This document shows, one piece after another, positions 1-64,000 of a stretch of DNA of 64,000 bases. Numbering within the stretch: the first letter of the stretch is position 1; every line of letters begins with the position of its first letter. The stretch spans positions 124,001 through 188,000 of the IMG/VR virus record IMGVR_UViG_3300030108_006260; one strand, written 5' to 3'. Position numbers and translations under genes: made by a program. The notes under the pieces are model-generated. The model was given only the letters and a program-made list of their open reading frames with translations. It did no database searches and had not been told where the DNA came from.

Positions 1-3000
1 GACCCCATCGTACACCAAAGTCGTAATCAATTTCCATGGGGACAATCATGTCAATACCGAATTCCTCTTTAAGGAAAGAAGGAACTTGGTCTACCATCTT
101 TTCCTGGAGAACGGATACTACCTCCTGAACCATGTCAAAGTCCATAGGAACTTCCATTGTGATAGCATCATGAACGCAGTTAATAATCTTATAGGGTCGA
201 TCATTTCTCTCTATCCAGTCCTGGATGGCCCAGGCACACAAAGCGGTAGTATCACTACTCACTGCCTGTATGGGACTGTTACGTGCTCTTCTCTTAGCTC
301 CATTCTCGTCCTGTTCAAACAGGTCTCTCAAGTGCCTAACTCTACCCATAGGAGTAGAAACGAACCCCATAGACTCAGCTTCTCGTTCGATGTCACTAAG
401 CCACTGGCCTGCTCTCTCAAATTCATTAACGAAGGTACCCTGTAGCTTTAGGGCTTCGTCGGGTGTAATGCCCAGAAGAGAAGCCAGGGTCTTAAAGTGC
501 TGACCATAGATAGATCCGAAACACAAACTCTTTGCCCTCTTACGTTCATCCCCCGTTACATCATAAACAGACTTCTGAAACATGATCGAGGCCACCTTCT
601 TATGTATATCGGCCTCTGCTTTTACTCGATTACCTAGTTCTTCGTCCCCTGTAAGTTTATATTCGTCACGAAGATTTTTCATTTCGTGGAACAACCGGGC
701 ATACTGAGTGTCACCCGCAAGCTGAGCCCACCAACGAACCTCTGCCTGACCAAAGTCGCACTCTACAAGGATATGTCCAGGCGAAGCGCCATAAATAGAC
801 CTAATAGCTGCTTTGGCGTTGTTACCCTTTCCCTTGGGGAGCTGCTGGAGGTTTGGGTCCGAAGAATTGTGCACTACAATTCCATCTACAAGGAATGACC
901 TAGTAGCAGGAACCTCTAGGTCGTACACCTTCTGTGCTCCCAACGATTCCACTCTAATGATTTCAAATGACTTCGAATTTGATTCTAACGCCCAGTGAAC
1001 AAATTCAGCGGACTCGCCGTGCTCTGGCCCAACTGCCGAAGTTACTAGGGACTGTACCTTCCTGGTGATCCTAGCCGTCTTTCTGTTTCGGGCTTTATGT
1101 AATCTATGATAATCAGGTGAGGAGCACCCTTTTCTTCCGATCAAGTTATGATGAATCTTAACAGGCTTCCAAAATGAGTCAAAGTCAAACCAGGAGGGCT
1201 TGAATACACCAAGGTGAATGGAATGCTTACGAATCTGATCTCTTTTTAGAGAGGACCAAAAAAGCCATGAAAGATCTTGGTCATTAGATACCAACACTGA
1301 GTACTTCGTACTGTTACGGTCGGGCCTCTTACTACTGGATATAGAATGGTGAATTCCCAAGCTAGAAAGGAGCAAACCTACTCCCTCTGCAAGTTGCCTG
1401 CTCTCGGTAGAAAGTCTAGGATCTCCAGATGAAGACCCCGCGTCCCCTTCAAATAGACCCTTCAAAAAGGATCGTCTCTCAGACAAACCAGAAGAGAAAA
1501 CAGATTCAGGAACTAAAGCATTCCTAGACTTGTACCCAAAACCGTTCTCGACTAGCCAACGAGATAAATCAACAGAACTACATTCCAGGGTAGGGGAACC
1601 GTTCTCGTAGTAAGAAAACTCTACCCCAAAGACTTCCTTCCACTCTGACGTGAGAAAATCTCTCAGGGGTTTTTCATCCCATCCCAGGGCAATGATAACC
1701 TTAGATGGAACCTTTCCCTTCCTGTTAGGTTCTTTCTTTGTTGGTCGTAGATTGTTGTATCCTATACACCCCTCAGCAACAAAGTGTCCGAGAAGGAATG
1801 CAACTCTGCTGTCCATAGTGGAGGGGAAGGTAGGAGTGTTGGATCGTCCTACAATAGTAGAAGGGGGTGATAGAGTAGAATGATTTGATACATCAGGTCC
1901 CTCTCTACCAGAAATGTAGAGGTCGTCACCCTCTTTCAGGTTCTGTGCCTCCGTCCACTTTCCATCTGAGAATACACGATGAAGGGGTGAACATCGGAGC
2001 TTTTTCCCGTTAGATAAAGTGAATTCAAGTATTTCTTTAGTTCCAGCTTCCCAAGCAGACTTAACTTCTTGAATCCCACGATCAGTTTGTATCAGATCCC
2101 CAGGAACTACCTTTTCAATAGGAACGAGACCAGAGTCCGTAGCTATTCTTGTTCCAGCAGGAAGACAAGCCAAGCGCCCCGTTACTGTGCGAGTAGCATG
2201 GAATCTTGCGTGTATCTTACCGTCTTGTTTGTTATCTGGTTTGGATACCAATATGTCGCTAACAGAGTCCAGGTACGAAGAGATCAGCTTATCTAGACCC
2301 GTATACTCCTTGTATAGAGAAACTACCGGATGTTTCTTGTAATGGTCAAGGTAGGCTTTATCAATCTGAGGCTCGTCCGTCTTCTTTGAAAAAGATATAG
2401 GCTCCAGTCCGCAAGCATCTACAAACAAACGAAGCTTGTGCTCCTTTTTACGGAGGGAGAAAACCCATGGCTTCTTTCCAAAAAGAGGAGTCATCCCTGC
2501 TGTCTTACTGTCCTTCTCAAGAAGGATCTCATTCGCTTTCTTGGCCTCTTCGGAAGCCTTTATTAAACCAGGTATCTCATTGTACCTTGAAATAATAGGA
2601 GAATCTTCTGACTTTAGATAGGACAACTGATCTACATCAGTAGCAAACCCATTTATGCTCATCTTCGTAAGAAGATGAAAAATACGGCTATAAAACTTTT
2701 TAGCGAAAGGAACAGCTGAAGAGTACCCCTGCCTCTCTAGCCAGAGTCGGTAGAAGTCGAAGATCCTTCTCGTGATGTAGGCGTCTGTTCCTCCGTATTC
2801 AGAAAGACGGTCGAGAGAAAGATTCCAAAGGCTACCACCAGAGGCGCCAGAACGAGCAGCAATGGCATCAGATAACTCCGTATCATATGTATAAAAACCA
2901 AGAAGCTCACGTGCCAAAGTTTTAAGTGCAAAACTGGTGAATACTGCGGACTTCTTGCCTCCGTCATCATCACCACACTGATTCTCGTCCTGTAGGTAGG

Positions 3001-4009
3001 CCAAGAACATCGTGTCAACTACTGGCTTTGCGATCTTTTTTAGCTTAAGGAAGTTGAATGTGATACCTCCATCGAACTGCGCGTTGTGCATCAGCCAGAA
3101 AGGTATCTTTGTCTTTCTACTTCCCAGGAGGCGTCTAAGACGCTTCCTTACGTGTCTAAGTTCTTCTTTAGACCAAGGGGACTCCCAGTGCTGAAGAGGA
3201 ATAACGTGTGCTTTATCGTTTGAAGCAGAAAACTGGATAGTAGCTACACGGTTCCGCGCAACATGATTTAGGTTTTCTGTCTCATAGTCGAGGGACACAT
3301 ATGTATCGCAGTCCTGCTCATACCAGTCCATCAACTCATTGAATCTGTCCAGATCCAATATTGTCTCAATTTCTCCTTTAGCAGAGAAAGAGGTAGTCTT
3401 ACCGGAAGCGAACCTTCCTGCTGACCTCATGTGCCTATAGAAGCGTCTCCTCTGCGTGGCAGACTCGCTTCTTAGGTAGGTAGAGGGAGGAAGCGTAACA
3501 AGATGGGTACGCCCGCTTTTAGTGATGTAAGCGTGCCCTCGTAGAGATCCTACGTTTACTTTTTCCCATTCTGGGTTCTCGTTCAAAACCCTTAGTGTAG
3601 TGTTGCCCATCATAACGACAACTTTTGGGTTAAGGGCCTCTATGTCCTGCTTGATATAGTTAGAACATGCGGAAATCTCTTCTGTGGTAGGAGGCCTGTT
3701 AGACCCGTCATCAGCCACAGGACGACAACGTACTAGATTTGCCAGTGCGTAGGACCCATCACTACCAGCTCTCTTTAAAGCAGAGAATATTTCCTTGCCA
3801 CTAGACCCTGCGAATGGCATACCTAGAACATCCTCTGTCCTACTGGGCATGTCACCTATGACCATAACGTCTACTTCGGGTGTTTTCTCGTCAGGACCTA
3901 CCCTATCATAAACAACGTCAGTAGGTATGTACTGTTTTCGTACACGCTTTGATCTGTATAGGGGGCAGGCACTACAAAAGTCCTGGTCTTGATAGAGAGT
4001 GAGTCTCAT
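1..4009 (-). CDS. polA: Family A DNA polymerase with N-terminal family-4 UDG-like (Fe-S) domain, 3'-5' exonuclease and an intein; 3' end runs off the window
   Basis: Not in the ORF track. Hand translation from the ATG at 4009 stays open to position 1. UDG-like part: FCSACPLY, VIGDMPSRTEDVLGMPFAGSSG, NLVRCRP, EEISACS. Exonuclease motifs: SLDYETEN, HNAQFD, YGGTDA. Polymerase motifs: TVTGRLA/SSDPNLQQLP, motif A VECDFGQAEVR, motif B RKRAKSLCFGSIYG, motif C NCVHDAI. Confidence 0.95.
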   Translation of the reverse strand, partial: MRLTLYQDQDFCSACPLYRSKRVRKQYIPTDVVYDRVGPDEKTPEVDVMVIGDMPSRTEDVLGMPFAGSSGKEIFSALKRAGSDGSYALANLVRCRPVADDGSNRPPTTEEISACSNYIKQDIEALNPKVVVMMGNTTLRVLNENPEWEKVNVGSLRGHAYITKSGRTHLVTLPPSTYLRSESATQRRRFYRHMRSAGRFASGKTTSFSAKGEIETILDLDRFNELMDWYEQDCDTYVSLDYETENLNHVARNRVATIQFSASNDKAHVIPLQHWESPWSKEELRHVRKRLRRLLGSRKTKIPFWLMHNAQFDGGITFNFLKLKKIAKPVVDTMFLAYLQDENQCGDDDGGKKSAVFTSFALKTLARELLGFYTYDTELSDAIAARSGASGGSLWNLSLDRLSEYGGTDAYITRRIFDFYRLWLERQGYSSAVPFAKKFYSRIFHLLTKMSINGFATDVDQLSYLKSEDSPIISRYNEIPGLIKASEEAKKANEILLEKDSKTAGMTPLFGKKPWVFSLRKKEHKLRLFVDACGLEPISFSKKTDEPQIDKAYLDHYKKHPVVSLYKEYTGLDKLISSYLDSVSDILVSKPDNKQDGKIHARFHATRTVTGRLACLPAGTRIATDSGLVPIEKVVPGDLIQTDRGIQEVKSAWEAGTKEILEFTLSNGKKLRCSPLHRVFSDGKWTEAQNLKEGDDLYISGREGPDVSNHSTLSPPSTIVGRSNTPTFPSTMDSRVAFLLGHFVAEGCIGYNNLRPTKKEPNRKGKVPSKVIIALGWDEKPLRDFLTSEWKEVFGVEFSYYENGSPTLECSSVDLSRWLVENGFGYKSRNALVPESVFSSGLSERRSFLKGLFEGDAGSSSGDPRLSTESRQLAEGVGLLLSSLGIHHSISSSKRPDRNSTKYSVLVSNDQDLSWLFWSSLKRDQIRKHSIHLGVFKPSWFDFDSFWKPVKIHHNLIGRKGCSSPDYHRLHKARNRKTARITRKVQSLVTSAVGPEHGESAEFVHWALESNSKSFEIIRVESLGAQKVYDLEVPATRSFLVDGIVVHNSSDPNLQQLPKGKGNNAKAAIRSIYGASPGHILVECDFGQAEVRWWAQLAGDTQYARLFHEMKNLRDEYKLTGDEELGNRVKAEADIHKKVASIMFQKSVYDVTGDERKRAKSLCFGSIYGQHFKTLASLLGITPDEALKLQGTFVNEFERAGQWLSDIEREAESMGFVSTPMGRVRHLRDLFEQDENGAKRRARNSPIQAVSSDTTALCAWAIQDWIERNDRPYKIINCVHDAITMEVPMDFDMVQEVVSVLQEKMVDQVPSFLKEEFGIDMIVPMEIDYDFGVRWG
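866..2167 (-). mobile_element. Intein (434 aa) with LAGLIDADG homing endonuclease inside polA
   Basis: In-frame insertion between TGRLA and SSDPNLQQ. It begins CLPAGTRIATDSGLVPIEKV, has block B CSPLH, LAGLIDADG-like LLGHFVAEG and FLKGLFEGDAG, and ends VYDLEVPATRSFLVDGIVVHN followed by Ser(+1). Confidence 0.95.
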
Positions 4010-4027
4010 CTATAAGTGATTTACAAT

Positions 4028-4396
4028 CTAAACTTCAAGAAGAACCGTGCGTAGGTATCCGACCTTTACTGCACGATGAGGAAGTAGGGCGTTAAACTTT
4101 TCCAGACGAGAAGGGTCAGAAAAAACAGCCATGAGTTTTGCTTCCAAGTCTATGAGAAGCTTAGAAAAGCTTCCACGACAAGAAAGGCTAGGAAGGTAGG
4201 AAGACACAGAAAGACCCCCTCCTGTTCCCAAGGGAGCAGACAGGTAAAGTCTTCCTCCCGCTCCTATACGGACACCAGCCTCGTTTCCCAAGGCTTCCAG
4301 TCGGGTACAGATGCTTCTTTGTGGTGTTCTTGACGAGCCAGAGGACCTAGAAATGCTAGGCTTTGTGCCTCTGCTGCCTCTACAATTACATCCCAT
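4028..4396 (-). CDS. Hypothetical protein (122 aa, MGCNC N-terminus)
   Basis: ORF fills the gap between the SNF2 and polA genes and abuts the upstream stop. Confidence 0.6.
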   Translation of the reverse strand: MGCNCRGSRGTKPSISRSSGSSRTPQRSICTRLEALGNEAGVRIGAGGRLYLSAPLGTGGGLSVSSYLPSLSCRGSFSKLLIDLEAKLMAVFSDPSRLEKFNALLPHRAVKVGYLRTVLLEV

Positions 4397-7300
4397 TTAT
4401 TCCTCTGAGTAGGCGTCTAGAATAGACCTTCGATACTCAGGGTACTCTTTACACATTGCAGCTACTTTACGCATCGCAGCTACTTCTTTTTTAGGCCAAA
4501 TCTGGTCTAGAGACAGGCCGAACTTTGCTATCTGCTGCTCAAAAGCGTCCGGATCTTCAAGGTAATAACGCCAGATGTAAAGCCTTTTAGCGAATTTCTT
4601 TATGCTTGAGGCTGCCTCCGTTCGGGTCTGTCCCATGTACAGCCACGTCTGAGATGAATCCCACGATTTGAATCCATGGTCCTTTAGTACAGACAGGACT
4701 CTTTCTTGAAGTCCATCCAGAGTGAAAGAAGCATCAGATATAGTAAAGCAAGGTCTCTGGGCTACCTGACTTCCACTTATAGCCCCGAGTACAGAGACTT
4801 CTAACTGGATAGGAACCCCTCCTGACAAATCCGTGTCTGTTACGCCAGGAATAGGACTGTCTTCTTTTTCGGTAGTAACTTCATTATCAACGGGGGCACT
4901 AGGAGAAGTGTTGGGCCCATCTAGCTGCTGAACAAGGATACCTTTGTGGGCTCTTATCATTGCAAAATGACGTGAGTTTTTCCAAAGCCAGGAAATGTCA
5001 AGGTCATCAGCGTCTAAGTCCAGGTACCCAAAGATCTTAGCAGCAGCAAGAGCATGTATGGGAGTAATTTTCTTTCCACCCGCTTCATGAGCTGCTCTTT
5101 GGAGAAGAGCAAGTGATATCTGACGGTCCTCTTGAGAGGGTTGGTACCCTAGTACTTCCTTACTGTACGTAGGGCTTGTGGGCCTGAAGTCAGAAGGAGG
5201 TGCCGCAGCAGATTTAACTAAGTTCCCGTAGTCAATAGTAGATCCTGGGAATGAGGGATCTACAGGAGCCTGGCCGTAAATCTTAGGAAGTATCTCCTGG
5301 GCGTTTACTATACGTAACGGGTGCTGTGGATGGTTCTGGATGGACTTAAGTATGTTTATTGCTTCTGCTGCGGTGGAGAAGCCTTTGTAGAAGAACCGGG
5401 TATTTGTAGTGAGTGAAAACCCTGACAGTACTCTCTTCATCTGTGGATCAAACTTGAGAGCCAGCCAGAAAGCGGAGTTGAAGTAGATAAATACAGGATT
5501 GATTAGCTGTGTTGCATACCTAGTAGGATCAATGACCCAAGGACTTAAATCCTCGTCAGAAGAAACATAGGGGGTCTCTATCTGCTCACTTCCCTCTATT
5601 TCTTCGCCTGTGGCCAATTCCTTGCTTTCGCTTCCAAAGATCTGGGGAGCTTTCTTGGCTTCTTCGATTTCCTGTTCTTGGATGCGAGAATACACATCCT
5701 GGTACACTGACATCTGTTCGAAGGTATTCTTAGTCTGCATGTTCCTGAGACTCATACCTACAAGAGGAAATGACCGCTCAGCAGTAAAGTCGCTAGTAAG
5801 CTGACGAATCTTGTGCATCTTGGACACCATTCTCATGTACTTTGTCACCTCTGCGGTGCCTTCGGTTAGAATGAGGTCTACATGAACAACTGAGAACCTG
5901 GCAGCGTCTGGGTCGCGAGGAGGAAGACGGTAGGCTCTAGCAATAGTCTGCTCGTAGTCACCGGGGTTCCATGGAAGATCTACACGAATAATCCTATTTG
6001 CCATTTGAAGGTTCTGACCTTCTCTAATGGACTGTTCTACGGCAACAATAATCTTAACATTATCATCTTGCTTGAACTTATCAAGGTTCTTCGACTGAGA
6101 GGAGTCGTAATAAACAGCAGAAGATGCCATGTTCATATTATCAAGTATATGAGAAGCAACTTCTTTGTACTGAGTAAATATTATAACTTTTCCGTTGGAT
6201 GGATCTGAGAAGTGGGAGTCTAAGATATCGTTTATCACTCCTACTTTCGGGCTTACTTTATCCCTATCATCAAATAGGAATGTTTGACCATACTCATCTG
6301 ACTGAGGATTGTTTAGGAACTTATCGACAGCAATAAACTTCTGTAAGAGTGGAAGAAAATCTTCCTCCTCCGAATCGGTAGCCTCGAACTTTTCCAGACC
6401 ACGCCTAATGCGCTCCTGTGCGGCTGCGAGTGCCTTCTTTTTGTTCTCATCCTGAAGGTCGTATCTTATCTCGACCATCTCGTCTTCTCCCTCATCGTAC
6501 TCTACTACAGTGGCAGAAGAAGGAGGTTGCCATGAATCGAGCTGCGCACGTGCCACTGGGTTTGACGCATTAGCATCTCTAAGTTCTCTCTGAAGGGAAA
6601 GTCCTACCGATCCGTAAGCAGCGTCACCTAGCAGCTCCTCGTGTATGATTCTGTCCATGAGGCGTTCATAAACTACCTTTTGAGGTGCTGTTAGTTTAGC
6701 CTGGTGGTACTCTACCTGAAGCTGTGGAAGCTGACCAAGCCAAGCTGACCTACGGATAGCAAGTCCGGCAGACTTGTTTATCCTGTTCCTAATCTGCTTA
6801 ATGGCGCCAGGCTTGAACTCTTCCACACGGCCGGATTTCCTCTTACCTGAGGACTGGGACAAGGCGTACTTCTCAAGGAAAGATTTCCTGTCTCCCAGCA
6901 CAGAGGGGTCCAGGAAGTTCATCTGCAAAAAGATGTCATCGGGACCAGAAGGAGCGGAGGTTCCCGTATAGCACCTTTTGAATGGTACCAGCCTGGACAT
7001 CTGCATAATAGCCTGAGCCTTCTTAGACTGTTTACCAGACGACCCAATACGAACATTGTGGGACTCATCTAAGACAAGCATGTCCACACCTGCCCATGTC
7101 GTAAGCCACGATGCTCTACGGAAAGTAGTTCCCGACCCTGTTTCTACCTGGTCCTCAGATCCTCCACGTATCCAAGAATAGCTTGTAAGTATAATAGTGT
7201 TAGGAGGAGCAGACTGTAGAAGCTTCTTTATCTCATTTAGTCCCTTAAGAGAGTCTCCTACACCTTTCCTAGGAAGACCTGTTCTCTTTGAGACAGCACT

Positions 7301-8467
7301 CGGATCCATCTGCCGAACGGTGTCTGTGTTTATAACAACAAAGTTTACTCCGCCTCGGGTCCACTCTTCCATTTCTCTCTTCTGTTGAGACAACAGAGCA
7401 TTAGGCATAACGATACAAGGGCGTCGTACCAGACCTCTTCCTAACTTGTCTAGAACGTCGGAAAGCATCATGAGTGTCTTTCCTGCTCCTGGATCAGCAT
7501 CGATCATAGCAGCCTTCTTTTCCTTTAGGAAAGAAAGTGCATATGCCTGATGAGGAAGAAACTGTACGTCAGAGCTGATGTGCGGTATCTCGGGAGCTTC
7601 ATCACTATCAACGGAAAGTGACTCATCCTCTGCTGCCTTTTGTTCCTTGTAGTACTCCGCATGTTTATCGGAAAGAAGAACAGCTGCAACAAGGTTTGCG
7701 TAGTTAGAACTAAGCTGTGAGGTCTTTCCCCCACGAGAGTGGACGGGGAGAACACCACGAGATATTTTGTCCTCTATCTTAAGAAGCTCTGTGTCAACCC
7801 ATGACCTGAAATCAGGGTTCCTGCTGTACATGAATAGAGGTATTCCTCCGTCGCGAGACAAATCGACAGAGGATATAGACTTGATCTTCTCTCTACGAGC
7901 GGATGCCTCTGGAGAGTTGTCAGAAGAGTCTACGTGGAACATCTGCTCTAAAGGAGATGGGTCCCATTTCTTCTCTTCTCCAGAGACTGTGCGGAAGGAC
8001 GACGGAGCGTTTACCTTTGAGTCTAAGGTGTGGACAATCATACCAGTATTCTCAGAGAGCTGAGACACGTGGCCAATATTATGAGTGTCCAGGTAGCCTG
8101 ACTTGTCTATGAAGTAGATAGTTCCGTAGTCAATGTCAGTGTAAATTATCTGGTTTCGTACAGACCGTTCCTCTATGGTAGACTCTACTTCTACCAGTGA
8201 CTCTCCAGTAGAAGGGTCTGTCTTTGTTCCTATAGGAAATGTGGCTGTAGTTCTAGGGTTAACCATGCCTTCAGATGGGTGAGGAGGCACGGGAGTCTTG
8301 ATCTTATAACCAGAGAAGTCTACTTTGGAAGAGTTGTTAGCTTGGCTCTTTAGAGAATGAAGGTCAATAGAAAGCTGGGACAGCAAGTCCACCCTAGGTA
8401 TGTATAGAACTGTACCATAGGATCCTATAAAAAGACGGTCTAGCTTGTATTTTGATTTAATATCCAT
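4397..8467 (-). CDS. SNF2/SWI2-family helicase/translocase with long N- and C-terminal extensions
   Basis: Walker A DADPGAGKT, Walker B LVLDESH, motif III YTGT, helicase-C motifs KVIIFTQY, REGQNLQMANRII, LPWNPGDYEQTIARAYR. Confidence 0.9.
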   Translation of the reverse strand: MDIKSKYKLDRLFIGSYGTVLYIPRVDLLSQLSIDLHSLKSQANNSSKVDFSGYKIKTPVPPHPSEGMVNPRTTATFPIGTKTDPSTGESLVEVESTIEERSVRNQIIYTDIDYGTIYFIDKSGYLDTHNIGHVSQLSENTGMIVHTLDSKVNAPSSFRTVSGEEKKWDPSPLEQMFHVDSSDNSPEASARREKIKSISSVDLSRDGGIPLFMYSRNPDFRSWVDTELLKIEDKISRGVLPVHSRGGKTSQLSSNYANLVAAVLLSDKHAEYYKEQKAAEDESLSVDSDEAPEIPHISSDVQFLPHQAYALSFLKEKKAAMIDADPGAGKTLMMLSDVLDKLGRGLVRRPCIVMPNALLSQQKREMEEWTRGGVNFVVINTDTVRQMDPSAVSKRTGLPRKGVGDSLKGLNEIKKLLQSAPPNTIILTSYSWIRGGSEDQVETGSGTTFRRASWLTTWAGVDMLVLDESHNVRIGSSGKQSKKAQAIMQMSRLVPFKRCYTGTSAPSGPDDIFLQMNFLDPSVLGDRKSFLEKYALSQSSGKRKSGRVEEFKPGAIKQIRNRINKSAGLAIRRSAWLGQLPQLQVEYHQAKLTAPQKVVYERLMDRIIHEELLGDAAYGSVGLSLQRELRDANASNPVARAQLDSWQPPSSATVVEYDEGEDEMVEIRYDLQDENKKKALAAAQERIRRGLEKFEATDSEEEDFLPLLQKFIAVDKFLNNPQSDEYGQTFLFDDRDKVSPKVGVINDILDSHFSDPSNGKVIIFTQYKEVASHILDNMNMASSAVYYDSSQSKNLDKFKQDDNVKIIVAVEQSIREGQNLQMANRIIRVDLPWNPGDYEQTIARAYRLPPRDPDAARFSVVHVDLILTEGTAEVTKYMRMVSKMHKIRQLTSDFTAERSFPLVGMSLRNMQTKNTFEQMSVYQDVYSRIQEQEIEEAKKAPQIFGSESKELATGEEIEGSEQIETPYVSSDEDLSPWVIDPTRYATQLINPVFIYFNSAFWLALKFDPQMKRVLSGFSLTTNTRFFYKGFSTAAEAINILKSIQNHPQHPLRIVNAQEILPKIYGQAPVDPSFPGSTIDYGNLVKSAAAPPSDFRPTSPTYSKEVLGYQPSQEDRQISLALLQRAAHEAGGKKITPIHALAAAKIFGYLDLDADDLDISWLWKNSRHFAMIRAHKGILVQQLDGPNTSPSAPVDNEVTTEKEDSPIPGVTDTDLSGGVPIQLEVSVLGAISGSQVAQRPCFTISDASFTLDGLQERVLSVLKDHGFKSWDSSQTWLYMGQTRTEAASSIKKFAKRLYIWRYYLEDPDAFEQQIAKFGLSLDQIWPKKEVAAMRKVAAMCKEYPEYRRSILDAYSEE

Positions 8468-8793
8468 CAGTCGTCGCCTTCCTCGTCTTCTTCAAACTGC
8501 TCAGACATTAGTGTATCAGGCCAATCAGGGTCCTTAGATACTTTATCCCACAAAGAATAGGACTCGCTTCCTTTCAAATCAGGTGAAAGCTTATCAGACA
8601 TCTTAATTAGGAGAGAACACAACTCTCGTCGACGTGAGGGCTCTAGACGATAAATCTTTATAAAGTCCCACCTGACTTGACACCCGTACATGTCGGCCGC
8701 TGTAACTTCTGAGTCGGAAGATCCTGGCCTACCTGTGATGAGGTCTAGGACAGGGAGAGTAGGAACGTCTATTGAAGGAAACCAGTTTGACAT
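8467..8793 (-). CDS. Hypothetical protein (108 aa)
   Basis: ORF coupled to the SNF2 start. Confidence 0.7.
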   Translation of the reverse strand: MSNWFPSIDVPTLPVLDLITGRPGSSDSEVTAADMYGCQVRWDFIKIYRLEPSRRRELCSLLIKMSDKLSPDLKGSESYSLWDKVSKDPDWPDTLMSEQFEEDEEGDD

Positions 8794-8804
8794 ATCATTA
8801 AAAC

Positions 8805-9437
8805 TTAAAAAGAGTAACCCTCTGATTCAAGGGCAGATTTCAGTGTATTTACACAACGCATGCACTTGTGCCTGTTAGTATACCCCTGACTCTTAAGTAC
8901 AGAAGAGAGTTCTCCTATAAGGAAAACTGACTCCTTGTGGGGTGAATATACCCTTCGAGCTAGAATCTTGAGCCTTGATAGAGTGTTTATCGACTTCTGA
9001 GCTTTGATTAGTCTAAGCTTAATATCTTTTCTCATGGCTACTCTCCGTACTAGGTCCTGTATATCAGGCACACGTCTCATTCCAGGATATGCGGGGTTTA
9101 CGTCATTATAAGATAACGAAGGTTCATGTCTTCTACGAGCCACACCGGGATACCAGTGTTCGTATGTGTCTTTTGCTCGTGAAGGAGTCCTAGGCGTCTC
9201 TTTCACGTAAGGAGAAGGATTGTCCTTCTGTCCTCCGTCCCAAGGAACTCGTGAAAGGAAAGAAGGAGATACAGAATCAATGAAGGATTCGTCAGGGTGA
9301 AGAACTAAGTTTAGAACAAACCTATCTGGAACAGAAGACGGACTAACGTTTACGTACGACTCATGACCCTTACTATGGAGGAAAGAGTTTATACGTGAGG
9401 AAAGGTCATGCGCTCTATTCAAGGAGAAAGTCATCAA
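8805..9437 (-). CDS. Hypothetical protein (210 aa)
   Basis: Tightly packed ORF with the backbone codon style. Confidence 0.7.
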   Translation of the reverse strand: MMTFSLNRAHDLSSRINSFLHSKGHESYVNVSPSSVPDRFVLNLVLHPDESFIDSVSPSFLSRVPWDGGQKDNPSPYVKETPRTPSRAKDTYEHWYPGVARRRHEPSLSYNDVNPAYPGMRRVPDIQDLVRRVAMRKDIKLRLIKAQKSINTLSRLKILARRVYSPHKESVFLIGELSSVLKSQGYTNRHKCMRCVNTLKSALESEGYSF

Positions 9438-9724
9438 ACTATTTTCAGGGATCCGCCTGCTGTCACAGACAAAGGTATATTTAACCCAGAAGCAGACCCG
9501 CTAGACCCACTTCCCTTCACAGAAATAGTCGAACTATCCTTTACCTGTACGTATCCTACTCCATTTACTATGGAGTGAACGACACCATTTATCTGTGCGT
9601 TGTTCTTTGGCATAGATATAACACCGGGCTGACCAGGCTTGGGGTTTTTAACAAAACGTACATGATCCCCTGGCTTGGGGTTAGCATACGAAAAGGACCC
9701 GTGGTAGTAGGAAATAGCTGTCAT
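9434..9724 (-). CDS. Hypothetical protein (96 aa, possibly a small beta-barrel)
   Basis: ATGA-type overlap with the downstream gene. Confidence 0.65.
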   Translation of the reverse strand: MTAISYYHGSFSYANPKPGDHVRFVKNPKPGQPGVISMPKNNAQINGVVHSIVNGVGYVQVKDSSTISVKGSGSSGSASGLNIPLSVTAGGSLKIV

Positions 9725-9876
9725 TTACTCAACTTCACGTAAGTTTTCTCAAGACGGGCCAGCAAATCTAGGCACCTCTTGGAAGCCTGTAATCTTTTCT
9801 TCAGGTCTTCCCTTTTTTGATGGTTTTTACCAAGTACAGGAGACTTGGCCTGGCTTTTGTCTTTTTTAAAAGTCAT
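9721..9876 (-). CDS. Small basic protein (51 aa), below the ORF-track cutoff
   Basis: MTFKKDKSQAKSPVLGKNHQKREDLKKRLQASKRCLDLLARLEKTYVKLSK*. Start and stop both overlap the neighbouring genes in ATGA fashion. Confidence 0.7.
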   Translation of the reverse strand: MTFKKDKSQAKSPVLGKNHQKREDLKKRLQASKRCLDLLARLEKTYVKLSK

Positions 9877-10358
9877 TGATCTTCTGTAAGTGAGGAGTCA
9901 GGGGAAGGAAGGGGCGTACCTTCAGGTACCTCGGTAATTGGAAGAGAATCCAAAGTAACTATAACGCAGTATGCCTTGTTTTCCTCTGACATTATTCGCT
10001 TGTGGGTAAGTGGAAGTATCCAGTTAATACCCTGCTTTCTGGGGTATATTAGTAGCCTACCATTAACGAGCTTAACGTCATACCATCCAGGAATTAGATG
10101 AGTCAAACTATTATCGTCTACTTTCTGTAAGGGCTCTACAATAAAGCACCCCTTATTCTGCCCGCTCTTTATCTCCTTGACAATGGTGCACCTCCAAAGT
10201 TCACCGTGCTTGGGTACCGCGTCAGGTCCGTGTTTCTGCCTAAAGTGCCTACTGACTACAGCAATCTTTAGAAGAGTCCTGCTTATTACTTCGTTACCAT
10301 CAGGAGATCCGGAGGGTTTATGACTTGTGTTTTCGAAAAATTTTAATATAGCTTCCAT
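9873..10358 (-). CDS. Hypothetical protein (161 aa)
   Basis: ORF preceded by an SD-like sequence and coupled to the downstream gene. Confidence 0.7.
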   Translation of the reverse strand: MEAILKFFENTSHKPSGSPDGNEVISRTLLKIAVVSRHFRQKHGPDAVPKHGELWRCTIVKEIKSGQNKGCFIVEPLQKVDDNSLTHLIPGWYDVKLVNGRLLIYPRKQGINWILPLTHKRIMSEENKAYCVIVTLDSLPITEVPEGTPLPSPDSSLTEDQ

Positions 10359-10370
10359 GAGACATTACCT

Positions 10371-11273
10371 TTAGGGCAAAGGATCGTAAGTTATAGTGAT
10401 AGACTGTACGTCAATAGAGTCTAGTTGCGGTGTTCTGAACTCTAAAGTAAGGAGGTAGGGATCACCTTCCGTAAATACGCCAGAAGCGTAATCTATTGAT
10501 ACTGTGTAATCTAAGAATGTAGCGGAAGGACCTAGTATGTTAGAAGATAGGGATACTGGGTTACCTGCTGTATCTGTTAGGTACACACGGAGTTCTGAGT
10601 TAGGGTCTATCTGTGCACGTACAGATAAGGAAAATGGACGGAACTTAGAGGAGAGTAACGGAATCCTAACAGAGGACGTCTCAAAACCAGGAGGTACAGG
10701 ACCTAATCCGTCTGTTTCTACTCTAGTAACTACTGATAAGGGTGGAGTGTAACTTGAAGATACAGAAGTATTTGCTCCAACAACATCAAAGTACCCTTGT
10801 AGGGGGGACGGTAAAAAGGTAGGACTAAGTACCGATAAGTCCTCTGCTTCATTCTTTAGAACCCTAGACTCAAAGATAAAACTAGAGTCTAAAGCAACCG
10901 CTGATCCTGGGTGTCGTATGTAGGCTAGTACAAGACCGTCAGGAACATCAGCTGGAAGAATCTCACCTAGTTCTAACGCATAAAGAGCAGGCGACCCTCC
11001 GATGGTATCAGAATCAGTATGCCTTACTGTAAGGGTATATGTTGTAGGGGCAGCGGGAGCAATTGATAGTACAAGTTCTCGTGACGTAGATTCTCCTACT
11101 AATATGCCGTTAGGAAGAAGGGCGAATCCGGGAGAAAGTGCCACTTTATCGGTGTCTACGACTGTGATCCTGTATCCTGTGTACACACCAGGAGAGTGAA
11201 GTGCAATCTGTGAGGTGGATACTTTTTCAGAAGTAAATGTGTCCCCATAGTTCCATAAACGAATCTGCGTCAT
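10371..11273 (-). CDS. Putative virion structural protein (300 aa)
   Basis: Beta-rich S/T/P/G composition. The N-terminal GVYTGYRIT segment resembles the N-termini of 11270-12769 and 37251-42332. Confidence 0.55.
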   Translation of the reverse strand: MTQIRLWNYGDTFTSEKVSTSQIALHSPGVYTGYRITVVDTDKVALSPGFALLPNGILVGESTSRELVLSIAPAAPTTYTLTVRHTDSDTIGGSPALYALELGEILPADVPDGLVLAYIRHPGSAVALDSSFIFESRVLKNEAEDLSVLSPTFLPSPLQGYFDVVGANTSVSSSYTPPLSVVTRVETDGLGPVPPGFETSSVRIPLLSSKFRPFSLSVRAQIDPNSELRVYLTDTAGNPVSLSSNILGPSATFLDYTVSIDYASGVFTEGDPYLLTLEFRTPQLDSIDVQSITITYDPLP

Positions 11274-12769
11274 GATATTTCCTCAAAGTACCCAGTTACC
11301 CAAGCACGCCACCCGCCTATGTCAGCAGGAAGACCTATAGCCTCTACCGATATCTGGGTAGACCCATCGTCAGGAAGAGGAATGTCTACGCTAGGACATA
11401 CAACAGCACCGGGATCTATGGACACTCTGTAGTACGTAAAAGGATCTACTCCTGACCTAAGACGGAAAGAGAGTCCGGAAGTGGCAGCAGAAGTAACCTC
11501 AAATTGGAGGTTCAACCTTACAGCCCTTACATGAGGAGGCACGGAGTGCATACCATCCCCATCTGGGTTGATGGTAGCAGTCTGGGTAGTACCACCTAGT
11601 ATAAGATTTCCCCCAGAGGAGTGTACCTTGTTCTGTGTAGTGGCTCCTGCGAAAGAACTTAAACTTTCTCCTGAAATGATAACCATATTACCTTGCTTAC
11701 GAAAAGGAATAGGCTTCAATGTAGGACCATCCTGGTAAAATTTTACCGCGCCCAGGTAATGAGAAGGGAACCCCGAAACCGGAGTAGTAAAAGGAGGAGG
11801 CAAGTTAACTGGCCCGGATGGAATGCCCGGATCTAGGCTTAGCCCAGAAGAGGGAGGTACGTCCGTTAAGAACACAGAGCAGTACCCCGCTTTACTGCTT
11901 GGCCTATATGCGTACGCATAGTACCATAGTCCAGGAGTAATAGTAAGTCCTGAGCTGATAGCAAACGAGGAGTTAGGGTTTAGTCTGATCTTATCCGATG
12001 TACTAGAAGTAAATACATGGGTAAGAATAGACTCATAGTTACCCGTAGTGACCTTTTGACGGTCAATAACAACTTCCTCATCGAAGCTAGCAAACCCGGA
12101 ACAATAGTTTCTTCCTGAGCTGGGAATTTCTTGATGCCTGATCCTGCTGAACTTCTTTCGTAGATCCAGGACCTGTAGCGTATTAGCTGTAAGTGCAGAA
12201 GGACTTACCTCTATTGCTGCAAGGGGAATCCACTCATTAGACAGGTCTAAGTCAGGTATTCTTGCGAGGGACCTAGATGCGTTGGGGGGACCCGAACGTA
12301 CCCGGAAGGATAACTGATTCTCCTCTAGTTTAGGTACGAGCGTAGGAACCGGAGCAGAGGAACCTCCTCCTACTACTCCTCTTAGAGAAGAAGAAACAGT
12401 CTTGGTAGCAGATACTTCTACCAGGTCCCACCTGTATTCAGCTACAGAAGCTACTGGAAGAGAAAGTACGTAATCAGATTCCAGAGAAGCCATCTGAGTT
12501 GTACCGTTGACTAATGGATCAACAGTAGGAAAACTAAAAAACCCCGACCCAGGACGTACTGTGTAACTTAGATTTGTAGTAGAAGGAACAAGGTCGAAAC
12601 CTGCCAAAATAGATCCAGGAACAACAGGTGACCCAGAAGAAGAGGTAAAGGTACCGCTTTGAATGGCCTCAACTATACGATATAGTGTCTGCGAGTTCCA
12701 CTCGTCGTTACTCTGTACGTCCTCATTAGTAGCGACCTCATTGTCATTAAGTATGTATTTCTTGGTCAT
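11270..12769 (-). CDS. Putative virion structural/fibre-like protein (499 aa)
   Basis: GSILAGFDL...TVRPGSG and RWDLVEV motifs typical of phage wedge/fibre N-termini; located in a structural cluster. Confidence 0.55.
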   Translation of the reverse strand: MTKKYILNDNEVATNEDVQSNDEWNSQTLYRIVEAIQSGTFTSSSGSPVVPGSILAGFDLVPSTTNLSYTVRPGSGFFSFPTVDPLVNGTTQMASLESDYVLSLPVASVAEYRWDLVEVSATKTVSSSLRGVVGGGSSAPVPTLVPKLEENQLSFRVRSGPPNASRSLARIPDLDLSNEWIPLAAIEVSPSALTANTLQVLDLRKKFSRIRHQEIPSSGRNYCSGFASFDEEVVIDRQKVTTGNYESILTHVFTSSTSDKIRLNPNSSFAISSGLTITPGLWYYAYAYRPSSKAGYCSVFLTDVPPSSGLSLDPGIPSGPVNLPPPFTTPVSGFPSHYLGAVKFYQDGPTLKPIPFRKQGNMVIISGESLSSFAGATTQNKVHSSGGNLILGGTTQTATINPDGDGMHSVPPHVRAVRLNLQFEVTSAATSGLSFRLRSGVDPFTYYRVSIDPGAVVCPSVDIPLPDDGSTQISVEAIGLPADIGGWRAWVTGYFEEIS

Positions 12770-12777
12770 AAACTAGC

Positions 12778-15006
12778 TCAGGTATAGGTTCCACGGTCCC
12801 AGACACCTACGTCAAATACGAAAGAAGCAGGTATGCCAGGCCCATCAGTAACATAGGTAGTAATAAGACCCTTAGATTCACCTTGTACTATGACCTGCCA
12901 TTTAACAACAGGAGATGCAGCCACAGACAAATCGATAGTGTATTGAGGGGAAACAAACCCAGACAAGGGTGTCCAGTCAGACCACACGCCTGTTCCATCA
13001 AAAAAACGGGCCCACATGGTAAAGTCTCTATCAGGCTCGATAGGAACGAAACGTATTGCTACAGGAGTGCTCGTATGAGGGCGAACTGCAATAGGTCTAC
13101 CTACATATCTGTCTCTTCTGTGAAGACCCTCCTCTTCTTTTCTCATGCTGGTGGACAATGAAGGCAAGAAAGAAGTAGAAGTGTCAGTGAACTCTGTGCA
13201 TAAGAACTTGGGCTTATCGAAGTCCTCTACCCAGAAGTTAAACATATACCCCGGCCAAAAAGAAATAGTAGTTTCGGATAGAGGTATACCAGCAGCAGAG
13301 TGTTTAGTGACTTTTGGCAGATGCATTGTCGTATTAATAGGACGTATATCTTCCAGGAAGCATACTTGAAGACCGTCCCACAGGGTCTCTGCTACAGGCA
13401 AAATATCAGATAGTTCTTCTGTGTCACGAGGATTAACATCGGCAAAGAATGTGAGTGATGCGTCAGGTCCAGAGTCTACGTTAGAAGTGACTATAAAGTT
13501 AGTGATAGTGGAGAAGTAGTTGGAAGTAAAAACAAATTGAGATTCCAACTCAGAGCAGGATCCAACAGGATTTCCAGCCCAAGACGAATCAAAAGAAACG
13601 GTTTCCGTTAGAATACTCCCGTCAGAAGATGTTCCTGTAATCTGAACAGAAACGTCTAGGGTTGGACCTGCTACTGCGTTGGTTAGAGCTACCTTTAGCC
13701 GTCCTCGTCCAACCATAGGGTTATCAAACTCTTGCAGAGTAAATCCAAGGTCAGTAACCTTCTTATAGCAAGACAAGGTCTGTGGATACCTCTGAAAATA
13801 GCCTTCACCATCTAGGTACACAGTATACCTCTGGGGTGTGGGACCAGCGTCCTCGAAGGAGTGTACGGTATCTACAACGTTGTCTACTATAAGACCATCA
13901 GATATTATAACCTCCCTGTCTCCCTTGGACTTAAACTCAAGAGAAGTAAGAGGGAGTTCGGTTGGAGGCTCGCAAGAATCAGTTGTTGTGTAGTATACGA
14001 ATATGTTTCTACCTGGAATATATTCGTCACGAGGAAGAAGGAACACTATGTTACTTCTAGGTATCCTCATGGGAGCGTAGTCTTTTATCTTCTGGGGGTC
14101 AGTTGCTCTAAGTATTTGGGTCGGAAAGTTATCGGTCCTAAACCAATAAGCACCCGCAACACCAGTAACAGATCCAGCTATATCCACTTGTATGGCGCCG
14201 GCCAATATCTCTTCTTCACACAGATTACCTGGTAGCTTGGCCAATGTCTCGTCTTTGGAGACGATCATTCCATGATCTAAGTGTAACTGAAATAACGTAA
14301 AGCTATCTGTGGCCGATATATCATTTAAAGATAGAGCGTGAGGGTTATTCTCGGAGAATAAACCTGTGCCCTTGAATGACCTGTGCTCTAAGTCTACTAC
14401 AGAAAACCACGGTCTGTTGACATCAAGGGAGGAGTTTCCCATGTCCACAACCAACTCGGTTGTAGTACCTAAACCCGCCACTACCTCTTGTACTGTTATC
14501 TGGGCTAGTGGTATTGTTCTTTCAAGGTCAGTAGGAGATAATGTGTCGTATTCCGCACGAGTGGTTATCCGAACGTAAGAAGAACTACTTCCTAAGAAGT
14601 CTACCCGTGAATGAGACAAAGTGTCATATCTTGTAAGTACAGGGTCTACTTCACTCTCATCAAAGTACAAGTAAACTACGCTTTTCGTACCTACACCGCC
14701 CGGAACAGGAAGTCTGAATGCTCCTTCTGAAATTGGAAGAACTTCTCCACTACTGAATACTGCGGTTCCTGGTAGGACATCTACAGTAGCGGGATCTGCG
14801 GCGTTGACACGGACAACAAATGGTCGAGTGTCCCCTTCTAAGGAGGTTCTAGGATCTACACTGTCAACTATTCCAAACCTATTTAGATTAGGATCTATAC
14901 TGGAGAATAGCAGACGAGTACGTTTAAGGATCTCATCTATATAGACGTCACGCTCATACTTAAGTAAGTCTAGAGTGGACGGAGCTGGTAGGAGTATACG
15001 ACGCAT
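12778..15006 (-). CDS. Putative virion structural protein (742 aa)
   Basis: Long beta-rich ORF within the structural cluster. Confidence 0.55.
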   Translation of the reverse strand: MRRILLPAPSTLDLLKYERDVYIDEILKRTRLLFSSIDPNLNRFGIVDSVDPRTSLEGDTRPFVVRVNAADPATVDVLPGTAVFSSGEVLPISEGAFRLPVPGGVGTKSVVYLYFDESEVDPVLTRYDTLSHSRVDFLGSSSSYVRITTRAEYDTLSPTDLERTIPLAQITVQEVVAGLGTTTELVVDMGNSSLDVNRPWFSVVDLEHRSFKGTGLFSENNPHALSLNDISATDSFTLFQLHLDHGMIVSKDETLAKLPGNLCEEEILAGAIQVDIAGSVTGVAGAYWFRTDNFPTQILRATDPQKIKDYAPMRIPRSNIVFLLPRDEYIPGRNIFVYYTTTDSCEPPTELPLTSLEFKSKGDREVIISDGLIVDNVVDTVHSFEDAGPTPQRYTVYLDGEGYFQRYPQTLSCYKKVTDLGFTLQEFDNPMVGRGRLKVALTNAVAGPTLDVSVQITGTSSDGSILTETVSFDSSWAGNPVGSCSELESQFVFTSNYFSTITNFIVTSNVDSGPDASLTFFADVNPRDTEELSDILPVAETLWDGLQVCFLEDIRPINTTMHLPKVTKHSAAGIPLSETTISFWPGYMFNFWVEDFDKPKFLCTEFTDTSTSFLPSLSTSMRKEEEGLHRRDRYVGRPIAVRPHTSTPVAIRFVPIEPDRDFTMWARFFDGTGVWSDWTPLSGFVSPQYTIDLSVAASPVVKWQVIVQGESKGLITTYVTDGPGIPASFVFDVGVWDRGTYT

Positions 15007-15013
15007 AAAGGTA

Positions 15014-17166
15014 TCAGGTAGATAGTAATCCGCTATTAAACTTGGAATAAATGTCTGTTTGTACTACAAGATAAGCTAATCTAAGCCAGTTTGGCTTGGC
15101 GAAAGCAGAACTACTTGCCCAAACGTTCTTTCCAGTTACCCTAGCGATTGTAGCATGGGAAACAAATGAAACAGATTCAACACCCCTTGTCTCCCAACTT
15201 CCCATGTCTATTCTTACGTTAGGAACAGACGGTCCACCTAGAGGAGTAGTAGGAAAATCTAAATCAGGGTTTGCTGTTCCTCCGAGTACGTGCAAGTCGG
15301 AAGAGTCTCCTCTGTTATTGGAACGAAGTACTACTTCTCCTGAGGAAAGGGCAGTAGCATACAAACCACTAGTATAGGAGTTTATTGCTCCAGCTACTTC
15401 AGATGCGGTTGCGTTTGAAATATCTGCGAAGTCCAAAGGATTAAACGTTATGGTTTGGGTAGGACCTCCATCAACAGAAACCTCAAGAGTTGTTCCAGGT
15501 CCTAGGGTAAACGGAGCAGACCTTCCCGATCTAAGTACTGCCTCAGATTGGAATAAAAGATGTATGTACTCAATGTCCTTGCTTCCTTCAGGGAAGTCAA
15601 TATTTACGGAGGTAGTAACACCTGCTGGTAGAAACAGGCCCCCACGAGGGCTGGGAGGGGGAGGGAGGGAACCGGGTGCCCTCAGAGTAAAGGGAGGACG
15701 TAGATCATTAGGCTCAAGAGACACCACCATATACACGTCTTCTTGTGGAGTTACTTGAACCCTCCATCCCTCAAACCCGTCTTCTTTATGAATAATTTCA
15801 GGTACACACTTATAGTGCATGTGAAAAAACCCACGATCGTCCGTGGTAGCAACAAAAGTCTGGTTACTTCTGCTAAAGTTAGGTCTTCCTTGGGATCTAT
15901 CCCAGAACAAAAAAGAGTCGGAAGGAATGGCTGTGTTGTAGATCAAGAAGTTCTTTCCATCACGAAGAACGTCTTCTCTTATAAGAGAGCCAGAGGCCGA
16001 GTGTGTTCTTATGATATCTATTTCTTCTACATCTAGGTCCTCATAAAAAGATCCAGATATTCGATCGAATAAAAAGGGACCTATACCGCTAGTGGTAAGG
16101 GGTATCTTAGGTAAAGGTCGCTGAGTGGACTCATAGGCAGGATAGGCTCGTAGGTATACTTGGTCGTCCCTCCCATCTTCCAGTACCTCAGGTATTCCTA
16201 TGTTTATAGTAATCTGGTATGTAACTCTTCCGTCAGGAAGAGACCCTACGGACAAACTCTCCTTTACCTCGTATTCAAAGAACTTGAATAATATGGAGTC
16301 TCCACGATAAATGGGTTGATCGCTGTGAACTACAAACGTAGTAACGTTGTTCAGTTGTCTCCATGTCAAAGGAGACCCTACAGTAGGAGGAACGGAAAAG
16401 GGGTCGGATATAGTCGAAGACGCCTCAAAAGAGGTACAGAGCCATCCCGTTCCTGCATAAACAGTCCCGCTTATGACAAAAACCTGAGACCTAAATGAGG
16501 TGGAACCTCCCGAGAAGTTAGAGGGACGTGACCAGCTAAAAGGTGAAACAGCCCACAATCCGTTCTCAGTAGGATCCGTCTGTCCGGTGCAAAGNNNNNN
16601 NNNNGAATTACGTCACCCGCCGAGGTGGCTACGCCATCTATGGTAGGCTCCCCAGACAACACCTGATTCGTATCAGCGTGCGCCACGGCGGATCCACGTG
16701 GAACGAGGTCCCGAACAAAGTCGTCAGGCAAAGGAGTTACAGGAGTAGACGCAGGTGAGTATGTTCCGTTAGTTTCTAGAGGATGACCATATAGGTCAAC
16801 AGTAGTACCAGAAGGGTAGGAAGTAATTAGGGGATCCTTAGTAATAACAACACGACCTCCTTCAAGAATGTCATCTACAATTACAAAAGAACCCGGATTT
16901 ATACGGAGACGAGAACCGAGTGTTATCCAAGGATTTGGCTCCTCGAATTCCAGCCTATTTTTAGTGGCACTAGCACGGGAGGACAGTACCATCTGGTTTT
17001 CAGGAAGCCAGATAGGAAGAGGGCTTCCTATCTTACGAGCAAACCGCATTCTACCAGACAAAAAAGTATCTAAAGGTAGTGCAACACCTCGTGCCTTAAC
17101 AAAGGCAGAGTTGTAACTAGGAAGTTTGGCGTTAGCTAACTCGAATATTTTTCTAAGACGGCCCAC
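15014..17166 (-). CDS. Single virion structural protein (~715 aa) split into two ORFs by the assembly gap
   Basis: Left of the Ns reads VLSGEPTIDGVATSAGDVI and right of them LCTGQTDPTENGLWAVSPFSWSR. Together these form the common phage fibre motif TLSG.QTIDGV...GDRVL...QT...ENG.Y...W.R. Removing the 10 Ns and one duplicated C restores the frame. Confidence 0.75.
16595..16604. other. Scaffold gap (10 N), true length about zero
   Basis: Run of N; the protein motif continues directly across it. Confidence 0.85.
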
Positions 17167-17169
17167 GGT

Positions 17170-17928
17170 TCAACAACAATCTTCTTCATCAAGCAGGTAA
17201 GCTATAGACCTCAGGCGCTGGGAAAGTGATCGGGAAAAGTGAGATGCTTCTCTCGGGTAACCATCGTTATCGTCTTCTTCAGTGTCACTGTCCTCCTGAG
17301 CTTCCTGATCTTCTGTATTAGCTTCTGGTTCCTCCACCTCGGGAATCTGAGGAATAGGAGAAACAGCAGGTTCTTCTAGAGAAGTATCTTCCACAGGAGA
17401 CTGTGACCAATTAGAAATGGAGTGATGAAGTGCTGCATATATGTGCTTACACCCCATACCTATTCCTGATGGGTTTGTAACCCGTGCAGGGTCTCCTGTG
17501 GAGTATATTATATCAGAAGATCCATACCTACTTAGAGCCCATTCACACACATATCTGAAATACTTACAAGAACATGACACCCATACTGGAGTGTCCGGAG
17601 AGGGCCTTCCAGGAGACACTTCGTTTTGCCTAAGACCTGGAAGAGGAACACCTGCCCATGCAAGGACAACCTTTTTAGGAGCGCCTATTAGTGGCTTTGA
17701 GTTGTCCTCATACATACGAACGCATTGTGCGGTGTATCCCTGTATGAATACAGGTCCCAACTTAGATAGGCGGGAGAACTTAGGAGGTGCGTTCCTGTCG
17801 GCTCCCTCATTTATTGGTTTAATGGTACATCCTGAACTGTACCCTACAATTTTTGGAATTGTGTTGGATAATATCTGACCAGAAGTTAGGGGTCTCAGTC
17901 CCCCAAACGGTGCTCCAAAGACATACAT
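17170..17928 (-). CDS. SWIM-type zinc-finger protein with acidic C-terminus
   Basis: WVSCSCKYFRY...GMGCKHIYAAL matches CxC-xn-CxH. Confidence 0.75.
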   Translation of the reverse strand: MYVFGAPFGGLRPLTSGQILSNTIPKIVGYSSGCTIKPINEGADRNAPPKFSRLSKLGPVFIQGYTAQCVRMYEDNSKPLIGAPKKVVLAWAGVPLPGLRQNEVSPGRPSPDTPVWVSCSCKYFRYVCEWALSRYGSSDIIYSTGDPARVTNPSGIGMGCKHIYAALHHSISNWSQSPVEDTSLEEPAVSPIPQIPEVEEPEANTEDQEAQEDSDTEEDDNDGYPREASHFSRSLSQRLRSIAYLLDEEDCC

Positions 17929-17967
17929 ACCGAACCTAAATAATGAAGAGCCTAAACAGGTCCATCT

Positions 17968-18285
17968 TCAAGTAATTTCGGATTCGATCCGAAGTAGTAA
18001 AATATCCATTAAATAAGAAAAAGACGCACCACAGAAAGAGTACACCAATAAAGCAGGTAACAACCGCTCTACAGGAGGAGTAAGTCCACTAAAATAAAGT
18101 AAAAAGAAAGAAATCCAACCAGAGTGGAAACCTGTACAGAAAGAACAAGAGAGCATTTTCTCCATGAAGGAGGATCTAGATGTGACCCACTCTCGAAAAG
18201 GAGTAAGTAGACTCGCGTCCTTTATAGCAAAGGTTATTCCATACATAGAAAACAGTGTAAGGGCTGACACAACCATGAACGTCAT
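17968..18285 (-). CDS. DUF1360-like membrane protein
   Basis: Hydrophobic helices with FREW...MLSCSFCTGFHSGW (CxxC followed by a TM segment). Confidence 0.6.
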   Translation of the reverse strand: MTFMVVSALTLFSMYGITFAIKDASLLTPFREWVTSRSSFMEKMLSCSFCTGFHSGWISFFLLYFSGLTPPVERLLPALLVYSFCGASFSYLMDILLLRIESEIT

Positions 18286-18734
18286 CCCTTGCTTGTTTTC
18301 TTCTTAGTAGCCTTCTTAGTAGCCTTCTTAGTAGCCTTCTTAGTAGCCTTCTTAGTAGCCTTCTTAGTAGCCTTCTTAGTAGAGGAAGTAGATTTAGATT
18401 GTATAAAAACTCCGCCAACCACGTCTAAACTCCATTGGCCGTCTGTCGGATCAATCTCGTAGAAATTCATAAGGTCTTTAGAATAAGACTGTAGTCCTGC
18501 GCTTTTCTCGTGAAGATGAACCTCTATACGTTCAAGTTCTGACTCTAACTCATTTCTGGTATCAGAGTACTTACTCACTAGTTCTTCTAGTTTACGCTCT
18601 AGCCCCCTTTTTTGCAGGGATAGGTGGGTATACCTGTTCTTCTCTTCTGTAATAGAAGAGACATGCTGAGATAAAACGTTTCTTTCCTCTTCTGTGAGAA
18701 GAATTCGCTTCACTTCTGTGATGCTATCTGTCAT
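18282..18734 (-). CDS. Coiled-coil protein with histone-H1-like (KKAT)n tail
   Basis: Heptad-rich N-terminus; C-terminus TKKATKKATKKATKKATKKATKKATKKKTSKG. Confidence 0.8.
   Translation of the reverse strand: MTDSITEVKRILLTEEERNVLSQHVSSITEEKNRYTHLSLQKRGLERKLEELVSKYSDTRNELESELERIEVHLHEKSAGLQSYSKDLMNFYEIDPTDGQWSLDVVGGVFIQSKSTSSTKKATKKATKKATKKATKKATKKATKKKTSKG
18301..18382. repeat. Perfect 12-bp tandem repeat (TTCTTAGTAGCC x6 plus a partial copy)
   Basis: Read directly; encodes the KKAT units. Confidence 0.95.
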
Positions 18735-18772
18735 TTATGTACTCCTGAACATAATTTTAGAGTTATTATCTG

Positions 18773-18787
18773 TTTTACAGGATAGCT
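18773..18787 (-). promoter_or_regulatory. Candidate phage late-promoter motif AGCTATC-N3-TAAAA
   Basis: The same motif occurs at 55905-55919, and both copies precede the first gene of a structural block. CTAAAATTAT is also present near both. Confidence 0.4.
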
Positions 18788-18810
18788 AATACAACTTTAC
18801 CCTTAAACAA

Positions 18811-19249
18811 TCACTCTTCCATAGTAAGGATAGCACTGGCACTAACCATAGCTTCCACCCTTCGGATACGTGAGTTTAGGTCAGCCCTGATAGCTAGAGT
18901 GATGAGATCCCCGCTATTGATTGAAGAGTCTTCAATCAATAGGTACCCTCCACCTGGGGCTTCTTCTGAGAGGGAAAGGGACAAGGAGGCGACCTTCCTA
19001 AAGTCTCCCCCGATACGTTAGAAGAGGACCATCTACGTTTCCCTGTATCACATTTTCAGTGTGGCTGTCCCCGTCCATAGTCACACCGGGTCCAAGTATA
19101 ATTCGATGTCCGACTGGAAGTCGTATCTCAGAGCCAACTTTCCAGTGGCCGTGAGGCACGTAGATGACACCTGAGGATGAAGCGGCGCCCAATTGCTCAG
19201 GCCGTGTGATAGGTGCATGACCTCTATATTCACTATATTTAGGCATCAA
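18811..19249 (-). pseudogene. Truncated, frameshifted beta-helix (tailspike/pectate-lyase-like) gene
   Basis: GVIYVPHGHWKVGSEIRLPVGHRIILGPG...NVIQGNVDGPLLT stops at 18998. The +1 frame from about 19015 continues IGGDFRKVASLSLSL...YLLIEDSSINSG...ILTMEE* to 18811. Confidence 0.5.
18914..18942. repeat. Perfect 29-bp inverted repeat (14-bp arms, 1-nt centre)
   Basis: CTATTGATTGAAGA-G-TCTTCAATCAATAG. Confidence 0.9.
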
Positions 19250-19619
19250 TCTTCTTTTTCTATGAATGTTCCGTCATGGGAAACAAGCGGTTGGTAGTCG
19301 TCATCCAGCACATACTCAGGCGAGTGCAGGGGGTACATGGGGGGGTTGGATCGCTGGGGCTCTTTGGCCTGTTCATCGCCTCGGTCGTCACATCGATCAG
19401 GTTCTCGATGGCCTCCACAGCCGTAGCTCCTGCGGCACTCCAGTGGTAGCACATGGCATAGTAGTCGGAGCTGACGATCATGTAGATGCGTTCGGTGGGG
19501 AAGCGAATCCCCGTACGCTGCAAGACCAACGCTACGAGGTCCTGCGCCACCTCTTCAGCAACAGCGAGGTCAACTGCGGAAGCAGTGTACCCTTCTTTGA
19601 TCTGGAGATCGAACGGCAT
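19246..19619 (-). CDS. Small adhesin-associated protein with a probable -1 frameshift at a C7 run
   Basis: The start ATG overlaps the stop of the LamG gene (TGATG). Frame 0 ends at 19260. The -1 frame after CCCCCCC (19339-19345) reads MYPLHSPEYVLDDDYQPLVSHDGTFIEKED* and its stop overlaps the next ATG. Confidence 0.6.
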
Positions 19620-22600
19620 CAGGTGCTTCCCTTGCTGAATCCGTAGATGTTGTCGAGCCACTCCCCGAGGAGCACATGCTCGGCATCTGTGAGGATGCGA
19701 TCGAAGATGAACGTCTGGCCCATATCGACGCCGGAGTCGAGAGTTGTACCGTCCGGGTCAGCGAGGATTGACCATCCGTAGCTGCCGTTGTAGATGAAGC
19801 TCCCTCGCATCGAGAGGTCCTCCGCCACGCTCCCGCGCAAGACACCATCCTCATATACCGCTGCGGTGTGTGCCTCGGCGTTATACTCGCCACGGTAATA
19901 AATGGGGGCTGTGGATGTCTTGGCGTTCACACTGGAAGGGCCGGCGCCTGATGACTCTTCCACTTGGATCAAAACGTTGGTCGCGTTGGTGCGGAAGCGG
20001 TAACCGGCACCCGAGCCAACACGGTTGCTGATCAAGACGCCATTGGTTCCCGAGCTTACGGCTGCGACAGTGACGGTCGTATAGCTGGTGCCTCCTCGCC
20101 GGTTGAGACGACCAGTACGGACCTCTTCGAGGAAACCAGTGCCATCGGAGGTGAACGTCGGGAGGTTGTTGAACGCAGCCGTGGTAGCATCCAGACCAAG
20201 GCGGGTGCCGGCGTCCGTCTGCTCAAAGTGGTTGCCATACAGCGAGCGATCAGGTGCAAAGTCCACACCCCCGTCCAGGGTTGCGTAGGCAGGGTCTATC
20301 CAAGCCACCAGCCCTTGGATCATCAGGGGGTTCCAGTCCAGAGCGAAAGCCTGCTGGTACTCCAGCATCTTTGCGGCGAGCTGGTTGGGCGTGAGCGCAC
20401 CCGCAAAGCCGTCAATCAAGCGGATATTACCTATCACCTGCCGTGTGCTGTTCGCTCCAGCGAGGGCGTTACCGATCACGGGAGTCGTGTTTTGCCCGAC
20501 TGCTTGACTACTCCAGCCCGTGCCGTCCTCGTGGTAGGTGTCCGAGTTCTGGATCAAGAGCGTGTGCCCCTGGTAGGTGACTTTATCCTCGATGTCGTGG
20601 TTGAACACGAGAATGCTCTCTGTCGACGCGGTGTCGATGTCTGAGTCGATGAACGAGCCGTAGTAGCCACCAACGACGGGGGTGGGCTGTGTCGAGTCGT
20701 TGATGCTAGACAAGATCATGCTGCCTGCCGTGATCACACGATGGTCATCAGTGCCGTCTGCTGGGTCCGGCTCCATGACGGCCAGCAGCGTCGCAGTGCC
20801 GCCTCCTCGCTGGGCTGTGTTGCTCGTGAGATCCTGCACCGTTCCACGATCGAAGTACATGGCGTCGCCGCCATCGGCGAAGTAGCCAGCAGAGTATGCG
20901 GGGCCTGCCGTTGCGGGGGTCCATGTAGCGTCGCCCTGACGCGCACGGTCAGGGATCGAGGTGATGATGTTGCTGCCATCGTAGGATGCATCCTCGGCGT
21001 ACACCGAGAGCATCGGGTAGTCCTGGACGAATCCATCAGCTACGAGGTCTTCGTAATACTGTGAGATCTCTTCCTGCGACTGGGCGTAGCTAACGCATGC
21101 GACCTTACCAATCCGTCCGCGGTACTGACGAGACGTTGCGAAGCTGGCGTATCCGCCACCGATGCCGAGGTCTCCACCGAAGTCCGCGTCCTCGCCTTCC
21201 CCAACGTTGACTCCGCAAGTGCCCACGAACTCGCCATCCACGTAGATGCGAGCGATACCGTTGGTGCCCCGAACGACAGACAGGAGACATGCGCTGGTAG
21301 GCATGCGGAGTGGATTGCCAATGTGATCATCAGCTTCACGGAAGCTGCCGTCATAGATGCCGACACAGAGGTCGTTGTCGTAGGCGCTTTGGATGATGAA
21401 ACGACCGGACTGCATGTCGATTACGCGCAGGTCGTCGTCGTACTTCTCCGTCTGCAAGAGCATGTGCCACGTCCGGCCGCCCATGGGGTGATCGTTTAGC
21501 GTGCCGAAGAAGTCGACCGCCGTAGCGTCCCAGTACATCGCGGGGAAGTCATCGCCAAACACGTTGGCTTCGTAGAACGGACCCGAGAGGCTTGCACCGC
21601 CGGTGAACACAACACCCGTTGCGCGGTCGATGACCTCGGTGATCTCGCCAGACGTAACGGTGGCGTCACGTGCATCGACGTCGAGGATCGGCGAACGACC
21701 ATCGGTGTGCCAGTGTCCCCACCCATACGCACGTGCCATAAGCCTCTCAGTCTCGGTCAGCTCGCGGGAGAAGATCGTGGTCTGGCACCACTCCATGTTC
21801 GGAGTGCGGTTGTCTGTGGGGATGGCGAAGCGCTGGTTGTTGGGGTGGCCGGTTGCAGCAGGGCTGCCTGTGCCTTCATTGCCAAGGAAATCAAACGTCC
21901 CGGCAGAACCATCCCATGACCCGATGAAGGATGCGGCGTGTCGCTTCGTAGTGTGCGCCCCGCCATTCGTGGCCTCTGGGTAGAAGATGACCTGGGTTGG
22001 CGTCTCTCGGATCTGCGGGTAGTTGCTATTGCCGTTGTACTGAATCCAACGCGCAGCGTTCTCTTCGGCCACTACGCGGCCGTAGTAACAGACGCTGAAC
22101 GCGTTGAGCGTACCACCTACGTCGAGGGCATCGATGCGGTACTCGTTACCCGTACCGCCTCCGTCTGGCTGAAATCGCACGTACGGCCGGCCGCTAGAGC
22201 CGAACCCGCTCATCAGCTGCGCCGTGTTGGTTCCAACATCGAGCAAATCGTTGCCGTTGACGGTGCCCGTAAGCTCGTCGACATCCGTGCCCGTAACCAC
22301 AACGTTCTCCGCATCCCACGACTCGATGCAGTCGCTCCATTCTTGCGGTGCGCTGTCAACATTGGGGAAGTTGCGCTTGATCGCTGCACGCACATCGGCA
22401 CGCTTCGCGGCATCATGGAGCCCATCATAGATGGCCAAAAATCGGAACTTAGTGCTCCACGTCTGAGCGGTGTCGAGGCCACCGATGGAGACGTAAGTCG
22501 AGCCCGCCAACGCTGACTGCCATACGCCAGCATATTCGGCGTGGCCATCGTCTTGGATCAAGACGCTATCGTGGTATCCACGGCGATCGCCGACGCTGTC

Positions 22601-23269
22601 CTTGCCGCTAAGGGTGTAAACGTTGAGGTCCATCGCGGACGGAGGCACGACACCGAATGAGTTGTACCCCGACGTCAGCACCTGAGCGTTGCCCGTGCTT
22701 GCGACACACAGCGCCAATCGGTTGCTGCTCTGGTACAGCTCACCAATGAACTCGCGTGAGGCATAGCTCGCAGCGTTGTCCACGAGGCAGTACACGGTGT
22801 ACTCACCTGACGTGTACTCCGGGACGATGTTGGCGTTCGCGGCCTTCAGCGTGCCTGCACCCACAAAGCTAACGTAAGCTCCTTCGCTGTCCGTGCCTGT
22901 GGTCGGGCTTGCTCCCGATTCTGTGAGCGTGTAGCTGTACTCGGAGCGGCTGGGGATGCCGGAAAAGGCTACGTAATCTGTAGCGTCCGCCCACACAAGC
23001 GCATTGCTCTTGATCGTACCCGTGACGTCAGTGTTGCCGCCTGAGGTTGCCGTGATCGTATCGCCCACCGTGATCGCAGGGATGACAATGATCGAGCCTG
23101 TGCCCAGTACCTCAGAGTCCGACGTGCGGGTCCAGGTGTAGTTGGACCCATCGCCTCCGGAAGCCGTAAGTGTCTCGCCCTCGGTTTCGGTTCCGCTAAT
23201 CGTAACTGGCCCTGCGGCAGCAACTTCTCCACCGCCAATGAGGCCCGCAAGCTGTCCAGGGTAGATCAT
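19619..23269 (-). CDS. Putative receptor-binding adhesin: Ig-like N-domain plus about five tandem LamG/ConA-like domains, GC-rich
   Basis: Repeating units open with W/L-D-A-x-D-like segments and close with 'IYDG/IFSR/IFDR...LT..E...' helices. Spot GC is 38/60 at 21121-21180 versus 27/60 at 10801-10860. Confidence 0.75.
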   Translation of the reverse strand: MIYPGQLAGLIGGGEVAAAGPVTISGTETEGETLTASGGDGSNYTWTRTSDSEVLGTGSIIVIPAITVGDTITATSGGNTDVTGTIKSNALVWADATDYVAFSGIPSRSEYSYTLTESGASPTTGTDSEGAYVSFVGAGTLKAANANIVPEYTSGEYTVYCLVDNAASYASREFIGELYQSSNRLALCVASTGNAQVLTSGYNSFGVVPPSAMDLNVYTLSGKDSVGDRRGYHDSVLIQDDGHAEYAGVWQSALAGSTYVSIGGLDTAQTWSTKFRFLAIYDGLHDAAKRADVRAAIKRNFPNVDSAPQEWSDCIESWDAENVVVTGTDVDELTGTVNGNDLLDVGTNTAQLMSGFGSSGRPYVRFQPDGGGTGNEYRIDALDVGGTLNAFSVCYYGRVVAEENAARWIQYNGNSNYPQIRETPTQVIFYPEATNGGAHTTKRHAASFIGSWDGSAGTFDFLGNEGTGSPAATGHPNNQRFAIPTDNRTPNMEWCQTTIFSRELTETERLMARAYGWGHWHTDGRSPILDVDARDATVTSGEITEVIDRATGVVFTGGASLSGPFYEANVFGDDFPAMYWDATAVDFFGTLNDHPMGGRTWHMLLQTEKYDDDLRVIDMQSGRFIIQSAYDNDLCVGIYDGSFREADDHIGNPLRMPTSACLLSVVRGTNGIARIYVDGEFVGTCGVNVGEGEDADFGGDLGIGGGYASFATSRQYRGRIGKVACVSYAQSQEEISQYYEDLVADGFVQDYPMLSVYAEDASYDGSNIITSIPDRARQGDATWTPATAGPAYSAGYFADGGDAMYFDRGTVQDLTSNTAQRGGGTATLLAVMEPDPADGTDDHRVITAGSMILSSINDSTQPTPVVGGYYGSFIDSDIDTASTESILVFNHDIEDKVTYQGHTLLIQNSDTYHEDGTGWSSQAVGQNTTPVIGNALAGANSTRQVIGNIRLIDGFAGALTPNQLAAKMLEYQQAFALDWNPLMIQGLVAWIDPAYATLDGGVDFAPDRSLYGNHFEQTDAGTRLGLDATTAAFNNLPTFTSDGTGFLEEVRTGRLNRRGGTSYTTVTVAAVSSGTNGVLISNRVGSGAGYRFRTNATNVLIQVEESSGAGPSSVNAKTSTAPIYYRGEYNAEAHTAAVYEDGVLRGSVAEDLSMRGSFIYNGSYGWSILADPDGTTLDSGVDMGQTFIFDRILTDAEHVLLGEWLDNIYGFSKGST

Positions 23270-26200
23270 GGTGTATACGTGAAGTCGCCAGAAATGGCAA
23301 CGTCTCCTGATCCATAGTAGAAAAACGTTACGGCTGTGTTACGGCTCACGTGGCTGTACGATCCTATGGACGAGTTCTGTGCCTCACCTCCGTGAATTGT
23401 GACCCCTACTCCTGCAACAAAAGTGACTTCCAAACCTGCGTTGGCGATCCAATGTACATAAGATGTTCCTGCGGTGCCCGACTCTATAGTGATGCTTCGT
23501 GTAAGATCTGTCCCTGTATGGACAACCCACTGGTTGTTGTTACTGTCATTCAGGGCGTCGGTACCTCCTGCATATGCTGTGTCATCAATGTCAAGCACCT
23601 CCATTCGGATGTCAGCTTTAGAGGCCAACTTGGTGTCCGTGTCGTCCCGGACCTCGACTATTGCTGCCTGGACATCTGTGGAGGTGATATCTCCATCTGG
23701 GTCGAACACCAGCGAGTCGGCATCTGTCGTGTCAGTGTCTGTAATGACAAGCTGGGCGATTCCTCCCCCTAGGGGGTTTGACACAACTACACCTGATCCA
23801 CTAACATAAAAAGACGTTGCTTGTATTACAGTCTCTCCTCCCTCAAGAGGACTTTGCCCATTTACTACATTGATATATTCAATCTTACTATCGTCAGGAG
23901 AAACCTGAATGGCCCATACCCTCGTGGAGGTCTCCCATACAATCTTCCAAACTACGTCTCCTGTAACACTAGTGGCTTTGAGTATGGTTCCACCATCCAG
24001 TGTAGTAGCTGTGACTCCAGATCCGTCATCAAGGTCATATCCGGCTGTTCCCTGTATGTGTACGTAGCACCAGTCTCCCGCAGTTCCGGCGTCGACAGTA
24101 ATGGAAACGTCAGGACCGTCGTCATTTGCAGTGTAAACTCTGTATGTGGCACGAGTAGTATCATCAATAGTGTCTGATGTTCCTGATACCGACACTACAG
24201 TTAGAGCAGTCTCCGTTCCAGGAAACTCTTGTCCAGAATTGAAAACAATGTCCCCAGTCATGGTACCGCCTGTCCTCATAAGAGCACCAGCAGTAGTAAC
24301 ATTTGCAGTGTCAGTTACATCAGCACCTGGTTCGATTGTGTCCAGCTTGGACCCATCCACAGACAGGTCCCTACCATCAAATGTCTGGGCACCACTGAAG
24401 GTAATGTTACCTGTCATAGTGCCGCCAGTTAGCATAAGAGCGCCTGCGGCAGTTACGTTGGCAGTGTCCGTTACATCAGCCCCGGTTTCAATGGAATCCA
24501 GTTTAGATCCATCTACAGACAGGTCCCTACCATCGAATGTCTGAGCACCACTGAAGGTAATATTACCTGTCATGGTACCTCCGGTGCGCATAAGAGCACC
24601 TGCGGAGGTAACATTAGCAGTATCGGTCACATCAGCACCAGATTCGATGCCGCTTAGTTTTGATACATTTGCGTCGTGGGCTGTCTTGTCTGCCGCACTC
24701 ATGAAGCCTGCGGCACCCGTGGTAGCTACTGCGTGCTGCGTTCCTCCTCCTCGCGTGCCGTGTTGGGAGTCGCTTGCTAATATTCCTACCTGTATGTCAT
24801 TTGCATTAACTGCTATAGATCCGTCTGCATTGGCTATTACGTTTAGGGTACGATCAGTAGAAAGTGTCCCTCCTCCCGTAAGACCTGCCCCCGCAATAAT
24901 TTGCGTGGATGTGTCTACTTTTGAGGAAAGTTTAGTGTCAGTGTCGTCCCGTACCTCTACGAGGGCATCCTGGACATTGGTAGATGTAATGTCCCCGTCA
25001 GGGTCGAACACTATGAGGTCAGCGTCAGTTGTTCCGCCTCCACCCACAGATGCTATTGCAGAGTCTATAGTATCAAGTATAGACTGCAAGTCATCAACGG
25101 CAGATCCACCTATTGTGGTCCAAGAAGGGTCGTCATACACTCCTACTGCGTATGAACCTGCTGTTACAGCACCAGTAGCATTGAGTTGAACACTGGGATT
25201 GCCTGACGCCCCTACCACTTCTGTATGGAAAAGTGTAGTAGGTATAGAAGAGGTGCCAACGGTTATAGAGGCAGTGTCTGACTGTCCTATCTGAATGTCA
25301 CCATTAGTAGAGGTTCCGGTTCCAGCTCTGATGACGGTATCACCTCCTGTGGAGGACCCTCCTGTGGCATCACCTGCTTGTAATATTAGACTTCCGGCAG
25401 TGGAGGACGCAAAAGTAGTATCTCCACCTTGAACAGTAAGAGACCCTCCATCGGATGAGGTAGACGAACCACCCGACAATAGGATGTCAGTCCCATTTAG
25501 ACCTAGTAAGGAGGTGGATGTGAGATTTAGAGAAGAGGTCCCGTCCGCTACTGATAAAGCAACACTACTAGAGGGAATGGTAAGATCAATTGCAGGACCC
25601 GTGGTTGATCCTCCCATAATGATATTAAGGGCATTTCCAGATCCTGTCGCTGTCCTGTTTAGGGATAGAAGATCGAATCCAGCAACACCTCCATCATTAA
25701 AAATTAGGGGATCTGAGGACGGTACATCCGCTTCATTGTCTGTAGGGGCAGAAGTTATGACTGTATTGAGATCGGAGGCAGCAACAACGGAAGTAGGTAC
25801 CTGAGACCAATCTGTAGCGGGTGCTCCAGTCTTTATCCAGGCAGTTCCGTTTGAAGCAAACGCAAAGCTACCAGCATTGGCCTGAATGCCTGTGCCAGCT
25901 CCCGGATCTGACACCGTTGTAATTATGGATAGGTTAGGTATACCACCGGCACTAGAGGATAGCAGAATGGGTGAAGAGGCGGCAGGAGCACCACCAACAC
26001 CAGAGTCGGAAGTAGGAGCAGAGTTGACAGTAAGTACTCCCGTACGAGATATTGTCATTCTCTCGTTAGCAGCACCTGCTCCACTTCTCCATGCTGCAAT
26101 ATTTGTAGCAGACCCTGACTGAGTTAAATCCGAAGCAGCACCAGATCCAGAAGAGTTTACGGATAGACCAACGCCTGTAGAACTAGCGCCCATGGTGACA

Positions 26201-26979
26201 CTTAGGCCCGACCCTCCTACTGATGAAGACGGACTCTTGTTCAACTCTAGAAGGTTGTGTGTGCCAGTTCCGTCCGTGTGAGCTATAGACAGTGCCGTGT
26301 CTAAGGCAGATGTGTCTATAGACTGTCCCTGATCATAAGCATCTTGAAGGTCTATAACGGGGGCAGCACCCACTGTAGTGATGAACTTCTCCCAGTCGGT
26401 AGCAAGTGCCCCTGTCTTCATCCATAGAGACCCATCCAAGTTAAGAAGAAGGGAGCCTTTAGGCGCAGGAAACCCTGTTGCATCTGGATCACCTGTGCCT
26501 GTTCCTATTAGAATATGGGCTGTTCCGTTTGAACCGAAAGAAGGGGTGTCTGAGGGGTCCAGTATAAGGCCAGCGGAGTAACTGAAGTCAGTAGAGTTAT
26601 CGGACCAACCCCGTGCCAATGTCGTAGTATCAGAAGAATCTCCCCCCAGAACAACACTAGAGTTTATGATGTGAGGGCCACCTGATAGGTTAACTGCCCC
26701 TTGTACTTCTAGGTCACCCGATAGGATCCAGTCTCCATCAAATGTTCCTACAAAAGTACCGGCCACATTAGATATGTCCAAAATGGAGTTAGCAGCTCCA
26801 TCTTGTAGATCAAACAAAGTCCCCCCAGGACCTATTGCAAGGACAGGACTTATGGTAAAAGGAGTAGAGCCTCCCGAGGGACGGTAGGTACTCATGAGTA
26901 GAGCGTCAGATGTAGGGTTAGCCTGGCGCTGAGTAGTGATAGTAGGTATGTTTATACCTAGGAACTTTAAATCAGCCAT
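23266..26979 (-). CDS. Long modular tail fibre protein (1237 aa)
   Basis: G/T/S-rich with internal repeats (GSL..N..G..W.KTGA.ATDW x2; 52-aa GADVTDTANVT repeats x3; DAD..VFDPDGDITST module x2) and a C-terminal adapter-like domain ending VAISGDFTYTP. Confidence 0.85.
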   Translation of the reverse strand: MADLKFLGINIPTITTQRQANPTSDALLMSTYRPSGGSTPFTISPVLAIGPGGTLFDLQDGAANSILDISNVAGTFVGTFDGDWILSGDLEVQGAVNLSGGPHIINSSVVLGGDSSDTTTLARGWSDNSTDFSYSAGLILDPSDTPSFGSNGTAHILIGTGTGDPDATGFPAPKGSLLLNLDGSLWMKTGALATDWEKFITTVGAAPVIDLQDAYDQGQSIDTSALDTALSIAHTDGTGTHNLLELNKSPSSSVGGSGLSVTMGASSTGVGLSVNSSGSGAASDLTQSGSATNIAAWRSGAGAANERMTISRTGVLTVNSAPTSDSGVGGAPAASSPILLSSSAGGIPNLSIITTVSDPGAGTGIQANAGSFAFASNGTAWIKTGAPATDWSQVPTSVVAASDLNTVITSAPTDNEADVPSSDPLIFNDGGVAGFDLLSLNRTATGSGNALNIIMGGSTTGPAIDLTIPSSSVALSVADGTSSLNLTSTSLLGLNGTDILLSGGSSTSSDGGSLTVQGGDTTFASSTAGSLILQAGDATGGSSTGGDTVIRAGTGTSTNGDIQIGQSDTASITVGTSSIPTTLFHTEVVGASGNPSVQLNATGAVTAGSYAVGVYDDPSWTTIGGSAVDDLQSILDTIDSAIASVGGGGTTDADLIVFDPDGDITSTNVQDALVEVRDDTDTKLSSKVDTSTQIIAGAGLTGGGTLSTDRTLNVIANADGSIAVNANDIQVGILASDSQHGTRGGGTQHAVATTGAAGFMSAADKTAHDANVSKLSGIESGADVTDTANVTSAGALMRTGGTMTGNITFSGAQTFDGRDLSVDGSKLDSIETGADVTDTANVTAAGALMLTGGTMTGNITFSGAQTFDGRDLSVDGSKLDTIEPGADVTDTANVTTAGALMRTGGTMTGDIVFNSGQEFPGTETALTVVSVSGTSDTIDDTTRATYRVYTANDDGPDVSITVDAGTAGDWCYVHIQGTAGYDLDDGSGVTATTLDGGTILKATSVTGDVVWKIVWETSTRVWAIQVSPDDSKIEYINVVNGQSPLEGGETVIQATSFYVSGSGVVVSNPLGGGIAQLVITDTDTTDADSLVFDPDGDITSTDVQAAIVEVRDDTDTKLASKADIRMEVLDIDDTAYAGGTDALNDSNNNQWVVHTGTDLTRSITIESGTAGTSYVHWIANAGLEVTFVAGVGVTIHGGEAQNSSIGSYSHVSRNTAVTFFYYGSGDVAISGDFTYTP
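24229..24700. repeat. Three imperfect 156-bp (52-aa) tandem repeats in the tail fibre
   Basis: AGACAGGTCCCTACCATC occurs at 24361 and 24517 (period 156). Differences between copies are mostly synonymous. Confidence 0.85.
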
Positions 26980-27025
26980 GAAGTCCTACTGCGGGTCTAA
27001 GGGGTACCATATCCCTCTATATTTA

Positions 27026-27055
27026 AGGTTATCGATAACCTGAACTAAGTCAGGT
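27026..27055. promoter_or_regulatory. Perfect 16-bp palindrome overlapping a second hairpin, upstream of the fibre gene
   Basis: AGGTTATCGATAACCT (27026-41) and ACCTGA-N6-TCAGGT (27038-55). On the minus strand TAAATATAG follows. Confidence 0.5.
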
Positions 27056-27060
27056 CATGA

Positions 27061-27456
27061 CTAGTTTGTGGTCAGACCCACAATAACTGCACTTCCTGCT
27101 ACCCCAAGTACAAGACCTAACCCAAACATAAACCAGGTACCGTTTTTATCCCACCAGGACTCTGTGGATAAAGAATCTATCCTAGAACGTTGTTCCTCTA
27201 TGAACTCTTCATAGAGACGTGCCTCCAGTTGAAGCTGGCTCCTCAGAAGCGAGTTTTCTTGAGTCAGGCGAGGAACAGCCGCATCATTTTCTAAGGAGAG
27301 GATGAAATCCTCCTCTGTCATCAATATTCCAGAAAAGGGAGCAGGTGACCCTTCTGCTAGAGGTGACGTAAGACGAGGGCCATCTTGTGCTAATGCAAAA
27401 GATGGTATGAGAAAAAAAAGCAGTAAGTAAGATATAAAAGTCTTCAAGGGTTCCAC
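27061..27456 (-). CDS. Signal-peptide plus coiled-coil plus C-terminal TM protein (spanin-like)
   Basis: N-terminal signal ending ALA-Q, GSPAPFSGILM motif, coiled coil, then WWDK followed by a TM helix. Confidence 0.5.
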   Translation of the reverse strand: MEPLKTFISYLLLFFLIPSFALAQDGPRLTSPLAEGSPAPFSGILMTEEDFILSLENDAAVPRLTQENSLLRSQLQLEARLYEEFIEEQRSRIDSLSTESWWDKNGTWFMFGLGLVLGVAGSAVIVGLTTN

Positions 27457-27794
27457 CAGTCTGGCTTAGCTACACCAACATCCTTAGGATGGGGTCCCTT
27501 ACGCCTCTCTTTATGAGGAAGCGCTCCTACTGGGAATCCTGTGAAGGAAGCGGACGAGTCATCGTCTTCTGCTTCTTCAACTTCCTGGTCATCATCCTCA
27601 CTAGATGATTCCTCTTCATCAAATGGATAGTTACCAGACTCTATATCTTCCTCAAGACCGTCATCTATAAGTTTAATTGTGTCAGTTGCTGCTAATAGCA
27701 CAGACGCCCTAAAAAGCCTACGTGCAATAACATGATAGCCCCTATCATGGGCAACCTTTGCTACTTTTTCTAATTTCAGACTAACTTTAATCAT
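27444..27794 (-). CDS. Hypothetical protein with acidic tract (116 aa)
   Basis: Coupled ORF. Confidence 0.65.
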   Translation of the reverse strand: MIKVSLKLEKVAKVAHDRGYHVIARRLFRASVLLAATDTIKLIDDGLEEDIESGNYPFDEEESSSEDDDQEVEEAEDDDSSASFTGFPVGALPHKERRKGPHPKDVGVAKPDWWNP

Positions 27795-28273
27795 TTATCA
27801 GTAAAATCTTCTTCTAAGTCAACAGGGGGATACGAAGGCATGGGGTCTGGCATATGGTCGGGAGGGTATTCTCCTGGTCTAACAGACTCACCAGGGAGAG
27901 ATAGGACAACTCCCTGCCTCTTTGCGTAAGATTTCATAAAGTTCCACGAGAACAAAGAAGCAACACCTGCGCCTGCAAAGTATCCTACACTAGCGGAAAT
28001 AGGCCAAGAAGGGTCACTGAACTCTGGATTTGACCAAATAAGTCCTAGTAGTGCACCACTTATAATTGGATGTAGAGACAGTGTCTCCCTTCCCCACCAC
28101 CAAAACCACTGATTTTCCCATGGCCATTTACCCTTAGCAACGGTATAAGCACGCTTACGAGTAAAAAGTTTAGTACTAGTAAAACGACCAATAATAGTAA
28201 AGGCAAGCATCACGACCAAGAAAGGCCAGTGAGGCAAAATGTTTTCAGAAATAAATAGCCAGGTTTCTTCCAT
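27791..28273 (-). CDS. Membrane protein with about 3 TM segments, possibly a holin
   Basis: Three hydrophobic segments, adjacent to the spanin-like gene. Confidence 0.45.
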   Translation of the reverse strand: MEETWLFISENILPHWPFLVVMLAFTIIGRFTSTKLFTRKRAYTVAKGKWPWENQWFWWWGRETLSLHPIISGALLGLIWSNPEFSDPSWPISASVGYFAGAGVASLFSWNFMKSYAKRQGVVLSLPGESVRPGEYPPDHMPDPMPSYPPVDLEEDFTDK

Positions 28274-28274
28274 G

Positions 28275-28541
28275 TCAGCTAGTCCAAGTTGCAGTTACAT
28301 CCCAAACATAATATTTTTGTCCACCCGATAAAACGCTAACAGAGACAAAAGAACAAGATAAGGAAGAAGTAAGCGGTACGTCTATATCAATTTTTATTGT
28401 ATCAGCTAAATCTGATAAGAGGTACGCACACGGGTCGGAGTAAGTGTTAAACGTCTCTTGTGTAACCTGTACAGTACGAACACAGGTAGTGTCACCTAAG
28501 ACATAGGTAGTTCTAGAACTTGGGGAGGAAGAGCAGGTCAT
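28275..28541 (-). CDS. Hypothetical protein (88 aa)
   Basis: Coupled ORF. Confidence 0.6.
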   Translation of the reverse strand: MTCSSSPSSRTTYVLGDTTCVRTVQVTQETFNTYSDPCAYLLSDLADTIKIDIDVPLTSSLSCSFVSVSVLSGGQKYYVWDVTATWTS

Positions 28542-30178
28542 TCTTGTTCGCCTACAATGACAACCTCCTTGATGGACTTCTCGTCAATTATATCAACTAG
28601 GTCAGGAGTGACTCTGATCCTAAACTGGAAGAAGTCAGAGGCAGGAACGCTATCTGTTTGTGCGAGGCGCTGCCATGTTCCTGTGGCGGAGGTTCGGAAC
28701 TCTATACATACCTTAGAACTAGGTATTGTTCCCTTGACTAGGTACCCATGAAGGCTAACAGGTACTGAGTAGGAGAGGGCCTCAAAAGTAACTATGTTAT
28801 CTCCTAGGTATGCGTCTTCTGGGTATCGTACAAACCTGTTGTTAGTCAAATCTGTGAACAGAACCAGGTTTCTTACTGACCCGTCTACAGACAGGATGTC
28901 AGAGGCGACCGAGGAAGACTGAGCTACGGAGGAAGAAGACATGTGAGGTACTTGTGGAGTAAGTGGATTGCCTCCTATCAACTTAGAATCGTTAGAATAG
29001 TACCCGAAAGTCATTTGATGACGAAGGGTGGTAAGGTCAAAAACCTCTACACTACCCTCGTTACCAACGTATAGCTTTCTTCTTTCCTCATCAAGATGAA
29101 GCTTAGTGTCCTGTAGCCTAAGCCAATATTCTGAACTTCTCCCGTCTATGTGGGCAGTTAGAAAGTTGTTGCTAACACCCGTTGTAACACTAAGAGCACC
29201 CGCTTCCATGTAAGGGTAGCCAGTCTGGAAGGGATTATTGGTGTTTGTTGTAAGGTCGTTGAGGACCCACAATGACTGTAGAGAAGCGTCAAAGTGGAGA
29301 CTTACAGGTATCGTTACCTGACCCTGAGGAAGGGTTCCATCACCTGAATTTATAGCAACATAGTCTATAAATACAGGAGCAGACAAAGGTAAGTCTGAGG
29401 CGTTAAAAGAAGCGATGTACCCCGGACCGGTGGAAGAAGGAGGAGTTCCTTCAGTACAAGCTACATATAGAGTAGAAGTAGCAGGATCAAAAGCAAGGTC
29501 CACAGGGCCAGAAAGATCCCCTGTTGTAGGCAGTCCAGAAGTTCCAGGAGTTCCTAGACTCTGAATAAGAGTAAAGTTACTGGTACTATAGATGTTTATG
29601 ATGTGGTCTACTTGGTTTGATACTGCCAGGTACTCTACCCCATCTACCTCGAAAGTTATAGCGGAAGAAGGCTGTCCATACTGAGGAAGAACCGGAGTTC
29701 CCGATGCCAAAAACCCTGGAACAGCTCCAAGGGGCTGACCGTGCTCGTTTAGGTAAAGAACTCCGTGGTCTTCGTCAGTTACGTAATACCTACGACCGTC
29801 CGACAAAGTACCATAGGGTACGGTAGTCGCTGTTCCGAGGCTATCATCTCTTCTGACCCATATCTTCTTAAAACCAGATGATACATTTCCTCCTCCATGA
29901 AAGAGGGGCCTTACCCACCCCTGAAGGCGCTCTGCTCCTTTCCACTCAAATCGTATCTCGCGATTAAGCTGGTCGTTTACCATGAGTCCACTAGACCCGT
30001 TGGTGGCAGCAACCTTGGATGAGTCTAACCGTATGTTTTGGTCACTAGTTAGAGCAGATATGTGATCTTGGATAGCCTGGGCGTAAGATGAATCGGAGAG
30101 TACGGAGTTCTGGCTTACAGTCTGTGCGTTAGATACTACTAACGATAGGAAAGATTTAAAATTTTCAAAAAGAATCAT
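28538..30178 (-). CDS. NHL-like beta-propeller virion protein
   Basis: Blade motifs LSGPVDLAFDP...LYVA, IPVSLHFD...LWV, RKLYVG, LVLFTDLTNNR. Confidence 0.65.
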   Translation of the reverse strand: MILFENFKSFLSLVVSNAQTVSQNSVLSDSSYAQAIQDHISALTSDQNIRLDSSKVAATNGSSGLMVNDQLNREIRFEWKGAERLQGWVRPLFHGGGNVSSGFKKIWVRRDDSLGTATTVPYGTLSDGRRYYVTDEDHGVLYLNEHGQPLGAVPGFLASGTPVLPQYGQPSSAITFEVDGVEYLAVSNQVDHIINIYSTSNFTLIQSLGTPGTSGLPTTGDLSGPVDLAFDPATSTLYVACTEGTPPSSTGPGYIASFNASDLPLSAPVFIDYVAINSGDGTLPQGQVTIPVSLHFDASLQSLWVLNDLTTNTNNPFQTGYPYMEAGALSVTTGVSNNFLTAHIDGRSSEYWLRLQDTKLHLDEERRKLYVGNEGSVEVFDLTTLRHQMTFGYYSNDSKLIGGNPLTPQVPHMSSSSVAQSSSVASDILSVDGSVRNLVLFTDLTNNRFVRYPEDAYLGDNIVTFEALSYSVPVSLHGYLVKGTIPSSKVCIEFRTSATGTWQRLAQTDSVPASDFFQFRIRVTPDLVDIIDEKSIKEVVIVGEQE

Positions 30179-30189
30179 TTCTATTCTCG

Positions 30190-30768
30190 CTAGAGTGTTA
30201 TGACAATACGGTAAGAAACTACGTGCTTATCCGTCTTTACGTTTAGAGGTTGATGAGCCACAGCGAACATGAATTTACTACCGACCTCAAAGGGAAAAGG
30301 TGAACTTAGTATTTCAGCAAAAAGAGCAACTTCTCCTATGCCGGCGTTTAGCTCTAAGGCACCTATCCTTCCAACAAATGATTTAGAAGTACCATCTAAA
30401 GTAGCTGTTTCTACCTGATCAATGGTATCTCTAAATACCTCGGAGATAAGAGAAGTGGAACTCGGATCAACAGCAGTAGCGGATAGGGGGTTAGAGGGGT
30501 CGTACCCTGACGTGCCTACAGCAAACTCCATTACCCTAAAAGAAGTGCCGTCAGTTAAAGATCTGGCCATGTATTGGCGGGCCATGTCTGTTACTACAGC
30601 AGTTACGGTACTGACAGTAGCAGAACCTGACCCAAGAGCAGATCCTGATAGTGAATAGCCGATACACCCTGCTTCTGGTGGCCAATGCTGAGCGAATCCG
30701 CTAGAAGAAGATGACCCTGAGCCTACAAAAGGGCTGAGTGTAGTAAATGAAGATGAAAAACTAGCCAT
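30190..30768 (-). CDS. Tail-collar/fibre-attachment-like protein (paralogue of 42342-42818)
   Basis: TAVVTDMARQYMARSLTDGTSFRVMEFAVGTSG...GIGEVALFA...FMFAVA. Confidence 0.6.
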   Translation of the reverse strand: MASFSSSFTTLSPFVGSGSSSSSGFAQHWPPEAGCIGYSLSGSALGSGSATVSTVTAVVTDMARQYMARSLTDGTSFRVMEFAVGTSGYDPSNPLSATAVDPSSTSLISEVFRDTIDQVETATLDGTSKSFVGRIGALELNAGIGEVALFAEILSSPFPFEVGSKFMFAVAHQPLNVKTDKHVVSYRIVITL

Positions 30769-31195
30769 GTATCACCACGTCTTCCGGATGAAAATCGTCA
30801 TAAAATCCAGAGAAAACCTGATGAAGGGGTCCTCCTATTGAACATTCAGGAGTACCTATACCGTCAAGGCGAGAAAGGAGGCAACACCAAAAAAGGTCAT
30901 CGTGATAGTGTATTTTTGGTATGTTTCCAAGCAAGGTACTACGAAAATAAGACGCAGCAGAAGGAATATCTGTAATTACAGGAGGGTCCTCGGAAACCAG
31001 GTGAGCCACCGCAGCGGCAAGGGAATCCTGTACCTTGTTAGAGGCACGAGCCCACTGTGCTACATGGTTTATCTTATCTGCTAACCCCTGATCCAGTACT
31101 GCCCTTTTGTAGAAAGAAGAGCTGGACAATAAGAATTCAGGGGAAGCATATGCGTATCGGACCCTACTCACGGAAGAGGTGCCTTTCCGTTCCAT
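30761..31195 (-). CDS. Hypothetical protein (144 aa)
   Basis: Coupled ORF. Confidence 0.55.
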   Translation of the reverse strand: MERKGTSSVSRVRYAYASPEFLLSSSSFYKRAVLDQGLADKINHVAQWARASNKVQDSLAAAVAHLVSEDPPVITDIPSAASYFRSTLLGNIPKIHYHDDLFWCCLLSRLDGIGTPECSIGGPLHQVFSGFYDDFHPEDVVIHG

Positions 31196-32313
31196 ACAGA
31201 ACCGATTCCAGACCCTAAGGAATAAGTATTGTTGCTGTTCAGAGGAGTACGATTAAGGATGGCATCATTTAGTATTCTTAAACCAGGAACACGACCTCTC
31301 CACGCCTGGTTTGGTGACCTGTGGAAAACTACAGCGTCATAGTCATCCTGCTGCGAAGAGAAAGGATTAACTGAAGCGGCTGGGTCTGACATCATATCGT
31401 TTCCTGAGCTTAACAGACGTTTCTGGGCCACATAAACCGGAATGACAGAGAGTGTGTCGTCTAACATCTCACCAACAACGAAGTTGGAAGATACAGAAGT
31501 GTCCCTGCTAAGGTTGGACGAGGGAGAGGCCAGACTAGTTCCAAATATAGCGGAGTAACTTGTGTCCTTAGGAACACCGGGATCGGAAGGAGAGTGAAAA
31601 GGACTTAATGACCCTACCCACACAGCATTTCTATCAGAAGCAACTCCCCCCGTATCTTCTGACCATGCGTAGAAATAACCCACGTCAGGGTCTGCTACAC
31701 AGAAAGTCTGCGCTACTGTGTCATGCATGTAATGACCAGTAGATACAGGCAGGTCCCACGACGAAGTTCCAGTGTTCCAGCCCCCTATGAAACCTAGCTC
31801 CCACTCAAGACACAAAGGAGCACCTGCCCTCACTAGGCATCTTGCCTGCCACGGAACTACATCTGTAGCAGGATTTTGAATAACGAAGTAATCCCCTGCG
31901 GAAGGTGGAGAGGACGCAGCGTCAAATACAATAAAATCTACTCCAGTAGAACTCACGTTTAGTAAAGCAGACGAATCTAGAGTAACCTGAGTAGCGCTCG
32001 GAACAGCAGTTATCCTTGCTACAAAAGAGTTTGTAGGGTTAGTGATATCACGTATAGAGATGAACTTGTCCACAAAAGTTGCATCAAATACTCCAGTGGA
32101 AGAATAGAACTGTTGGGGAGTGGCTGCATTGACGATTCCGTCAGAAGCAGTATAAACAGACGTACCCCAGTTGGCTCCGCTAGCCTCAACTAGGGTAAAT
32201 TGGTTGACATTAACAAGCCAATGGTACAAAGCATGAGCTTGTACCCTATATCGAATTGCAGGTGGAGTTGCAGCAGTGGTTGTATCAAAGTTGTGTAAGT
32301 GAGTAGCAACCAT
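31168..32313 (-). CDS. Virion structural protein (paralogue of 36183-37247)
   Basis: Shares RI..VPSA..V, WQAR, GGW...W.LPV and RG...G.R motifs with 36183-37247. Confidence 0.6.
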   Translation of the reverse strand: MVATHLHNFDTTTAATPPAIRYRVQAHALYHWLVNVNQFTLVEASGANWGTSVYTASDGIVNAATPQQFYSSTGVFDATFVDKFISIRDITNPTNSFVARITAVPSATQVTLDSSALLNVSSTGVDFIVFDAASSPPSAGDYFVIQNPATDVVPWQARCLVRAGAPLCLEWELGFIGGWNTGTSSWDLPVSTGHYMHDTVAQTFCVADPDVGYFYAWSEDTGGVASDRNAVWVGSLSPFHSPSDPGVPKDTSYSAIFGTSLASPSSNLSRDTSVSSNFVVGEMLDDTLSVIPVYVAQKRLLSSGNDMMSDPAASVNPFSSQQDDYDAVVFHRSPNQAWRGRVPGLRILNDAILNRTPLNSNNTYSLGSGIGSVWNGKAPLP

Positions 32314-33332
32314 TAGTCTTCCTTAATGTCAGGTGTAGCGGTATCATCAAGATACTTTTGATACTGCTTTTGTTTTTTGTCGATGTCTCTTCGAGTTTTA
32401 GTATTTAGAGAGGCACTCTCAACTACTACCTGTCCAAGCTCTTTCAAGAGAGAAGCAAAAGCAGTGCATGTAGTGTAAGATCCTGGAAATAGTCCTTCTT
32501 TAGAAGAGTTAGCAGCTGCGTTGAAAGACTGAGCTAGTTGATTTGCCTGCTGCGCTGCTCTTACTATAAGAGTAAAGGTTTCATCATCAGAAGATGCTAG
32601 GCTCTTTTTAAGAGTGTCTTTATATTTTTGTATAACAGAAGCAGCATCCTGAGGTATCTGGGAGTATTTCCTTACAAGTTCACTGTACTCTGTAGTGTTC
32701 GACACCTGACCGGGGCTTTTACTTCGGGTCTTTCGGTCCAACTGTATCCTTGTTTGCTCCTGGTTTTTATCAGGTATCCTAGGAGACCCTCTAAGGGCAT
32801 CGGCCAGAGCGTCTGTGTTTCCCTCCATCTCCTCGTCAAAGTCTGATGGATCTGACGTGTTGTCTAAGGAGGAACTAGTAGCTGCCATGGATACATCCAC
32901 GGCTTTCCTTGAAGCAGCAAGTACTGTGTTGTACACTATTTTGAATAAGCGAATAGCTTCAAGAGATGCTTTTTTCTGCTCTTCTTTTAACTTGTGCTTC
33001 TTTTTTAGAAGAAACATAGGGCGATGAATAGTCCTCATGAAGAGTCTCTTATACCCCTTGTCAGTGTACCCCTTACTCATGGGGTACCTCTCTTTAATCC
33101 ACTTATCAAGTTCACTTTTCATCTCATTTTTATCTGGAGACGAGTTTATTAAGTCCGACGCCTTTCTATCAAAAGATGATAGGACTCTATTCAAAGACCT
33201 TGTGTTATTAATTACAGATCTTAGTGCACCCGAAGACTGAGGTATAGGCCCCATGAGAGATATGGCACCCTTAAGGGACTCAAAAATATCATTACCAATG
33301 TTCTTGACTTCTGACATTATAGAATCCTCCAC
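32313..33332 (-). CDS. Helical protein, possibly an internal virion protein (339 aa)
   Basis: All-alpha K/E/S-rich composition. Confidence 0.55.
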   Translation of the reverse strand: MEDSIMSEVKNIGNDIFESLKGAISLMGPIPQSSGALRSVINNTRSLNRVLSSFDRKASDLINSSPDKNEMKSELDKWIKERYPMSKGYTDKGYKRLFMRTIHRPMFLLKKKHKLKEEQKKASLEAIRLFKIVYNTVLAASRKAVDVSMAATSSSLDNTSDPSDFDEEMEGNTDALADALRGSPRIPDKNQEQTRIQLDRKTRSKSPGQVSNTTEYSELVRKYSQIPQDAASVIQKYKDTLKKSLASSDDETFTLIVRAAQQANQLAQSFNAAANSSKEGLFPGSYTTCTAFASLLKELGQVVVESASLNTKTRRDIDKKQKQYQKYLDDTATPDIKED

Positions 33333-33772
33333 CTATGTAGAACGCGGCTTGATGACTTTCCCAGTCTCACTCTTTCCGTGTGTACTACATTTAGGGCACG
33401 AATAAGAACCGAAGCAAGGTCGTCTTCTGCTTTTGGTTCGGGAAGAAGAAACCTAGAAGTGTCATCGATACGACGAGCACGTTGACGGGTATCGTCAATC
33501 TTTCCAACTGACTCCATGTACAATCCAGAATTTACAGGAGCACCAGGAACCTTTGCAGGAGGTAGCGTCTTCCTCTCTGCACGATCTACCTCGTCAGACA
33601 AAAATTGTCGTACAAATTGCTTGGATTTCTTGCTAATTGTACGAACCTTCCTGAGTCGTTCGTTTATTTCACGGACTTGGCTTCGATGAAGTTCCTTGTT
33701 TTCTCTCTCCAAGTCTACTAGACCAGGGAAAGAAGATCTGTCGTTATCGTCTTTCACTTCCGAATATTCCAA
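33317..33772 (-). CDS. Hypothetical coiled-coil protein (151 aa)
   Basis: Overlaps both neighbours. Confidence 0.6.
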   Translation of the reverse strand: MEYSEVKDDNDRSSFPGLVDLERENKELHRSQVREINERLRKVRTISKKSKQFVRQFLSDEVDRAERKTLPPAKVPGAPVNSGLYMESVGKIDDTRQRARRIDDTSRFLLPEPKAEDDLASVLIRALNVVHTERVRLGKSSSRVLHRWRIL

Positions 33773-34050
33773 ATTCTCTCAGCAAGATTGTGAGTCTGAT
33801 CTATGGCGTCTATGACACTCTGTCCATAGTCCTTCAGGGTCTGATTTATCTCTTCTTCCCTCTTATTCTGTTTCTCATATATCTTCTCAAGAGTTGCCGC
33901 TTGAGAAGATAGTATATCCTGGATCTTCTCGTTAAGTTCTTCTATTCTCTCTTTGGACTGCTTCTTTTCATCTATATACATTTTTAAAAGAACAGCCGCC
34001 ACTATACCTATAGGACCGTTAGTAAGAAGAGATGTTATAAGGTCAGTCAT
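33754..34050 (-). CDS. Holin-like protein (single N-terminal TM plus coiled coil)
   Basis: LLTNGPIGIVAAVLL followed by a charged coiled coil, a BhlA-like architecture. Confidence 0.5.
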   Translation of the reverse strand: MTDLITSLLTNGPIGIVAAVLLKMYIDEKKQSKERIEELNEKIQDILSSQAATLEKIYEKQNKREEEINQTLKDYGQSVIDAIDQTHNLAERIWNIRK

Positions 34051-36180
34051 TTAAGACTTACCAGAGGAAAGAGATGATATTCCTTCATTAGACCTTAGAG
34101 CTAAGTCTAGTGTATCGTCTATAGAAAGAAACAAATATCCAAAAGCTTGTATAGTTAGAGGAAGGGAGGGGTATTTATTTTTAGCCTTGTACGACGTCTG
34201 AATAAGCTTATTTGCCAGTTTTGCTATCCTATCCGAGTGCCGCAGTAACTCCCTCTCTAGGTCTGCGTCGTCAGGTATAAGAGCAAGGTGCGAAAGAAGA
34301 CGGGGCTTCAAGTCCTCCATTAACCTAACAGCCTGCTCATAATCAGATTTATTGGGACGGGATGCTTGTTCTTGTCCCGCCATAGCACCTCCAGAAGGAA
34401 GTGCTTCGAGGCCGTCGCGTATTACATCCCTTTGCTTTCCTATAAGGTCCGCTTGTTGTTGCATTTCCTGCATAGCTCTTTCTATTCTAGCTACTTCATT
34501 AGGGTCATTACCCCTTTTAGCTTCTTCCAAAAGAGAATCTGCACGATCCAGTTGCTGCCTCAGGTCTAGTTCGACACGGGAAAGATGCTGGAGGTGCTTA
34601 CGAGCATCTTCGAGAGGTTTACCGAAATCTCTTCTAGGACCTTTGTCTTCCGTCTTGAACTTCTGCTTATCAACAAGGTCGGAGGCACGATCATAGATGT
34701 CCTTGCCTTTATCCCATACCTTTCGTGCAGTATCATGCGTGTCCTTAGCAAAGTTCTTAATCGAGTTTCCTACTTGCCGAGACTTGTCCATAATTTCTTT
34801 GAAGGATAGAGCCTCTTTTATGTGACCCGCTTCGAGGAGATCAATGTAGATGTAAGAAGCCTCCTTAGACTGACTGGACACGGCCGCTAACATAGATTTA
34901 GCAATAATTTCATAGAGAAAAGGAACTAGTATGATAGATGTTCTATGCATGTCGTTCCTAGAATATTTATCTGCCAGAGAACGCATACTGTCTGCCCTCT
35001 TAGCTATACCCTCGCTGGCTATCCTTATGGCCTTGTCAACGGATTTATCAACGGGGATGTCAGGAGCAATAAAGTCTGTAACAAACCCTCGCAGGGCAGG
35101 CTCCGCTCCCTGCAAAAAGAGCTGCATGTCCTTTGACTTTTCCTTTATATTGTCTGACTTGGATCGTATGTCAGTCTTTTCGTCTTTCTCTATAAGATCC
35201 TCTGAATCTTTTGACACATCTTCAAAAGAAGGCATGTCATACACCTCTTCGATCTCACGAAGGGACTCCTCTACTTTTTTGCTCTTAAGAGTGTTCTCTT
35301 TTTTAAGAATCTTTCTGACAAGTGTTTTCATTTGCTTGTTTAGAATGAAAACCTCTACATTCAAAGAGTCAGACTTCATATCAAGCTCGTTGAATGATCG
35401 TAGTCTCCCTCCAAGGAGAGACTTCTCCTGGTCTCTTCTTATCCTGGACAACTGGTTTAGGTAGTTTTGGAGCTTTCTGTCCTTCTCAGCTAGCTCTTTC
35501 CGCAGAGATCCGATGTCCCTAATTATTTTTGTCCGCTCGTTTATTCTCTCTAGGAGGAGTTCATCATCCTCAGGGCCAGAAGTTAGGGTTGCTGTCTCGT
35601 TTATCTCTTGCAGCTCCTCAAGGAGAGCATCTTCGTGTGAAACAATAGAAGAAATCATTTTGTTTTGAGCACGAATTTGATCTTCGATTAGAGTAAGATT
35701 ACGCTCTGTCTCTTCTCTCAGGTCCTCAAAGTGCTCAATACGACGGTGAGAAATGTCGGACCCGTCGTTTTCTTCTTCCATAGATTCGATCCTGTCATAA
35801 AGGGAATCTATGAACTCTTGAGTTGCCTTTTGTTTCTTGTTAAGAAGGTCCAGTCTCTTCTTAGCCTTATCAAGCTCCTTCTGAACAGCAGCATCGTGCT
35901 TGTCTAGAAGATATTCTCTCTTATCGTCAGACTTCTTCTTATTTTCAAAGGTAAAGTCTGATTTGAGAATGTCTCGGGCCTCTTCTGGCCCCATCTTTGA
36001 AATGAAGTCGTCGGGCCATCCGAGCAGAGACAGGTTCTTTTTATCCTCTTCGGATAGGAAGGAAGACTCCGCAGAAACAGATCGGGGCCCTCTTAAAGAC
36101 GCAAGGACACGTCGCCTCTTTTTGTGTAAGGCCGACATGTCTCGGTTCAGAGAGGTAGGAAAAAAGGTACTTCTTGCCAT
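34051..36180 (-). CDS. Large coiled-coil protein (709 aa), possibly an internal/ejection protein
   Basis: Extensive heptad repeats and no enzyme motifs. Confidence 0.6.
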   Translation of the reverse strand: MARSTFFPTSLNRDMSALHKKRRRVLASLRGPRSVSAESSFLSEEDKKNLSLLGWPDDFISKMGPEEARDILKSDFTFENKKKSDDKREYLLDKHDAAVQKELDKAKKRLDLLNKKQKATQEFIDSLYDRIESMEEENDGSDISHRRIEHFEDLREETERNLTLIEDQIRAQNKMISSIVSHEDALLEELQEINETATLTSGPEDDELLLERINERTKIIRDIGSLRKELAEKDRKLQNYLNQLSRIRRDQEKSLLGGRLRSFNELDMKSDSLNVEVFILNKQMKTLVRKILKKENTLKSKKVEESLREIEEVYDMPSFEDVSKDSEDLIEKDEKTDIRSKSDNIKEKSKDMQLFLQGAEPALRGFVTDFIAPDIPVDKSVDKAIRIASEGIAKRADSMRSLADKYSRNDMHRTSIILVPFLYEIIAKSMLAAVSSQSKEASYIYIDLLEAGHIKEALSFKEIMDKSRQVGNSIKNFAKDTHDTARKVWDKGKDIYDRASDLVDKQKFKTEDKGPRRDFGKPLEDARKHLQHLSRVELDLRQQLDRADSLLEEAKRGNDPNEVARIERAMQEMQQQADLIGKQRDVIRDGLEALPSGGAMAGQEQASRPNKSDYEQAVRLMEDLKPRLLSHLALIPDDADLERELLRHSDRIAKLANKLIQTSYKAKNKYPSLPLTIQAFGYLFLSIDDTLDLALRSNEGISSLSSGKS

Positions 36181-36182
36181 GA

Positions 36183-37247
36183 TTACCTAGATAAGCTACC
36201 GTCCCAGTCAATGGCAATGCCTCCTCCTAAACTTAGTAAAAGACGTCCATTATCAACAAAACTACGGTAGGGAATAAGTGGTGAAATGTATCTATAGCCA
36301 CGAAGGTATCCGCGATCATCCTCTTCGAATCCTGCATCCTCTGTACCTAGTGGAATTCTAGCTGAGTCCCTACGGATGTCGAAAACACTATCAGGAAGAG
36401 CGGTAAACATATTTTGCTGGGATGAATCTCCGTATGTGACAGCAGAGTATGTAAGTGCGTTGCTCAGGGACTGGTCCAGAGCGTCTACGGAAGCAAGAGC
36501 CCCAGTAGGAGACAGTGCAGGGCTTCCTCCGAACGAGACAACGAACCTGTCATCATTTGCGGGGCGGCGTGGCTCTCCTGCTCCAAGATATCCTATTTCA
36601 AATACTCCCGTAGCTGCTGTGTTCTGAGTGAATAATCTAACGTTAGTGTCATCTATTAGCGCGTACCAAGTCTGTGTCGTATCTGCCGACACACTGCGGG
36701 CAGGAAGAACAGGAAGAGTCCATCCAGCGGACCATCCACCCTGAGGTGAGACCTCAAAGTCAATGCGGTCAGTGATTCCACCCGTAACAAATATCCTGGC
36801 CTGCCAAAGAGGTGATGCAGACCCTGACAATCCCTGAACAACGTACTCGCTGGCTCCAGCACTATTAAGTGAGGGATCTACTACTCTAAACGATATGTTT
36901 ATGTCATCAACAAAGCTAGCACCGTAGAGTCCTCCCTCTACCACCACTTCGTCAGCAGATGGGACACCTATAATTCTGTACACGCCATTATTTGAAAATT
37001 CCGACCCGTAAACCGTAAGCCACATTCCTACATGAGCAGGAAGAAATGGACTGGCACCTGACCTGATGCGGTTAGGCTGTGTAGAGGTAGCTTCACCATC
37101 ATTGCCAGAAGCTAGGGGTGCTTCAAAAACACCTAGCGGTGTTGCCTCTACACTTGACCACCCTTGAGAGTAAACTAGTACCTCACGAAGTAGGAGGTGA
37201 AACTCCCTCGCAGGTACATTAAATCTTTTCATAATTTTAGTGGGCAT
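36183..37247 (-). CDS. Virion structural protein (paralogue of 31168-32313)
   Basis: Shares the motifs listed for 31168-32313. Confidence 0.6.
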   Translation of the reverse strand: MPTKIMKRFNVPAREFHLLLREVLVYSQGWSSVEATPLGVFEAPLASGNDGEATSTQPNRIRSGASPFLPAHVGMWLTVYGSEFSNNGVYRIIGVPSADEVVVEGGLYGASFVDDINISFRVVDPSLNSAGASEYVVQGLSGSASPLWQARIFVTGGITDRIDFEVSPQGGWSAGWTLPVLPARSVSADTTQTWYALIDDTNVRLFTQNTAATGVFEIGYLGAGEPRRPANDDRFVVSFGGSPALSPTGALASVDALDQSLSNALTYSAVTYGDSSQQNMFTALPDSVFDIRRDSARIPLGTEDAGFEEDDRGYLRGYRYISPLIPYRSFVDNGRLLLSLGGGIAIDWDGSLSR

Positions 37248-37250
37248 TAA

Positions 37251-40200
37251 TCAAGAATCTTTCGTGTACAACGGCCTACCTACAGGGTAGAATGCATCAA
37301 TTGCAGCTTCTCTTCCCGTCCTGACTCTCAATATTGAAGACCTGTCAGCTGAGGAGGAGTTTAGTATGGAATGACTCACAACAAGAGAGATAAGACCGCT
37401 TGGGTCCTTTATTAGGTACGTAAATGAAGCACCAACAAAAAGGGAATCTGATAGAGAAGAAGAGGTAGTGTCGGGGGAATGTGCCCCGTACACTTCTTGT
37501 GTTGATGATGCAAAGGAGGAAGGTAGAGTACGAGATCTAGGACTGTCTGCAAAAGGCCATGAGATGTAAACTCCTAGCCTATCAAGGACAGAAAGGCTAT
37601 CCTGTGCTTCTAAGTCGGACAGTGGAACATAGTACAAGAAAGATCCCAAAGAGGAAGAAGCACTTGCTACACCGAGGTCTAGAGAGTACCTAGATACTTT
37701 ACCGCGAGGCACAGACCCATAGGAAGAATCTCCGTTTGCGAAAAATGAAGATTCAAGAGTAGCAAAATCAGGTGCAGACCACGGGTTAGAAAGAACCGCC
37801 CCTGTATGTAGGAGAGACCCAGCTCCTTGTCCTTCGTATTCAGTCCTAACTAATCTGGAATACTTTCGTCTAGACGAGTTAGAAGAAGGAACAGAAGGAT
37901 CTCTATAATAGACAGTTACAGTGTATACGAAGTGTTCTGCTCCAGGCGTGAGGCTTCGTATACGTAAAACATAGTTGTTAGAAGACTGCTTTAGAGCACC
38001 TACACCATCAAATTCATATACCCTTACTTCTTCATCTGAAGAACTAGTAGATATTGTAGCTGTTGCTACAGTAGAGGAGGAGGGAGGATTTATGTTAAGA
38101 AGGTCTAGCTCGAACGAAGCAGAAGTAGCAGTACCTACTCGTACAGTTACTCCATTTATGTATGCACCATCAGGGACTATAAGAGGATAATAAGCGTATC
38201 TGTCTGCTACGCTAGGTGCACGCCATGCACCTAGCGAGTACTCCATACCTACAAGAGCACCCACATCGTCACCCCGTGCTTCCTCTGGGTGGATGACCCG
38301 CGACACAGTAGCAGGTCGATCAAATAGAAGGGTGTTTTCCACGAGGGTCTCTGCTTCCGAGACACCGTAGACTGATCCCCCTGTAGGTAGCCTTCGAGTC
38401 AGGGCCCCTATAGAGCGAGTTCCTGCATCATGAGTGGAAGAAGACTCAAGAACTGCACTACCATGAGAGTTTCTTAGCTGAAGAAGGTCCTGACCCCGAC
38501 TGGCGGGAGATCCTGTATCTTGAGCAAGTACTACTTCTCCTCTAAAATCCCATGACAAGGATCTAGGAGATATCCAGGGCATGTTAGTTCCCATGGTGTG
38601 AACGTCAACGTCACCTACCTTAAGAACAGTACCAGTAGTCTTATCCTGGAGTGGATAAGCGTCTGCTAGTCCCTGGTATGGGGTCATGTCGTAGTAAACG
38701 GTCAGAGACTGGGCTGCGGTAAGAGGAACGCGACAAGGAGATACCAAAAGTACCTCGAAATCAAATCCAGGATAACCAGAGTAGTCAAAAGAGGCAAAGG
38801 CACTATACCCCGAAGTATACAAGGGGTCCGAGAGGGCGTCTTTGACACCTACAGTAATAGTGTTAACTCCTCCAATGTTTGTATTGTCTCGAAGGCCAGG
38901 GTCAGTCCATAAGCGCCACTGAGGTGACGAGGTGGTTACGTTACGAGCGTAAGCCATTAGCTCAGACCCTCCCCAAGAAAGAGAAGAAATTTCTGACCCG
39001 TTACTTGTTCCGAGGAAGAACCCAGAATAACCAGAATCTCTAACAGGCACCAAGAAGTTCCTGCTAGGAAGCGCAGTAGGATTTCGAGTGGGCTGTACTT
39101 GTGATGCTCCGGAACTTCCTCCTACAAAAGTAGGACGAATGGCGGAGGTAGACCATGAATACAGGCCCCGTACACCCCTATTGAATGGACTTACTATAGC
39201 CCACCTGTTTATAAGGTCACCATCGAATGCTACAGTGAAAGTAACAGGAGTAGCAACCGATCCAGGATCGAAACTTACTACTATTTGCTCGAATCCCTGA
39301 GCCAACCCAGCAGCATTTTGAAGATCAACATAAGTTATCTTGGGAGATCCGGAAGGGAGGGCTAAAGAAGAACCCTGTATGGACACATCAAGAATACCAT
39401 ACATACGTAACTGAGAAGCTACGGAAGCATACTTGTTACCTGCCCCTCCCAAAGCAGCAAATAGGTCCGCTTGAGTAATAGTAATCTGATCACCTACAGG
39501 AGACGCAGTTACCTGAGCAACAAGAGGTGAAGAGTCAACCTCAACGGTAGATACACCGTTAAAGAAGTCTATGCGGTGTACGTTGTCCGCTACTTCGAAC
39601 ATACCACCGTTGTTAGAGTAGGTTGGGCCCCTACCACGAGAAGGACGTCGTGCCCATACCTGAACATGAACGACTCCAGCAGAAGAGGCTCCAGCAGGAA
39701 GTGGTATGGCAATACCACCAGATGCCGCCGATGCAAGATTACCCTCAGCATCAAAAGAAATAGACCCTGGACTGAAGGCGGCTGCATACGGGATATCGGT
39801 TGCGGTGTTCGTTCCTACTGTGTGAGTAATAACTTGCACGCCACCAGGCCCTAACAAAGTATTTGTTCTATCGTTATCCAGATTTAGAACATACCCAGGA
39901 GGAGCATTTATAGTAAGGAACCCCTCGGTAGGAGTACCAGACCAGGTGAATGTAGGGGTAGAGCTTCCATCTGTAACTGCTACACCACTGTTCCAGACTG
40001 GAAAAGTAGCAGATAGTAGTACTGCCTCATCAGAGTCTCCCCAAAATGTCACAGACCCGTTTGGTGCCCCTGGTATAGTGAAAGTGCCTGCTGCGGGGGC
40101 CGATGCTACCCTGTCTACCTGTAGGTATTGTGTTCCTGCGACATCACTGGAAAGGGAGGACTCTCGCATCCTAGTTCTTAAGTCTCCACGGTACAAAAGG

Positions 40201-42332
40201 TCTCTGCTCTCTTCTAGAATTGAAGATGCTTCTTCCTTAGAAGTGAGGGTGTGACGTATGTCAAGTACCTCTTTCTGTGCGGGATTTGAGGAAGAGGTAA
40301 TACCGTCTGGGCGTCCTGATGACCCATTCTGGAAAGACGGAGGACTGGCTGCCCAAGTCTGTGTGTTCCTTCTGTGAACTAGAGAAACAGGTATAGCGTA
40401 CACAACACCTGTAAGACTAGGATCCTCCCCTCCTGCGTCCTCGTGGGGAAGCGTAGCTCGTTCCCATAACCCAGGATCTTCTGAAGAAAGAGTGTATCCT
40501 GCCGCAGTCATGGCGTCAGATGTGTCCATGGCAGATCCGACAGAAAAAGTGCGAACCCTTCCTAGCCACTGGGCAGATCTTAGGCCCATTCTGTTGTATC
40601 TAATAAGCTCGGAAGGTCCCCTGAACTGAGGATTGCCGTGTGGATGAATTGTCTTTTCTACTTCTACCACCACCAAGTCACGACGGCTACCCGTAGCTGG
40701 AGCAGAAGGGAGAACCACAGAAATAGGGTTCTCAGTCCTTAAATCACTTCCTTTTACCCGTACAACACACGGAGAAAGAGTAATGCCACCGGCCGAGGGC
40801 ACTAGCGGAGAAAAGGTGCTCTTGTAGAATCCGGAAGGACCCTTAGAAGAAGAAATAGAGGTAGAAAGAGAGGACTGCTCGCCTCCTACAGTGGACATCT
40901 CCTGAATACCCGCACCTAGCTCTGCTCTAGGCGCAACGTCAAAAACATACCTGTCGTTGTTGTCGTCCGACCTTGTTGATAGCACGTAAGAAGAAGGTCC
41001 AGTCTCACTTAGTGTGCGTCTAATAAGAATGAGGGGGATGGCCCAGCTTACCCCGTCAACAGAAGTTACAGAAGAAGCAGACCACAACCTCTGATCATTC
41101 TGGGAAGCAGATGTACCAAAGGGATTACCGTCAATATTAGTGACAGAGGGGGCTGCTAGTAGGATGTTGTTCAGTGAGTTCGAAGATACACCCGACTGTA
41201 CCCCTATCTGCCACCTAGTGGCTACAAAAGACGAGTCGTATGCCTCGATAGATCCAAACCCTATATTTGGAGAGGTAAACTGCTCTAAAAGCTGTTCCAA
41301 GTTTGCTCGAAGCTGGGAATACGTAGAGGTCCCGCCTACGGTAGGATCATTAGGAAACGATTCGGAAGAAACAGAGCCAGGGATAACCTCTCGCCACACC
41401 TCCAAGTACACAACGTCATATCTACCTGCTGTAGGAGCAGACAGTGATACTTCAGTATAGGGGGTCTTGACAAGGTGACCGTTAACTATCGAGTGAAGAG
41501 GCCCTAGGTCTATACGATCTGCGGTAGTTGATTGTACTACAATAGGAAGAGAAGAATCAGGTCCTCTGTGCGAGAACCCTCCTGCGAAACCGTACCCTCC
41601 CTGAAGGAAAGAGTCGTTGTTGGTAGATCCTATGATACCAGATCCGTTTAGTGCCCTACTTTGAATGGACGAGCTTTGCTGTGATACCTCCACTGCACTT
41701 GCTAAATCTGTAGCCCCTCCTACTGCGTTCCATGTTTCAGAAGAGGAATCCCACGCGTAAGGAGTGAGAGTGTCTAGTACTATACGTACGTCACCGTCCC
41801 TATTTCCTAGGTTGGGACCTGATGCAGAGATGGAGGGAAGGGACGCAAAATCTGCTACAGGAGACCTCCATCCGGACTTTCCTGCTTTCTCTGCCCAGTC
41901 ACCGATGGAGTAGTCAATTACAACGCCAGGATCCTGAAGGGACGTGGCACCGAAAGGAACTTCAATTCTAGCAAATGCTACAAAATATTCCTTGCTTATA
42001 GACGTAAGAAAGGTAGTCTCAGGTACTACCTGGAGATTTGCGATAGAAGAAGTTAGAGATCTGTATTCTAGGTGAAGAATAAGGTAACTTACACGAGAGG
42101 GACCAGCAGCAGCAGGAGCAGGAACCGTACGTGTCTCATTAGAGTCAGATATGGCAACAATTCCATCGTACCCTGCGGCAACAAATGGAGCGATACCCAT
42201 CGTAAGAGAAGTAGACGAAGGACTCAAATGTCCTCCATCGAAAATACCTCTATCAACAATTCTAGCAAACCTGCTGTTCAAATCAGCAGTGCTATCGGAG
42301 TTACGGTAAATTAGTACGGGTTTAATTGCCAC
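37251..42332 (-). CDS. Large baseplate/fibre-associated structural protein (1693 aa) with an internal domain duplication
   Basis: Two copies of P...R.D.V..EV and (W/Y)AIP(L/V).L..RR segments. Confidence 0.65.
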   Translation of the reverse strand: MAIKPVLIYRNSDSTADLNSRFARIVDRGIFDGGHLSPSSTSLTMGIAPFVAAGYDGIVAISDSNETRTVPAPAAAGPSRVSYLILHLEYRSLTSSIANLQVVPETTFLTSISKEYFVAFARIEVPFGATSLQDPGVVIDYSIGDWAEKAGKSGWRSPVADFASLPSISASGPNLGNRDGDVRIVLDTLTPYAWDSSSETWNAVGGATDLASAVEVSQQSSSIQSRALNGSGIIGSTNNDSFLQGGYGFAGGFSHRGPDSSLPIVVQSTTADRIDLGPLHSIVNGHLVKTPYTEVSLSAPTAGRYDVVYLEVWREVIPGSVSSESFPNDPTVGGTSTYSQLRANLEQLLEQFTSPNIGFGSIEAYDSSFVATRWQIGVQSGVSSNSLNNILLAAPSVTNIDGNPFGTSASQNDQRLWSASSVTSVDGVSWAIPLILIRRTLSETGPSSYVLSTRSDDNNDRYVFDVAPRAELGAGIQEMSTVGGEQSSLSTSISSSKGPSGFYKSTFSPLVPSAGGITLSPCVVRVKGSDLRTENPISVVLPSAPATGSRRDLVVVEVEKTIHPHGNPQFRGPSELIRYNRMGLRSAQWLGRVRTFSVGSAMDTSDAMTAAGYTLSSEDPGLWERATLPHEDAGGEDPSLTGVVYAIPVSLVHRRNTQTWAASPPSFQNGSSGRPDGITSSSNPAQKEVLDIRHTLTSKEEASSILEESRDLLYRGDLRTRMRESSLSSDVAGTQYLQVDRVASAPAAGTFTIPGAPNGSVTFWGDSDEAVLLSATFPVWNSGVAVTDGSSTPTFTWSGTPTEGFLTINAPPGYVLNLDNDRTNTLLGPGGVQVITHTVGTNTATDIPYAAAFSPGSISFDAEGNLASAASGGIAIPLPAGASSAGVVHVQVWARRPSRGRGPTYSNNGGMFEVADNVHRIDFFNGVSTVEVDSSPLVAQVTASPVGDQITITQADLFAALGGAGNKYASVASQLRMYGILDVSIQGSSLALPSGSPKITYVDLQNAAGLAQGFEQIVVSFDPGSVATPVTFTVAFDGDLINRWAIVSPFNRGVRGLYSWSTSAIRPTFVGGSSGASQVQPTRNPTALPSRNFLVPVRDSGYSGFFLGTSNGSEISSLSWGGSELMAYARNVTTSSPQWRLWTDPGLRDNTNIGGVNTITVGVKDALSDPLYTSGYSAFASFDYSGYPGFDFEVLLVSPCRVPLTAAQSLTVYYDMTPYQGLADAYPLQDKTTGTVLKVGDVDVHTMGTNMPWISPRSLSWDFRGEVVLAQDTGSPASRGQDLLQLRNSHGSAVLESSSTHDAGTRSIGALTRRLPTGGSVYGVSEAETLVENTLLFDRPATVSRVIHPEEARGDDVGALVGMEYSLGAWRAPSVADRYAYYPLIVPDGAYINGVTVRVGTATSASFELDLLNINPPSSSTVATATISTSSSDEEVRVYEFDGVGALKQSSNNYVLRIRSLTPGAEHFVYTVTVYYRDPSVPSSNSSRRKYSRLVRTEYEGQGAGSLLHTGAVLSNPWSAPDFATLESSFFANGDSSYGSVPRGKVSRYSLDLGVASASSSLGSFLYYVPLSDLEAQDSLSVLDRLGVYISWPFADSPRSRTLPSSFASSTQEVYGAHSPDTTSSSLSDSLFVGASFTYLIKDPSGLISLVVSHSILNSSSADRSSILRVRTGREAAIDAFYPVGRPLYTKDS

Positions 42333-42341
42333 GGGGCTGCC

Positions 42342-42818
42342 TTAGAGTTGTACGAACACTTCGTATTCGAAGGTGTCGGTGGGGGTCTTAAACTTTAGAG
42401 GAAAGTTAGCTATAGCAAATAAAAATTGTGTCCCTATCTCAGGGTCCCCTATAGTGGGACTGTACACTACAGTACCTATCAGACACAAAGAGCTTACTGC
42501 TCCTGTTGCTTCACCTGCACCAGCAGTACATGTGAATACAGGACATGACAAACTAGCAAAACTAACAGAATCAACTGAGTCTGCGAAAGAACAACCTCCC
42601 ACAGTGGTTATTGCCTCTACTACCGAACCTACAGGACCACAATAACACCCCGTCCTGGTTGGATCGGGGGTAAGGGCCAAAGTTGGATCGGCAGGGCTGT
42701 GACCATTTGATCCTAATACAAAAGAGTCAACAACAAAACTTTTACCTGTAGCCAGCATTTCAGCAATACGGGCTTTTCCCTGGTTAGTAACCAGGGCTAA
42801 GGCCTCAACGGTAGGCAT
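42342..42818 (-). CDS. Tail-collar/fibre-attachment-like protein
   Basis: LALVTNQGKARIAEMLATGKSFVVDSFVLG...FLFAIANFP, resembling the DUF3751-type fibre N-terminus. Confidence 0.6.
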   Translation of the reverse strand: MPTVEALALVTNQGKARIAEMLATGKSFVVDSFVLGSNGHSPADPTLALTPDPTRTGCYCGPVGSVVEAITTVGGCSFADSVDSVSFASLSCPVFTCTAGAGEATGAVSSLCLIGTVVYSPTIGDPEIGTQFLFAIANFPLKFKTPTDTFEYEVFVQL

Positions 42819-42842
42819 AGACTATCTCCATAAAAATCAGCA

Positions 42843-42949
42843 CACAAGGCAAAAGTAACACTTATAGAGCTAGATAATGCTCAGAGTATCTAGCGTTTAG
42901 GTCCCCATATGCCAAAATGAGGTATAGATTACTTTTACCGTATCTTGTG
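42843..42949. other. Structured intergenic element with nested inverted repeats
   Basis: CACAAG/CTTGTG and AAAAGTAA/TTACTTTT outer arms; inner GCTAGATA-N10-TATCTAGC. Confidence 0.5.
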
Positions 42950-44431
42950 CTAGGTAGAAATTAAACTAGCAAAAGATGTAATTGGAGTTGACAGGGATAT
43001 AGTAGCTAGAGAAGAACCAAGAAGAGTAGCTTGAGGCCGATCAAAACAGCATTCAAGGTCCTCAAAGAGAGAAGTCTCGGGTACGGTAGTATCTAAACAA
43101 GATCCACCGTCAAAGCGGTTAACAAGTGGAGTTCCATACCACCCGTCACAAAGTGGATCAGATTCCTCACAGGAGTCTAAGGCAAGTCCTATATCAAAAG
43201 GAATTGATGTTTCATACCTTACGGTAATATCTCTTCCAGGATTTCCTGAAACTAAAACAAGGGTCCTGGTGCCAGGAATGAAAAAACTAGAAAGGAGAGA
43301 CGCTCCTAGGGGGTCTGATGAAGTTACCGAGGAAATTCTTCTAGGAGGACGAGAAAGAGTAACGTAGGAGGATCCGGGTATGCCAGTTACAGACCCCGTA
43401 ATGTCGTCTAATATAGAACCAAAGGGAACACTTTCAGAAAACGGAGTAAAGTTATCTAGGCGAGATCGCCCTAGCGCAAGCTCGGAAACTACGTCAAAGG
43501 GGTATCTCCACGCACAGAAGGCGAAGGACGACAGGGACCTAAGAGATACTGACACTGTTATAGGTAAACAGTCAGTTGTCAAAAGGGGAATTACGGAACA
43601 AAGACCTGCTTCCGTGTCGAATATGTGAGACTCTGGTAGTCCTAAATAGTTTAAGGAAACTTTTTCATCAGAAACCGAGGTAAGCTCTGCAATGGACGGG
43701 TCCAGGTTATCCATTAGCTTAACAAAAGCAGCCCATGTTCCTATGCATAGGTTAGGGACCCACACATGAAATTCATACCCGCCACTGTCGTGCGCTTGGC
43801 TATATACCGTGTATACGCTAGGCTCATACAGAACCCTGTTTACTACTGTTTCCCTTACTAGAGGAGTAGTATTGGATACAGCAGTAACAATGTCATCCAC
43901 ACCACGAGTAGACCCTGTCTCATTTATAAGAGATCTGACAGCTAGTTTACCAGCGAGCACACGAGTTGCACGAGTAGAAGGAAGGTACTCCTGAAATTCT
44001 ATCTGATGCTCAGTATGACGTAACGAAAGGTCACTGTTGAGCTGGGCCTCTGCGTCATTGAAGTTTATCTCGGAATTAAAGAAGTACTCCTGAGCCGCAC
44101 CTTTTGTAATTGTAGCAAAATCAGTAGCTACAACGAGTATGAGCCACTGATCTGTTTCCGACCTAACAGATAGAAAGTTCTTTCCTCTTTCTAAGAAAAG
44201 GTCTATAGATTGTTTGGAACTAGATAAAACGACACGTGTTACAAGGGTGCCATTCCTGGAGACCTCAACTACGTCTCCCTCGTTTCCCTCAAGTATGAAG
44301 GAAGTACGATCCGCACTAAGGGGTAGAGTCACAGGGCCCAGATGCCACTGTCTTCCGGAAGGAATAGAGGCTAGCAAGGACTCGTATGTACTGTCATACG
44401 GAGTAGGTGCAGGATATAGTCTAAGTGTCAT
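42950..44431 (-). CDS. Baseplate wedge-like protein (gpI/gp7-type position)
   Basis: Lies downstream of the J-like gene; contains a GSTRGVDDIV motif. Confidence 0.45.
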   Translation of the reverse strand: MTLRLYPAPTPYDSTYESLLASIPSGRQWHLGPVTLPLSADRTSFILEGNEGDVVEVSRNGTLVTRVVLSSSKQSIDLFLERGKNFLSVRSETDQWLILVVATDFATITKGAAQEYFFNSEINFNDAEAQLNSDLSLRHTEHQIEFQEYLPSTRATRVLAGKLAVRSLINETGSTRGVDDIVTAVSNTTPLVRETVVNRVLYEPSVYTVYSQAHDSGGYEFHVWVPNLCIGTWAAFVKLMDNLDPSIAELTSVSDEKVSLNYLGLPESHIFDTEAGLCSVIPLLTTDCLPITVSVSLRSLSSFAFCAWRYPFDVVSELALGRSRLDNFTPFSESVPFGSILDDITGSVTGIPGSSYVTLSRPPRRISSVTSSDPLGASLLSSFFIPGTRTLVLVSGNPGRDITVRYETSIPFDIGLALDSCEESDPLCDGWYGTPLVNRFDGGSCLDTTVPETSLFEDLECCFDRPQATLLGSSLATISLSTPITSFASLIST

Positions 44432-44437
44432 GAGATA

Positions 44438-44887
44438 CTAAATAAGACTCCGCCTGCTCAGGAAGTATCTAAAAGAAGATATCTCTCCAGCAGACGAAGT
44501 AAGAAGATCTTCCAGTCCTAGAGGCGTATCACCTCCTCCATGAAATGGAATTTCTGTTAAAATAGCTCGTATGTTACGTACCAGCTTATCCAGCTGACGC
44601 TGAAAGAACAACGAAAAGTCTGGAGAACTATCTCTAAACTCTCCGGAGTATTCTAACATTCGTGTAAGAATGTAGCGGCTCTGATTAACAGGATCTACGT
44701 CTGATCCGTAGAAAACTGCCTGCTCCGCTATCGGGTCTAGAAGACTGTCAAGTTTTACGTAAAGTTCCCTGTATAACTGGTGGTCCGAGTAGCTAGAGGG
44801 ACCTGAAGCGAGCCAGTGAGCTGTCTGGGCCAAAGAAGAAAGATATCTAAGCTCCCAAGCAAGCTGGGATAGAAGAGGTCCTATCAT
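44438..44887 (-). CDS. dps: Dps/ferritin-like protein
   Basis: AHWLASGPSSYSDHQLYRELY...LDPIAEQ matches the Dps signature HW..G..F..(L)H..(F)EE.Y...D..AE. Confidence 0.75.
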   Translation of the reverse strand: MIGPLLSQLAWELRYLSSLAQTAHWLASGPSSYSDHQLYRELYVKLDSLLDPIAEQAVFYGSDVDPVNQSRYILTRMLEYSGEFRDSSPDFSLFFQRQLDKLVRNIRAILTEIPFHGGGDTPLGLEDLLTSSAGEISSFRYFLSRRSLI

Positions 44888-45102
44888 CGTGGTACTCCTC
44901 TTGGAGGTATGTAGTTTTCTACTGATTTAAAATCAGAAGTCTCCCCAGTTCCTAATCCTTTTTCCAGGTCATCAACGTCCTTGACTTTACGACCCTGGTT
45001 GTTTTGGGGTACTGTAAAGTTTTCTGCTTCAGGCTCTGGATGAAGCTTGGCGTCAGCGGTCATGTCTACTTTAGAGAAATCTAAAAATCTAGAGGAACTC
45101 AT
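44884..45102 (-). CDS. Hypothetical protein (72 aa)
   Basis: Coupled on both sides. Confidence 0.6.
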   Translation of the reverse strand: MSSSRFLDFSKVDMTADAKLHPEPEAENFTVPQNNQGRKVKDVDDLEKGLGTGETSDFKSVENYIPPRGVPR

Positions 45103-46499
45103 CGTCGTACATCTATCTGTGTAAGGGAAGAATCTGAAACTGGGTACTCATACGGCTTAAACTCAATAACCTCCACAGGTATGGTTCCTCCTGAGTTCCT
45201 AGTAAACTCTGTGACTGTGATGGACGCTACGCCTGCTACAGTAGAAGTAAGCTTAGAGCGTAGGTCGTTAGGAAACAGCAAAGAAACAAACTGTTCCGGA
45301 TTAAGGAATTCAGCTGTTGTAGCATATGCGAAAGATGCCGCATCTGTCTCATCAAAAGAGCTGAGTACTTGTACTAGTATCCTAGATCTAACTTCTACGG
45401 GTATAGCTTTCCTGACTAGGATATCGGCCCTGTATAGCTTTACACCAACTCTATCTACGTAGTCCTGAGTGTCTCTAACGAGCCTATCATACTGGTACGT
45501 TATGGTTACGGTGGAATTCAGCCCAGGAATACTAGACAAGGAAACCTGGTCATTAGCCCTGGTAGAGCCCCTAAATCCGTCAGAAGTATCCGGGATAAAG
45601 GTGTAATCTACACTGGACCCGTCCACTAACACAGAAGAAACTGACAACACCGGAGTGTTAGGTATACTAAAGCGTTGCGTAAGTCCGTCTGAAATGTAGG
45701 ATATATCTGCTGTTTCTGCTTTTGATCCTATCAAGTATACATCCCACGCAGACCTCCGGGTTCTTCTACGAAAGTTGTCGTAGTCCGTACTGAATATCAG
45801 TACAACATCTTGTATGGACCCAGGGTCATAGTTACGTATCAGCTGCTCAAGACCAGATCCAGAACCTTGACCAAGCCCGTTAAATTTGGACCTTATTCTA
45901 CGTCCAAATCTTGAGTTAGACTCACGCTCTGTTCCCCCAGAAATTCTTTCAAAGTTTATAACACCATCTATTCCAGGAACATCAACCAGTATGTTGTTGA
46001 CCCTTCGAGCAGGTACTTCGAAAATACTTCCTGAACCAAGTGCCTCTACGGGGACCTTGACCTCATACCTACGACGTGCAGCATTGAAGAAAGCAGGTAG
46101 ACTAGACCCGAATATGAAGGCATCCCGAACTGTTCGATAAGCGATAGACGGGTCTGATGTTGTTACTACGGTACCAGCCGGTATTACTGTTACATCCGAA
46201 GAGGATATAGCAGAAGAAGTAAAAAATACTACATTACCGGTAGAAGGACGACCTGCGTCGGGACGAAGTCCGTGATTAGCTCCGTACAGAACGAGGACGT
46301 CCGAACTTTGAGTAAGTACGTAGTCAAGACTAAACCTGCGGCTTAGATCATCGTATTTTAGTTCGACTGATCTAAGCTGTGCACTATACGGACGTATCAA
46401 TAAGTCGAATACAGGACCTTTGACTGTGTCAATTGAGGAGTCCTGCTGCTCTATGGAAGAAGCCAGTGAGGCTTCAATTTGTGCTAAGGTTCTAGCCAC
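45099..46499 (-). CDS. Baseplate J-like wedge protein
   Basis: G...VVFF...IPAGTVVTT, V.VEALGSG, ISGGTERES...RRIR pattern. Confidence 0.85.
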   Translation of the reverse strand: MARTLAQIEASLASSIEQQDSSIDTVKGPVFDLLIRPYSAQLRSVELKYDDLSRRFSLDYVLTQSSDVLVLYGANHGLRPDAGRPSTGNVVFFTSSAISSSDVTVIPAGTVVTTSDPSIAYRTVRDAFIFGSSLPAFFNAARRRYEVKVPVEALGSGSIFEVPARRVNNILVDVPGIDGVINFERISGGTERESNSRFGRRIRSKFNGLGQGSGSGLEQLIRNYDPGSIQDVVLIFSTDYDNFRRRTRRSAWDVYLIGSKAETADISYISDGLTQRFSIPNTPVLSVSSVLVDGSSVDYTFIPDTSDGFRGSTRANDQVSLSSIPGLNSTVTITYQYDRLVRDTQDYVDRVGVKLYRADILVRKAIPVEVRSRILVQVLSSFDETDAASFAYATTAEFLNPEQFVSLLFPNDLRSKLTSTVAGVASITVTEFTRNSGGTIPVEVIEFKPYEYPVSDSSLTQIDVRR

Positions 46500-46507
46500 G
46501 GTACTTC

Positions 46508-47002
46508 CTAGATAATGGTAGTATCATCTGTGCGAATAGACCCAGGCAACCCTGGTTTTGAACTACTCAAAGATTGATGTCGTAAATTTACCCTAAACGA
46601 TAGAGGAATTCTGTCTAGACCCCCAGAGGGGACAATGTTTACAGTAAAAACAAATCCTGTTTTACTTGCCTGATACACACGGACGGTTCCTATTTCACCC
46701 ACAGCTTCAAAAGCAGTAAGTTGGTCTGACCTTTGTCGCTGTATTGACTGTAGCCTCTCAAGAGAGTCTCTGACTTCTTGTCGTATAAATCCCCTATTAA
46801 ATATGAGGGCAACACTTCTGTTTGAGTTTGCTAACTCAAGACTAGATATCCTCGATCCATATCCTCTCTCGGGGTCATAATCGGTTAAAAGAGAGTCTGC
46901 GGCGTCCTGTGCGAGTTTTTCGTTACCAGAAATTAGAAGTGCCCTTCCATTACTGGGTTGAAGAAAGATATCCCCGTCTACCTTTTTTAAAGTTCTAGAC
47001 AC
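46508..47002 (-). CDS. gp25-like baseplate wedge protein
   Basis: ISGNEKLAQD...LLT...YGS pattern; immediately upstream of the J-like gene. Confidence 0.7.
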   Translation of the reverse strand: MSRTLKKVDGDIFLQPSNGRALLISGNEKLAQDAADSLLTDYDPERGYGSRISSLELANSNRSVALIFNRGFIRQEVRDSLERLQSIQRQRSDQLTAFEAVGEIGTVRVYQASKTGFVFTVNIVPSGGLDRIPLSFRVNLRHQSLSSSKPGLPGSIRTDDTTII

Positions 47003-47547
47003 TAGTCATACTCCATAAGAAGTCTAATCCATGATTCTAACTCTCTAAAGAACAGAGTGGACCCCGAGGCATCTGATCTAGACAGCAAGACATTAAGGGC
47101 AGCGTAGTTAAAAGTTAGACGATCCCTTTTTTCTGCCAGGCTCCCGAGACTTTGTGTAATAGCTTCTTGTAGACCTATTACTTCTCCTACGTCCGTAAAT
47201 CCGTCTATAGTTCCTCCATAGGAATCTCGTACGCTGTCATAAAGACTTGTTAGGGCATCAAATTGTGTGTTACCTTCGTTTGTGTTTCGTATCTCTTCTT
47301 CTATAAATTCCTGCAATAACTCGTTGTAAGTACCCAAGTCATTGGGGTTATTGTCTATAATTGTCTGAAAAAACGAAGCTATCTGTGTTTTGACAGAGGA
47401 GTCAGTCAGTATGAGATAAACTTCGAAGTCAGATGATATTTCCGCTTCTGTGTCGGATAAAGACGAATATAGAACAGGACGACTGCCCGGAGTGCGAGCC
47501 TTCCTGGATACTATGTCCGCCTCTTCCGCTGATAAACCACGTGGCAT
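47002..47547 (-). CDS. Hypothetical baseplate-region protein (181 aa)
   Basis: Coupled ORF. Confidence 0.55.
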   Translation of the reverse strand: MPRGLSAEEADIVSRKARTPGSRPVLYSSLSDTEAEISSDFEVYLILTDSSVKTQIASFFQTIIDNNPNDLGTYNELLQEFIEEEIRNTNEGNTQFDALTSLYDSVRDSYGGTIDGFTDVGEVIGLQEAITQSLGSLAEKRDRLTFNYAALNVLLSRSDASGSTLFFRELESWIRLLMEYD

Positions 47548-49385
47548 TAGGTGTTATCCCCACTAAAAGAAGCTTGTGCCCTCTGCTGTAGGAGCTGGGA
47601 CAAGCGTGCTGTTTCTGGTGAAGAACAGGTTCCTCCAGGGGAAGAGCCTGTACCAGAAGAACTCATTGACATTCCAGTTTCTAGTTCAGACCTCAGGGAC
47701 AAGGCCAAGTTTTTAGATGCAAGTCTTAGGGCCCTAGAGTTAGATATACTGAAGTCAAACAAGGTACTTGCAAAGTCCATAGCCTGCTTGTGCAGTCCCA
47801 CAACCTCTTGAATGGAAGAAGGAAGTTCAAATCCAAAGTCAATGGATTCCTCTACTAAACAAGATAGAGGAGCAGAAGGTAATCTAGGAACTGAGACTAA
47901 GGAGTTTGAAATAAATGACCCTGCGCATGAAACGGAAGAAAGTGATCCCATCAAGTTGTTGAATTTACTAGAGAAATCTCGTATCATTGTTGATTGATTC
48001 TCTATGGTTGTTATAATGTCTTCTAGGACGTTAGAATCAGTTATTCCAAGTGTTCCGGGTGTTCCAGGGCCTCCTACGCCTCCTATGCCATCAACGAGAG
48101 AAGATACTCCCGCATCTGGGTAGGAGAAGGAGGGGGAAAATCCAGACCCAAAGACACAGTCCATTAGTCCAGTAGACCTATTACCCAGAAGGTTGTATAC
48201 TAGCGTCTGAACATTTGATAGTTCTATAAAAACGGAAGAAACAAACTCTTGGGCCTCCGACAATGCGGATTTAAGGGCCAGTAGCTGCGATCTTAAGGTT
48301 CCTACTATGGCAGTAACAATTGCTCCTGCCTCAGGGGATAGAAGAGGTATCTCGTTCTCTAGAGTGGAAAGACTATCACTAAGAGAGAACGTAGCGTCTA
48401 AATCGATAGAGGATACGAGAGCGGGAGCACTGGACGTAAAGTCCCTAAATCCAGTAGGAGTAGAAGATCCAGAGGATCTACTAAGAGTATCTCTTAGGTC
48501 AGAAACTAGAGTAGCGGGATCTATCTCAGTCGAAATAGGACGGTCAGACCTCTCAATAACAGAGTCGGAGTCAAGTCCAAACGAAAGAAATATTCGAACT
48601 ATACTTAGTGGGTCACTTATGCGATACACTACTAAAGATTCAGTGGACCTTAAACTTAGTGCGTCTATAAACTGTGACTTAGACAAGCCAAGACTTGTTG
48701 CCTTGTTTCTATTGAGGGGACTAGGGTCTGGTTGACCTAACCAAAACAGGTGTCCTGTAAGGTCTTCTGGATCTTTATCTACTAGGCGGGCTGCGTCGGT
48801 CAAACTAGCGTCTACTGCTGCTGTCCTAGTGAGTGTCTGAGTAAACTCTGGGGAACACTTGGTAGCAGGAACAACAGTTGTTTCCGTGTACGTTGTGACA
48901 AAAAGGAATCTGTTCTTTAGATCTGAGGACGATCTATAGGAATCTTCGGATCCCGATGATATGGGAACGTCCATGAGGTCGGGAGTATACCGAATAAGCT
49001 TTGATATACCACCAACTAGACGTGTAAGTACCTTCAGAGAAGATACTTCTGTGTTTCCTGGAGGGATAACCCTACCGTTTACTATGTTTATTCCAAACCT
49101 GTCCCTGATGGATGATTCCAGGTCTTCCCTAGAGTCTGTAACGGTGAGAGACATCACGTCTGATATATCAGAGGAACTTATGTTTCTTGTAGCAAGAAGC
49201 TTGTCCAATCCTGACTTAAGAGGCTTAGTTACAGAACTCTCTAAAGATTCTCTTATGGACTCTAGCTCTAAGAGAGCAGCACTAGAAGCGAGGTACTGCT
49301 CTCCCATCCTCTCTTGGAAAGATAATAGGGCACTATCTAGCTCAGGGTCTACTCGACATCTGATGGTATACGCACTAAATGGCAT
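47547..49385 (-). CDS. Hypothetical baseplate-region protein (612 aa)
   Basis: Coupled ORF, Ser-rich. Confidence 0.6.
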   Translation of the reverse strand: MPFSAYTIRCRVDPELDSALLSFQERMGEQYLASSAALLELESIRESLESSVTKPLKSGLDKLLATRNISSSDISDVMSLTVTDSREDLESSIRDRFGINIVNGRVIPPGNTEVSSLKVLTRLVGGISKLIRYTPDLMDVPISSGSEDSYRSSSDLKNRFLFVTTYTETTVVPATKCSPEFTQTLTRTAAVDASLTDAARLVDKDPEDLTGHLFWLGQPDPSPLNRNKATSLGLSKSQFIDALSLRSTESLVVYRISDPLSIVRIFLSFGLDSDSVIERSDRPISTEIDPATLVSDLRDTLSRSSGSSTPTGFRDFTSSAPALVSSIDLDATFSLSDSLSTLENEIPLLSPEAGAIVTAIVGTLRSQLLALKSALSEAQEFVSSVFIELSNVQTLVYNLLGNRSTGLMDCVFGSGFSPSFSYPDAGVSSLVDGIGGVGGPGTPGTLGITDSNVLEDIITTIENQSTMIRDFSSKFNNLMGSLSSVSCAGSFISNSLVSVPRLPSAPLSCLVEESIDFGFELPSSIQEVVGLHKQAMDFASTLFDFSISNSRALRLASKNLALSLRSELETGMSMSSSGTGSSPGGTCSSPETARLSQLLQQRAQASFSGDNT

Positions 49386-49987
49386 CAGATCTCAATAGGC
49401 TCCTGAATAGATATAACAAGTTGATACGCTGTTTTTGCATACCCTACTTCTTGTACAAAACCTCCGGAAGGTGGGTTTGGAGACAAAGTTATTTCTCCAG
49501 AAGAAGAACTGATCCAGTACACACTGTCAGGAGTAAGGGGAAGAAAAGAGTAGGGGTCTTGAGCGGAATACGTGTAAGTCCCAGAGTTCTGAACAGTCAC
49601 AGATCCCTGGGAGGGAACTCCCGTCACTACTCCGACTGATGGCCCGTCTGCGAAAGTGGACGCATCGGAAAGGCTAACAACGTTGGAAGAGGTTTGAACC
49701 ACCCACTGGCCTATTGATATTGTTCCCTGAGAGGAGAACGTGAGAGAGGAATTTCCCTGTCCCCCACCGCTTCCCTGTGAGTTGAACAGAGTGTTGTCAT
49801 TATTGTCAAAGTGCTGAAGACTAGGGTTCGCTGTCTGCGCTATTGCGTCTGCGAATCCTTTCACTACATCATAGTAGTCAGGGCGACCTGCTAAACCAGA
49901 GGCAGATCTACTTTTATTCCTGTCTGCGATGTGAGTTTTTATAGCCTGAGCAAGTGTTTCAGGATCTAACAAAGGGAACTGTGGCAT
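49385..49987 (-). CDS. Structural protein with a small beta-clip/cement-like domain (200 aa)
   Basis: ISIGQWVV...VGVV...SVTVQNSG...QEVGYA pattern. Confidence 0.5.
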   Translation of the reverse strand: MPQFPLLDPETLAQAIKTHIADRNKSRSASGLAGRPDYYDVVKGFADAIAQTANPSLQHFDNNDNTLFNSQGSGGGQGNSSLTFSSQGTISIGQWVVQTSSNVVSLSDASTFADGPSVGVVTGVPSQGSVTVQNSGTYTYSAQDPYSFLPLTPDSVYWISSSSGEITLSPNPPSGGFVQEVGYAKTAYQLVISIQEPIEI

Positions 49988-49988
49988 T

Positions 49989-51386
49989 TTACACTACCGT
50001 TAAACTAGAGGATGACGAGTTTTGAAGCTCAGAGTGAAGCTGTACTATATAGTTAATCAGTGCAGTAAAAACTGGTATAGTTCCGGCGTAAGGGGTAGCC
50101 GAAAAACCCGAAACAGTTGCCAATTGACTAGACACTAAAGCATTCAAGGGTGTAAGAACGGAAGAAAACTCCGGGCGTAGTCTAAGAACAGGAAGTGCTC
50201 CTATGGCACCCGTAGGAGAGTCGGCACCAGGACCCATAGAGATACTGCTGCTTGCCAGAGCGATAGAAGACCCCCCAAGAACGGCAGATCCTCCTGAAGT
50301 GGCAGAGAAAGACGTGTCTGCTGTGAGCTTAATAAGGGGTGAAGATATTTCTGCTGTAACACCAGAATCTACAGAAAAAGAGTTAGAGGGTTCGGCTAGG
50401 AAATCCGTTGATTCAAAACTTACAGTGCTGTCAACGTCATAAAGGACATTCCTACCAACATTGTGTACTTCGTCTCTTCCCAGTACTATAGTAATGTCAG
50501 TCTGTTCCACGTTTATACTAAGTCCATAGGAGGAGTCACTAGGTATAGCAACAGAAACATTTCCCTCCTCGTCCACTTCTGCCACTGTGTCTTGGGAGGT
50601 AGCCGATCCCCAGCGAGTGATGCTACGAAGTTTCTTCCCTGTTACAGATGAAGTCTCCTCCTCTCCAGAGTCGGATATTACATGTCCTTCTCTATGGTCG
50701 ACTAAGGTAAAAGGAGAGGCTTTACTTTGAATGTTACGTAGATATTCCTTTGCAAATACAGAGCCTTCTGTATTTGTTGGGGTTACTTTTATAAATTTGT
50801 CTTGAGTAGAATCTGACTCGTTGAATCTCTTAACTACGCCAAAGCGTACTTCACTGCTTACTGTCCCGTAGAAATGATCTAAGGATCGTGTAATAACAGT
50901 AGGGGCCTTAGAAACTATGTCTAATCCTTCTACACTCATAACGTGAGTCAGGGGACCAGCACGTAAAGACATTGTACCTCCCTGCGCTAAGTGCTGCTCT
51001 GCTATACCAGGGCTAGCCAGTGAGATCTCCCCCTCACGTAACCTTCTGTAATAGAACTGACTGTCGTCATAAGTAGCAGTCAGCCTACTCTGAGAGGAGT
51101 TTTCTGCAAGATAGGCAGACACGTAAGGCTCCCCTCCATCCACCCGCGAGTTTACTATCATCCTAGTAGTACGCTCAGGCATGACACGTATCCAGCTATT
51201 AGGCCCCAGGTAAGGGTGAGTAATAGGTATGGTACGTCCTGACCTCGGACCGTCAAAGGTAATTTGGTCTTTCTCTGGGTTAGTGTTGACTAGAACAACG
51301 CCGTAAGGACGCGTAGCATAAGCTTCATTAGAAGCCTCACGTTGTGCATTGTGATGGAGTATTCTTGCAGCTCTTCCCGATGTCAT
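49989..51386 (-). CDS. Baseplate central spike (gp5/gpV-like)
   Basis: OB-fold-like N-terminus and repetitive beta-strand C-terminus; directly after the hub gene. Confidence 0.6.
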   Translation of the reverse strand: MTSGRAARILHHNAQREASNEAYATRPYGVVLVNTNPEKDQITFDGPRSGRTIPITHPYLGPNSWIRVMPERTTRMIVNSRVDGGEPYVSAYLAENSSQSRLTATYDDSQFYYRRLREGEISLASPGIAEQHLAQGGTMSLRAGPLTHVMSVEGLDIVSKAPTVITRSLDHFYGTVSSEVRFGVVKRFNESDSTQDKFIKVTPTNTEGSVFAKEYLRNIQSKASPFTLVDHREGHVISDSGEEETSSVTGKKLRSITRWGSATSQDTVAEVDEEGNVSVAIPSDSSYGLSINVEQTDITIVLGRDEVHNVGRNVLYDVDSTVSFESTDFLAEPSNSFSVDSGVTAEISSPLIKLTADTSFSATSGGSAVLGGSSIALASSSISMGPGADSPTGAIGALPVLRLRPEFSSVLTPLNALVSSQLATVSGFSATPYAGTIPVFTALINYIVQLHSELQNSSSSSLTVV

Positions 51387-54300
51387 CCTTCTAGTTCCGT
51401 TCTTCTTCTATAGGCAGCACGTGCTTCCGACTGACGAATTCTACGCTGGTCGTCCAAAGGCTCTCCTGGCTGGCGGGGAACCGTTCCTTCGTAACTTGAA
51501 GGAGGGCATTCATCTGGAGGAACAGCATCCCTATAAAGGGCAATTTGCTGTTGTAGGAGTGCTCTCTTTCTCTCAAGCCTCTCCAGCTTCCTTTCGTTGG
51601 ACGAAGTTATCTGTCGTTGCTGTCTCAAAATACGCTGAGACTGTCTCTCCGTGGCATTACTAGGGAGTTCAGGAATAGGATCTAAGGTCAGTCCTGACGG
51701 AGTTTCTGCCTGAGTTACCGTGGGTATTCCTTTAAGTAAGAAATCTTCAAAATACTGCCTCTGGGTTACAAGAGAACCTTTAGAGCTTCCTCCCCTAAGT
51801 TCAGCACCGGCAAACGGATCGTCCTCTACACAAGAAGGGCTGTAGAACAAGAAGGCACGTGGTACTTGGTATCCTTGTGACGAAGATCTTAAGAAAGAGA
51901 GGGAAAATCTCCTAGCTAGGTCCGGAGATATGTGACCTATCGAGTTCCTAGCATTTCCTATTCCTGATACACATCGTGTGCTTGCAAGAACTTTACCTGA
52001 AGGAAGTTGTGACAATAGCTGGGATCTCTCGGACGTTCCTTCATCTATAGATAGGGATGAATCATTTGATATGAGAGCCTGACGGGCAGACACAGCGAAG
52101 AATCTCTTGGTAGCATTCTGCGCTCCCACATAGCGAGAATACGCTTCTGACCCTGCTATGGCGGCACACTCAAAGTGTAGGTGTGCCCGTGCGATTGAGG
52201 TAGCCTCACGCCCTGGCATTCCTATCTTAGCAATAGACTGGTTTCTCTTTACCTCATCTCCTATAGAAACCGAGACATCTTTAAGATGTCGGTAAAACGT
52301 AGCGTATCCAGCCTTGTGAAGTATACCTACGCTCTGCCCTTTACCGGAGTCGTCCACTATATTTATTACGATTCCGTCAGCAACAGAGTACACAAAGTCC
52401 CCCAAAGTAGCAGGAAGGTCGACACCAGGGTGCCAGCTATTCCTTCCCCTTCTTCCAAAAGAGCTTGTGACAATACGGGGAAAAGCACCCCTGGTCTGGA
52501 ATATTCCTACGGAGGAGCTTATACCATCAAGGGGGTCACTTATGTCTCCTCTCGCGTACCTGATAAGAAAGTCAGACCTTCTTCTTCTTGTGAGGTTCAA
52601 ATCACGGTCAATAGCATTAAACCAATCAGCAAACTTTGGAACAACAGACAGAGACTGCCTTCCTAGAGGGTGACTAAACATGTTAGGGTCACCAGGAAAA
52701 CAGGGCTCATCTTCGGAAGGAGGAGAAGCCGGGGTACGGTCAACTTCCTCGTGGTCTTCTAGAGTAGATCTTACACCAGACCTTCCTCTATCAGGGTTTG
52801 TTCCCTCAGGACCCTGTGTAGGATTGATAGTACTAGACCTATCTGATATCTGAGATCTAGCGTCCTCCACTAGACGAGCACACTCTTCTAACTGCTCATT
52901 GATCTCTTCCTGGGAGAAGGAGCCAGAGTTAAGTGCTATTTCCGTACAGAACTCCTGGGCACGCTGTAGGGTTGAAATTACCTCGTCCTCTGCTCCTTCG
53001 GGGAGATCAGACTGGGACCATATAGCAGCGCTAACAACGTTATAAGAGGACTGTCCTTGTGGAAGGATTGCGTTATACTGGTCCCGTAGCTGTGAGAGGT
53101 CCGCCTGGGTTATTGGAGAGTTAGAATCACGTAAAGAGCTTATGGCGTCAGAGAAGGTGCTTATACGACGAGATAGACTAGTTAAAATATCAGCTGCCCC
53201 TCCTCTCCTCTCACCAAAAAACATAGGCTGAGAGGGTCCTCCCGTGATGAACCTGGGTATCCCGAGTTCGTCTATGCTTCTAGTGTAGTTGAGTGTTATG
53301 GAATAATCCGGAACAGTAGAGCCTGCTACTGACCCCGAGGTAACGGGTAAGGACCACCTGATACTATCGATTAGTGCATACCTCTCCCGGTATGCATTAA
53401 AGATCGGTTTGTTTAACAGCAACCACGGACGAAACGCCAGGCTTATCTGATAGTTGTCAGCAGCAGCCAAGAGCTTCTGAAACTCAAGCATTGCTAGCTT
53501 CTCAAGCCTAATTATAGATGTAATCTGGAAATAATTTCTTACCTGAACCTTGATCCCGTGCCGGGAAGCAAGACTAGGACTCCACACGCCCACAGTCTTA
53601 GCAGGATTGTAGTTTCTTAATTCCGTTCCCTCCGATACGTCGGCTCTACCCACGAAAGATCCATTAGCAACAACAGCAGTAGTTATTTCGTTTCCTTCTT
53701 CATCAAAGGATTCACTAAGGAGGTGATGGTCTAAAGTAAGAACCTCTTTGTAGGGCCCATAGTCCCGTGGATCAAAGTCATACTGAGCAAACTCAAATAT
53801 CAAATCACCAGTTCCAGAAACCCAGAACCTGTAGTCTACCTTGTCACATGCGTCACTTATCATGTGAAGTCGGTTAGTCCAGTTCAGGTTAGTAGCGGCA
53901 TTTGACTGTGAAATTAGGCCAAGCTCGTCTATAAGACCTAGAGTAGGTGATTGACGAGAGGGATAGATCATGTTTACTGTCTGAGCGTCTACCGCCCACA
54001 AACCTTCCCTTCTTGTCTCAACACCGGCAGCGTGGACCTCGTCCTCACTCCAGTATCGACGAAGTGATGGACTCTGGTCTAGTTGTCCGTCACGCACAGA
54101 CAGAGGACGAGTTAAGGAAGAAGTACCTACTAAGTCAGTACCCCCGAACTCTTGACTGGACACATTTATCCTCTTTGGAGATCCAAACAGGCATAGGTTA
54201 TACCAGTCCTCCCACCACTCGGTTATGGCAGAGGATCCTTCTTCTGCCCTAGGGTAGATGGCACCAGAAACAGCGTAGGGGGGTCGAGTTTCTCCTTCAA

Positions 54301-55870
54301 TTGAAGGTCTTCCCCACGGATATACCCCAGGACGCATCCTACCAATTCTTCCGGCGCCCCTAGATGATGTCGAAGTCAAAGGACGAGATTGTACAGGAGT
54401 CCCTTCGGTACCAGGAGGAGACTCAGGATTCTGGTCCGAACGAACCTGGTCCAGTTGAGAGTCGATAGGTCTAGATACAGAGGAGTCTTGCTCGGAAGGG
54501 TCTCCAGAGGAAACCCCAGTGTCCTCAATCTCAGACAGGAGGCTGTTGTACCTATCTCTATCAGAGTCGGACAGTCTTCCTCTTCTCTCCAGTTTTCTTC
54601 TCAAAAAATGAAGCTCTGAGGCGGCGCTCCTTGAATTTCTTCTTCTTTCTGCGACTATTCTTCTCTCAACTGTTGTTCCTGCACGAGCAACTAAACCTTG
54701 AGCGTTGTCTATGAAGGTAAGTGCAGCAATCATCTCCCTAAACTTAAGGGCAACCCAGGGGTTGGTATAGTTGTTACTAACTACAAGGTCCTGAAAAAAA
54801 GATCTGCTGAATTCTACGTTTGATTGCTCTCTGAATATCTGCAACCCTCTGAACGGCGTAGTATTAGTAGGGTCAGCCGCAGCAGTAGCTTGCTGGCCTG
54901 GAAGAACAGCCAGAACTGTGTTAGTGTTAACACGCATGCTGTGCATTATGTGCCGTATATCACTGCACGACACAGAGACTATATTTTCTCCTGTGATGTA
55001 GTTCTCTGAAGTCGGCTTGTTTACTATCAGACCGGTAAACACGGGTAGCCACTCATCTGAATCAGAAGCAGGGTTGTGTATCCACACCCTAACGTGGTCT
55101 TGTTTATGGAAAATACTAGACCAATAGTGCAAAGGAAATCGACGTCCCCCCGACTGAGGGTCTACAGGGTTAGATCCTGGGTTCTTCTTTCTGTCGTATA
55201 TTTCCTTCTTAGCTGTCTCATCGTAGTCGATATGTGCTCCGCGAGATCTGGAAGAAGATGCTACAGTACGGAACTGATCCAGTTGTATGTTCTCTGGAGT
55301 AAGAGTAAACTTGTGACCTGAGTTGTCCAGCCGTAGATCACATTTATTAGGGGAAGACCCAAGGCCATACGTAACAGATATTGAGCCTATAAGGTAGTCA
55401 CTTACGTCCTGGCCCTCAATGTACACTATTGCATCATGGTAAAATACCTGATGTGGTTGCTCTTTAAAGTAGTGAGGAGGGTTTACTGGAGAGGGAAAAG
55501 CTTCTCTCTCAGGTGTAGCGTCTCCTGATCTCCTTGGATCCGGGTCTTCCTGTCTGTATAACGAAGAACTTCCTGTACCAACGGCGTCTGGGTCTACTCT
55601 AGGGTCTGGGGACCTTCCCTGGTTTCCCTGTCCCGACCTCTCTCCCCTGATTATTCTAAGAGCCTGCTCCTCGGCGGACCTTCGTCTTTGAGAAGGGCTT
55701 TGGCCCCCTGCAAGAGGAACATCGTCAACAGAAGGATCTGGAGAAGGAACTCCGTCCGTAGAAGCCAAAGAAGCAGAAGAATACGAACTCAGGTTGTCAA
55801 GAACATCCTGACCTGAAGGTACTAACCTCTCAGCCTGGTCCCCGCGTATCTCTTTGTCGTCTTCGGCCAT
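51383..55870 (-). CDS. Baseplate hub (gp27/gpD-like) fused to an M23 peptidoglycan peptidase
   Basis: IVYIEGQDVS, C.LRLDN, VFTGLIV, DYRFWVSGTGDLIF hub motifs. M23 motifs WHPGVDL and AHLHFE at about 52170-52470. Confidence 0.8.
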   Translation of the reverse strand: MAEDDKEIRGDQAERLVPSGQDVLDNLSSYSSASLASTDGVPSPDPSVDDVPLAGGQSPSQRRRSAEEQALRIIRGERSGQGNQGRSPDPRVDPDAVGTGSSSLYRQEDPDPRRSGDATPEREAFPSPVNPPHYFKEQPHQVFYHDAIVYIEGQDVSDYLIGSISVTYGLGSSPNKCDLRLDNSGHKFTLTPENIQLDQFRTVASSSRSRGAHIDYDETAKKEIYDRKKNPGSNPVDPQSGGRRFPLHYWSSIFHKQDHVRVWIHNPASDSDEWLPVFTGLIVNKPTSENYITGENIVSVSCSDIRHIMHSMRVNTNTVLAVLPGQQATAAADPTNTTPFRGLQIFREQSNVEFSRSFFQDLVVSNNYTNPWVALKFREMIAALTFIDNAQGLVARAGTTVERRIVAERRRNSRSAASELHFLRRKLERRGRLSDSDRDRYNSLLSEIEDTGVSSGDPSEQDSSVSRPIDSQLDQVRSDQNPESPPGTEGTPVQSRPLTSTSSRGAGRIGRMRPGVYPWGRPSIEGETRPPYAVSGAIYPRAEEGSSAITEWWEDWYNLCLFGSPKRINVSSQEFGGTDLVGTSSLTRPLSVRDGQLDQSPSLRRYWSEDEVHAAGVETRREGLWAVDAQTVNMIYPSRQSPTLGLIDELGLISQSNAATNLNWTNRLHMISDACDKVDYRFWVSGTGDLIFEFAQYDFDPRDYGPYKEVLTLDHHLLSESFDEEGNEITTAVVANGSFVGRADVSEGTELRNYNPAKTVGVWSPSLASRHGIKVQVRNYFQITSIIRLEKLAMLEFQKLLAAADNYQISLAFRPWLLLNKPIFNAYRERYALIDSIRWSLPVTSGSVAGSTVPDYSITLNYTRSIDELGIPRFITGGPSQPMFFGERRGGAADILTSLSRRISTFSDAISSLRDSNSPITQADLSQLRDQYNAILPQGQSSYNVVSAAIWSQSDLPEGAEDEVISTLQRAQEFCTEIALNSGSFSQEEINEQLEECARLVEDARSQISDRSSTINPTQGPEGTNPDRGRSGVRSTLEDHEEVDRTPASPPSEDEPCFPGDPNMFSHPLGRQSLSVVPKFADWFNAIDRDLNLTRRRRSDFLIRYARGDISDPLDGISSSVGIFQTRGAFPRIVTSSFGRRGRNSWHPGVDLPATLGDFVYSVADGIVINIVDDSGKGQSVGILHKAGYATFYRHLKDVSVSIGDEVKRNQSIAKIGMPGREATSIARAHLHFECAAIAGSEAYSRYVGAQNATKRFFAVSARQALISNDSSLSIDEGTSERSQLLSQLPSGKVLASTRCVSGIGNARNSIGHISPDLARRFSLSFLRSSSQGYQVPRAFLFYSPSCVEDDPFAGAELRGGSSKGSLVTQRQYFEDFLLKGIPTVTQAETPSGLTLDPIPELPSNATERQSQRILRQQRQITSSNERKLERLERKRALLQQQIALYRDAVPPDECPPSSYEGTVPRQPGEPLDDQRRIRQSEARAAYRRRTELEG

Positions 55871-55904
55871 AATTTCAGTATATCAAATAATCCACCACCT
55901 ATAA

Positions 55905-55919
55905 TTTTAGTAGATAGCT
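55905..55919 (-). promoter_or_regulatory. Candidate late promoter AGCTATC-N3-TAAAA
   Basis: At the switch from replication genes to the baseplate operon; matches 18773-18787. Confidence 0.4.
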
Positions 55920-55925
55920 GGGTAG

Positions 55926-56441
55926 CTAAGAGGAAGCAGAGTCTTCTTTACTGTGTAATAAATCTATAATTCTGGGTAGATCGTACGGACGACAAGAGTA
56001 CCTAGTATGGTATGAGTCCCAAGGATTTATAAACGAAGTGTTTAGTACACCAATGGAAGGTATTCCCATAAACCCGGCGTAGGTTACTTCAGAAGACGAG
56101 AAGCTTTGCCCAAATTCTGAAATAACTACGTCAGATCTGCAAAGAATCCATAAATCCATTAGCACTGTATTTTCAGTAGAAGGGTCACTATCCCTAGACG
56201 TCATTATATCCTCAAAAGATGAAGACATAACAGCATCAAAAAGACGTGATACATAAGTTCCCTCGAAAAGAGGAGCTGCTTTTTCTAGGCGTAGTGAAGG
56301 GTCCCTACCGGAAACAGAAGAGGACAGTGAGGGTGAAACAGACCCTGACGATGCATAAAAAGTGTAGTCACCCAAAACGCTAGACCAAGAGTGGGGTCTA
56401 CTCATGGGGTTTCTTGCCAAATAAATAAGAGGTGAAGTCAT
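55926..56441 (-). CDS. Nucleoside 2-deoxyribosyltransferase-like protein
   Basis: IYLA..., DLWILCRSDVVISE...SSEVTYA..GIP.IGV...NPW. Confidence 0.6.
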   Translation of the reverse strand: MTSPLIYLARNPMSRPHSWSSVLGDYTFYASSGSVSPSLSSSVSGRDPSLRLEKAAPLFEGTYVSRLFDAVMSSSFEDIMTSRDSDPSTENTVLMDLWILCRSDVVISEFGQSFSSSEVTYAGFMGIPSIGVLNTSFINPWDSYHTRYSCRPYDLPRIIDLLHSKEDSASS

Positions 56442-57037
56442 ATCTTTGTCTTTAATCCCTTTCTACCGAACTCTCTTTCGATAAGAAGCGAAACTATCTG
56501 GTCAGTTTCTCCCTGGGATAAGAAACAAGATGAAAGGTGCTTTATCATGCATATTTCATCTAAGGATGTCATGATTCCAAGTACCTTATTAGGGTCAATC
56601 TCGCAAACACTGTCCCCCATGTTTGTATTAATGTCTAATATAGTGCTCTCGCTAGACTTTACGGCAGAAAAATATCCCTGCTGCCTAGATAGGCGGTCTG
56701 AAAGAGCTGAATATAGTATATTCTCATAAACCTGGTGAGGTATCTGGTGCTGCTCTTCTTTCTCCTCTAATATTCTAGACCTTATCCCGTCGTATAAGTC
56801 CATACCGATCTGGGCGGTCTCGTGAGAGTGCAGGTCCTCTAGCTCTTCAAGAGACTCCTTTAGAATGGATTCTCTCTTTTTCTTATCCTCGTCAGTTTCA
56901 CCTTCTGACGGAGGAGAAAACCTAGAAACAAGAGATGCCTTCTCTTTTTCGTACGTTCTGAACTCTTCCCTAAGCCTATTTTTCCACCTAGAGATCTCGT
57001 CAGTGGCATTAAATTTTTCCTTAAGAAAAGAACTCAT
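56438..57037 (-). CDS. Hypothetical helical protein (199 aa)
   Basis: Coupled ORF. Confidence 0.65.
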   Translation of the reverse strand: MSSFLKEKFNATDEISRWKNRLREEFRTYEKEKASLVSRFSPPSEGETDEDKKKRESILKESLEELEDLHSHETAQIGMDLYDGIRSRILEEKEEQHQIPHQVYENILYSALSDRLSRQQGYFSAVKSSESTILDINTNMGDSVCEIDPNKVLGIMTSLDEICMIKHLSSCFLSQGETDQIVSLLIEREFGRKGLKTKI

Positions 57038-57606
57038 AACTCTGTAGCCAATTTCTGGCCCCTCATTGCTTTAGTAAGACCCGCTTCGTATCGAAGCTCC
57101 TTGAGAATATCTACCTGAACACGAAGTATATTAAAAGACTGGTTTGCGTTTAGTACAACCCGCTGAGCTGCATCTAGTATTCTTGATATACGAATCAAAG
57201 CATCCTCGATCTCTGGGCAGGTAAGGGATACAATGCTTTGCCTCTGCGCATCGTTCTTAAGTCCCATAACCTCTCTTTTAGAGAAGAGGTGGGACCTGAC
57301 AATGGAGTGAAGTCTCTCTAGCTTGCTTTTATGGTTAGTGTAAACAAGGGAAATGTATGATGATCTGTCTTTTATTGAAAGAAGACGTGCTGACACCTCA
57401 AGACCAACAGATAGGTCAGCTGGCCCTTGAATCTGCCTAATACTGGTGTCCGCGTCTTCCATGTAAGGAAAGTAGCCGGATAGTTCTTTGATTAGAGAAA
57501 GATCGGCCTTGAACTTCTTTGCTGATCGCAAGGATGCCTCTACTACGGGATCCTCTCGATACTCGGACACTTTTACGGTCCACCAGTTGTCGTCTTTTAT
57601 ACTCAT
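57034..57606 (-). CDS. UvsY-like recombination mediator (tentative)
   Basis: Long helical protein of suitable size near RecA and SbcD. Confidence 0.35.
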   Translation of the reverse strand: MSIKDDNWWTVKVSEYREDPVVEASLRSAKKFKADLSLIKELSGYFPYMEDADTSIRQIQGPADLSVGLEVSARLLSIKDRSSYISLVYTNHKSKLERLHSIVRSHLFSKREVMGLKNDAQRQSIVSLTCPEIEDALIRISRILDAAQRVVLNANQSFNILRVQVDILKELRYEAGLTKAMRGQKLATEL

Positions 57607-57866
57607 AGAATCATAACCTGAACGTTAGGGGAGTTGATTGACCCTATAGAGTGAGAGACTGATTTTCTTATACATAGCCATGTTTCATTTTTCATAAGTA
57701 AATCACTCTCACCATAGTGAGCCTTTACAATAGGAGAAAACCACCGAATCAAATCATCTACTTTACCTTTGTATATGGAGGCATCTCCGTCGTCCCTCAC
57801 AATAAGAAGGACGTGTTTTCCTTGAGACAAAGCTTTCCATATAATGTTGTATGCGTCGTCAGACAT
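57603..57866 (-). CDS. Hypothetical protein (87 aa)
   Basis: Coupled ORF. Confidence 0.6.
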   Translation of the reverse strand: MSDDAYNIIWKALSQGKHVLLIVRDDGDASIYKGKVDDLIRWFSPIVKAHYGESDLLMKNETWLCIRKSVSHSIGSINSPNVQVMIL

Positions 57867-58893
57867 CTTGGAACGAAAGTAGTAAAGATTCTATTTCTTC
57901 TAGTGCCATATCCATAACAGTACCTTCAGCACCCTGCTGTTTAACTCCATCGATAAGTAGCTGCTTAAGTGATCCGCTCATATCGAGGCTCAGTGAGCTT
58001 AGTGTCTTTTTGACCTCATACTTCACTACGTTTGTAGGAATATCCTCGGAAACCAAATCAGACTTACTGTCTAAAACTAACTTTACGTAAGCGTTTGAAG
58101 GAACACTGTCACCTATTTTAGCTTTGACTAACTGGTTAGTATCAATAGGTATAAACTCAGGGGAGTCGGGGAAGTCAGTATCTACCAGTAGCACACCCTT
58201 AGGCCAATCACTGTCAAATCTAGTCTGGAGAGGACTACCTGGATAATAAGCACACGGACCTACCCTCTGCATCTTATGGATGTCACCTAGGGCCCAGTAT
58301 GTTACATCAAGAGACGGGTCAGGAGGAGACTCTCCCGTATCCATACGATAGTAATCTCCGGTAGAAAGCTTTATCTCTGTCTGAGAGCCACGAATAGTTT
58401 CGTGCGCAACCATAACGAAGTTTTTTGCCCCAGTAGCTATGCTAGACTCATGGAAATCTATAACTGCTTTCCTAGATTCCTCAGGAAAGCATCCCTTATT
58501 GTGAAATAGTAAACAAAAGACAGTGTCATCTATCTGGTGATAAGTAGTACTGTCAACTATTACGGAGTTGGACAACCTCTCATGCTTGCACAACATACTA
58601 AGGTAGTTAAGAGCAGTATAGCCGCTGTGGTCTACCAGATCATGATTGCCAGGAATAACCAGTATGTTGTACCCAGCAGCGTCATAATCAAGTATTTTAC
58701 GCTCTACAAGGTCCCTCTCTTCAGGGGAAGGGTCAGAAACATCAAAAATGTCTCCAGCAATGACCACAGTATTAACTCCTGCGTCTGCTGCTGTATCAAA
58801 AATCTGATCTAGGGCCTCCTCTTGTCTTTCGAGGAAGTTAGGCAAAAACCTAGACCCTCCTATGTGGAGGTCGCCTGTGTGTATGAACTTCAT
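57859..58893 (-). CDS. sbcD: SbcD/Mre11/gp47-like metallophosphoesterase nuclease
   Basis: IHTGDLHIG, IAGDIFD, IPGNHD, VAHET, ALGDIH, YPGSPLQ. Confidence 0.9.
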   Translation of the reverse strand: MKFIHTGDLHIGGSRFLPNFLERQEEALDQIFDTAADAGVNTVVIAGDIFDVSDPSPEERDLVERKILDYDAAGYNILVIPGNHDLVDHSGYTALNYLSMLCKHERLSNSVIVDSTTYHQIDDTVFCLLFHNKGCFPEESRKAVIDFHESSIATGAKNFVMVAHETIRGSQTEIKLSTGDYYRMDTGESPPDPSLDVTYWALGDIHKMQRVGPCAYYPGSPLQTRFDSDWPKGVLLVDTDFPDSPEFIPIDTNQLVKAKIGDSVPSNAYVKLVLDSKSDLVSEDIPTNVVKYEVKKTLSSLSLDMSGSLKQLLIDGVKQQGAEGTVMDMALEEIESLLLSFQDV

Positions 58894-59535
58894 TTATATA
58901 TTAGCTATTATTCTTTCATCCCGAAGATAGTTCAGTATGAGGGCCGACGCCTCTTCTCTTTTTATAAAAGATCTCTGCGTTCGGTCCCCATGTACATGGT
59001 AGCGACCCTCCCTAGACATCCACAGTCTGATATGACTAATACCTACCCTTTCAGTAGATAGTTGTTCTTTAAAGTGAACGAGAACAACAGGGTGTCTCTT
59101 ACATATTAGTACTAGACCAAACCAAGAAGCTACGCCCTCTTCTACCTTAAGACCTTTCTGGTTTATCACTACGAATATACTCTTGCTCTGAATTGCAGCA
59201 AGAACACGGTCATAGGCATGTTCGTCTATGGGTACCACACCTATAGCATCCCCTAAAAATCTGGCTAGTGGAAGAACATACCTGTGCTCCGCCGATAGTA
59301 TCTCTGTAGGGTGAGAAGGGTATGCATCCTGGGGACGGTAAGAGAAAGAGGGCTTCGAGTCTAGACCTATAATGTTAGGGTCGTCATTACCCATTTTAAT
59401 GGGTTTACCGTCAAAACCATACAAAGTAGTTTTGTCTGTCTTAGAAGAGGGGTCGGATCCCATGTACCCCTGGTCTACCATATCAGATGTAACTGAAGGA
59501 GTGCCAGAAAAATCAGGTCTTGTTTTTTCAGTCAT
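58894..59535 (-). CDS. Hypothetical protein (213 aa)
   Basis: Abuts the SbcD start. Confidence 0.65.
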   Translation of the reverse strand: MTEKTRPDFSGTPSVTSDMVDQGYMGSDPSSKTDKTTLYGFDGKPIKMGNDDPNIIGLDSKPSFSYRPQDAYPSHPTEILSAEHRYVLPLARFLGDAIGVVPIDEHAYDRVLAAIQSKSIFVVINQKGLKVEEGVASWFGLVLICKRHPVVLVHFKEQLSTERVGISHIRLWMSREGRYHVHGDRTQRSFIKREEASALILNYLRDERIIANI

Positions 59536-59999
59536 GATAGGCTCATTGAATCTAAGTATGATCTTAGAATTTTTCTAGCGGATTTAAGAGTCCTACACCT
59601 GGAAGTTATAAGCTCTCCGTCTATTTTTAGTGTTACACCAGAAACCCTGGTTCCCTTTGAATCATAGGTAGAACGTAAAGACCCTACCTGATCCCCACAA
59701 ACAAAAATAGTTAGTGGAGCCCACGTACAATAAAGCGAAGAACCCTTAGTTCTAGATTCAAAGTCTGTATATCCGAAGACCATGTAAGATGTTTTACAAA
59801 GGGTAGCTTCCTCTACAGAATCAATATCTTCCTGTAGGTATAGCTTCCAGCCAGAGTCCTTGCTCAAAGCAACAGCAGAAGACCACAATGAAGACTGAAA
59901 TCTTCTAACGTGGACCCCACAACGAGTGGCTCCAAAGTCAATAACACCAGGATTGTCTTCCAAAAAGACAAGGACTTCTGAGGGACAAAAAGAACTCAT
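59532..59999 (-). CDS. Hypothetical protein (155 aa)
   Basis: Coupled ORF. Confidence 0.6.
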   Translation of the reverse strand: MSSFCPSEVLVFLEDNPGVIDFGATRCGVHVRRFQSSLWSSAVALSKDSGWKLYLQEDIDSVEEATLCKTSYMVFGYTDFESRTKGSSLYCTWAPLTIFVCGDQVGSLRSTYDSKGTRVSGVTLKIDGELITSRCRTLKSARKILRSYLDSMSLS

Positions 60000-60002
60000 G
60001 TT

Positions 60003-61313
60003 CTACACAGCAGTTACTTCTTTTGCTTTAGTCTTTCTTTTACGCTTAGGGGTGCGATCACTACCCTCATTATCGCTTTCTTCCTCGTCAGAGGAAGAAG
60101 AGGAGTAATCTTTAGAAAAAGAGGAGTCACTAAACTGCTCGAATATGTTTTCCTCATCCTCTGACGCCTCAAGGTCTACCTCATCGTACAGAGATGCCCA
60201 GTCGTTTGCCTTAAAGAACAAGTCAAAAGCTTTACCTGAAATAAGCTGGCTCCTGCACAGCTCACGAAACTCATTTGTGGCAAATAAAGGAAGTATGTCC
60301 TTCTCATAGTGGTTTTTATTGTTCCATTCAAACTCACCAGGAACATCAAGAGATAGAGATCTATATTTTCCTGCCCTTACGAACTGACCAGTCATCTCAA
60401 GATATCCCTTTGTGTCTCGAACCCTCTCAAATCCACGACCAAAAGCTACACAAAGAGTGTCCTTTATATCCAAGAATGGAACAAATTGTTTATTCTTCTT
60501 GGTAGAGATATTGATGAACCGCATTGAACGTCTTCTTTCTTCAAAGACCTTTCCTACAGCACTCATTCTAACCTGAAGATCGGGATAAAACCCTACAGCC
60601 TGTCCTCCCGGCTGGTACTCAGGGTTTCCGAATAACTGACCAGGGTTTAGGCGTAGCTGATTTGTAGCAAACCAGCTAACGTTTTTTCTTCCAAGCTTGG
60701 TCTTGATAAGCGGCATATACTGAGAATGAACCGAAGCGCTTACGGCACGTCTACCATCAGTATCATCTATCTCATATGCCTCTGGCAACATAGCTGCCAA
60801 ACTATCAACAATGAATAGTGCCTGAGGCTTAGGTCTCGATCCGTCCTCATTAGGGTCGTAGTCAGGTAGAGCCCTCAAAAGCCTAGCCATCATTCGATAG
60901 GATGCCTCCCCCGTAGTGGGCTGGAAATAGTTAAAGTACGGGTTCTTTTTACCGTCGTTTGTTCTTATGCGAACACCTATGCTTCGCAGGTACTTAGAGT
61001 CAGCACTTGCTTCATGATCAAAGACAAAAACAGGTACTTTCTCTTCTAAAGCTGATGCGATCAAATGGTAGCTCAAGGTGCTTTTTGCGGATCCCTGAGG
61101 TCCATAAGCAACAGTGAACTTACCCGGAGGAAGACCTCCTCCGGTAATAAGATCCATTATCAAAGATCCCATGGACAATGATCCAGCAACAAAGGATCCA
61201 CGGTCCAAGTTAACAGGGGGATTGTCAAGACCGGGCCCCAGCCTTTCTGCTAAAGCAGCTAGCTCTATGGGGTCACTTACGAACTCTTGTTCTGGTTTTT
61301 TCTTTTTAGCCAT
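60003..61313 (-). CDS. recA: RecA/UvsX recombinase
   Basis: MDLITGGGLPPGK, Walker A YGPQGSAKST, DHE, Walker B FIVDSLAAM, TNQLR, GGQAVGFY. Confidence 0.93.
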   Translation of the reverse strand: MAKKKKPEQEFVSDPIELAALAERLGPGLDNPPVNLDRGSFVAGSLSMGSLIMDLITGGGLPPGKFTVAYGPQGSAKSTLSYHLIASALEEKVPVFVFDHEASADSKYLRSIGVRIRTNDGKKNPYFNYFQPTTGEASYRMMARLLRALPDYDPNEDGSRPKPQALFIVDSLAAMLPEAYEIDDTDGRRAVSASVHSQYMPLIKTKLGRKNVSWFATNQLRLNPGQLFGNPEYQPGGQAVGFYPDLQVRMSAVGKVFEERRRSMRFINISTKKNKQFVPFLDIKDTLCVAFGRGFERVRDTKGYLEMTGQFVRAGKYRSLSLDVPGEFEWNNKNHYEKDILPLFATNEFRELCRSQLISGKAFDLFFKANDWASLYDEVDLEASEDEENIFEQFSDSSFSKDYSSSSSDEEESDNEGSDRTPKRKRKTKAKEVTAV

Positions 61314-61314
61314 C

Positions 61315-63027
61315 TTATGATTCTTTTACACTTTCAGAAGGAAGTATTCGGCCCCTACTGTCGAAGCTAACGTCACAGGACCATTTGTTAGAAGGAGAAT
61401 ATGCTCTGGGGTAAGGGTCAACCCAAACCCTAAGTGGTTCATTTGAGGGAGACTTAAATGATGGCCGGAGAAAAGAAGATCTTATCTTTTTCAGGTAAGG
61501 GGAAAACATAGAAAACAAGTAAGAAGAGAAATCCACGTACGATAGTTCTCCAAGAAGTACCCTATCCAACTCCTCTTCTATCTCTGCATGAAAATCAGGG
61601 TCTATAAAATCAGGAAACACCTGTCTAAGAAATGTAACACATGCCTCTCCTTTAGGAGTTATTTGTATCAATCCTCTGGACATGGTCACCATGTCAAACT
61701 CTACTAGGGAATCTAATATAATAGAAACGTTGGACGGCCTTAGAATAAGGGAAGAGTCTAAGAAACCTACGACGTCAGATAGGGACGTACCAAACTTATA
61801 AGGAGTCTTAGTGTGTAGAGAAGACTCTAATATTCCCGTCTCTTCACAAGAAACAGGTATACTAGGTGAGCTAAACAAGAAGCTGCTTACCTTGTGCCAC
61901 CCCGGCTTTACAAGCTCAGTGCTAGTAGCCTCCACAATTAGGTCGCTACCTTCTAAAGGTCTATAGGTACAGATGTTTGTCTGAGTAATACTGGTGACCG
62001 ACTGAGACGCGAGGGCCCTAAACCATATGGAAGCGTATACGGTTCTGAGGTCACCCTTTATGCCTGAGGAAGAAGGAGTGATGGAAGGGTCTAAGGGAAA
62101 TAATCCAAAGTATCTATCGGATGCATCTCCTATGAAGTCAGCACCAGCGGTTTTGGTTATGAAAGACACTCCCTTATCAAAGGACTGAATGGACGTTTCT
62201 TTTGTTTCAAAGTCAGAGTTACCTACCAACTTACGTGTCATGAGAGACTCTAACAGACCTGCACTATATGAAGGAGAAAATCCGTACCTTGATGAAAGGA
62301 ACGAGCATAGAGAAACTAGCCCAAAGCAGGAGGGAGGATCCTCTGCACTCTTTACTTCTTGGTACTCAGGTGTACATGAGGACAATAATTCCATGGCTCT
62401 CTCTGCCTTATCCCTATCAGGGATAGGAGTAGATTCGGCCAAAGCGCCACTCTCAAGCAAAGAGGATATCTGATAGTCCACCGTAGACCTTGATAGTCTG
62501 GTGTTCTTGGCTAAGATAGAAAGAACTACACCGCTGTGTCTTTCCAGGGCAACAGTGCCTATCCTGGAGGAGACTTCTTTAGAGGTCACAACAGAGGATA
62601 GATTCTCAACAAGACGACAAGACAGATAGTATGAAACCAAGGAGGTAGAGACGTCTATATTCTCATAAGAGAGACCAGAAGAAAGGTCTCCCAATTTTAT
62701 TCTGTAGAAGGACGCACCACACTTGTTAGCCATAGATTCTACCCTAGAACTTATGAACTCTCCTAGGGGAGACCTATAAAAAGCTGAGTAGACTTTATCC
62801 CCTTCCGAGAAGGCGGAGGATAATCTAGAAAAAACACTAGAGTTAAGTATGCCTATCTTGGGCAGGAAGGATTTATCCTCTATTTTAAATGGCATTCCAT
62901 CAGAATGTAATCCCTCAAAAACACCATCTGTAGATAAAACAGACCATGAAGAAGGGTCCTCAAAGCGATCTATACAAGAGACTATTAAAGATGCTCTGGA
63001 GATGTTCTCTACTACTATGTAGTTCAC
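61315..63027 (-). CDS. topA: Type IA topoisomerase homologue lacking catalytic residues
   Basis: Colinear TopA motifs: YIVVEN, KVYSA...GEFIS, YASIWFRALASQ, LRPS, ITPKG...FPDFIDPDFHAEIEEELD. The DxDxE triad and the catalytic Tyr-x-Arg are absent. GTG start. Confidence 0.8.
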   Translation of the reverse strand: MNYIVVENISRASLIVSCIDRFEDPSSWSVLSTDGVFEGLHSDGMPFKIEDKSFLPKIGILNSSVFSRLSSAFSEGDKVYSAFYRSPLGEFISSRVESMANKCGASFYRIKLGDLSSGLSYENIDVSTSLVSYYLSCRLVENLSSVVTSKEVSSRIGTVALERHSGVVLSILAKNTRLSRSTVDYQISSLLESGALAESTPIPDRDKAERAMELLSSCTPEYQEVKSAEDPPSCFGLVSLCSFLSSRYGFSPSYSAGLLESLMTRKLVGNSDFETKETSIQSFDKGVSFITKTAGADFIGDASDRYFGLFPLDPSITPSSSGIKGDLRTVYASIWFRALASQSVTSITQTNICTYRPLEGSDLIVEATSTELVKPGWHKVSSFLFSSPSIPVSCEETGILESSLHTKTPYKFGTSLSDVVGFLDSSLILRPSNVSIILDSLVEFDMVTMSRGLIQITPKGEACVTFLRQVFPDFIDPDFHAEIEEELDRVLLGELSYVDFSSYLFSMFSPYLKKIRSSFLRPSFKSPSNEPLRVWVDPYPRAYSPSNKWSCDVSFDSRGRILPSESVKES

Positions 63028-63341
63028 GATACCTCCATAAGAGCCGATTCTGCAATCGAGGACGTAAGAATACCTTCTGACTTGAACTGTAGGTGACCTC
63101 CCCTAAATATACGTAGCTGGGGTACACGGACGCAACTAGTCTCTGGCAAACTGGATCCAAGCTCACTTGCTTCAGTAGACGCTACTAAATATCCAAGACC
63201 TGAAAATCTAGATTCGAACAAACTAAGAAGTGACAAAGACCTAGAACTCATAGAGTCGCCTGGTGTTACTAGTAGTAAAACTAAGGGTGTTTTAAGTCTA
63301 ACCAGAGCTGACGCTGAATCGTAAGTTAATTTGGTGATCAT
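63024..63341 (-). CDS. Thioredoxin-fold protein without CxxC
   Basis: PLVLLLVTPGDSMS at the WCGPC position; cis-Pro loop VPQLRIFRGG...EG; 105 aa. Confidence 0.65.
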   Translation of the reverse strand: MITKLTYDSASALVRLKTPLVLLLVTPGDSMSSRSLSLLSLFESRFSGLGYLVASTEASELGSSLPETSCVRVPQLRIFRGGHLQFKSEGILTSSIAESALMEVS

Positions 63342-63345
63342 AGCA

Positions 63346-63376
63346 AAAAGGGAAGGAGATAATCTCCTTCCCTTTT
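63346..63376 (-). terminator. Rho-independent terminator (perfect 15-bp arms) after the SSB gene
   Basis: AAAAGGGAAGGAGAT-A-ATCTCCTTCCCTTTT, with T runs on both strands. Confidence 0.85.
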
Positions 63377-63397
63377 ACACTAAGGCACTACTTTTTA

Positions 63398-64000
63398 TTA
63401 CAAATCGTCAAAGTCATCGAAGTCATCGTCGAAGTCGTCATCCATGTCGTCGACGGGAGGACTCTTTTTCTTTGTCTTCTTGGGAGGAGTATCCTCCTCA
63501 TCATCGTCGTCGAAGTCGTCGAAGTCATCATCGTCGTCTTCTTCTACAGGTTCGACCTTTTTAGGCTTTCGCCTCTTAGGTGAAGGAGGAACATCCTCTT
63601 CATCGTCCTCGTCGTCATCGTCCTCGTCGTCATCCTCTGGTTCAGGTTCAGGCTTTTTAGCCTTTCTCTTCTTCTTGGGGGATTTTTTAGCAGGAACGTC
63701 GTCGTCGTCATCATCATCTTCGTCATCAACAGAAACAGATGCCTTCTTCTTACTTGGAAGAACTACCGAAGAGTCAGGGCCCCCAGAAGAGTCCTCTCCT
63801 TCGAAGTAACCGTGGCGACGCAAATCCATTCTAATTTTATCAAGGTCAGGCTCCAGCCAGTACTCGCTGAAGTCAACTACCTCTAGGGACAGTTCGCTCT
63901 CATCAAGAGGAGCCCTATCACCCTTCTGTACTTGCCACTCGATCCCACCTCTCTTTTTAGAGTTCTGCTTCATAAGATGAATGTCGCATCCATTTTTCTT
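63398..64000 (-). CDS. gp32-like single-stranded DNA-binding protein, C-terminal part (5' end outside the window)
   Basis: The frame is open to the window edge (KKNGCDIHLMKQN...WQV...APL.E.EL...DF). Long acidic/basic tail ending DDFDDDFDDFDDL; upstream of the RecA module. Confidence 0.65.
   Translation of the reverse strand, partial: KKNGCDIHLMKQNSKKRGGIEWQVQKGDRAPLDESELSLEVVDFSEYWLEPDLDKIRMDLRRHGYFEGEDSSGGPDSSVVLPSKKKASVSVDDEDDDDDDDVPAKKSPKKKRKAKKPEPEPEDDDEDDDDEDDEEDVPPSPKRRKPKKVEPVEEDDDDDFDDFDDDDEEDTPPKKTKKKSPPVDDMDDDFDDDFDDFDDL

What the first reader, a model, noticed from the sequence alone, without database searches (positions are those of the whole stretch)
1..64000. Candidate system: replication/recombination machinery built from three pseudo-enzymes
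Three separate folds in this phage's DNA-metabolism genes keep their length and structural motifs but lack catalytic residues: Topo IA (no Tyr or acidic triad), thioredoxin (no CxxC) and the UDG domain fused to PolA (no catalytic His). The partner enzymes (RecA, SbcD, PolA, SNF2) look intact. This pattern fits selection for non-catalytic scaffold, clamp or processivity roles better than random decay. No sliding clamp or clamp loader is seen in this window, though they could lie outside it.
Basis: inference. Interest (0 to 1): 0.68.

Follow-up and report, generated by a model that had tools for sequence, protein, structure and literature searches.

The report
Dead topoisomerase–thioredoxin pair in megaphage
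A giant marine phage carries three enzyme look-alikes that lack their catalytic residues, but they are not one system: a thioredoxin-fold protein and a dead topoisomerase IA form an old, conserved gene pair beside the recombination genes, while the dead uracil glycosylase domain on the DNA polymerase is a separate, recent loss of a kind already published.

Summary
All three residue-level observations hold. The 570-aa Topo IA homologue keeps the whole four-domain core but has Asn in place of the catalytic Tyr. It has also lost the DxDxE triad, the YxR Arg, GRVQS and the His of HEAIRP. The 105-aa upstream ORF is predicted with confidence to be a classical thioredoxin fold without CxxC. The PolA UDG domain has GDMPS and PPS in place of GE(A/G)PG and HPS.

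The "three-part system" reading fails. The Trx-fold and Topo-like genes are a translationally coupled pair, conserved in the order SSB–Trx–Topo–RecA–…–SbcD in related 340–424 kb metagenomic phages. Degeneracy is clade-wide, and Tyr is lost in 3 of 9. The UDG loss is lineage-specific: the closest relatives keep Glu and His. Dead UDG on PolA is already described for N4-like PolAs.

PolA has no T7-like thioredoxin-binding insert. A clamp-loader gene lies 32 kb outside the window; no clamp was detected. One relative keeps the Trx-like gene without the Topo-like gene. This phage's Topo-like copy is the fastest-evolving one.

The assembly gap is a scaffolding artefact inside a virion gene. The conserved Trx/dead-Topo IA pair appears undescribed; its function is inferred, not shown.

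The parts
1..4009 (-). UDG-exo-PolA gene. The full ORF is G000:C1:123861-128009, 1382 aa; its C-terminal 46 aa lie outside the window.
   Evidence: Pfam DNA_pol_A 3.7e-59, UDG 1.1e-21, DNA_pol_A_exo1 5e-12. Pol motifs A (DFGQAE), B and C (VHDA) are present.
3443..3883 (-). Family-4 UDG-like domain (residues 43-189). Asp53 stands in motif A (GDMPS) and Pro174 stands where the motif B His should be (PPS). The four Cys are kept.
   Evidence: Alignments to TM0511, Tth UDGA and 9QHS. Comparison with 28 relatives. The catalytic E53 and H178 were defined in solved UDG-PolA structures (PMC13697223).
866..2167 (-). Intein with a LAGLIDADG homing endonuclease (residues 615-1048), inserted at TGRLA|C...HN|SSDPN.
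   Evidence: Pfam Intein_splicing, LAGLIDADG_3 and Hint_2. Intein-free relatives close the site exactly.
4397..8467 (-). SNF2-family helicase, 1356 aa.
   Evidence: Pfam SNF2-rel_dom and Helicase_C. GAGKT and DESH motifs are present.
15014..17166 (-). Virion structural gene interrupted by the N run at 16595-16604. It is not part of the DNA-metabolism set.
   Evidence: A continuous 713-aa ORF in L002, L004 and L005; the flanks overlap by 1 base. PHROG head-decoration/virion protein families.
57859..58893 (-). SbcD/Mre11-like nuclease, 344 aa.
   Evidence: Pfam Metallophos 1e-11. The motifs GDLH, GDIFD, GNHD and GDIH are readable in the translation.
58894..59999 (-). Two conserved ORFs of unknown function (213 aa and 155 aa) between RecA and SbcD.
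   Evidence: Syntenic in L008, L009 and L026 and 33-56% identical. No Pfam or PHROG hit.
60003..61313 (-). RecA/UvsX-like recombinase, 436 aa.
   Evidence: Pfam RecA 1.2e-25. About 30% identical to phage UvsX-like recombinases.
61315..63027 (-). Topo IA-like protein, 570 aa, without catalytic Tyr, DxDxE, YxR Arg or GRVQS. It has a GTG start with a GGAGG Shine-Dalgarno inside the upstream gene.
63024..63341 (-). Thioredoxin-fold protein, 105 aa, without CxxC (Ser32 at the family's single-Cys site). It has the invariant CVRVPQLR loop. Its TGA stop overlaps the GTG start of the Topo-like gene (GTGA).
63398..64000 (-). C-terminal part of an SSB-like protein (full ORF reaches window position 64432, 344 aa) with a very acidic C-terminal tail.
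   Evidence: phrog_15004, single strand DNA binding protein, E 1.2e-21. Syntenic in relatives.

Best explanation
The window holds two unrelated cases of catalytic loss, not one system.

(A) Trx-fold / Topo IA-like pair. This is an old, conserved two-gene module inside the recombination cluster SSB - Trx-fold - Topo IA-like - (small ORF) - RecA - 2 ORFs - SbcD, found in a clade of 340-424 kb environmental megaphages. The Topo IA-like protein keeps the four-domain toroid. The whole clade has lost the Mg2+-binding DxDxE triad, the Arg of YxR, the GRVQS motif and the His of HEAIRP. The Tyr itself is gone in 3 of 9 members, replaced by Asn, Gln or Ala. The protein therefore cannot act as a strand-passage topoisomerase.

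Most likely (inferred) it serves as a non-catalytic DNA-binding scaffold or clamp working with SSB and RecA. The CxxC-less Trx-fold protein, made by coupled translation, would be its adaptor or chaperone, acting through the invariant, basic cis-Pro loop. In this phage the Topo-like copy is the most diverged and fastest-evolving one, yet it is still held open as an ORF.

(B) UDG domain of PolA. It lost its catalytic Glu and His recently in this lineage. The domain is kept because it is built into the polymerase. This is the same situation as already described for N4-like PolAs.

Shown: folds, residues, synteny, distribution. Inferred: any binding or scaffold role.
For: Fold and motif losses.

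Clade: monophyletic at 99% SH-aLRT.

Gene pair: adjacent or overlapping in window, L006, L007, L008, L009, L025, L026 and two contigs without DNA. The junction reads GTGA with GGAGG upstream. The canonical relative P0013 has no called gene directly upstream.

Trx family: 24 members, none with CxxC, with an invariant CVRVPQLR. Thioredoxin fold predicted.

SSB identity.

UDG: relatives keep Glu and His in 17 of 29. The catalytic residues were defined structurally. Dead UDG-PolA is known.

Other topoisomerase: a separate type II topoisomerase A-subunit homologue (GyrA/ParC-like) lies in the record. This gene is the only Topo IA homologue.

Selection: the window branch is 1.75 changes per site, yet all 570 codons stay open. 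That is far too long to stay stop-free by chance (inference). The ORF is intact in 5 assemblies.
Against: No physical interaction was shown; the co-folding job gave no verdict. No expression data were found. The window's Topo-like protein is only 32% identical to that of its nearest genome relative, where 44-46% is seen between more distant pairs. That could mean relaxed constraint. One relative lacks the Topo-like gene altogether. Six of 9 members keep the Tyr, so a residual or altered chemistry in those is not excluded. The AF2 models used alignments that include canonical relatives, so part of the predicted fold is inherited from them.
Confidence: 0.6

Rival explanations
1. First reader's model. 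The three dead folds are one co-selected processivity/scaffold system that stands in for a sliding clamp: the Trx-like protein binds PolA as E. coli thioredoxin binds T7 gp5, the dead UDG adds processivity, and the dead Topo acts as a clamp.
For: All three catalytic losses are real. No clamp was detected in 240 kb. A processivity role for a dead UDG has been proposed in print.
Against: The losses do not co-occur in relatives. The PolA thumb has no thioredoxin-binding insert. The Trx-like gene is translationally coupled to the Topo-like gene, 57 kb from PolA. A clamp loader is encoded. The Topo-like gene is absent from one relative.
Confidence: 0.06
2. In this particular phage the Topo IA-like gene is a relic on its way out. 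It is no longer functional, while the Trx-like protein keeps a job of its own.
For: It has the longest terminal branch but one in its clade (1.75, against 0.43-0.93 for five siblings and 2.19 for P0012). Identity to the closest genome is 32%, against 44-46% among others. Ser content is 17.9%. Extra motifs are lost (GRP->LRP, IRP->LFP). L024 has the Trx-like gene without the Topo-like gene.
Against: A 570-codon ORF with no stop or frameshift after more than one change per site. A strong Shine-Dalgarno and a coupled start. Many structural positions are kept, and the model is confident. The ORF is intact in five independent assemblies.
Confidence: 0.2
3. The clade keeps a non-canonical chemistry. 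Members that retain Tyr but lack the DxDxE triad and the YxR Arg may cleave DNA without rejoining it, acting as a nicking or covalent-adduct enzyme, perhaps against host DNA. The Trx-fold protein would control this activity. The window's Tyr-less copy would then be an inactive derivative.
For: Tyr is kept in 6 of 9 members. In E. coli Topo I, mutations in the D111/D113/E115 triad (and, by the title of reference 70 in that review, Arg-321) impair rejoining and are lethal (PMC7823277).
Against: Tyr is replaced three times by three different residues, which argues that it is not under selection. GRVQS, whose Arg contacts the -4 cytosine needed for cleavage (PMC3467081, listed), is also gone. No assay exists.
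Confidence: 0.1

Closest known systems
Bacterial type IA topoisomerase core (E. coli Topo I 67-kDa N-terminal fragment, T. maritima Topo I)
   Same: Same length and the same four-domain toroid (Foldseek TM 0.70-0.74, about 555 aligned columns). The Toprim Glu is kept. The Pfam Topoisom_bac score is above the cut-off.
   Different: No catalytic Tyr, no DxDxE triad, no YxR Arg, no GRVQS and no His of HEAIRP. There are no C-terminal zinc ribbons. A clade-specific C-terminal motif (FD.KG.I) stands in their place.
T7 gp5 - E. coli thioredoxin processivity pair
   Same: A thioredoxin fold whose redox chemistry is not needed, used in phage DNA metabolism together with a family A polymerase (own knowledge; 1T7P is among the fold matches).
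   Different: Here the Trx-fold protein is phage-encoded, has no CxxC and is coupled to a Topo IA-like gene, not to PolA. The PolA thumb has no thioredoxin-binding insert.
N4-like UDG-PolA (cluster 17 of Czernecki et al. 2023, PMC10201439)
   Same: A family-4 UDG domain fused N-terminally to PolA, with its catalytic residues lost. A structural or processivity role has been proposed.
   Different: N4-like domains have deleted a helix and the His-bearing hairpin. Here the elements are all present and only residues changed (E->D, H->P). By sequence this PolA lies nearer to the SPO1/SP15-like UDG-PolAs, and its nearest relatives keep Glu and His.
SPO1/SP15-like UDG-PolA with active UDG (Missoury et al. 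2026, PMC13697223; PDB 9QHS)
   Same: UDG-exo-pol architecture. The UDG domain matches 9QHS_A (E 1.7e-10).
   Different: The residues called catalytic there (E53, H178) are Asp and Pro here. This PolA also carries an intein.
Thioredoxin-fold proteins without CxxC, such as spliceosomal Dim1/TXNL4A (own knowledge, not tested here)
   Same: A Trx fold used as a protein-binding module without redox chemistry.
   Different: No detectable sequence relation. The family here has its own invariant CVRVPQLR loop and usually a single Cys (C-x-R-S/A).

Membership tests
Type IA topoisomerase | Four-domain toroidal core and a family profile match | tested here: met
   Pfam PF01131 scores 60.7 bits against a cut-off of 35.1. 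AF2 plus Foldseek match the Topo I core at TM 0.70, E 1e-31.
Type IA topoisomerase | Catalytic tyrosine (E. coli Y319, motif ITYxRTDS) | tested here: not met
   Asn270 stands at this position, in LVGNSDFE. The loop 272-277 has low model confidence.
Type IA topoisomerase | Toprim acidic residues (Glu of IVESP; DxDxE triad D111/D113/E115) | tested here: not met
   Glu7 is kept, but the triad reads Y-R-S-P-L. There is no Pfam Toprim hit.
Type IA topoisomerase | Active-site Arg (YxR), GRVQS and the His of HEAIRP | tested here: not met
   These read Asp/Ser, LERHS and YFGLFP.
Thioredoxin | Thioredoxin fold with a cis-Pro loop | tested here: met
   AF2 pLDDT 88.9. Thioredoxins are the top Foldseek matches, TM 0.75-0.81. 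Pro74 is invariant. This rests on a prediction only.
Thioredoxin | CxxC redox motif | tested here: not met
   The site reads S-M-S-S. Relatives have a single Cys (C-x-R-S/A), and none of the 24 has CxxC.
Thioredoxin | Sequence-profile membership (PF00085) | tested here: not met
   No hit at E<=10 in the genome. No Pfam hit at E<=0.1. No PDB sequence hit.
Family 4 uracil-DNA glycosylase | Domain profile and four Fe-S cysteines | tested here: met
   PF03167 scores 77.8 bits. CxxC, the Cys of VRCRP and the Cys of ACSNY are all present.
Family 4 uracil-DNA glycosylase | Catalytic motif A (GE[A/G]PG) and the motif B His (HPS) | tested here: not met
   These read GDMPS and PPS. The residues are defined as E53 and H178 in PMC13697223.
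T7-type thioredoxin-polymerase processivity pair | Thioredoxin-binding insertion at the thumb tip of PolA | tested here: not met
   The thumb aligns with Taq 480-574 with only a 5-residue length difference.
T7-type thioredoxin-polymerase processivity pair | Physical PolA-Trx binding | not tested
Clamp / clamp-loader replisome | AAA+ clamp loader | tested here: met
   G000:C1:90814-91914 (outside the window): PF13177 E 1.2e-35, phrog_5846 E 1e-64.
Clamp / clamp-loader replisome | Sliding clamp (beta, gp45 or PCNA type) | tested here: inconclusive
   No profile hit in 240 kb. The record is about 62% complete, and the parent contig is 340.7 kb. Divergent clamps can escape profile searches.
Intein | Cys1, a C-terminal HN, a +1 Ser/Cys/Thr, a Hint fold and a homing endonuclease | tested here: met
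   C...HN|S at a site that intein-free relatives close exactly. Pfam Intein_splicing and LAGLIDADG_3.

The most novel reading that the evidence does not exclude
The CxxC-less thioredoxin-fold protein and the catalytically degenerate Topo IA toroid form a new kind of recombination or replication-restart accessory complex of megaphages. In it, a topoisomerase scaffold is re-used as a non-cutting DNA clamp or ssDNA gate beside SSB and RecA. Alternatively, in the Tyr-retaining relatives it is a natural cleave-but-not-rejoin enzyme held in check by the Trx-fold partner.
Probability: 0.2. Interest if true: 0.8.

Novelty: new variant of a known kind. Interest (0 to 1): 0.5.

Why it matters
I found no description of a type IA topoisomerase that is conserved without its catalytic tyrosine and metal-binding triad; three full-text searches returned nothing. 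A small clade of such proteins, always sitting beside RecA and SSB and usually coupled to a redox-dead thioredoxin fold, would give a natural test case. The question it addresses is what the Topo IA toroid can do without strand cleavage. It would also add a candidate accessory factor to phage recombination.

The result also sets a limit on the idea. Pseudo-enzymes found near each other in a very divergent phage need not form a system, and here they have different ages and histories. The UDG result adds a second, independent route (point substitutions, repeated in several lineages) to the already published loss of UDG activity in PolA fusions.

Tried and rejected
- **Megablast** of 24 kb against cultured phages found no match.
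- **Related loci.** Pattern-based search for related loci with the Topo-like protein found nothing. The word-index protein search returned only the protein itself. tblastn against phages gave only weak partial hits to ordinary Topo IA genes. Relatives appeared only in the exhaustive HMMER search.
- **ESM Atlas, Trx-like.** The Atlas holds a copy truncated at Met31, with a poor model and no usable hit.
- **Co-folding of Trx-like with Topo-like** gave no verdict (score 0.00). This counts neither for nor against binding.
- **dN/dS within the population.** Six Tara and ENA assemblies are almost identical: 1 variant codon in the Topo-like gene and 0 in the Trx-like gene. There is no statistical power.
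- **RNA evidence.** No run holding the stretch was listed.
- **Is the 361-aa ORF next to the clamp loader a clamp?** No Pfam or PDB sequence hit, Atlas model TM about 0.2 to unrelated folds, and sigma-factor-like feature neighbours. It remains unassigned. The 436-aa neighbour likewise gave nothing.
- **Alternative genetic code** as an explanation for the Ser-rich proteins: not pursued. Conserved motifs in RecA, PolA and SbcD read normally under table 11.
- **Tree.** The careful search did not finish in the time allowed, so the quick IQ-TREE result was used. A sister relation between the window protein and P0005 has only 74% support, so whether their Tyr losses are shared stays open.
Full report
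**Source and layout**

The window is G000:C1:124001-188000 of a 240,443-bp IMG/VR record labelled provirus and estimated 62% complete. The same sequence lies on a 340,737-bp JGI contig and on a 319-kb Tara Oceans scaffold. Near-identical copies occur in dozens of marine assemblies. It has no close cultured relative.

All real genes in the window are on the minus strand. From low to high coordinates they are:
- UDG-exo-PolA with an intein, then an SNF2 helicase (1-8467);
- about 48 kb of virion and tail genes, including baseplate J, tail-fibre-like proteins and a 1495-aa M23-peptidase protein;
- the cluster SbcD - 2 ORFs - RecA - Topo IA-like - Trx-like - SSB (57859-64432).

PolA and the Topo/Trx pair are therefore 57 kb apart, separated by the structural module.

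**The gap**

The N run at 16595-16604 sits in a virion structural gene. Both sides are open reading frame up to the gap edge. Three independent assemblies, 99.6% identical, read through it. The two flanks actually overlap by one base, and the gene is a single 713-aa ORF matching PHROG head-decoration/virion protein families. The gap is a scaffolding artefact and has no bearing on the finding.

**Topo IA-like protein (61315-63027)**

Pfam Topoisom_bac is above its cut-off, but no Toprim model hits. phmmer reaches E. coli, S. mutans and T. maritima Topo I only weakly. The word-index search found only the protein itself.

The exhaustive search found a small set of 572-587-aa relatives at 26-35% identity, followed by ordinary Topo IAs. 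With two more members taken from neighbouring-gene look-ups, the clade has nine full-length members. It is monophyletic at 99% SH-aLRT.

Alignment with canonical enzymes shows the following.
- The Toprim Glu is kept almost everywhere.
- No member of the clade retains an intact DxDxE triad: some keep the first Asp and the Glu, but none has all three acidic positions. The window protein has lost every one of them (Y-R-S-P-L).
- The Arg of ITYxR is Tyr, Phe or Asp/Ser.
- GRVQS is unrecognisable.
- The His of HEAIRP is lost.
- The Tyr is kept in six members and replaced in three by three different residues: Asn in the window protein, Gln in L026 and Ala in P0005.

In E. coli Topo I, Y319 is the nucleophile and the D111/D113/E115 triad binds the Mg2+ needed for religation (PMC7823277). 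R169 of GRVQS contacts the -4 cytosine that directs cleavage (abstract of PMC3467081). A clade without these residues cannot be a conventional topoisomerase. Three different replacements of the Tyr say that the Tyr is no longer under selection.

The AF2 model (pLDDT 87.4) matches the full 67-kDa Topo I core (TM 0.70, E 1e-31). The only poorly modelled internal loops are residues 115-117 and 272-277, the latter next to the missing Tyr.

The record also holds a type II topoisomerase A-subunit homologue (PF00521, E 1e-96) and no second Topo IA.

**Trx-like protein (63024-63341)**

No sequence method recognises it. Public gene calls start it at Met31, giving 75 aa. Residues 1-30, however, align with the relatives, which supports the 105-aa form.

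A profile search gave 24 family members of 99-126 aa, all unannotated. None has CxxC. Most have a single Cys in (D/E)-P-L-C-x-R-(S/A). Four, including the window protein, have Ser there. The loop C-V-R-V-P-Q-L-R is invariant or nearly so.

AF2 on this alignment gives pLDDT 88.9 with the exact secondary-structure order of thioredoxin. Foldseek returns thioredoxins over the whole length, TM 0.75-0.81.

**The pair**

The TGA stop of the Trx-like gene overlaps the GTG start of the Topo-like gene (GTGA), and a GGAGG lies just upstream.

In every one of the nine contigs carrying a degenerate Topo-like gene, a 100-116-aa ORF sits directly upstream, overlapping or abutting it. The order SSB-like - small ORF - Topo-like - (110-120-aa ORF in some) - RecA - two ORFs - SbcD - small ORFs - M23 giant protein is kept in contigs of 392 and 424 kb. 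The closest canonical relative examined (P0013) has no called gene directly upstream.

The most divergent Trx-like member (P0177, L024) sits in SSB - Trx - 117-aa ORF - RecA with no Topo-like gene at all. So the Trx-like protein does not strictly need the Topo-like one, and the Topo-like gene can be absent.

Co-folding of the pair gave no verdict. It is not used as evidence.

**Rates of change**

RecA, SSB and PolA place the L026 phage as the window's nearest relative, at 73, 68 and 68% identity. For the Topo-like protein the same pair is only 32% identical, whereas L026 is 44-46% identical to the more distant L008 and L009 copies. The Trx-like protein behaves normally (46% against 38%).

The window's Topo-like terminal branch is 1.75 changes per site, against 0.43-0.93 for five of its six siblings; only P0012 is longer, at 2.19. 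This phage's copy is therefore evolving unusually fast.

With that many changes, 570 codons would not stay free of stops by chance (inference). So it is still maintained as a protein, under relaxed or altered constraint. Population data carry no signal, because the assemblies are nearly identical.

**UDG domain of PolA**

The domain is a clear family-4 UDG with its four cysteines. Motif A is GDMPS and motif B is PPS. The solved phiLo/YerA41 UDG-PolA structures name E53 and H178 as the catalytic residues (PMC13697223); here they are Asp53 and Pro174.

Among 29 UDG-PolA sequences of this group, the three closest relatives (65-67% identical) and 17 in all keep the His. Twelve have lost it, to Asn, Ser, Ala, Thr or Pro. 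The loss is thus recent here and recurrent elsewhere.

PolAs that keep the His sit on the same contigs as degenerate Topo-like and CxxC-less Trx-like genes: P0181 with L026 on contig 80,412, and P0198 with P0012 on contig 92,817.

A dead UDG fused to PolA is already described for the N4-like cluster, with a suggested processivity role (PMC10201439). This PolA is nearer to SPO1/SP15-like enzymes.

The polymerase motifs are intact, and the intein sits at TGRLA|C...HN|S. The thumb aligns with Taq without a thioredoxin-binding insert.

**Clamp question**

Inside the window there is neither a clamp nor a clamp loader. Outside it, at G000:C1:90814-91914, lies a clear clamp-loader AAA+ protein (PF13177 E 1e-35; phrog_5846 E 1e-64), next to SbcC/Rad50.

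No beta, gp45 or PCNA clamp and no Pol III alpha were detected in 240 kb. The record is incomplete, so absence cannot be claimed. Family A polymerases do not generally use clamps (established knowledge), so the absence would not be remarkable anyway.

**Verdict**

The residue-level observations are confirmed. The idea of one system built from three pseudo-enzymes is not supported. The three losses have different ages and do not co-vary, the T7 analogy lacks its structural prerequisite, a clamp loader exists, and one of the "parts" can be missing in a relative.

What survives, and is the interesting part, is an apparently undescribed gene pair embedded in the recombination cluster of a clade of environmental megaphages: a redox-dead thioredoxin fold coupled to a catalytically degenerate Topo IA. 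Three literature searches found no account of such Topo IA proteins. Its function is inferred only. A non-catalytic DNA-binding or scaffold role with SSB and RecA is the most economical reading. A decaying relic in this particular phage, and an altered cleavage chemistry in Tyr-retaining relatives, remain open.

Noticed in passing
window 866-2167 (-); also L006:333-3026 and L025:1170-3806: PolA carries a 434-aa intein with a LAGLIDADG endonuclease at the TGRL(A/S)|S site. Relatives carry PolA inteins at this site (P0193) or at a second site in motif B (P0192, P0202). In two relatives an intein-bearing gene of about 880-900 aa stands two genes upstream of the Trx-like gene, about where the others have the sigma-factor-like gene.
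   Followed up: partly
window 19619-23269 (-): A 1216-aa Gly/Ala/Thr-rich ORF has about 60% G+C over 4 kb, against about 45% for the rest of the window. It has no Pfam hit and may be a recently acquired tail-fibre or receptor-binding gene.
   Followed up: partly
whole record G000; window 61315-63341: The proteome is serine-rich: 10.2% overall, and 9.3% in PolA against about 5% in relatives. The fast-evolving Topo-like (17.9%) and Trx-like (19%) proteins are extreme. This looks like a lineage-wide drift towards Ser and is unexplained.
   Followed up: partly
window 63024-63341 (-): Public gene calls and the ESM Atlas start this gene at Met31 (75 aa). That removes the first strand-helix-strand of the thioredoxin fold and hides what the protein is.
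   Followed up: yes
G000:C1:88183-91914 (outside the window): SbcC/Rad50 (761 aa, with a zinc hook) and a clamp-loader AAA+ gene lie together about 91 kb from SbcD, which sits beside RecA. SbcC and SbcD are usually adjacent. No clamp was detected.
   Followed up: partly
G000:C1:117041-119209; also 186001-200000: The record also encodes a GyrA/ParC-like topoisomerase II subunit just beyond the low-coordinate edge of the window (encoded downstream of PolA on the minus strand). Beyond the high-coordinate edge it encodes a sigma-70-like factor, a class II ribonucleotide reductase and a DnaG-like primase.
   Followed up: partly
L024:3964-6988: One relative has SSB - Trx-like - 117-aa ORF - RecA with no Topo-like gene. 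Several others have a 110-122-aa ORF (weak DUF3467 match) between the Topo-like gene and RecA, which the window lacks.
   Followed up: partly
protein P0016 (574 aa): A second, separately branching Topo IA homologue also has a degenerate DxD, no GRVQS and no YxR Arg, on a very long branch. It may be an independent case of the same kind of loss. Its genomic context was not examined.
   Followed up: no
window 16595-16604: The scaffold gap has no missing sequence. The flanks overlap by one base in three other assemblies, so the N run splits a 713-aa virion gene into two false ORFs in this record.
   Followed up: yes
whole record: IMG/VR labels the record a provirus cut from a 340.7-kb contig. Yet the same phage occurs almost clonally on long contigs in many Tara Oceans samples, and its relatives are 392-424 kb contigs. 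A free megaphage genome seems more likely than an integrated one.
   Followed up: no

Follow-up and report, generated by a model that had tools for sequence, protein, structure and literature searches.

Type IA topoisomerases and related systems

Type IA topoisomerases are universal enzymes built as a four-domain toroid, and the paradigms for comparison here are bacterial topoisomerase I (TopA) in the form of the E. coli 67-kDa core and the full-length T. maritima enzyme. The chemistry of the family relies on a catalytic Tyr (E. coli Y319, in the motif ITYxRT), an Arg two residues further on (R321), TOPRIM acidic residues (E9 and the Mg2+-binding D-x-D-x-E triad D111, D113 and E115) and an active-site His (H365, in HEAIRP). 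Mutants in which the Arg is replaced, namely E. coli TopA R321W, human TOP3A R364W and TOP3B R338W, are self-trapping but keep the rest of the active site and cleave DNA (PMC10079683). In comparison, non-catalytic derivatives of type IA topoisomerases are essentially undescribed, and full-text literature searches found no report of one in phages. A precedent for a non-redox use of another enzyme fold is thioredoxin, which serves as a processivity subunit of T7 DNA polymerase.

Here we describe a full-length topoisomerase IA look-alike from an uncultured marine jumbo phage, located next to recA in a 64,000-nt stretch of DNA (positions 124,001 to 188,000 of IMG/VR record IMGVR_UViG_3300030108_006260, hereafter the window). 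The gene was first noticed in a sequence-only reading as an intact but catalytically dead TopA-like ORF situated between SSB and RecA, and this observation is confirmed by our analysis. The protein has lost the residues needed to cut DNA, except for the Glu matching E. coli E9, and seven related lineages keep the gene intact next to recA.

A topoisomerase IA homologue in a recombination module

The 570-aa ORF begins with a GTG codon that overlaps the TGA stop of the gene upstream (the reverse complement of 63024-63027 reads GTGA), and its stop codon is separated from the recA ATG by a 1-nt spacer. Both junctions are thus as claimed in the sequence-only reading. The features of the locus are collected in Table 1.

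Table 1. Features of the topoisomerase-like gene and its neighbours (window positions; all on the minus strand)
Position	Feature	Remarks
61315..63027	Pseudo-topoisomerase IA, 570 aa	GTG start at 63027, stop codon 61315-61317; predicted full D1-D4 toroid plus one C-terminal ribbon-like domain
62653..63027	TOPRIM-like domain D1, residues 1-125	E7 (equivalent to E. coli E9) kept; no Pfam Toprim (PF01751) hit
62764..62778	Degenerate metal-binding triad, residues 84-88	Y-R-S-P-L in place of D-x-D-x-E
62203..62232	Former active-site loop, residues 266-275 (KLVGNSDFET)	N270 replaces the Tyr, D272 the Arg; residues 273-277 are the only stretch of the model with pLDDT below 50
62110..62112	Codon of Y306	Position of the active-site His (HEAIRP aligns with YFGLFP); this Tyr is not conserved in relatives
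61318..61467	C-terminal domain, residues 521-570	Zinc-ribbon-like fold (predicted) with the zinc cysteines gone; clade-specific conserved motifs LRPxFxSP, W549 and FDxxG; part of the window protein most similar to its relatives (41% identity)
63024..63341	Thioredoxin-fold protein (predicted), 105 aa	No CxxC motif; stop overlaps the start of the topo-like gene; immediately upstream in every clade locus
63398..64000	C-terminal part of gp32-like SSB	Long acidic tail; gene starts beyond the window end; full 344-aa form is L001:4596-5630
60003..61313	RecA/UvsX-type recombinase, 436 aa	Starts 1 nt after the stop of the topo-like gene
58894..59999	Two conserved genes of unknown function, 155 aa and 213 aa	Same order in all related loci
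57859..58893	SbcD/gp47-like nuclease subunit (Metallophos)	Conserved member of the same module

Homology to type IA topoisomerases is far above chance. The Pfam model Topoisom_bac (PF01131) matches residues 196-500 with E 1.7e-16 and 60.7 bits against a cut-off of 35.1, and a profile of the clade described below, searched against PDB, finds T. maritima TopA over the full length with E 8.8e-66. However, the protein falls far below the equivalog cut-off of the NCBIfam topA model TIGR01051 (46.9 against 456.4 bits). The AlphaFold model (AF2) has a pLDDT of 90.4 and a pTM of 0.87, and although it is a prediction whose input alignment contained canonical enzymes, it superposes end to end on E. coli, S. 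mutans and T. maritima TopA (Z 26-28). With VIA the best comparisons reach Z 28.3 and 27.5, over model residues 1 to between 517 and 570, with residues 1..570 aligned to E. coli TopA 3..695, while Foldseek gives E of about 1e-30 and TM scores of 0.72-0.76. The predicted architecture is therefore the four-domain toroid (D1 TOPRIM, D2 arch, D3, D4) plus one C-terminal ribbon.

The SSB gene lies two genes upstream, and its full-length form, read in L001, matches phrog_15004 with E 1.2e-21. For the intervening 105-aa protein, a profile search against PDB gives E 6e-4 to 3gnj, the AF2 model has a pLDDT of 87.9, and Foldseek gives a TM of 0.81, and of 0.77 to E. coli thioredoxin as bound to T7 DNA polymerase (1t7p). 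At the site of the redox-active CxxC motif this protein has SMSS, four relatives have a single Cys (LCxR), and one (from locus L008) has none, so any role would be structural. In contrast to the T7 system the thioredoxin fold is here phage-encoded, its partner is presumed, and this partner would be a topoisomerase fold rather than a polymerase. ESM Atlas look-ups for the two genes that follow recA gave nothing usable, and a promoter and terminator scan gave no signal above chance inside the module.

Dismantling of the active site

Residue equivalences were examined on MAFFT alignments of 18 and 62 sequences and rest on these sequence alignments alone. The canonical TDPDREGE aligns with FYRSPLGE, such that the acidic triad becomes Y84/S86/L88; ITY(M/H)RT aligns with VGNSDF, such that the Tyr becomes N270 and the Arg D272; and HEAIRP aligns with YFGLFP, such that the His becomes Y306. 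N270 occupies a column that is Tyr in 94 % of 54 canonical relatives, and there is no Tyr between residues 255 and 305. These substitutions of the triad, Tyr and Arg had been correctly noted in the sequence-only reading, but two points require correction. First, GRVQ had been matched to GTVA, whereas SAGRVQS in fact aligns with ALERHSG, meaning that the Arg (R163) is kept, as it also is in four relatives, while the Gly, Val and Gln are lost. Second, the Glu equivalent to E. coli E9 is retained (E7, in VVEN).

Apart from E7 and R163, the protein shares with TopA the Arg-Pro of GRPSTYA, the motif YxxIWxRxxxSQ and the ExxLD helix. Overall it keeps 33 of the 74 columns that are at least 80 % conserved in 54 canonical relatives, and the six other clade members in that alignment keep 29-51. 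In the C-terminal domain the canonical zinc-binding Cys columns are S526, S544 and C551 and clade members have almost no Cys there, even though the match at the level of the fold extends to E. coli residue 695. Moreover, the window protein is acidic (pI 5.04, net charge -15) whereas canonical relatives have a pI of 8.3-9.8, and it is rich in Ser (17.9 %).

An alternative view is that the protein is still a DNA-cleaving or strand-passage enzyme with a relocated active site. Candidates are the R247-Y248 pair in domain III (motif SRYG), which is invariant in all 8 clade members including the two without the canonical Tyr and is rare in canonical enzymes, or Y306 at the former His position, in either case together with E7. 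However, all three metal ligands of the triad are gone in the window protein, Y306 is not conserved in any relative, the active-site loop is the only low-confidence part of the model, and no type IA enzyme with a relocated nucleophile is known to us. A remaining cleavage or strand-passage activity is thus very unlikely on present evidence.

A clade of degenerate topoisomerases in large phages

Word-indexed protein searches with the single sequence and with the clade profile returned only the query or ordinary bacterial TopA, but an exhaustive HMMER scan recovered a family of relatives. In the resulting tree the window protein belongs to a monophyletic clade of eight lineages (support 99/99) from 340-424 kb phage contigs, of which it is the most degenerate member and in which it is sister to another Tyr-less protein, P0009. 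A metagenome locus scan with a 5-sequence alignment added only fragments. Among GenBank phages there is no relative of the gene, no similar DNA and no RecA above 30 % identity, and no cultured relative or host is known.

The whole clade, and not just this gene, had already lost part of its active site, a point missed in the sequence-only reading. The position of R321 is occupied by Y, F or M in all seven other clade members, the His is lost in all seven clade members aligned, the second Asp (D113) is lost in 7 of 8, and the Tyr is lost in the window protein and P0009. The six Tyr-retaining relatives therefore resemble the self-trapping mutants in carrying an aromatic or hydrophobic residue at the Arg position but, in contrast to these mutants, they also lack the His and part of the metal site, so that cleavage by them is unproven.

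The nearest sequence relatives outside the clade are active-looking phage enzymes from metagenomes (P0017, P0018, P0019, P0023 and others). They are of similar length with a single C-terminal ribbon, keep all canonical motifs and the CxxC zinc ribbon, and are basic (pI 9-9.8) except for P0017 (pI 6.8). One of them, P0018 (TDADREGE, SYCRT, HEALRP, SAGRVQS, CPTC), lies in a TopoIA-MTase-102aa-RecA-x-x-SbcD locus, an arrangement of the same module that had likewise been overlooked, and the semi-degenerate P0020 is also near RecA.

Gene order is identical in all clade lineages: after the gp32-like SSB it comprises the Trx-like protein of about 100 aa, the topo-like gene, an optional DUF3467-like gene, RecA, proteins of about 160 aa and about 210 aa, SbcD and, further on, an M23 protein. 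The junction between the Trx-like and topo-like genes is a 1-4 nt overlap or a 1-nt gap in every lineage. The tight coupling is thus to the Trx-like gene, while the 1-nt junction with recA is particular to this phage, since relatives have 21-86 nt gaps or an inserted small gene. An HMM search suggested that the Trx-like partner occurs only with degenerate forms; however, an hhalign comparison revealed a weak possible homologue upstream of the active-looking P0019 (E 0.003, probability 10 %), and it can only be said that no clear Trx-like partner sits directly upstream of the sister enzymes.

Evolutionary rate and constraint

Homologue conservation, synteny and dN/dS had been proposed beforehand as a means to distinguish a repurposed protein from simple decay. 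Within the population only 2 synonymous and 1-2 non-synonymous differences exist, too few for a dN/dS estimate, and between clade members synonymous sites are saturated. Identities were therefore compared with those of neighbouring genes. Between genomes whose neighbours could also be compared, the topo-like gene shows 24-38 % pairwise identity (up to 46 % across all clade pairs), against 56-75 % for RecA, 51-69 % for SbcD and 61-69 % for SSB. The gene thus evolves about twice as fast as its neighbours.

The fast rate, the Ser-rich composition and the uninformative population data could suggest a neutral remnant that is open only by chance. This explanation is close to refuted. Eight lineages at 24-46 % identity all keep, in the same place, an intact ORF of about 570-587 aa with conserved ends, a conserved hydrophobic core and clade-specific invariant motifs, the model is confident, and identical copies occur in several independent ocean samples. 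By our own calculation the chance of 570 stop-free codons at this base composition is about 1e-14. Moreover, domain II is conserved at 30-35 % in the clade against 16-20 % in canonical enzymes, and the clade-specific invariant motifs are SRYG, PGWHQLSxxLF (in the arch) and LRPxFxSP...FDxKG (in the C-terminal domain).

Fast evolution would, however, fit an arms race as well as relaxed constraint, and conflict proteins often evolve faster than neighbouring genes. In the arms-race view the protein is an anti-defence or host-takeover factor without a role in phage recombination itself, a topoisomerase-shaped decoy or dominant-negative protein that titrates host partners of TopA/TopB (RNA polymerase, SSB, RecQ-type helicases) or defence sensors. 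The long terminal branch of the window lineage (1.79), the acidic charge and the location of the conserved surface motifs away from the catalytic cleft speak for such a role. On the other hand, the position inside a tightly packed SSB-RecA-SbcD module is conserved across all lineages, an active ancestor-like enzyme sits in the same place, and PADLOC gave no match to defence or anti-defence models. This possibility remains unlikely.

A putative accessory subunit of the recombination machinery

The explanation we favour, with a probability of roughly 0.55, is that the gene encodes a pseudo-enzyme, a complete topoisomerase IA toroid predicted to be unable to cut or pass DNA strands. In this view it descends from an active phage topoisomerase IA that already sat beside RecA and SbcD in a recombination/replication module, and its catalytic apparatus was dismantled stepwise, with the loss of the Arg and His, of the second Asp in all but one member and of almost all zinc cysteines, followed in this phage and one close relative by the additional loss of the Tyr. 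The protein is nevertheless kept by selection, constraint having moved from the catalytic cleft to the arch and the Cys-less C-terminal ribbon. Most likely it works as a non-catalytic structural subunit of the phage recombination machinery, probably made in fixed ratio with, and bound to, the redox-dead thioredoxin-fold protein translated just before it. It would hold or recognise ssDNA or branched DNA, and/or dock partner proteins such as the SSB acidic tail or RecA/UvsX.

The predicted fold, the missing residues, the conservation, the synteny, the translational coupling and the rate pattern are established by the analysis, while the lack of catalysis, the complex with the Trx-like protein, the binding of DNA or partners and the role in recombination are inferred; no experiment or interaction prediction supports a complex with the Trx-like protein, SSB or RecA. 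Strong DNA binding in particular is doubtful, given the acidic charge and the degraded ssDNA-groove motifs (SAGRVQS, GRPSTYA), of which only R163 and R430 remain. The interpretation offered in the sequence-only reading, a repurposed toroid acting for example as an ssDNA clamp, recombination mediator, D-loop-binding cofactor of RecA or decoy, is thus supported only in part: a full-length fold without the cleavage chemistry, the absence of decay and the conserved link with SSB, RecA and a thioredoxin fold all hold, but none of the proposed activities is shown.

A more speculative and rather improbable possibility is that the clade represents a natural series of “disarmed” type IA topoisomerases with a function no topoisomerase is known to have. 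The Tyr-retaining members carry Tyr-Pro-Tyr/Phe in place of Tyr-x-Arg and have an incomplete metal site, the signature of engineered self-trapping mutants, and could cleave once and stay covalently attached to a DNA end or nick, thereby marking or capping recombination intermediates. The Tyr-less window protein would do the same job non-covalently, as a toroidal clamp together with a dedicated redox-dead thioredoxin subunit. This would be a new class of RecA/UvsX accessory factor in jumbo phages.

Whatever its precise role, this case provides a graded natural series of active-looking sisters, Arg/His-less but Tyr-retaining relatives and two fully Tyr-less forms, all at one conserved position next to RecA/UvsX, SSB and SbcD in very large phage genomes. 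It thereby makes directly testable what the topoisomerase IA toroid can do for recombination apart from strand passage, and how jumbo phages organise recombination-dependent replication without a recognisable UvsY-type mediator. The obligatory pairing with a Cys-poor thioredoxin fold adds a second pseudo-enzyme to the same puzzle.

Sequence and gene organization

The topo-like gene is an uninterrupted ORF whose GTG start codon overlaps the TGA stop of the upstream 105-aa gene and whose stop codon is separated by a single nucleotide from the ATG of the following gene. The start is well placed, since the N-terminus (V-N-Y-I-V-V-E-N) aligns from residue 1-2 with the M-K-L-L-V-V-E-S of homologues. 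Eleven genes from the SSB down to position 55926 are packed with overlaps or gaps of 0-8 nt, apart from the 56-nt gap that follows the SSB gene, and promoter-like and terminator-like signals are not above chance. The gp32-like SSB carries an acidic (Asp/Glu-rich) tail of about 150 residues, interrupted by Lys-rich patches (pI 4.46, net charge -37); because its gene runs off the window end, the ORF list shows only an internal 191-aa piece. A tail and baseplate module directly follows the recombination module, while an SNF2-type helicase lies at the other end. No second topoisomerase was seen among the 28 larger window ORFs scanned against Pfam. Elsewhere in the window, a segment with a GC content of 0.58, against about 0.45 in the rest of the window, lies inside an ORF which, like its 1237-aa neighbour, has no PHROG match.

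Coordinates of the features discussed (L-numbers designate loci read from other genomes or contigs)
Feature	Sequence	Position	Strand	Remarks
Topo-like gene	window	61315..63027	minus	570 codons, GTG start
Stop codon of the topo-like gene	window	61315-61317	minus	
Overlap of start codon and upstream stop	window	63024-63027	minus	reverse complement reads GTGA
ATG of the next gene	window	61313		
Topo-like and Trx-like genes together	window	61315-63341		
recA	window	60003-61313		
gp32-like SSB	window	63398-64000		runs off the window end
gp32-like SSB	L001	4596-5630		
Protein with M23 peptidase domain	window	51383-55870		1495 aa, tail and baseplate module
Baseplate_J	window	45099-46499		tail and baseplate module
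SNF2-type helicase	window	4397-8467		1356 aa
GC-rich segment	window	20001-24000		inside the ORF of the next line
ORF without PHROG match	window	19619-23269		1216 aa
DUF3467-like gene	L002	6020-6388		
DUF3467-like gene	L003	2325-2678		
DUF3467-like gene	L007	4113-4451		
DUF3467-like gene	L008	2229-2561		
RecA gene with LAGLIDADG intein	L021	6550-8913		sister lineage
RecA gene with LAGLIDADG intein	L022	6996-10898		sister lineage
Gene with LAGLIDADG intein	L002	333-3026		897 aa, two genes upstream of the Trx-like gene
ORF upstream of the Topo IA P0019	L024	337-654		105 aa
P0020, partly degenerate Topo IA	L022	4125-5849		

Homology and predicted fold

The protein is a real type IA topoisomerase homologue. 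The Pfam Topoisom_bac model scores E 1.7e-16, above the gathering threshold, although no Toprim model matches. On its own, the sequence reaches TopA structures only weakly and only in its C-terminal half, but a profile built from the protein and its six nearest relatives hits T. maritima Topo I at E 8.8e-66 over positions 2-521. An AlphaFold2 model based on a 62-sequence alignment has a mean pLDDT of 90.4 and a pTM of 0.87, the only stretch below pLDDT 50 being residues 273-277, which belong to the former active-site loop. It should be kept in mind that the alignment used for modelling contained canonical enzymes. With this model, Foldseek finds full-length Topo I at E about 1e-30 and TM 0.72-0.76. 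Superposition with VIA-align, a check that the sequence-only reading had proposed, gives Z 28.3 for the S. mutans core and 27.5 for the E. coli 67 kDa protein; model residues 1..570 align with E. coli TopA 3..695, which covers the toroid plus the first C-terminal ribbon.

Loss of the catalytic residues

Two MAFFT alignments (18 and 62 sequences) and a column table of 74 positions conserved at 80 % or more in 54 canonical relatives provide the residue equivalences listed below. The window protein retains 33 of the 74 columns. There is no Tyr between residues 255 and 305, and the zinc-ribbon cysteine columns are occupied by S526, S544 and C551.

Equivalence of canonical type IA motifs and the window protein
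Canonical motif	Window sequence	Consequence
VESPxK	VENISR	The Glu equivalent to E. coli E9 is kept as E7
TDPDREGE	FYRSPLGE	D111, D113, E115 become Y84, S86, L88
ITY(M/H)RT	VGNSDF	Tyr becomes N270, Arg becomes D272
HEAIRP	YFGLFP	His becomes Y306
SAGRVQS	ALERHSG	Arg kept as R163; Gly, Val and Gln lost
GRPSTYA	LRPSNVS	Arg-Pro kept

The sequence-only reading had described a full-length Topo IA without its key chemistry, and this observation holds. Its equivalences of D-D-E to Y-S-L and of GLITYMRTDS to KLVGNSDFET are right, whereas the proposed match of GRVQ to GTVA is off by a few residues and the surviving Glu had been overlooked. On the alignments alone, a relocated active site (R247-Y248, or Y306) cannot be excluded, but it is unlikely because all metal ligands are gone.

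A clade of degenerate relatives

The window protein is not alone. An exhaustive HMMER scan of 1.84 billion representatives found 229 relatives, the nearest of which (P0008, P0009, P0010, P0011, P0014 and P0016) are full-length proteins of 572-587 aa at 20-35 % identity. An eighth lineage, L015, was found in IMG/VR, and canonical-looking enzymes come further down the list. In a maximum-likelihood tree the eight form a clade with 99/99 support, in which the window protein is sister to P0009 (92/77), then P0008, and has a long terminal branch of 1.79, compared to 0.47-0.71 for those two.

Within this clade the Arg after the Tyr and the His are absent in every member checked. The Gln of GRVQS, the Thr of GRPSTY and the Thr of FTAxME are absent in all seven members of the column table, nearly all zinc cysteines are gone, and the second Asp is absent in all but P0010. 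The Tyr itself is kept in six members (TYPY, TYPF, SYPF, SYPM) and lost in two, the window protein (N) and P0009 (A). The catalytic machinery was therefore already dismantled in the ancestor of the clade, and the Tyr proved dispensable at least once, which argues that whatever selection preserves does not need strand cleavage. The Tyr-retaining relatives carry an aromatic (or, in the case of SYPM, hydrophobic) residue where engineered R-to-W mutants of E. coli TopA, TOP3A and TOP3B become self-trapping (PMC10079683), which suggests a covalent-capping function, although this is speculative.

Conserved genomic setting

Contigs carrying the relatives are 340-424 kb where long enough, and every locus shows the same order: the gp32-like SSB (phrog_15004, E 1e-19 to 1e-21), a protein of about 100-114 aa, the topo-like gene, in four lineages only a DUF3467-like gene of about 110-122 aa, RecA/UvsX, a gene of about 160 aa, a gene of about 210 aa, an SbcD-like nuclease, three or four small genes and finally a protein of about 1,470-1,495 aa with an M23 peptidase domain. 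The DUF3467 match ranges from E 0.0013 to 3.6e-6 and is above the Pfam cut-off in three of the four relatives (L002, L003, L007 and L008); the gene overlaps the end of the topo-like gene and is absent from the window and from L004, L013 and L015. The junction between the 100-aa gene and the topo-like gene is a 1-nt or 4-nt overlap in seven lineages and a 1-nt gap in one, while the junction with recA is tight only in this phage.

The small upstream protein is predicted to adopt a thioredoxin fold. A profile search against PDB gives E 6e-4, the AlphaFold2 model has a pLDDT of 87.9, and Foldseek gives a TM of 0.81 to a thioredoxin-related protein and of 0.77 to E. coli thioredoxin, including the copy bound to T7 DNA polymerase. 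However, it has no CxxC motif: the window's Trx-like protein has SMSS at that site and most relatives have a single Cys. An HMM of this protein finds it directly upstream in all clade loci and not in the sister loci. Nevertheless, hhalign shows a weak possible relative (E 0.003, probability 10 %) in a 105-aa ORF upstream of the active-looking Topo IA P0019 (VRFPRLLIYRQG against VRVPQLRLFxxG). The partnership may therefore predate the loss of catalysis.

Origin

The active-looking sister P0018 keeps TDADREGE, SYCRT, HEALRP, SAGRVQS and a CPTC ribbon. It lies on a 126-kb contig in the order Topo IA, methyltransferase, 102-aa gene, RecA (with intein), 199-aa gene, 144-aa gene, SbcD and clamp loader. 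A second, independent and partly degenerate Topo IA lineage, P0020 (TYPDYRGD, SYPIT, GIFPVD; basic, pI 9.6), has an overlapping 87-aa upstream gene and also lies two genes from an intein-bearing RecA. LAGLIDADG inteins interrupt the RecA genes of two sister lineages, as well as an 897-aa gene in the clade locus L002. The Topo IA-RecA-SbcD linkage is thus older than the pseudo-enzyme, which arose in place. In bacteria, type IA topoisomerases cooperate with RecA or SSB.

Selection and where it acts

Population variants of the topo-like gene from other ocean samples differ by only 2 synonymous and 1-2 non-synonymous codons, which is uninformative. In recA, by contrast, all 21 codons changed with respect to the population variants L010 and L011 (19 synonymous, 2 non-synonymous) fall within codons 113-199 and the rest of the gene is identical, which looks like a short recombination or gene-conversion tract between related phages.

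Between lineages whose neighbouring genes could also be compared, the topo-like protein is 24-38 % identical (up to 46 % across all clade pairs) and the Trx-like protein 25-48 %, compared to 56-75 % for RecA, 51-69 % for SbcD and 61-69 % for SSB. The gene therefore evolves about twice as fast as its neighbours. It nevertheless stays open over about 570-587 codons in eight lineages, whereas the chance of a 570-codon frame without a stop at this base composition is estimated at about 1e-14, and it is still predicted to fold with confidence. Neutral decay is effectively excluded.

Domain-wise mean pairwise identity indicates where constraint sits. The arch (domain II) is conserved at 30-35 % in the clade compared to 16-20 % in canonical enzymes, while the ssDNA-groove segment (D4a) shows the opposite trend, with 31 % in the clade and 42 % in canonical enzymes. 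The part of the window protein most like its relatives is the C-terminal ribbon, at 41 % against 23-30 % elsewhere. Clade-specific invariant motifs are SRYG (R247-Y248), PGWHQLSxxLF in the arch and LRPxFxSP...W...FDxKG at the C-terminus.

The topo-like and Trx-like proteins of the window are unusually Ser-rich (17.9 % and 19.0 %), compared to about 9 % for RecA and SbcD in the same operon. Charge has also shifted. The window protein has a pI of 5.04 and a net charge of -15, clade members have a pI of 5.8-8.6 and most canonical relatives 8.3-9.8. The acidic charge and the degraded groove make a simple ssDNA clamp less convincing than the sequence-only reading supposed, and together with the fast evolution they keep an anti-defence or decoy role alive, if only as an unlikely alternative. 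The functional interpretation offered by that reading is supported only in part.

Interpretation and significance

It is firmly supported that the gene encodes a full-length, selected Topo IA derivative lacking key catalytic residues, that it belongs to a clade-wide series of such derivatives, and that it is embedded in a recombination module and coupled to a protein with a predicted thioredoxin fold lacking the redox motif. That the protein is catalytically disabled is inferred from the missing residues. It is likewise an inference, albeit the most likely one, that it is a structural accessory subunit of the module, which would act through its arch and C-terminal surfaces on DNA intermediates or partner proteins.

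Full-text searches for inactive type IA topoisomerases in phages found nothing relevant, and a comparative survey of 224 jumbo phages discusses only type II-like and type IB-like phage topoisomerases (PMC7824862). Viral structure libraries hold few Topo IA models, mostly from giant viruses, and no cultured relative is known. Type IA topoisomerases are universal enzymes; what is new here is a pseudo-enzyme lineage of such an enzyme, with a conserved partner and a conserved genomic context.
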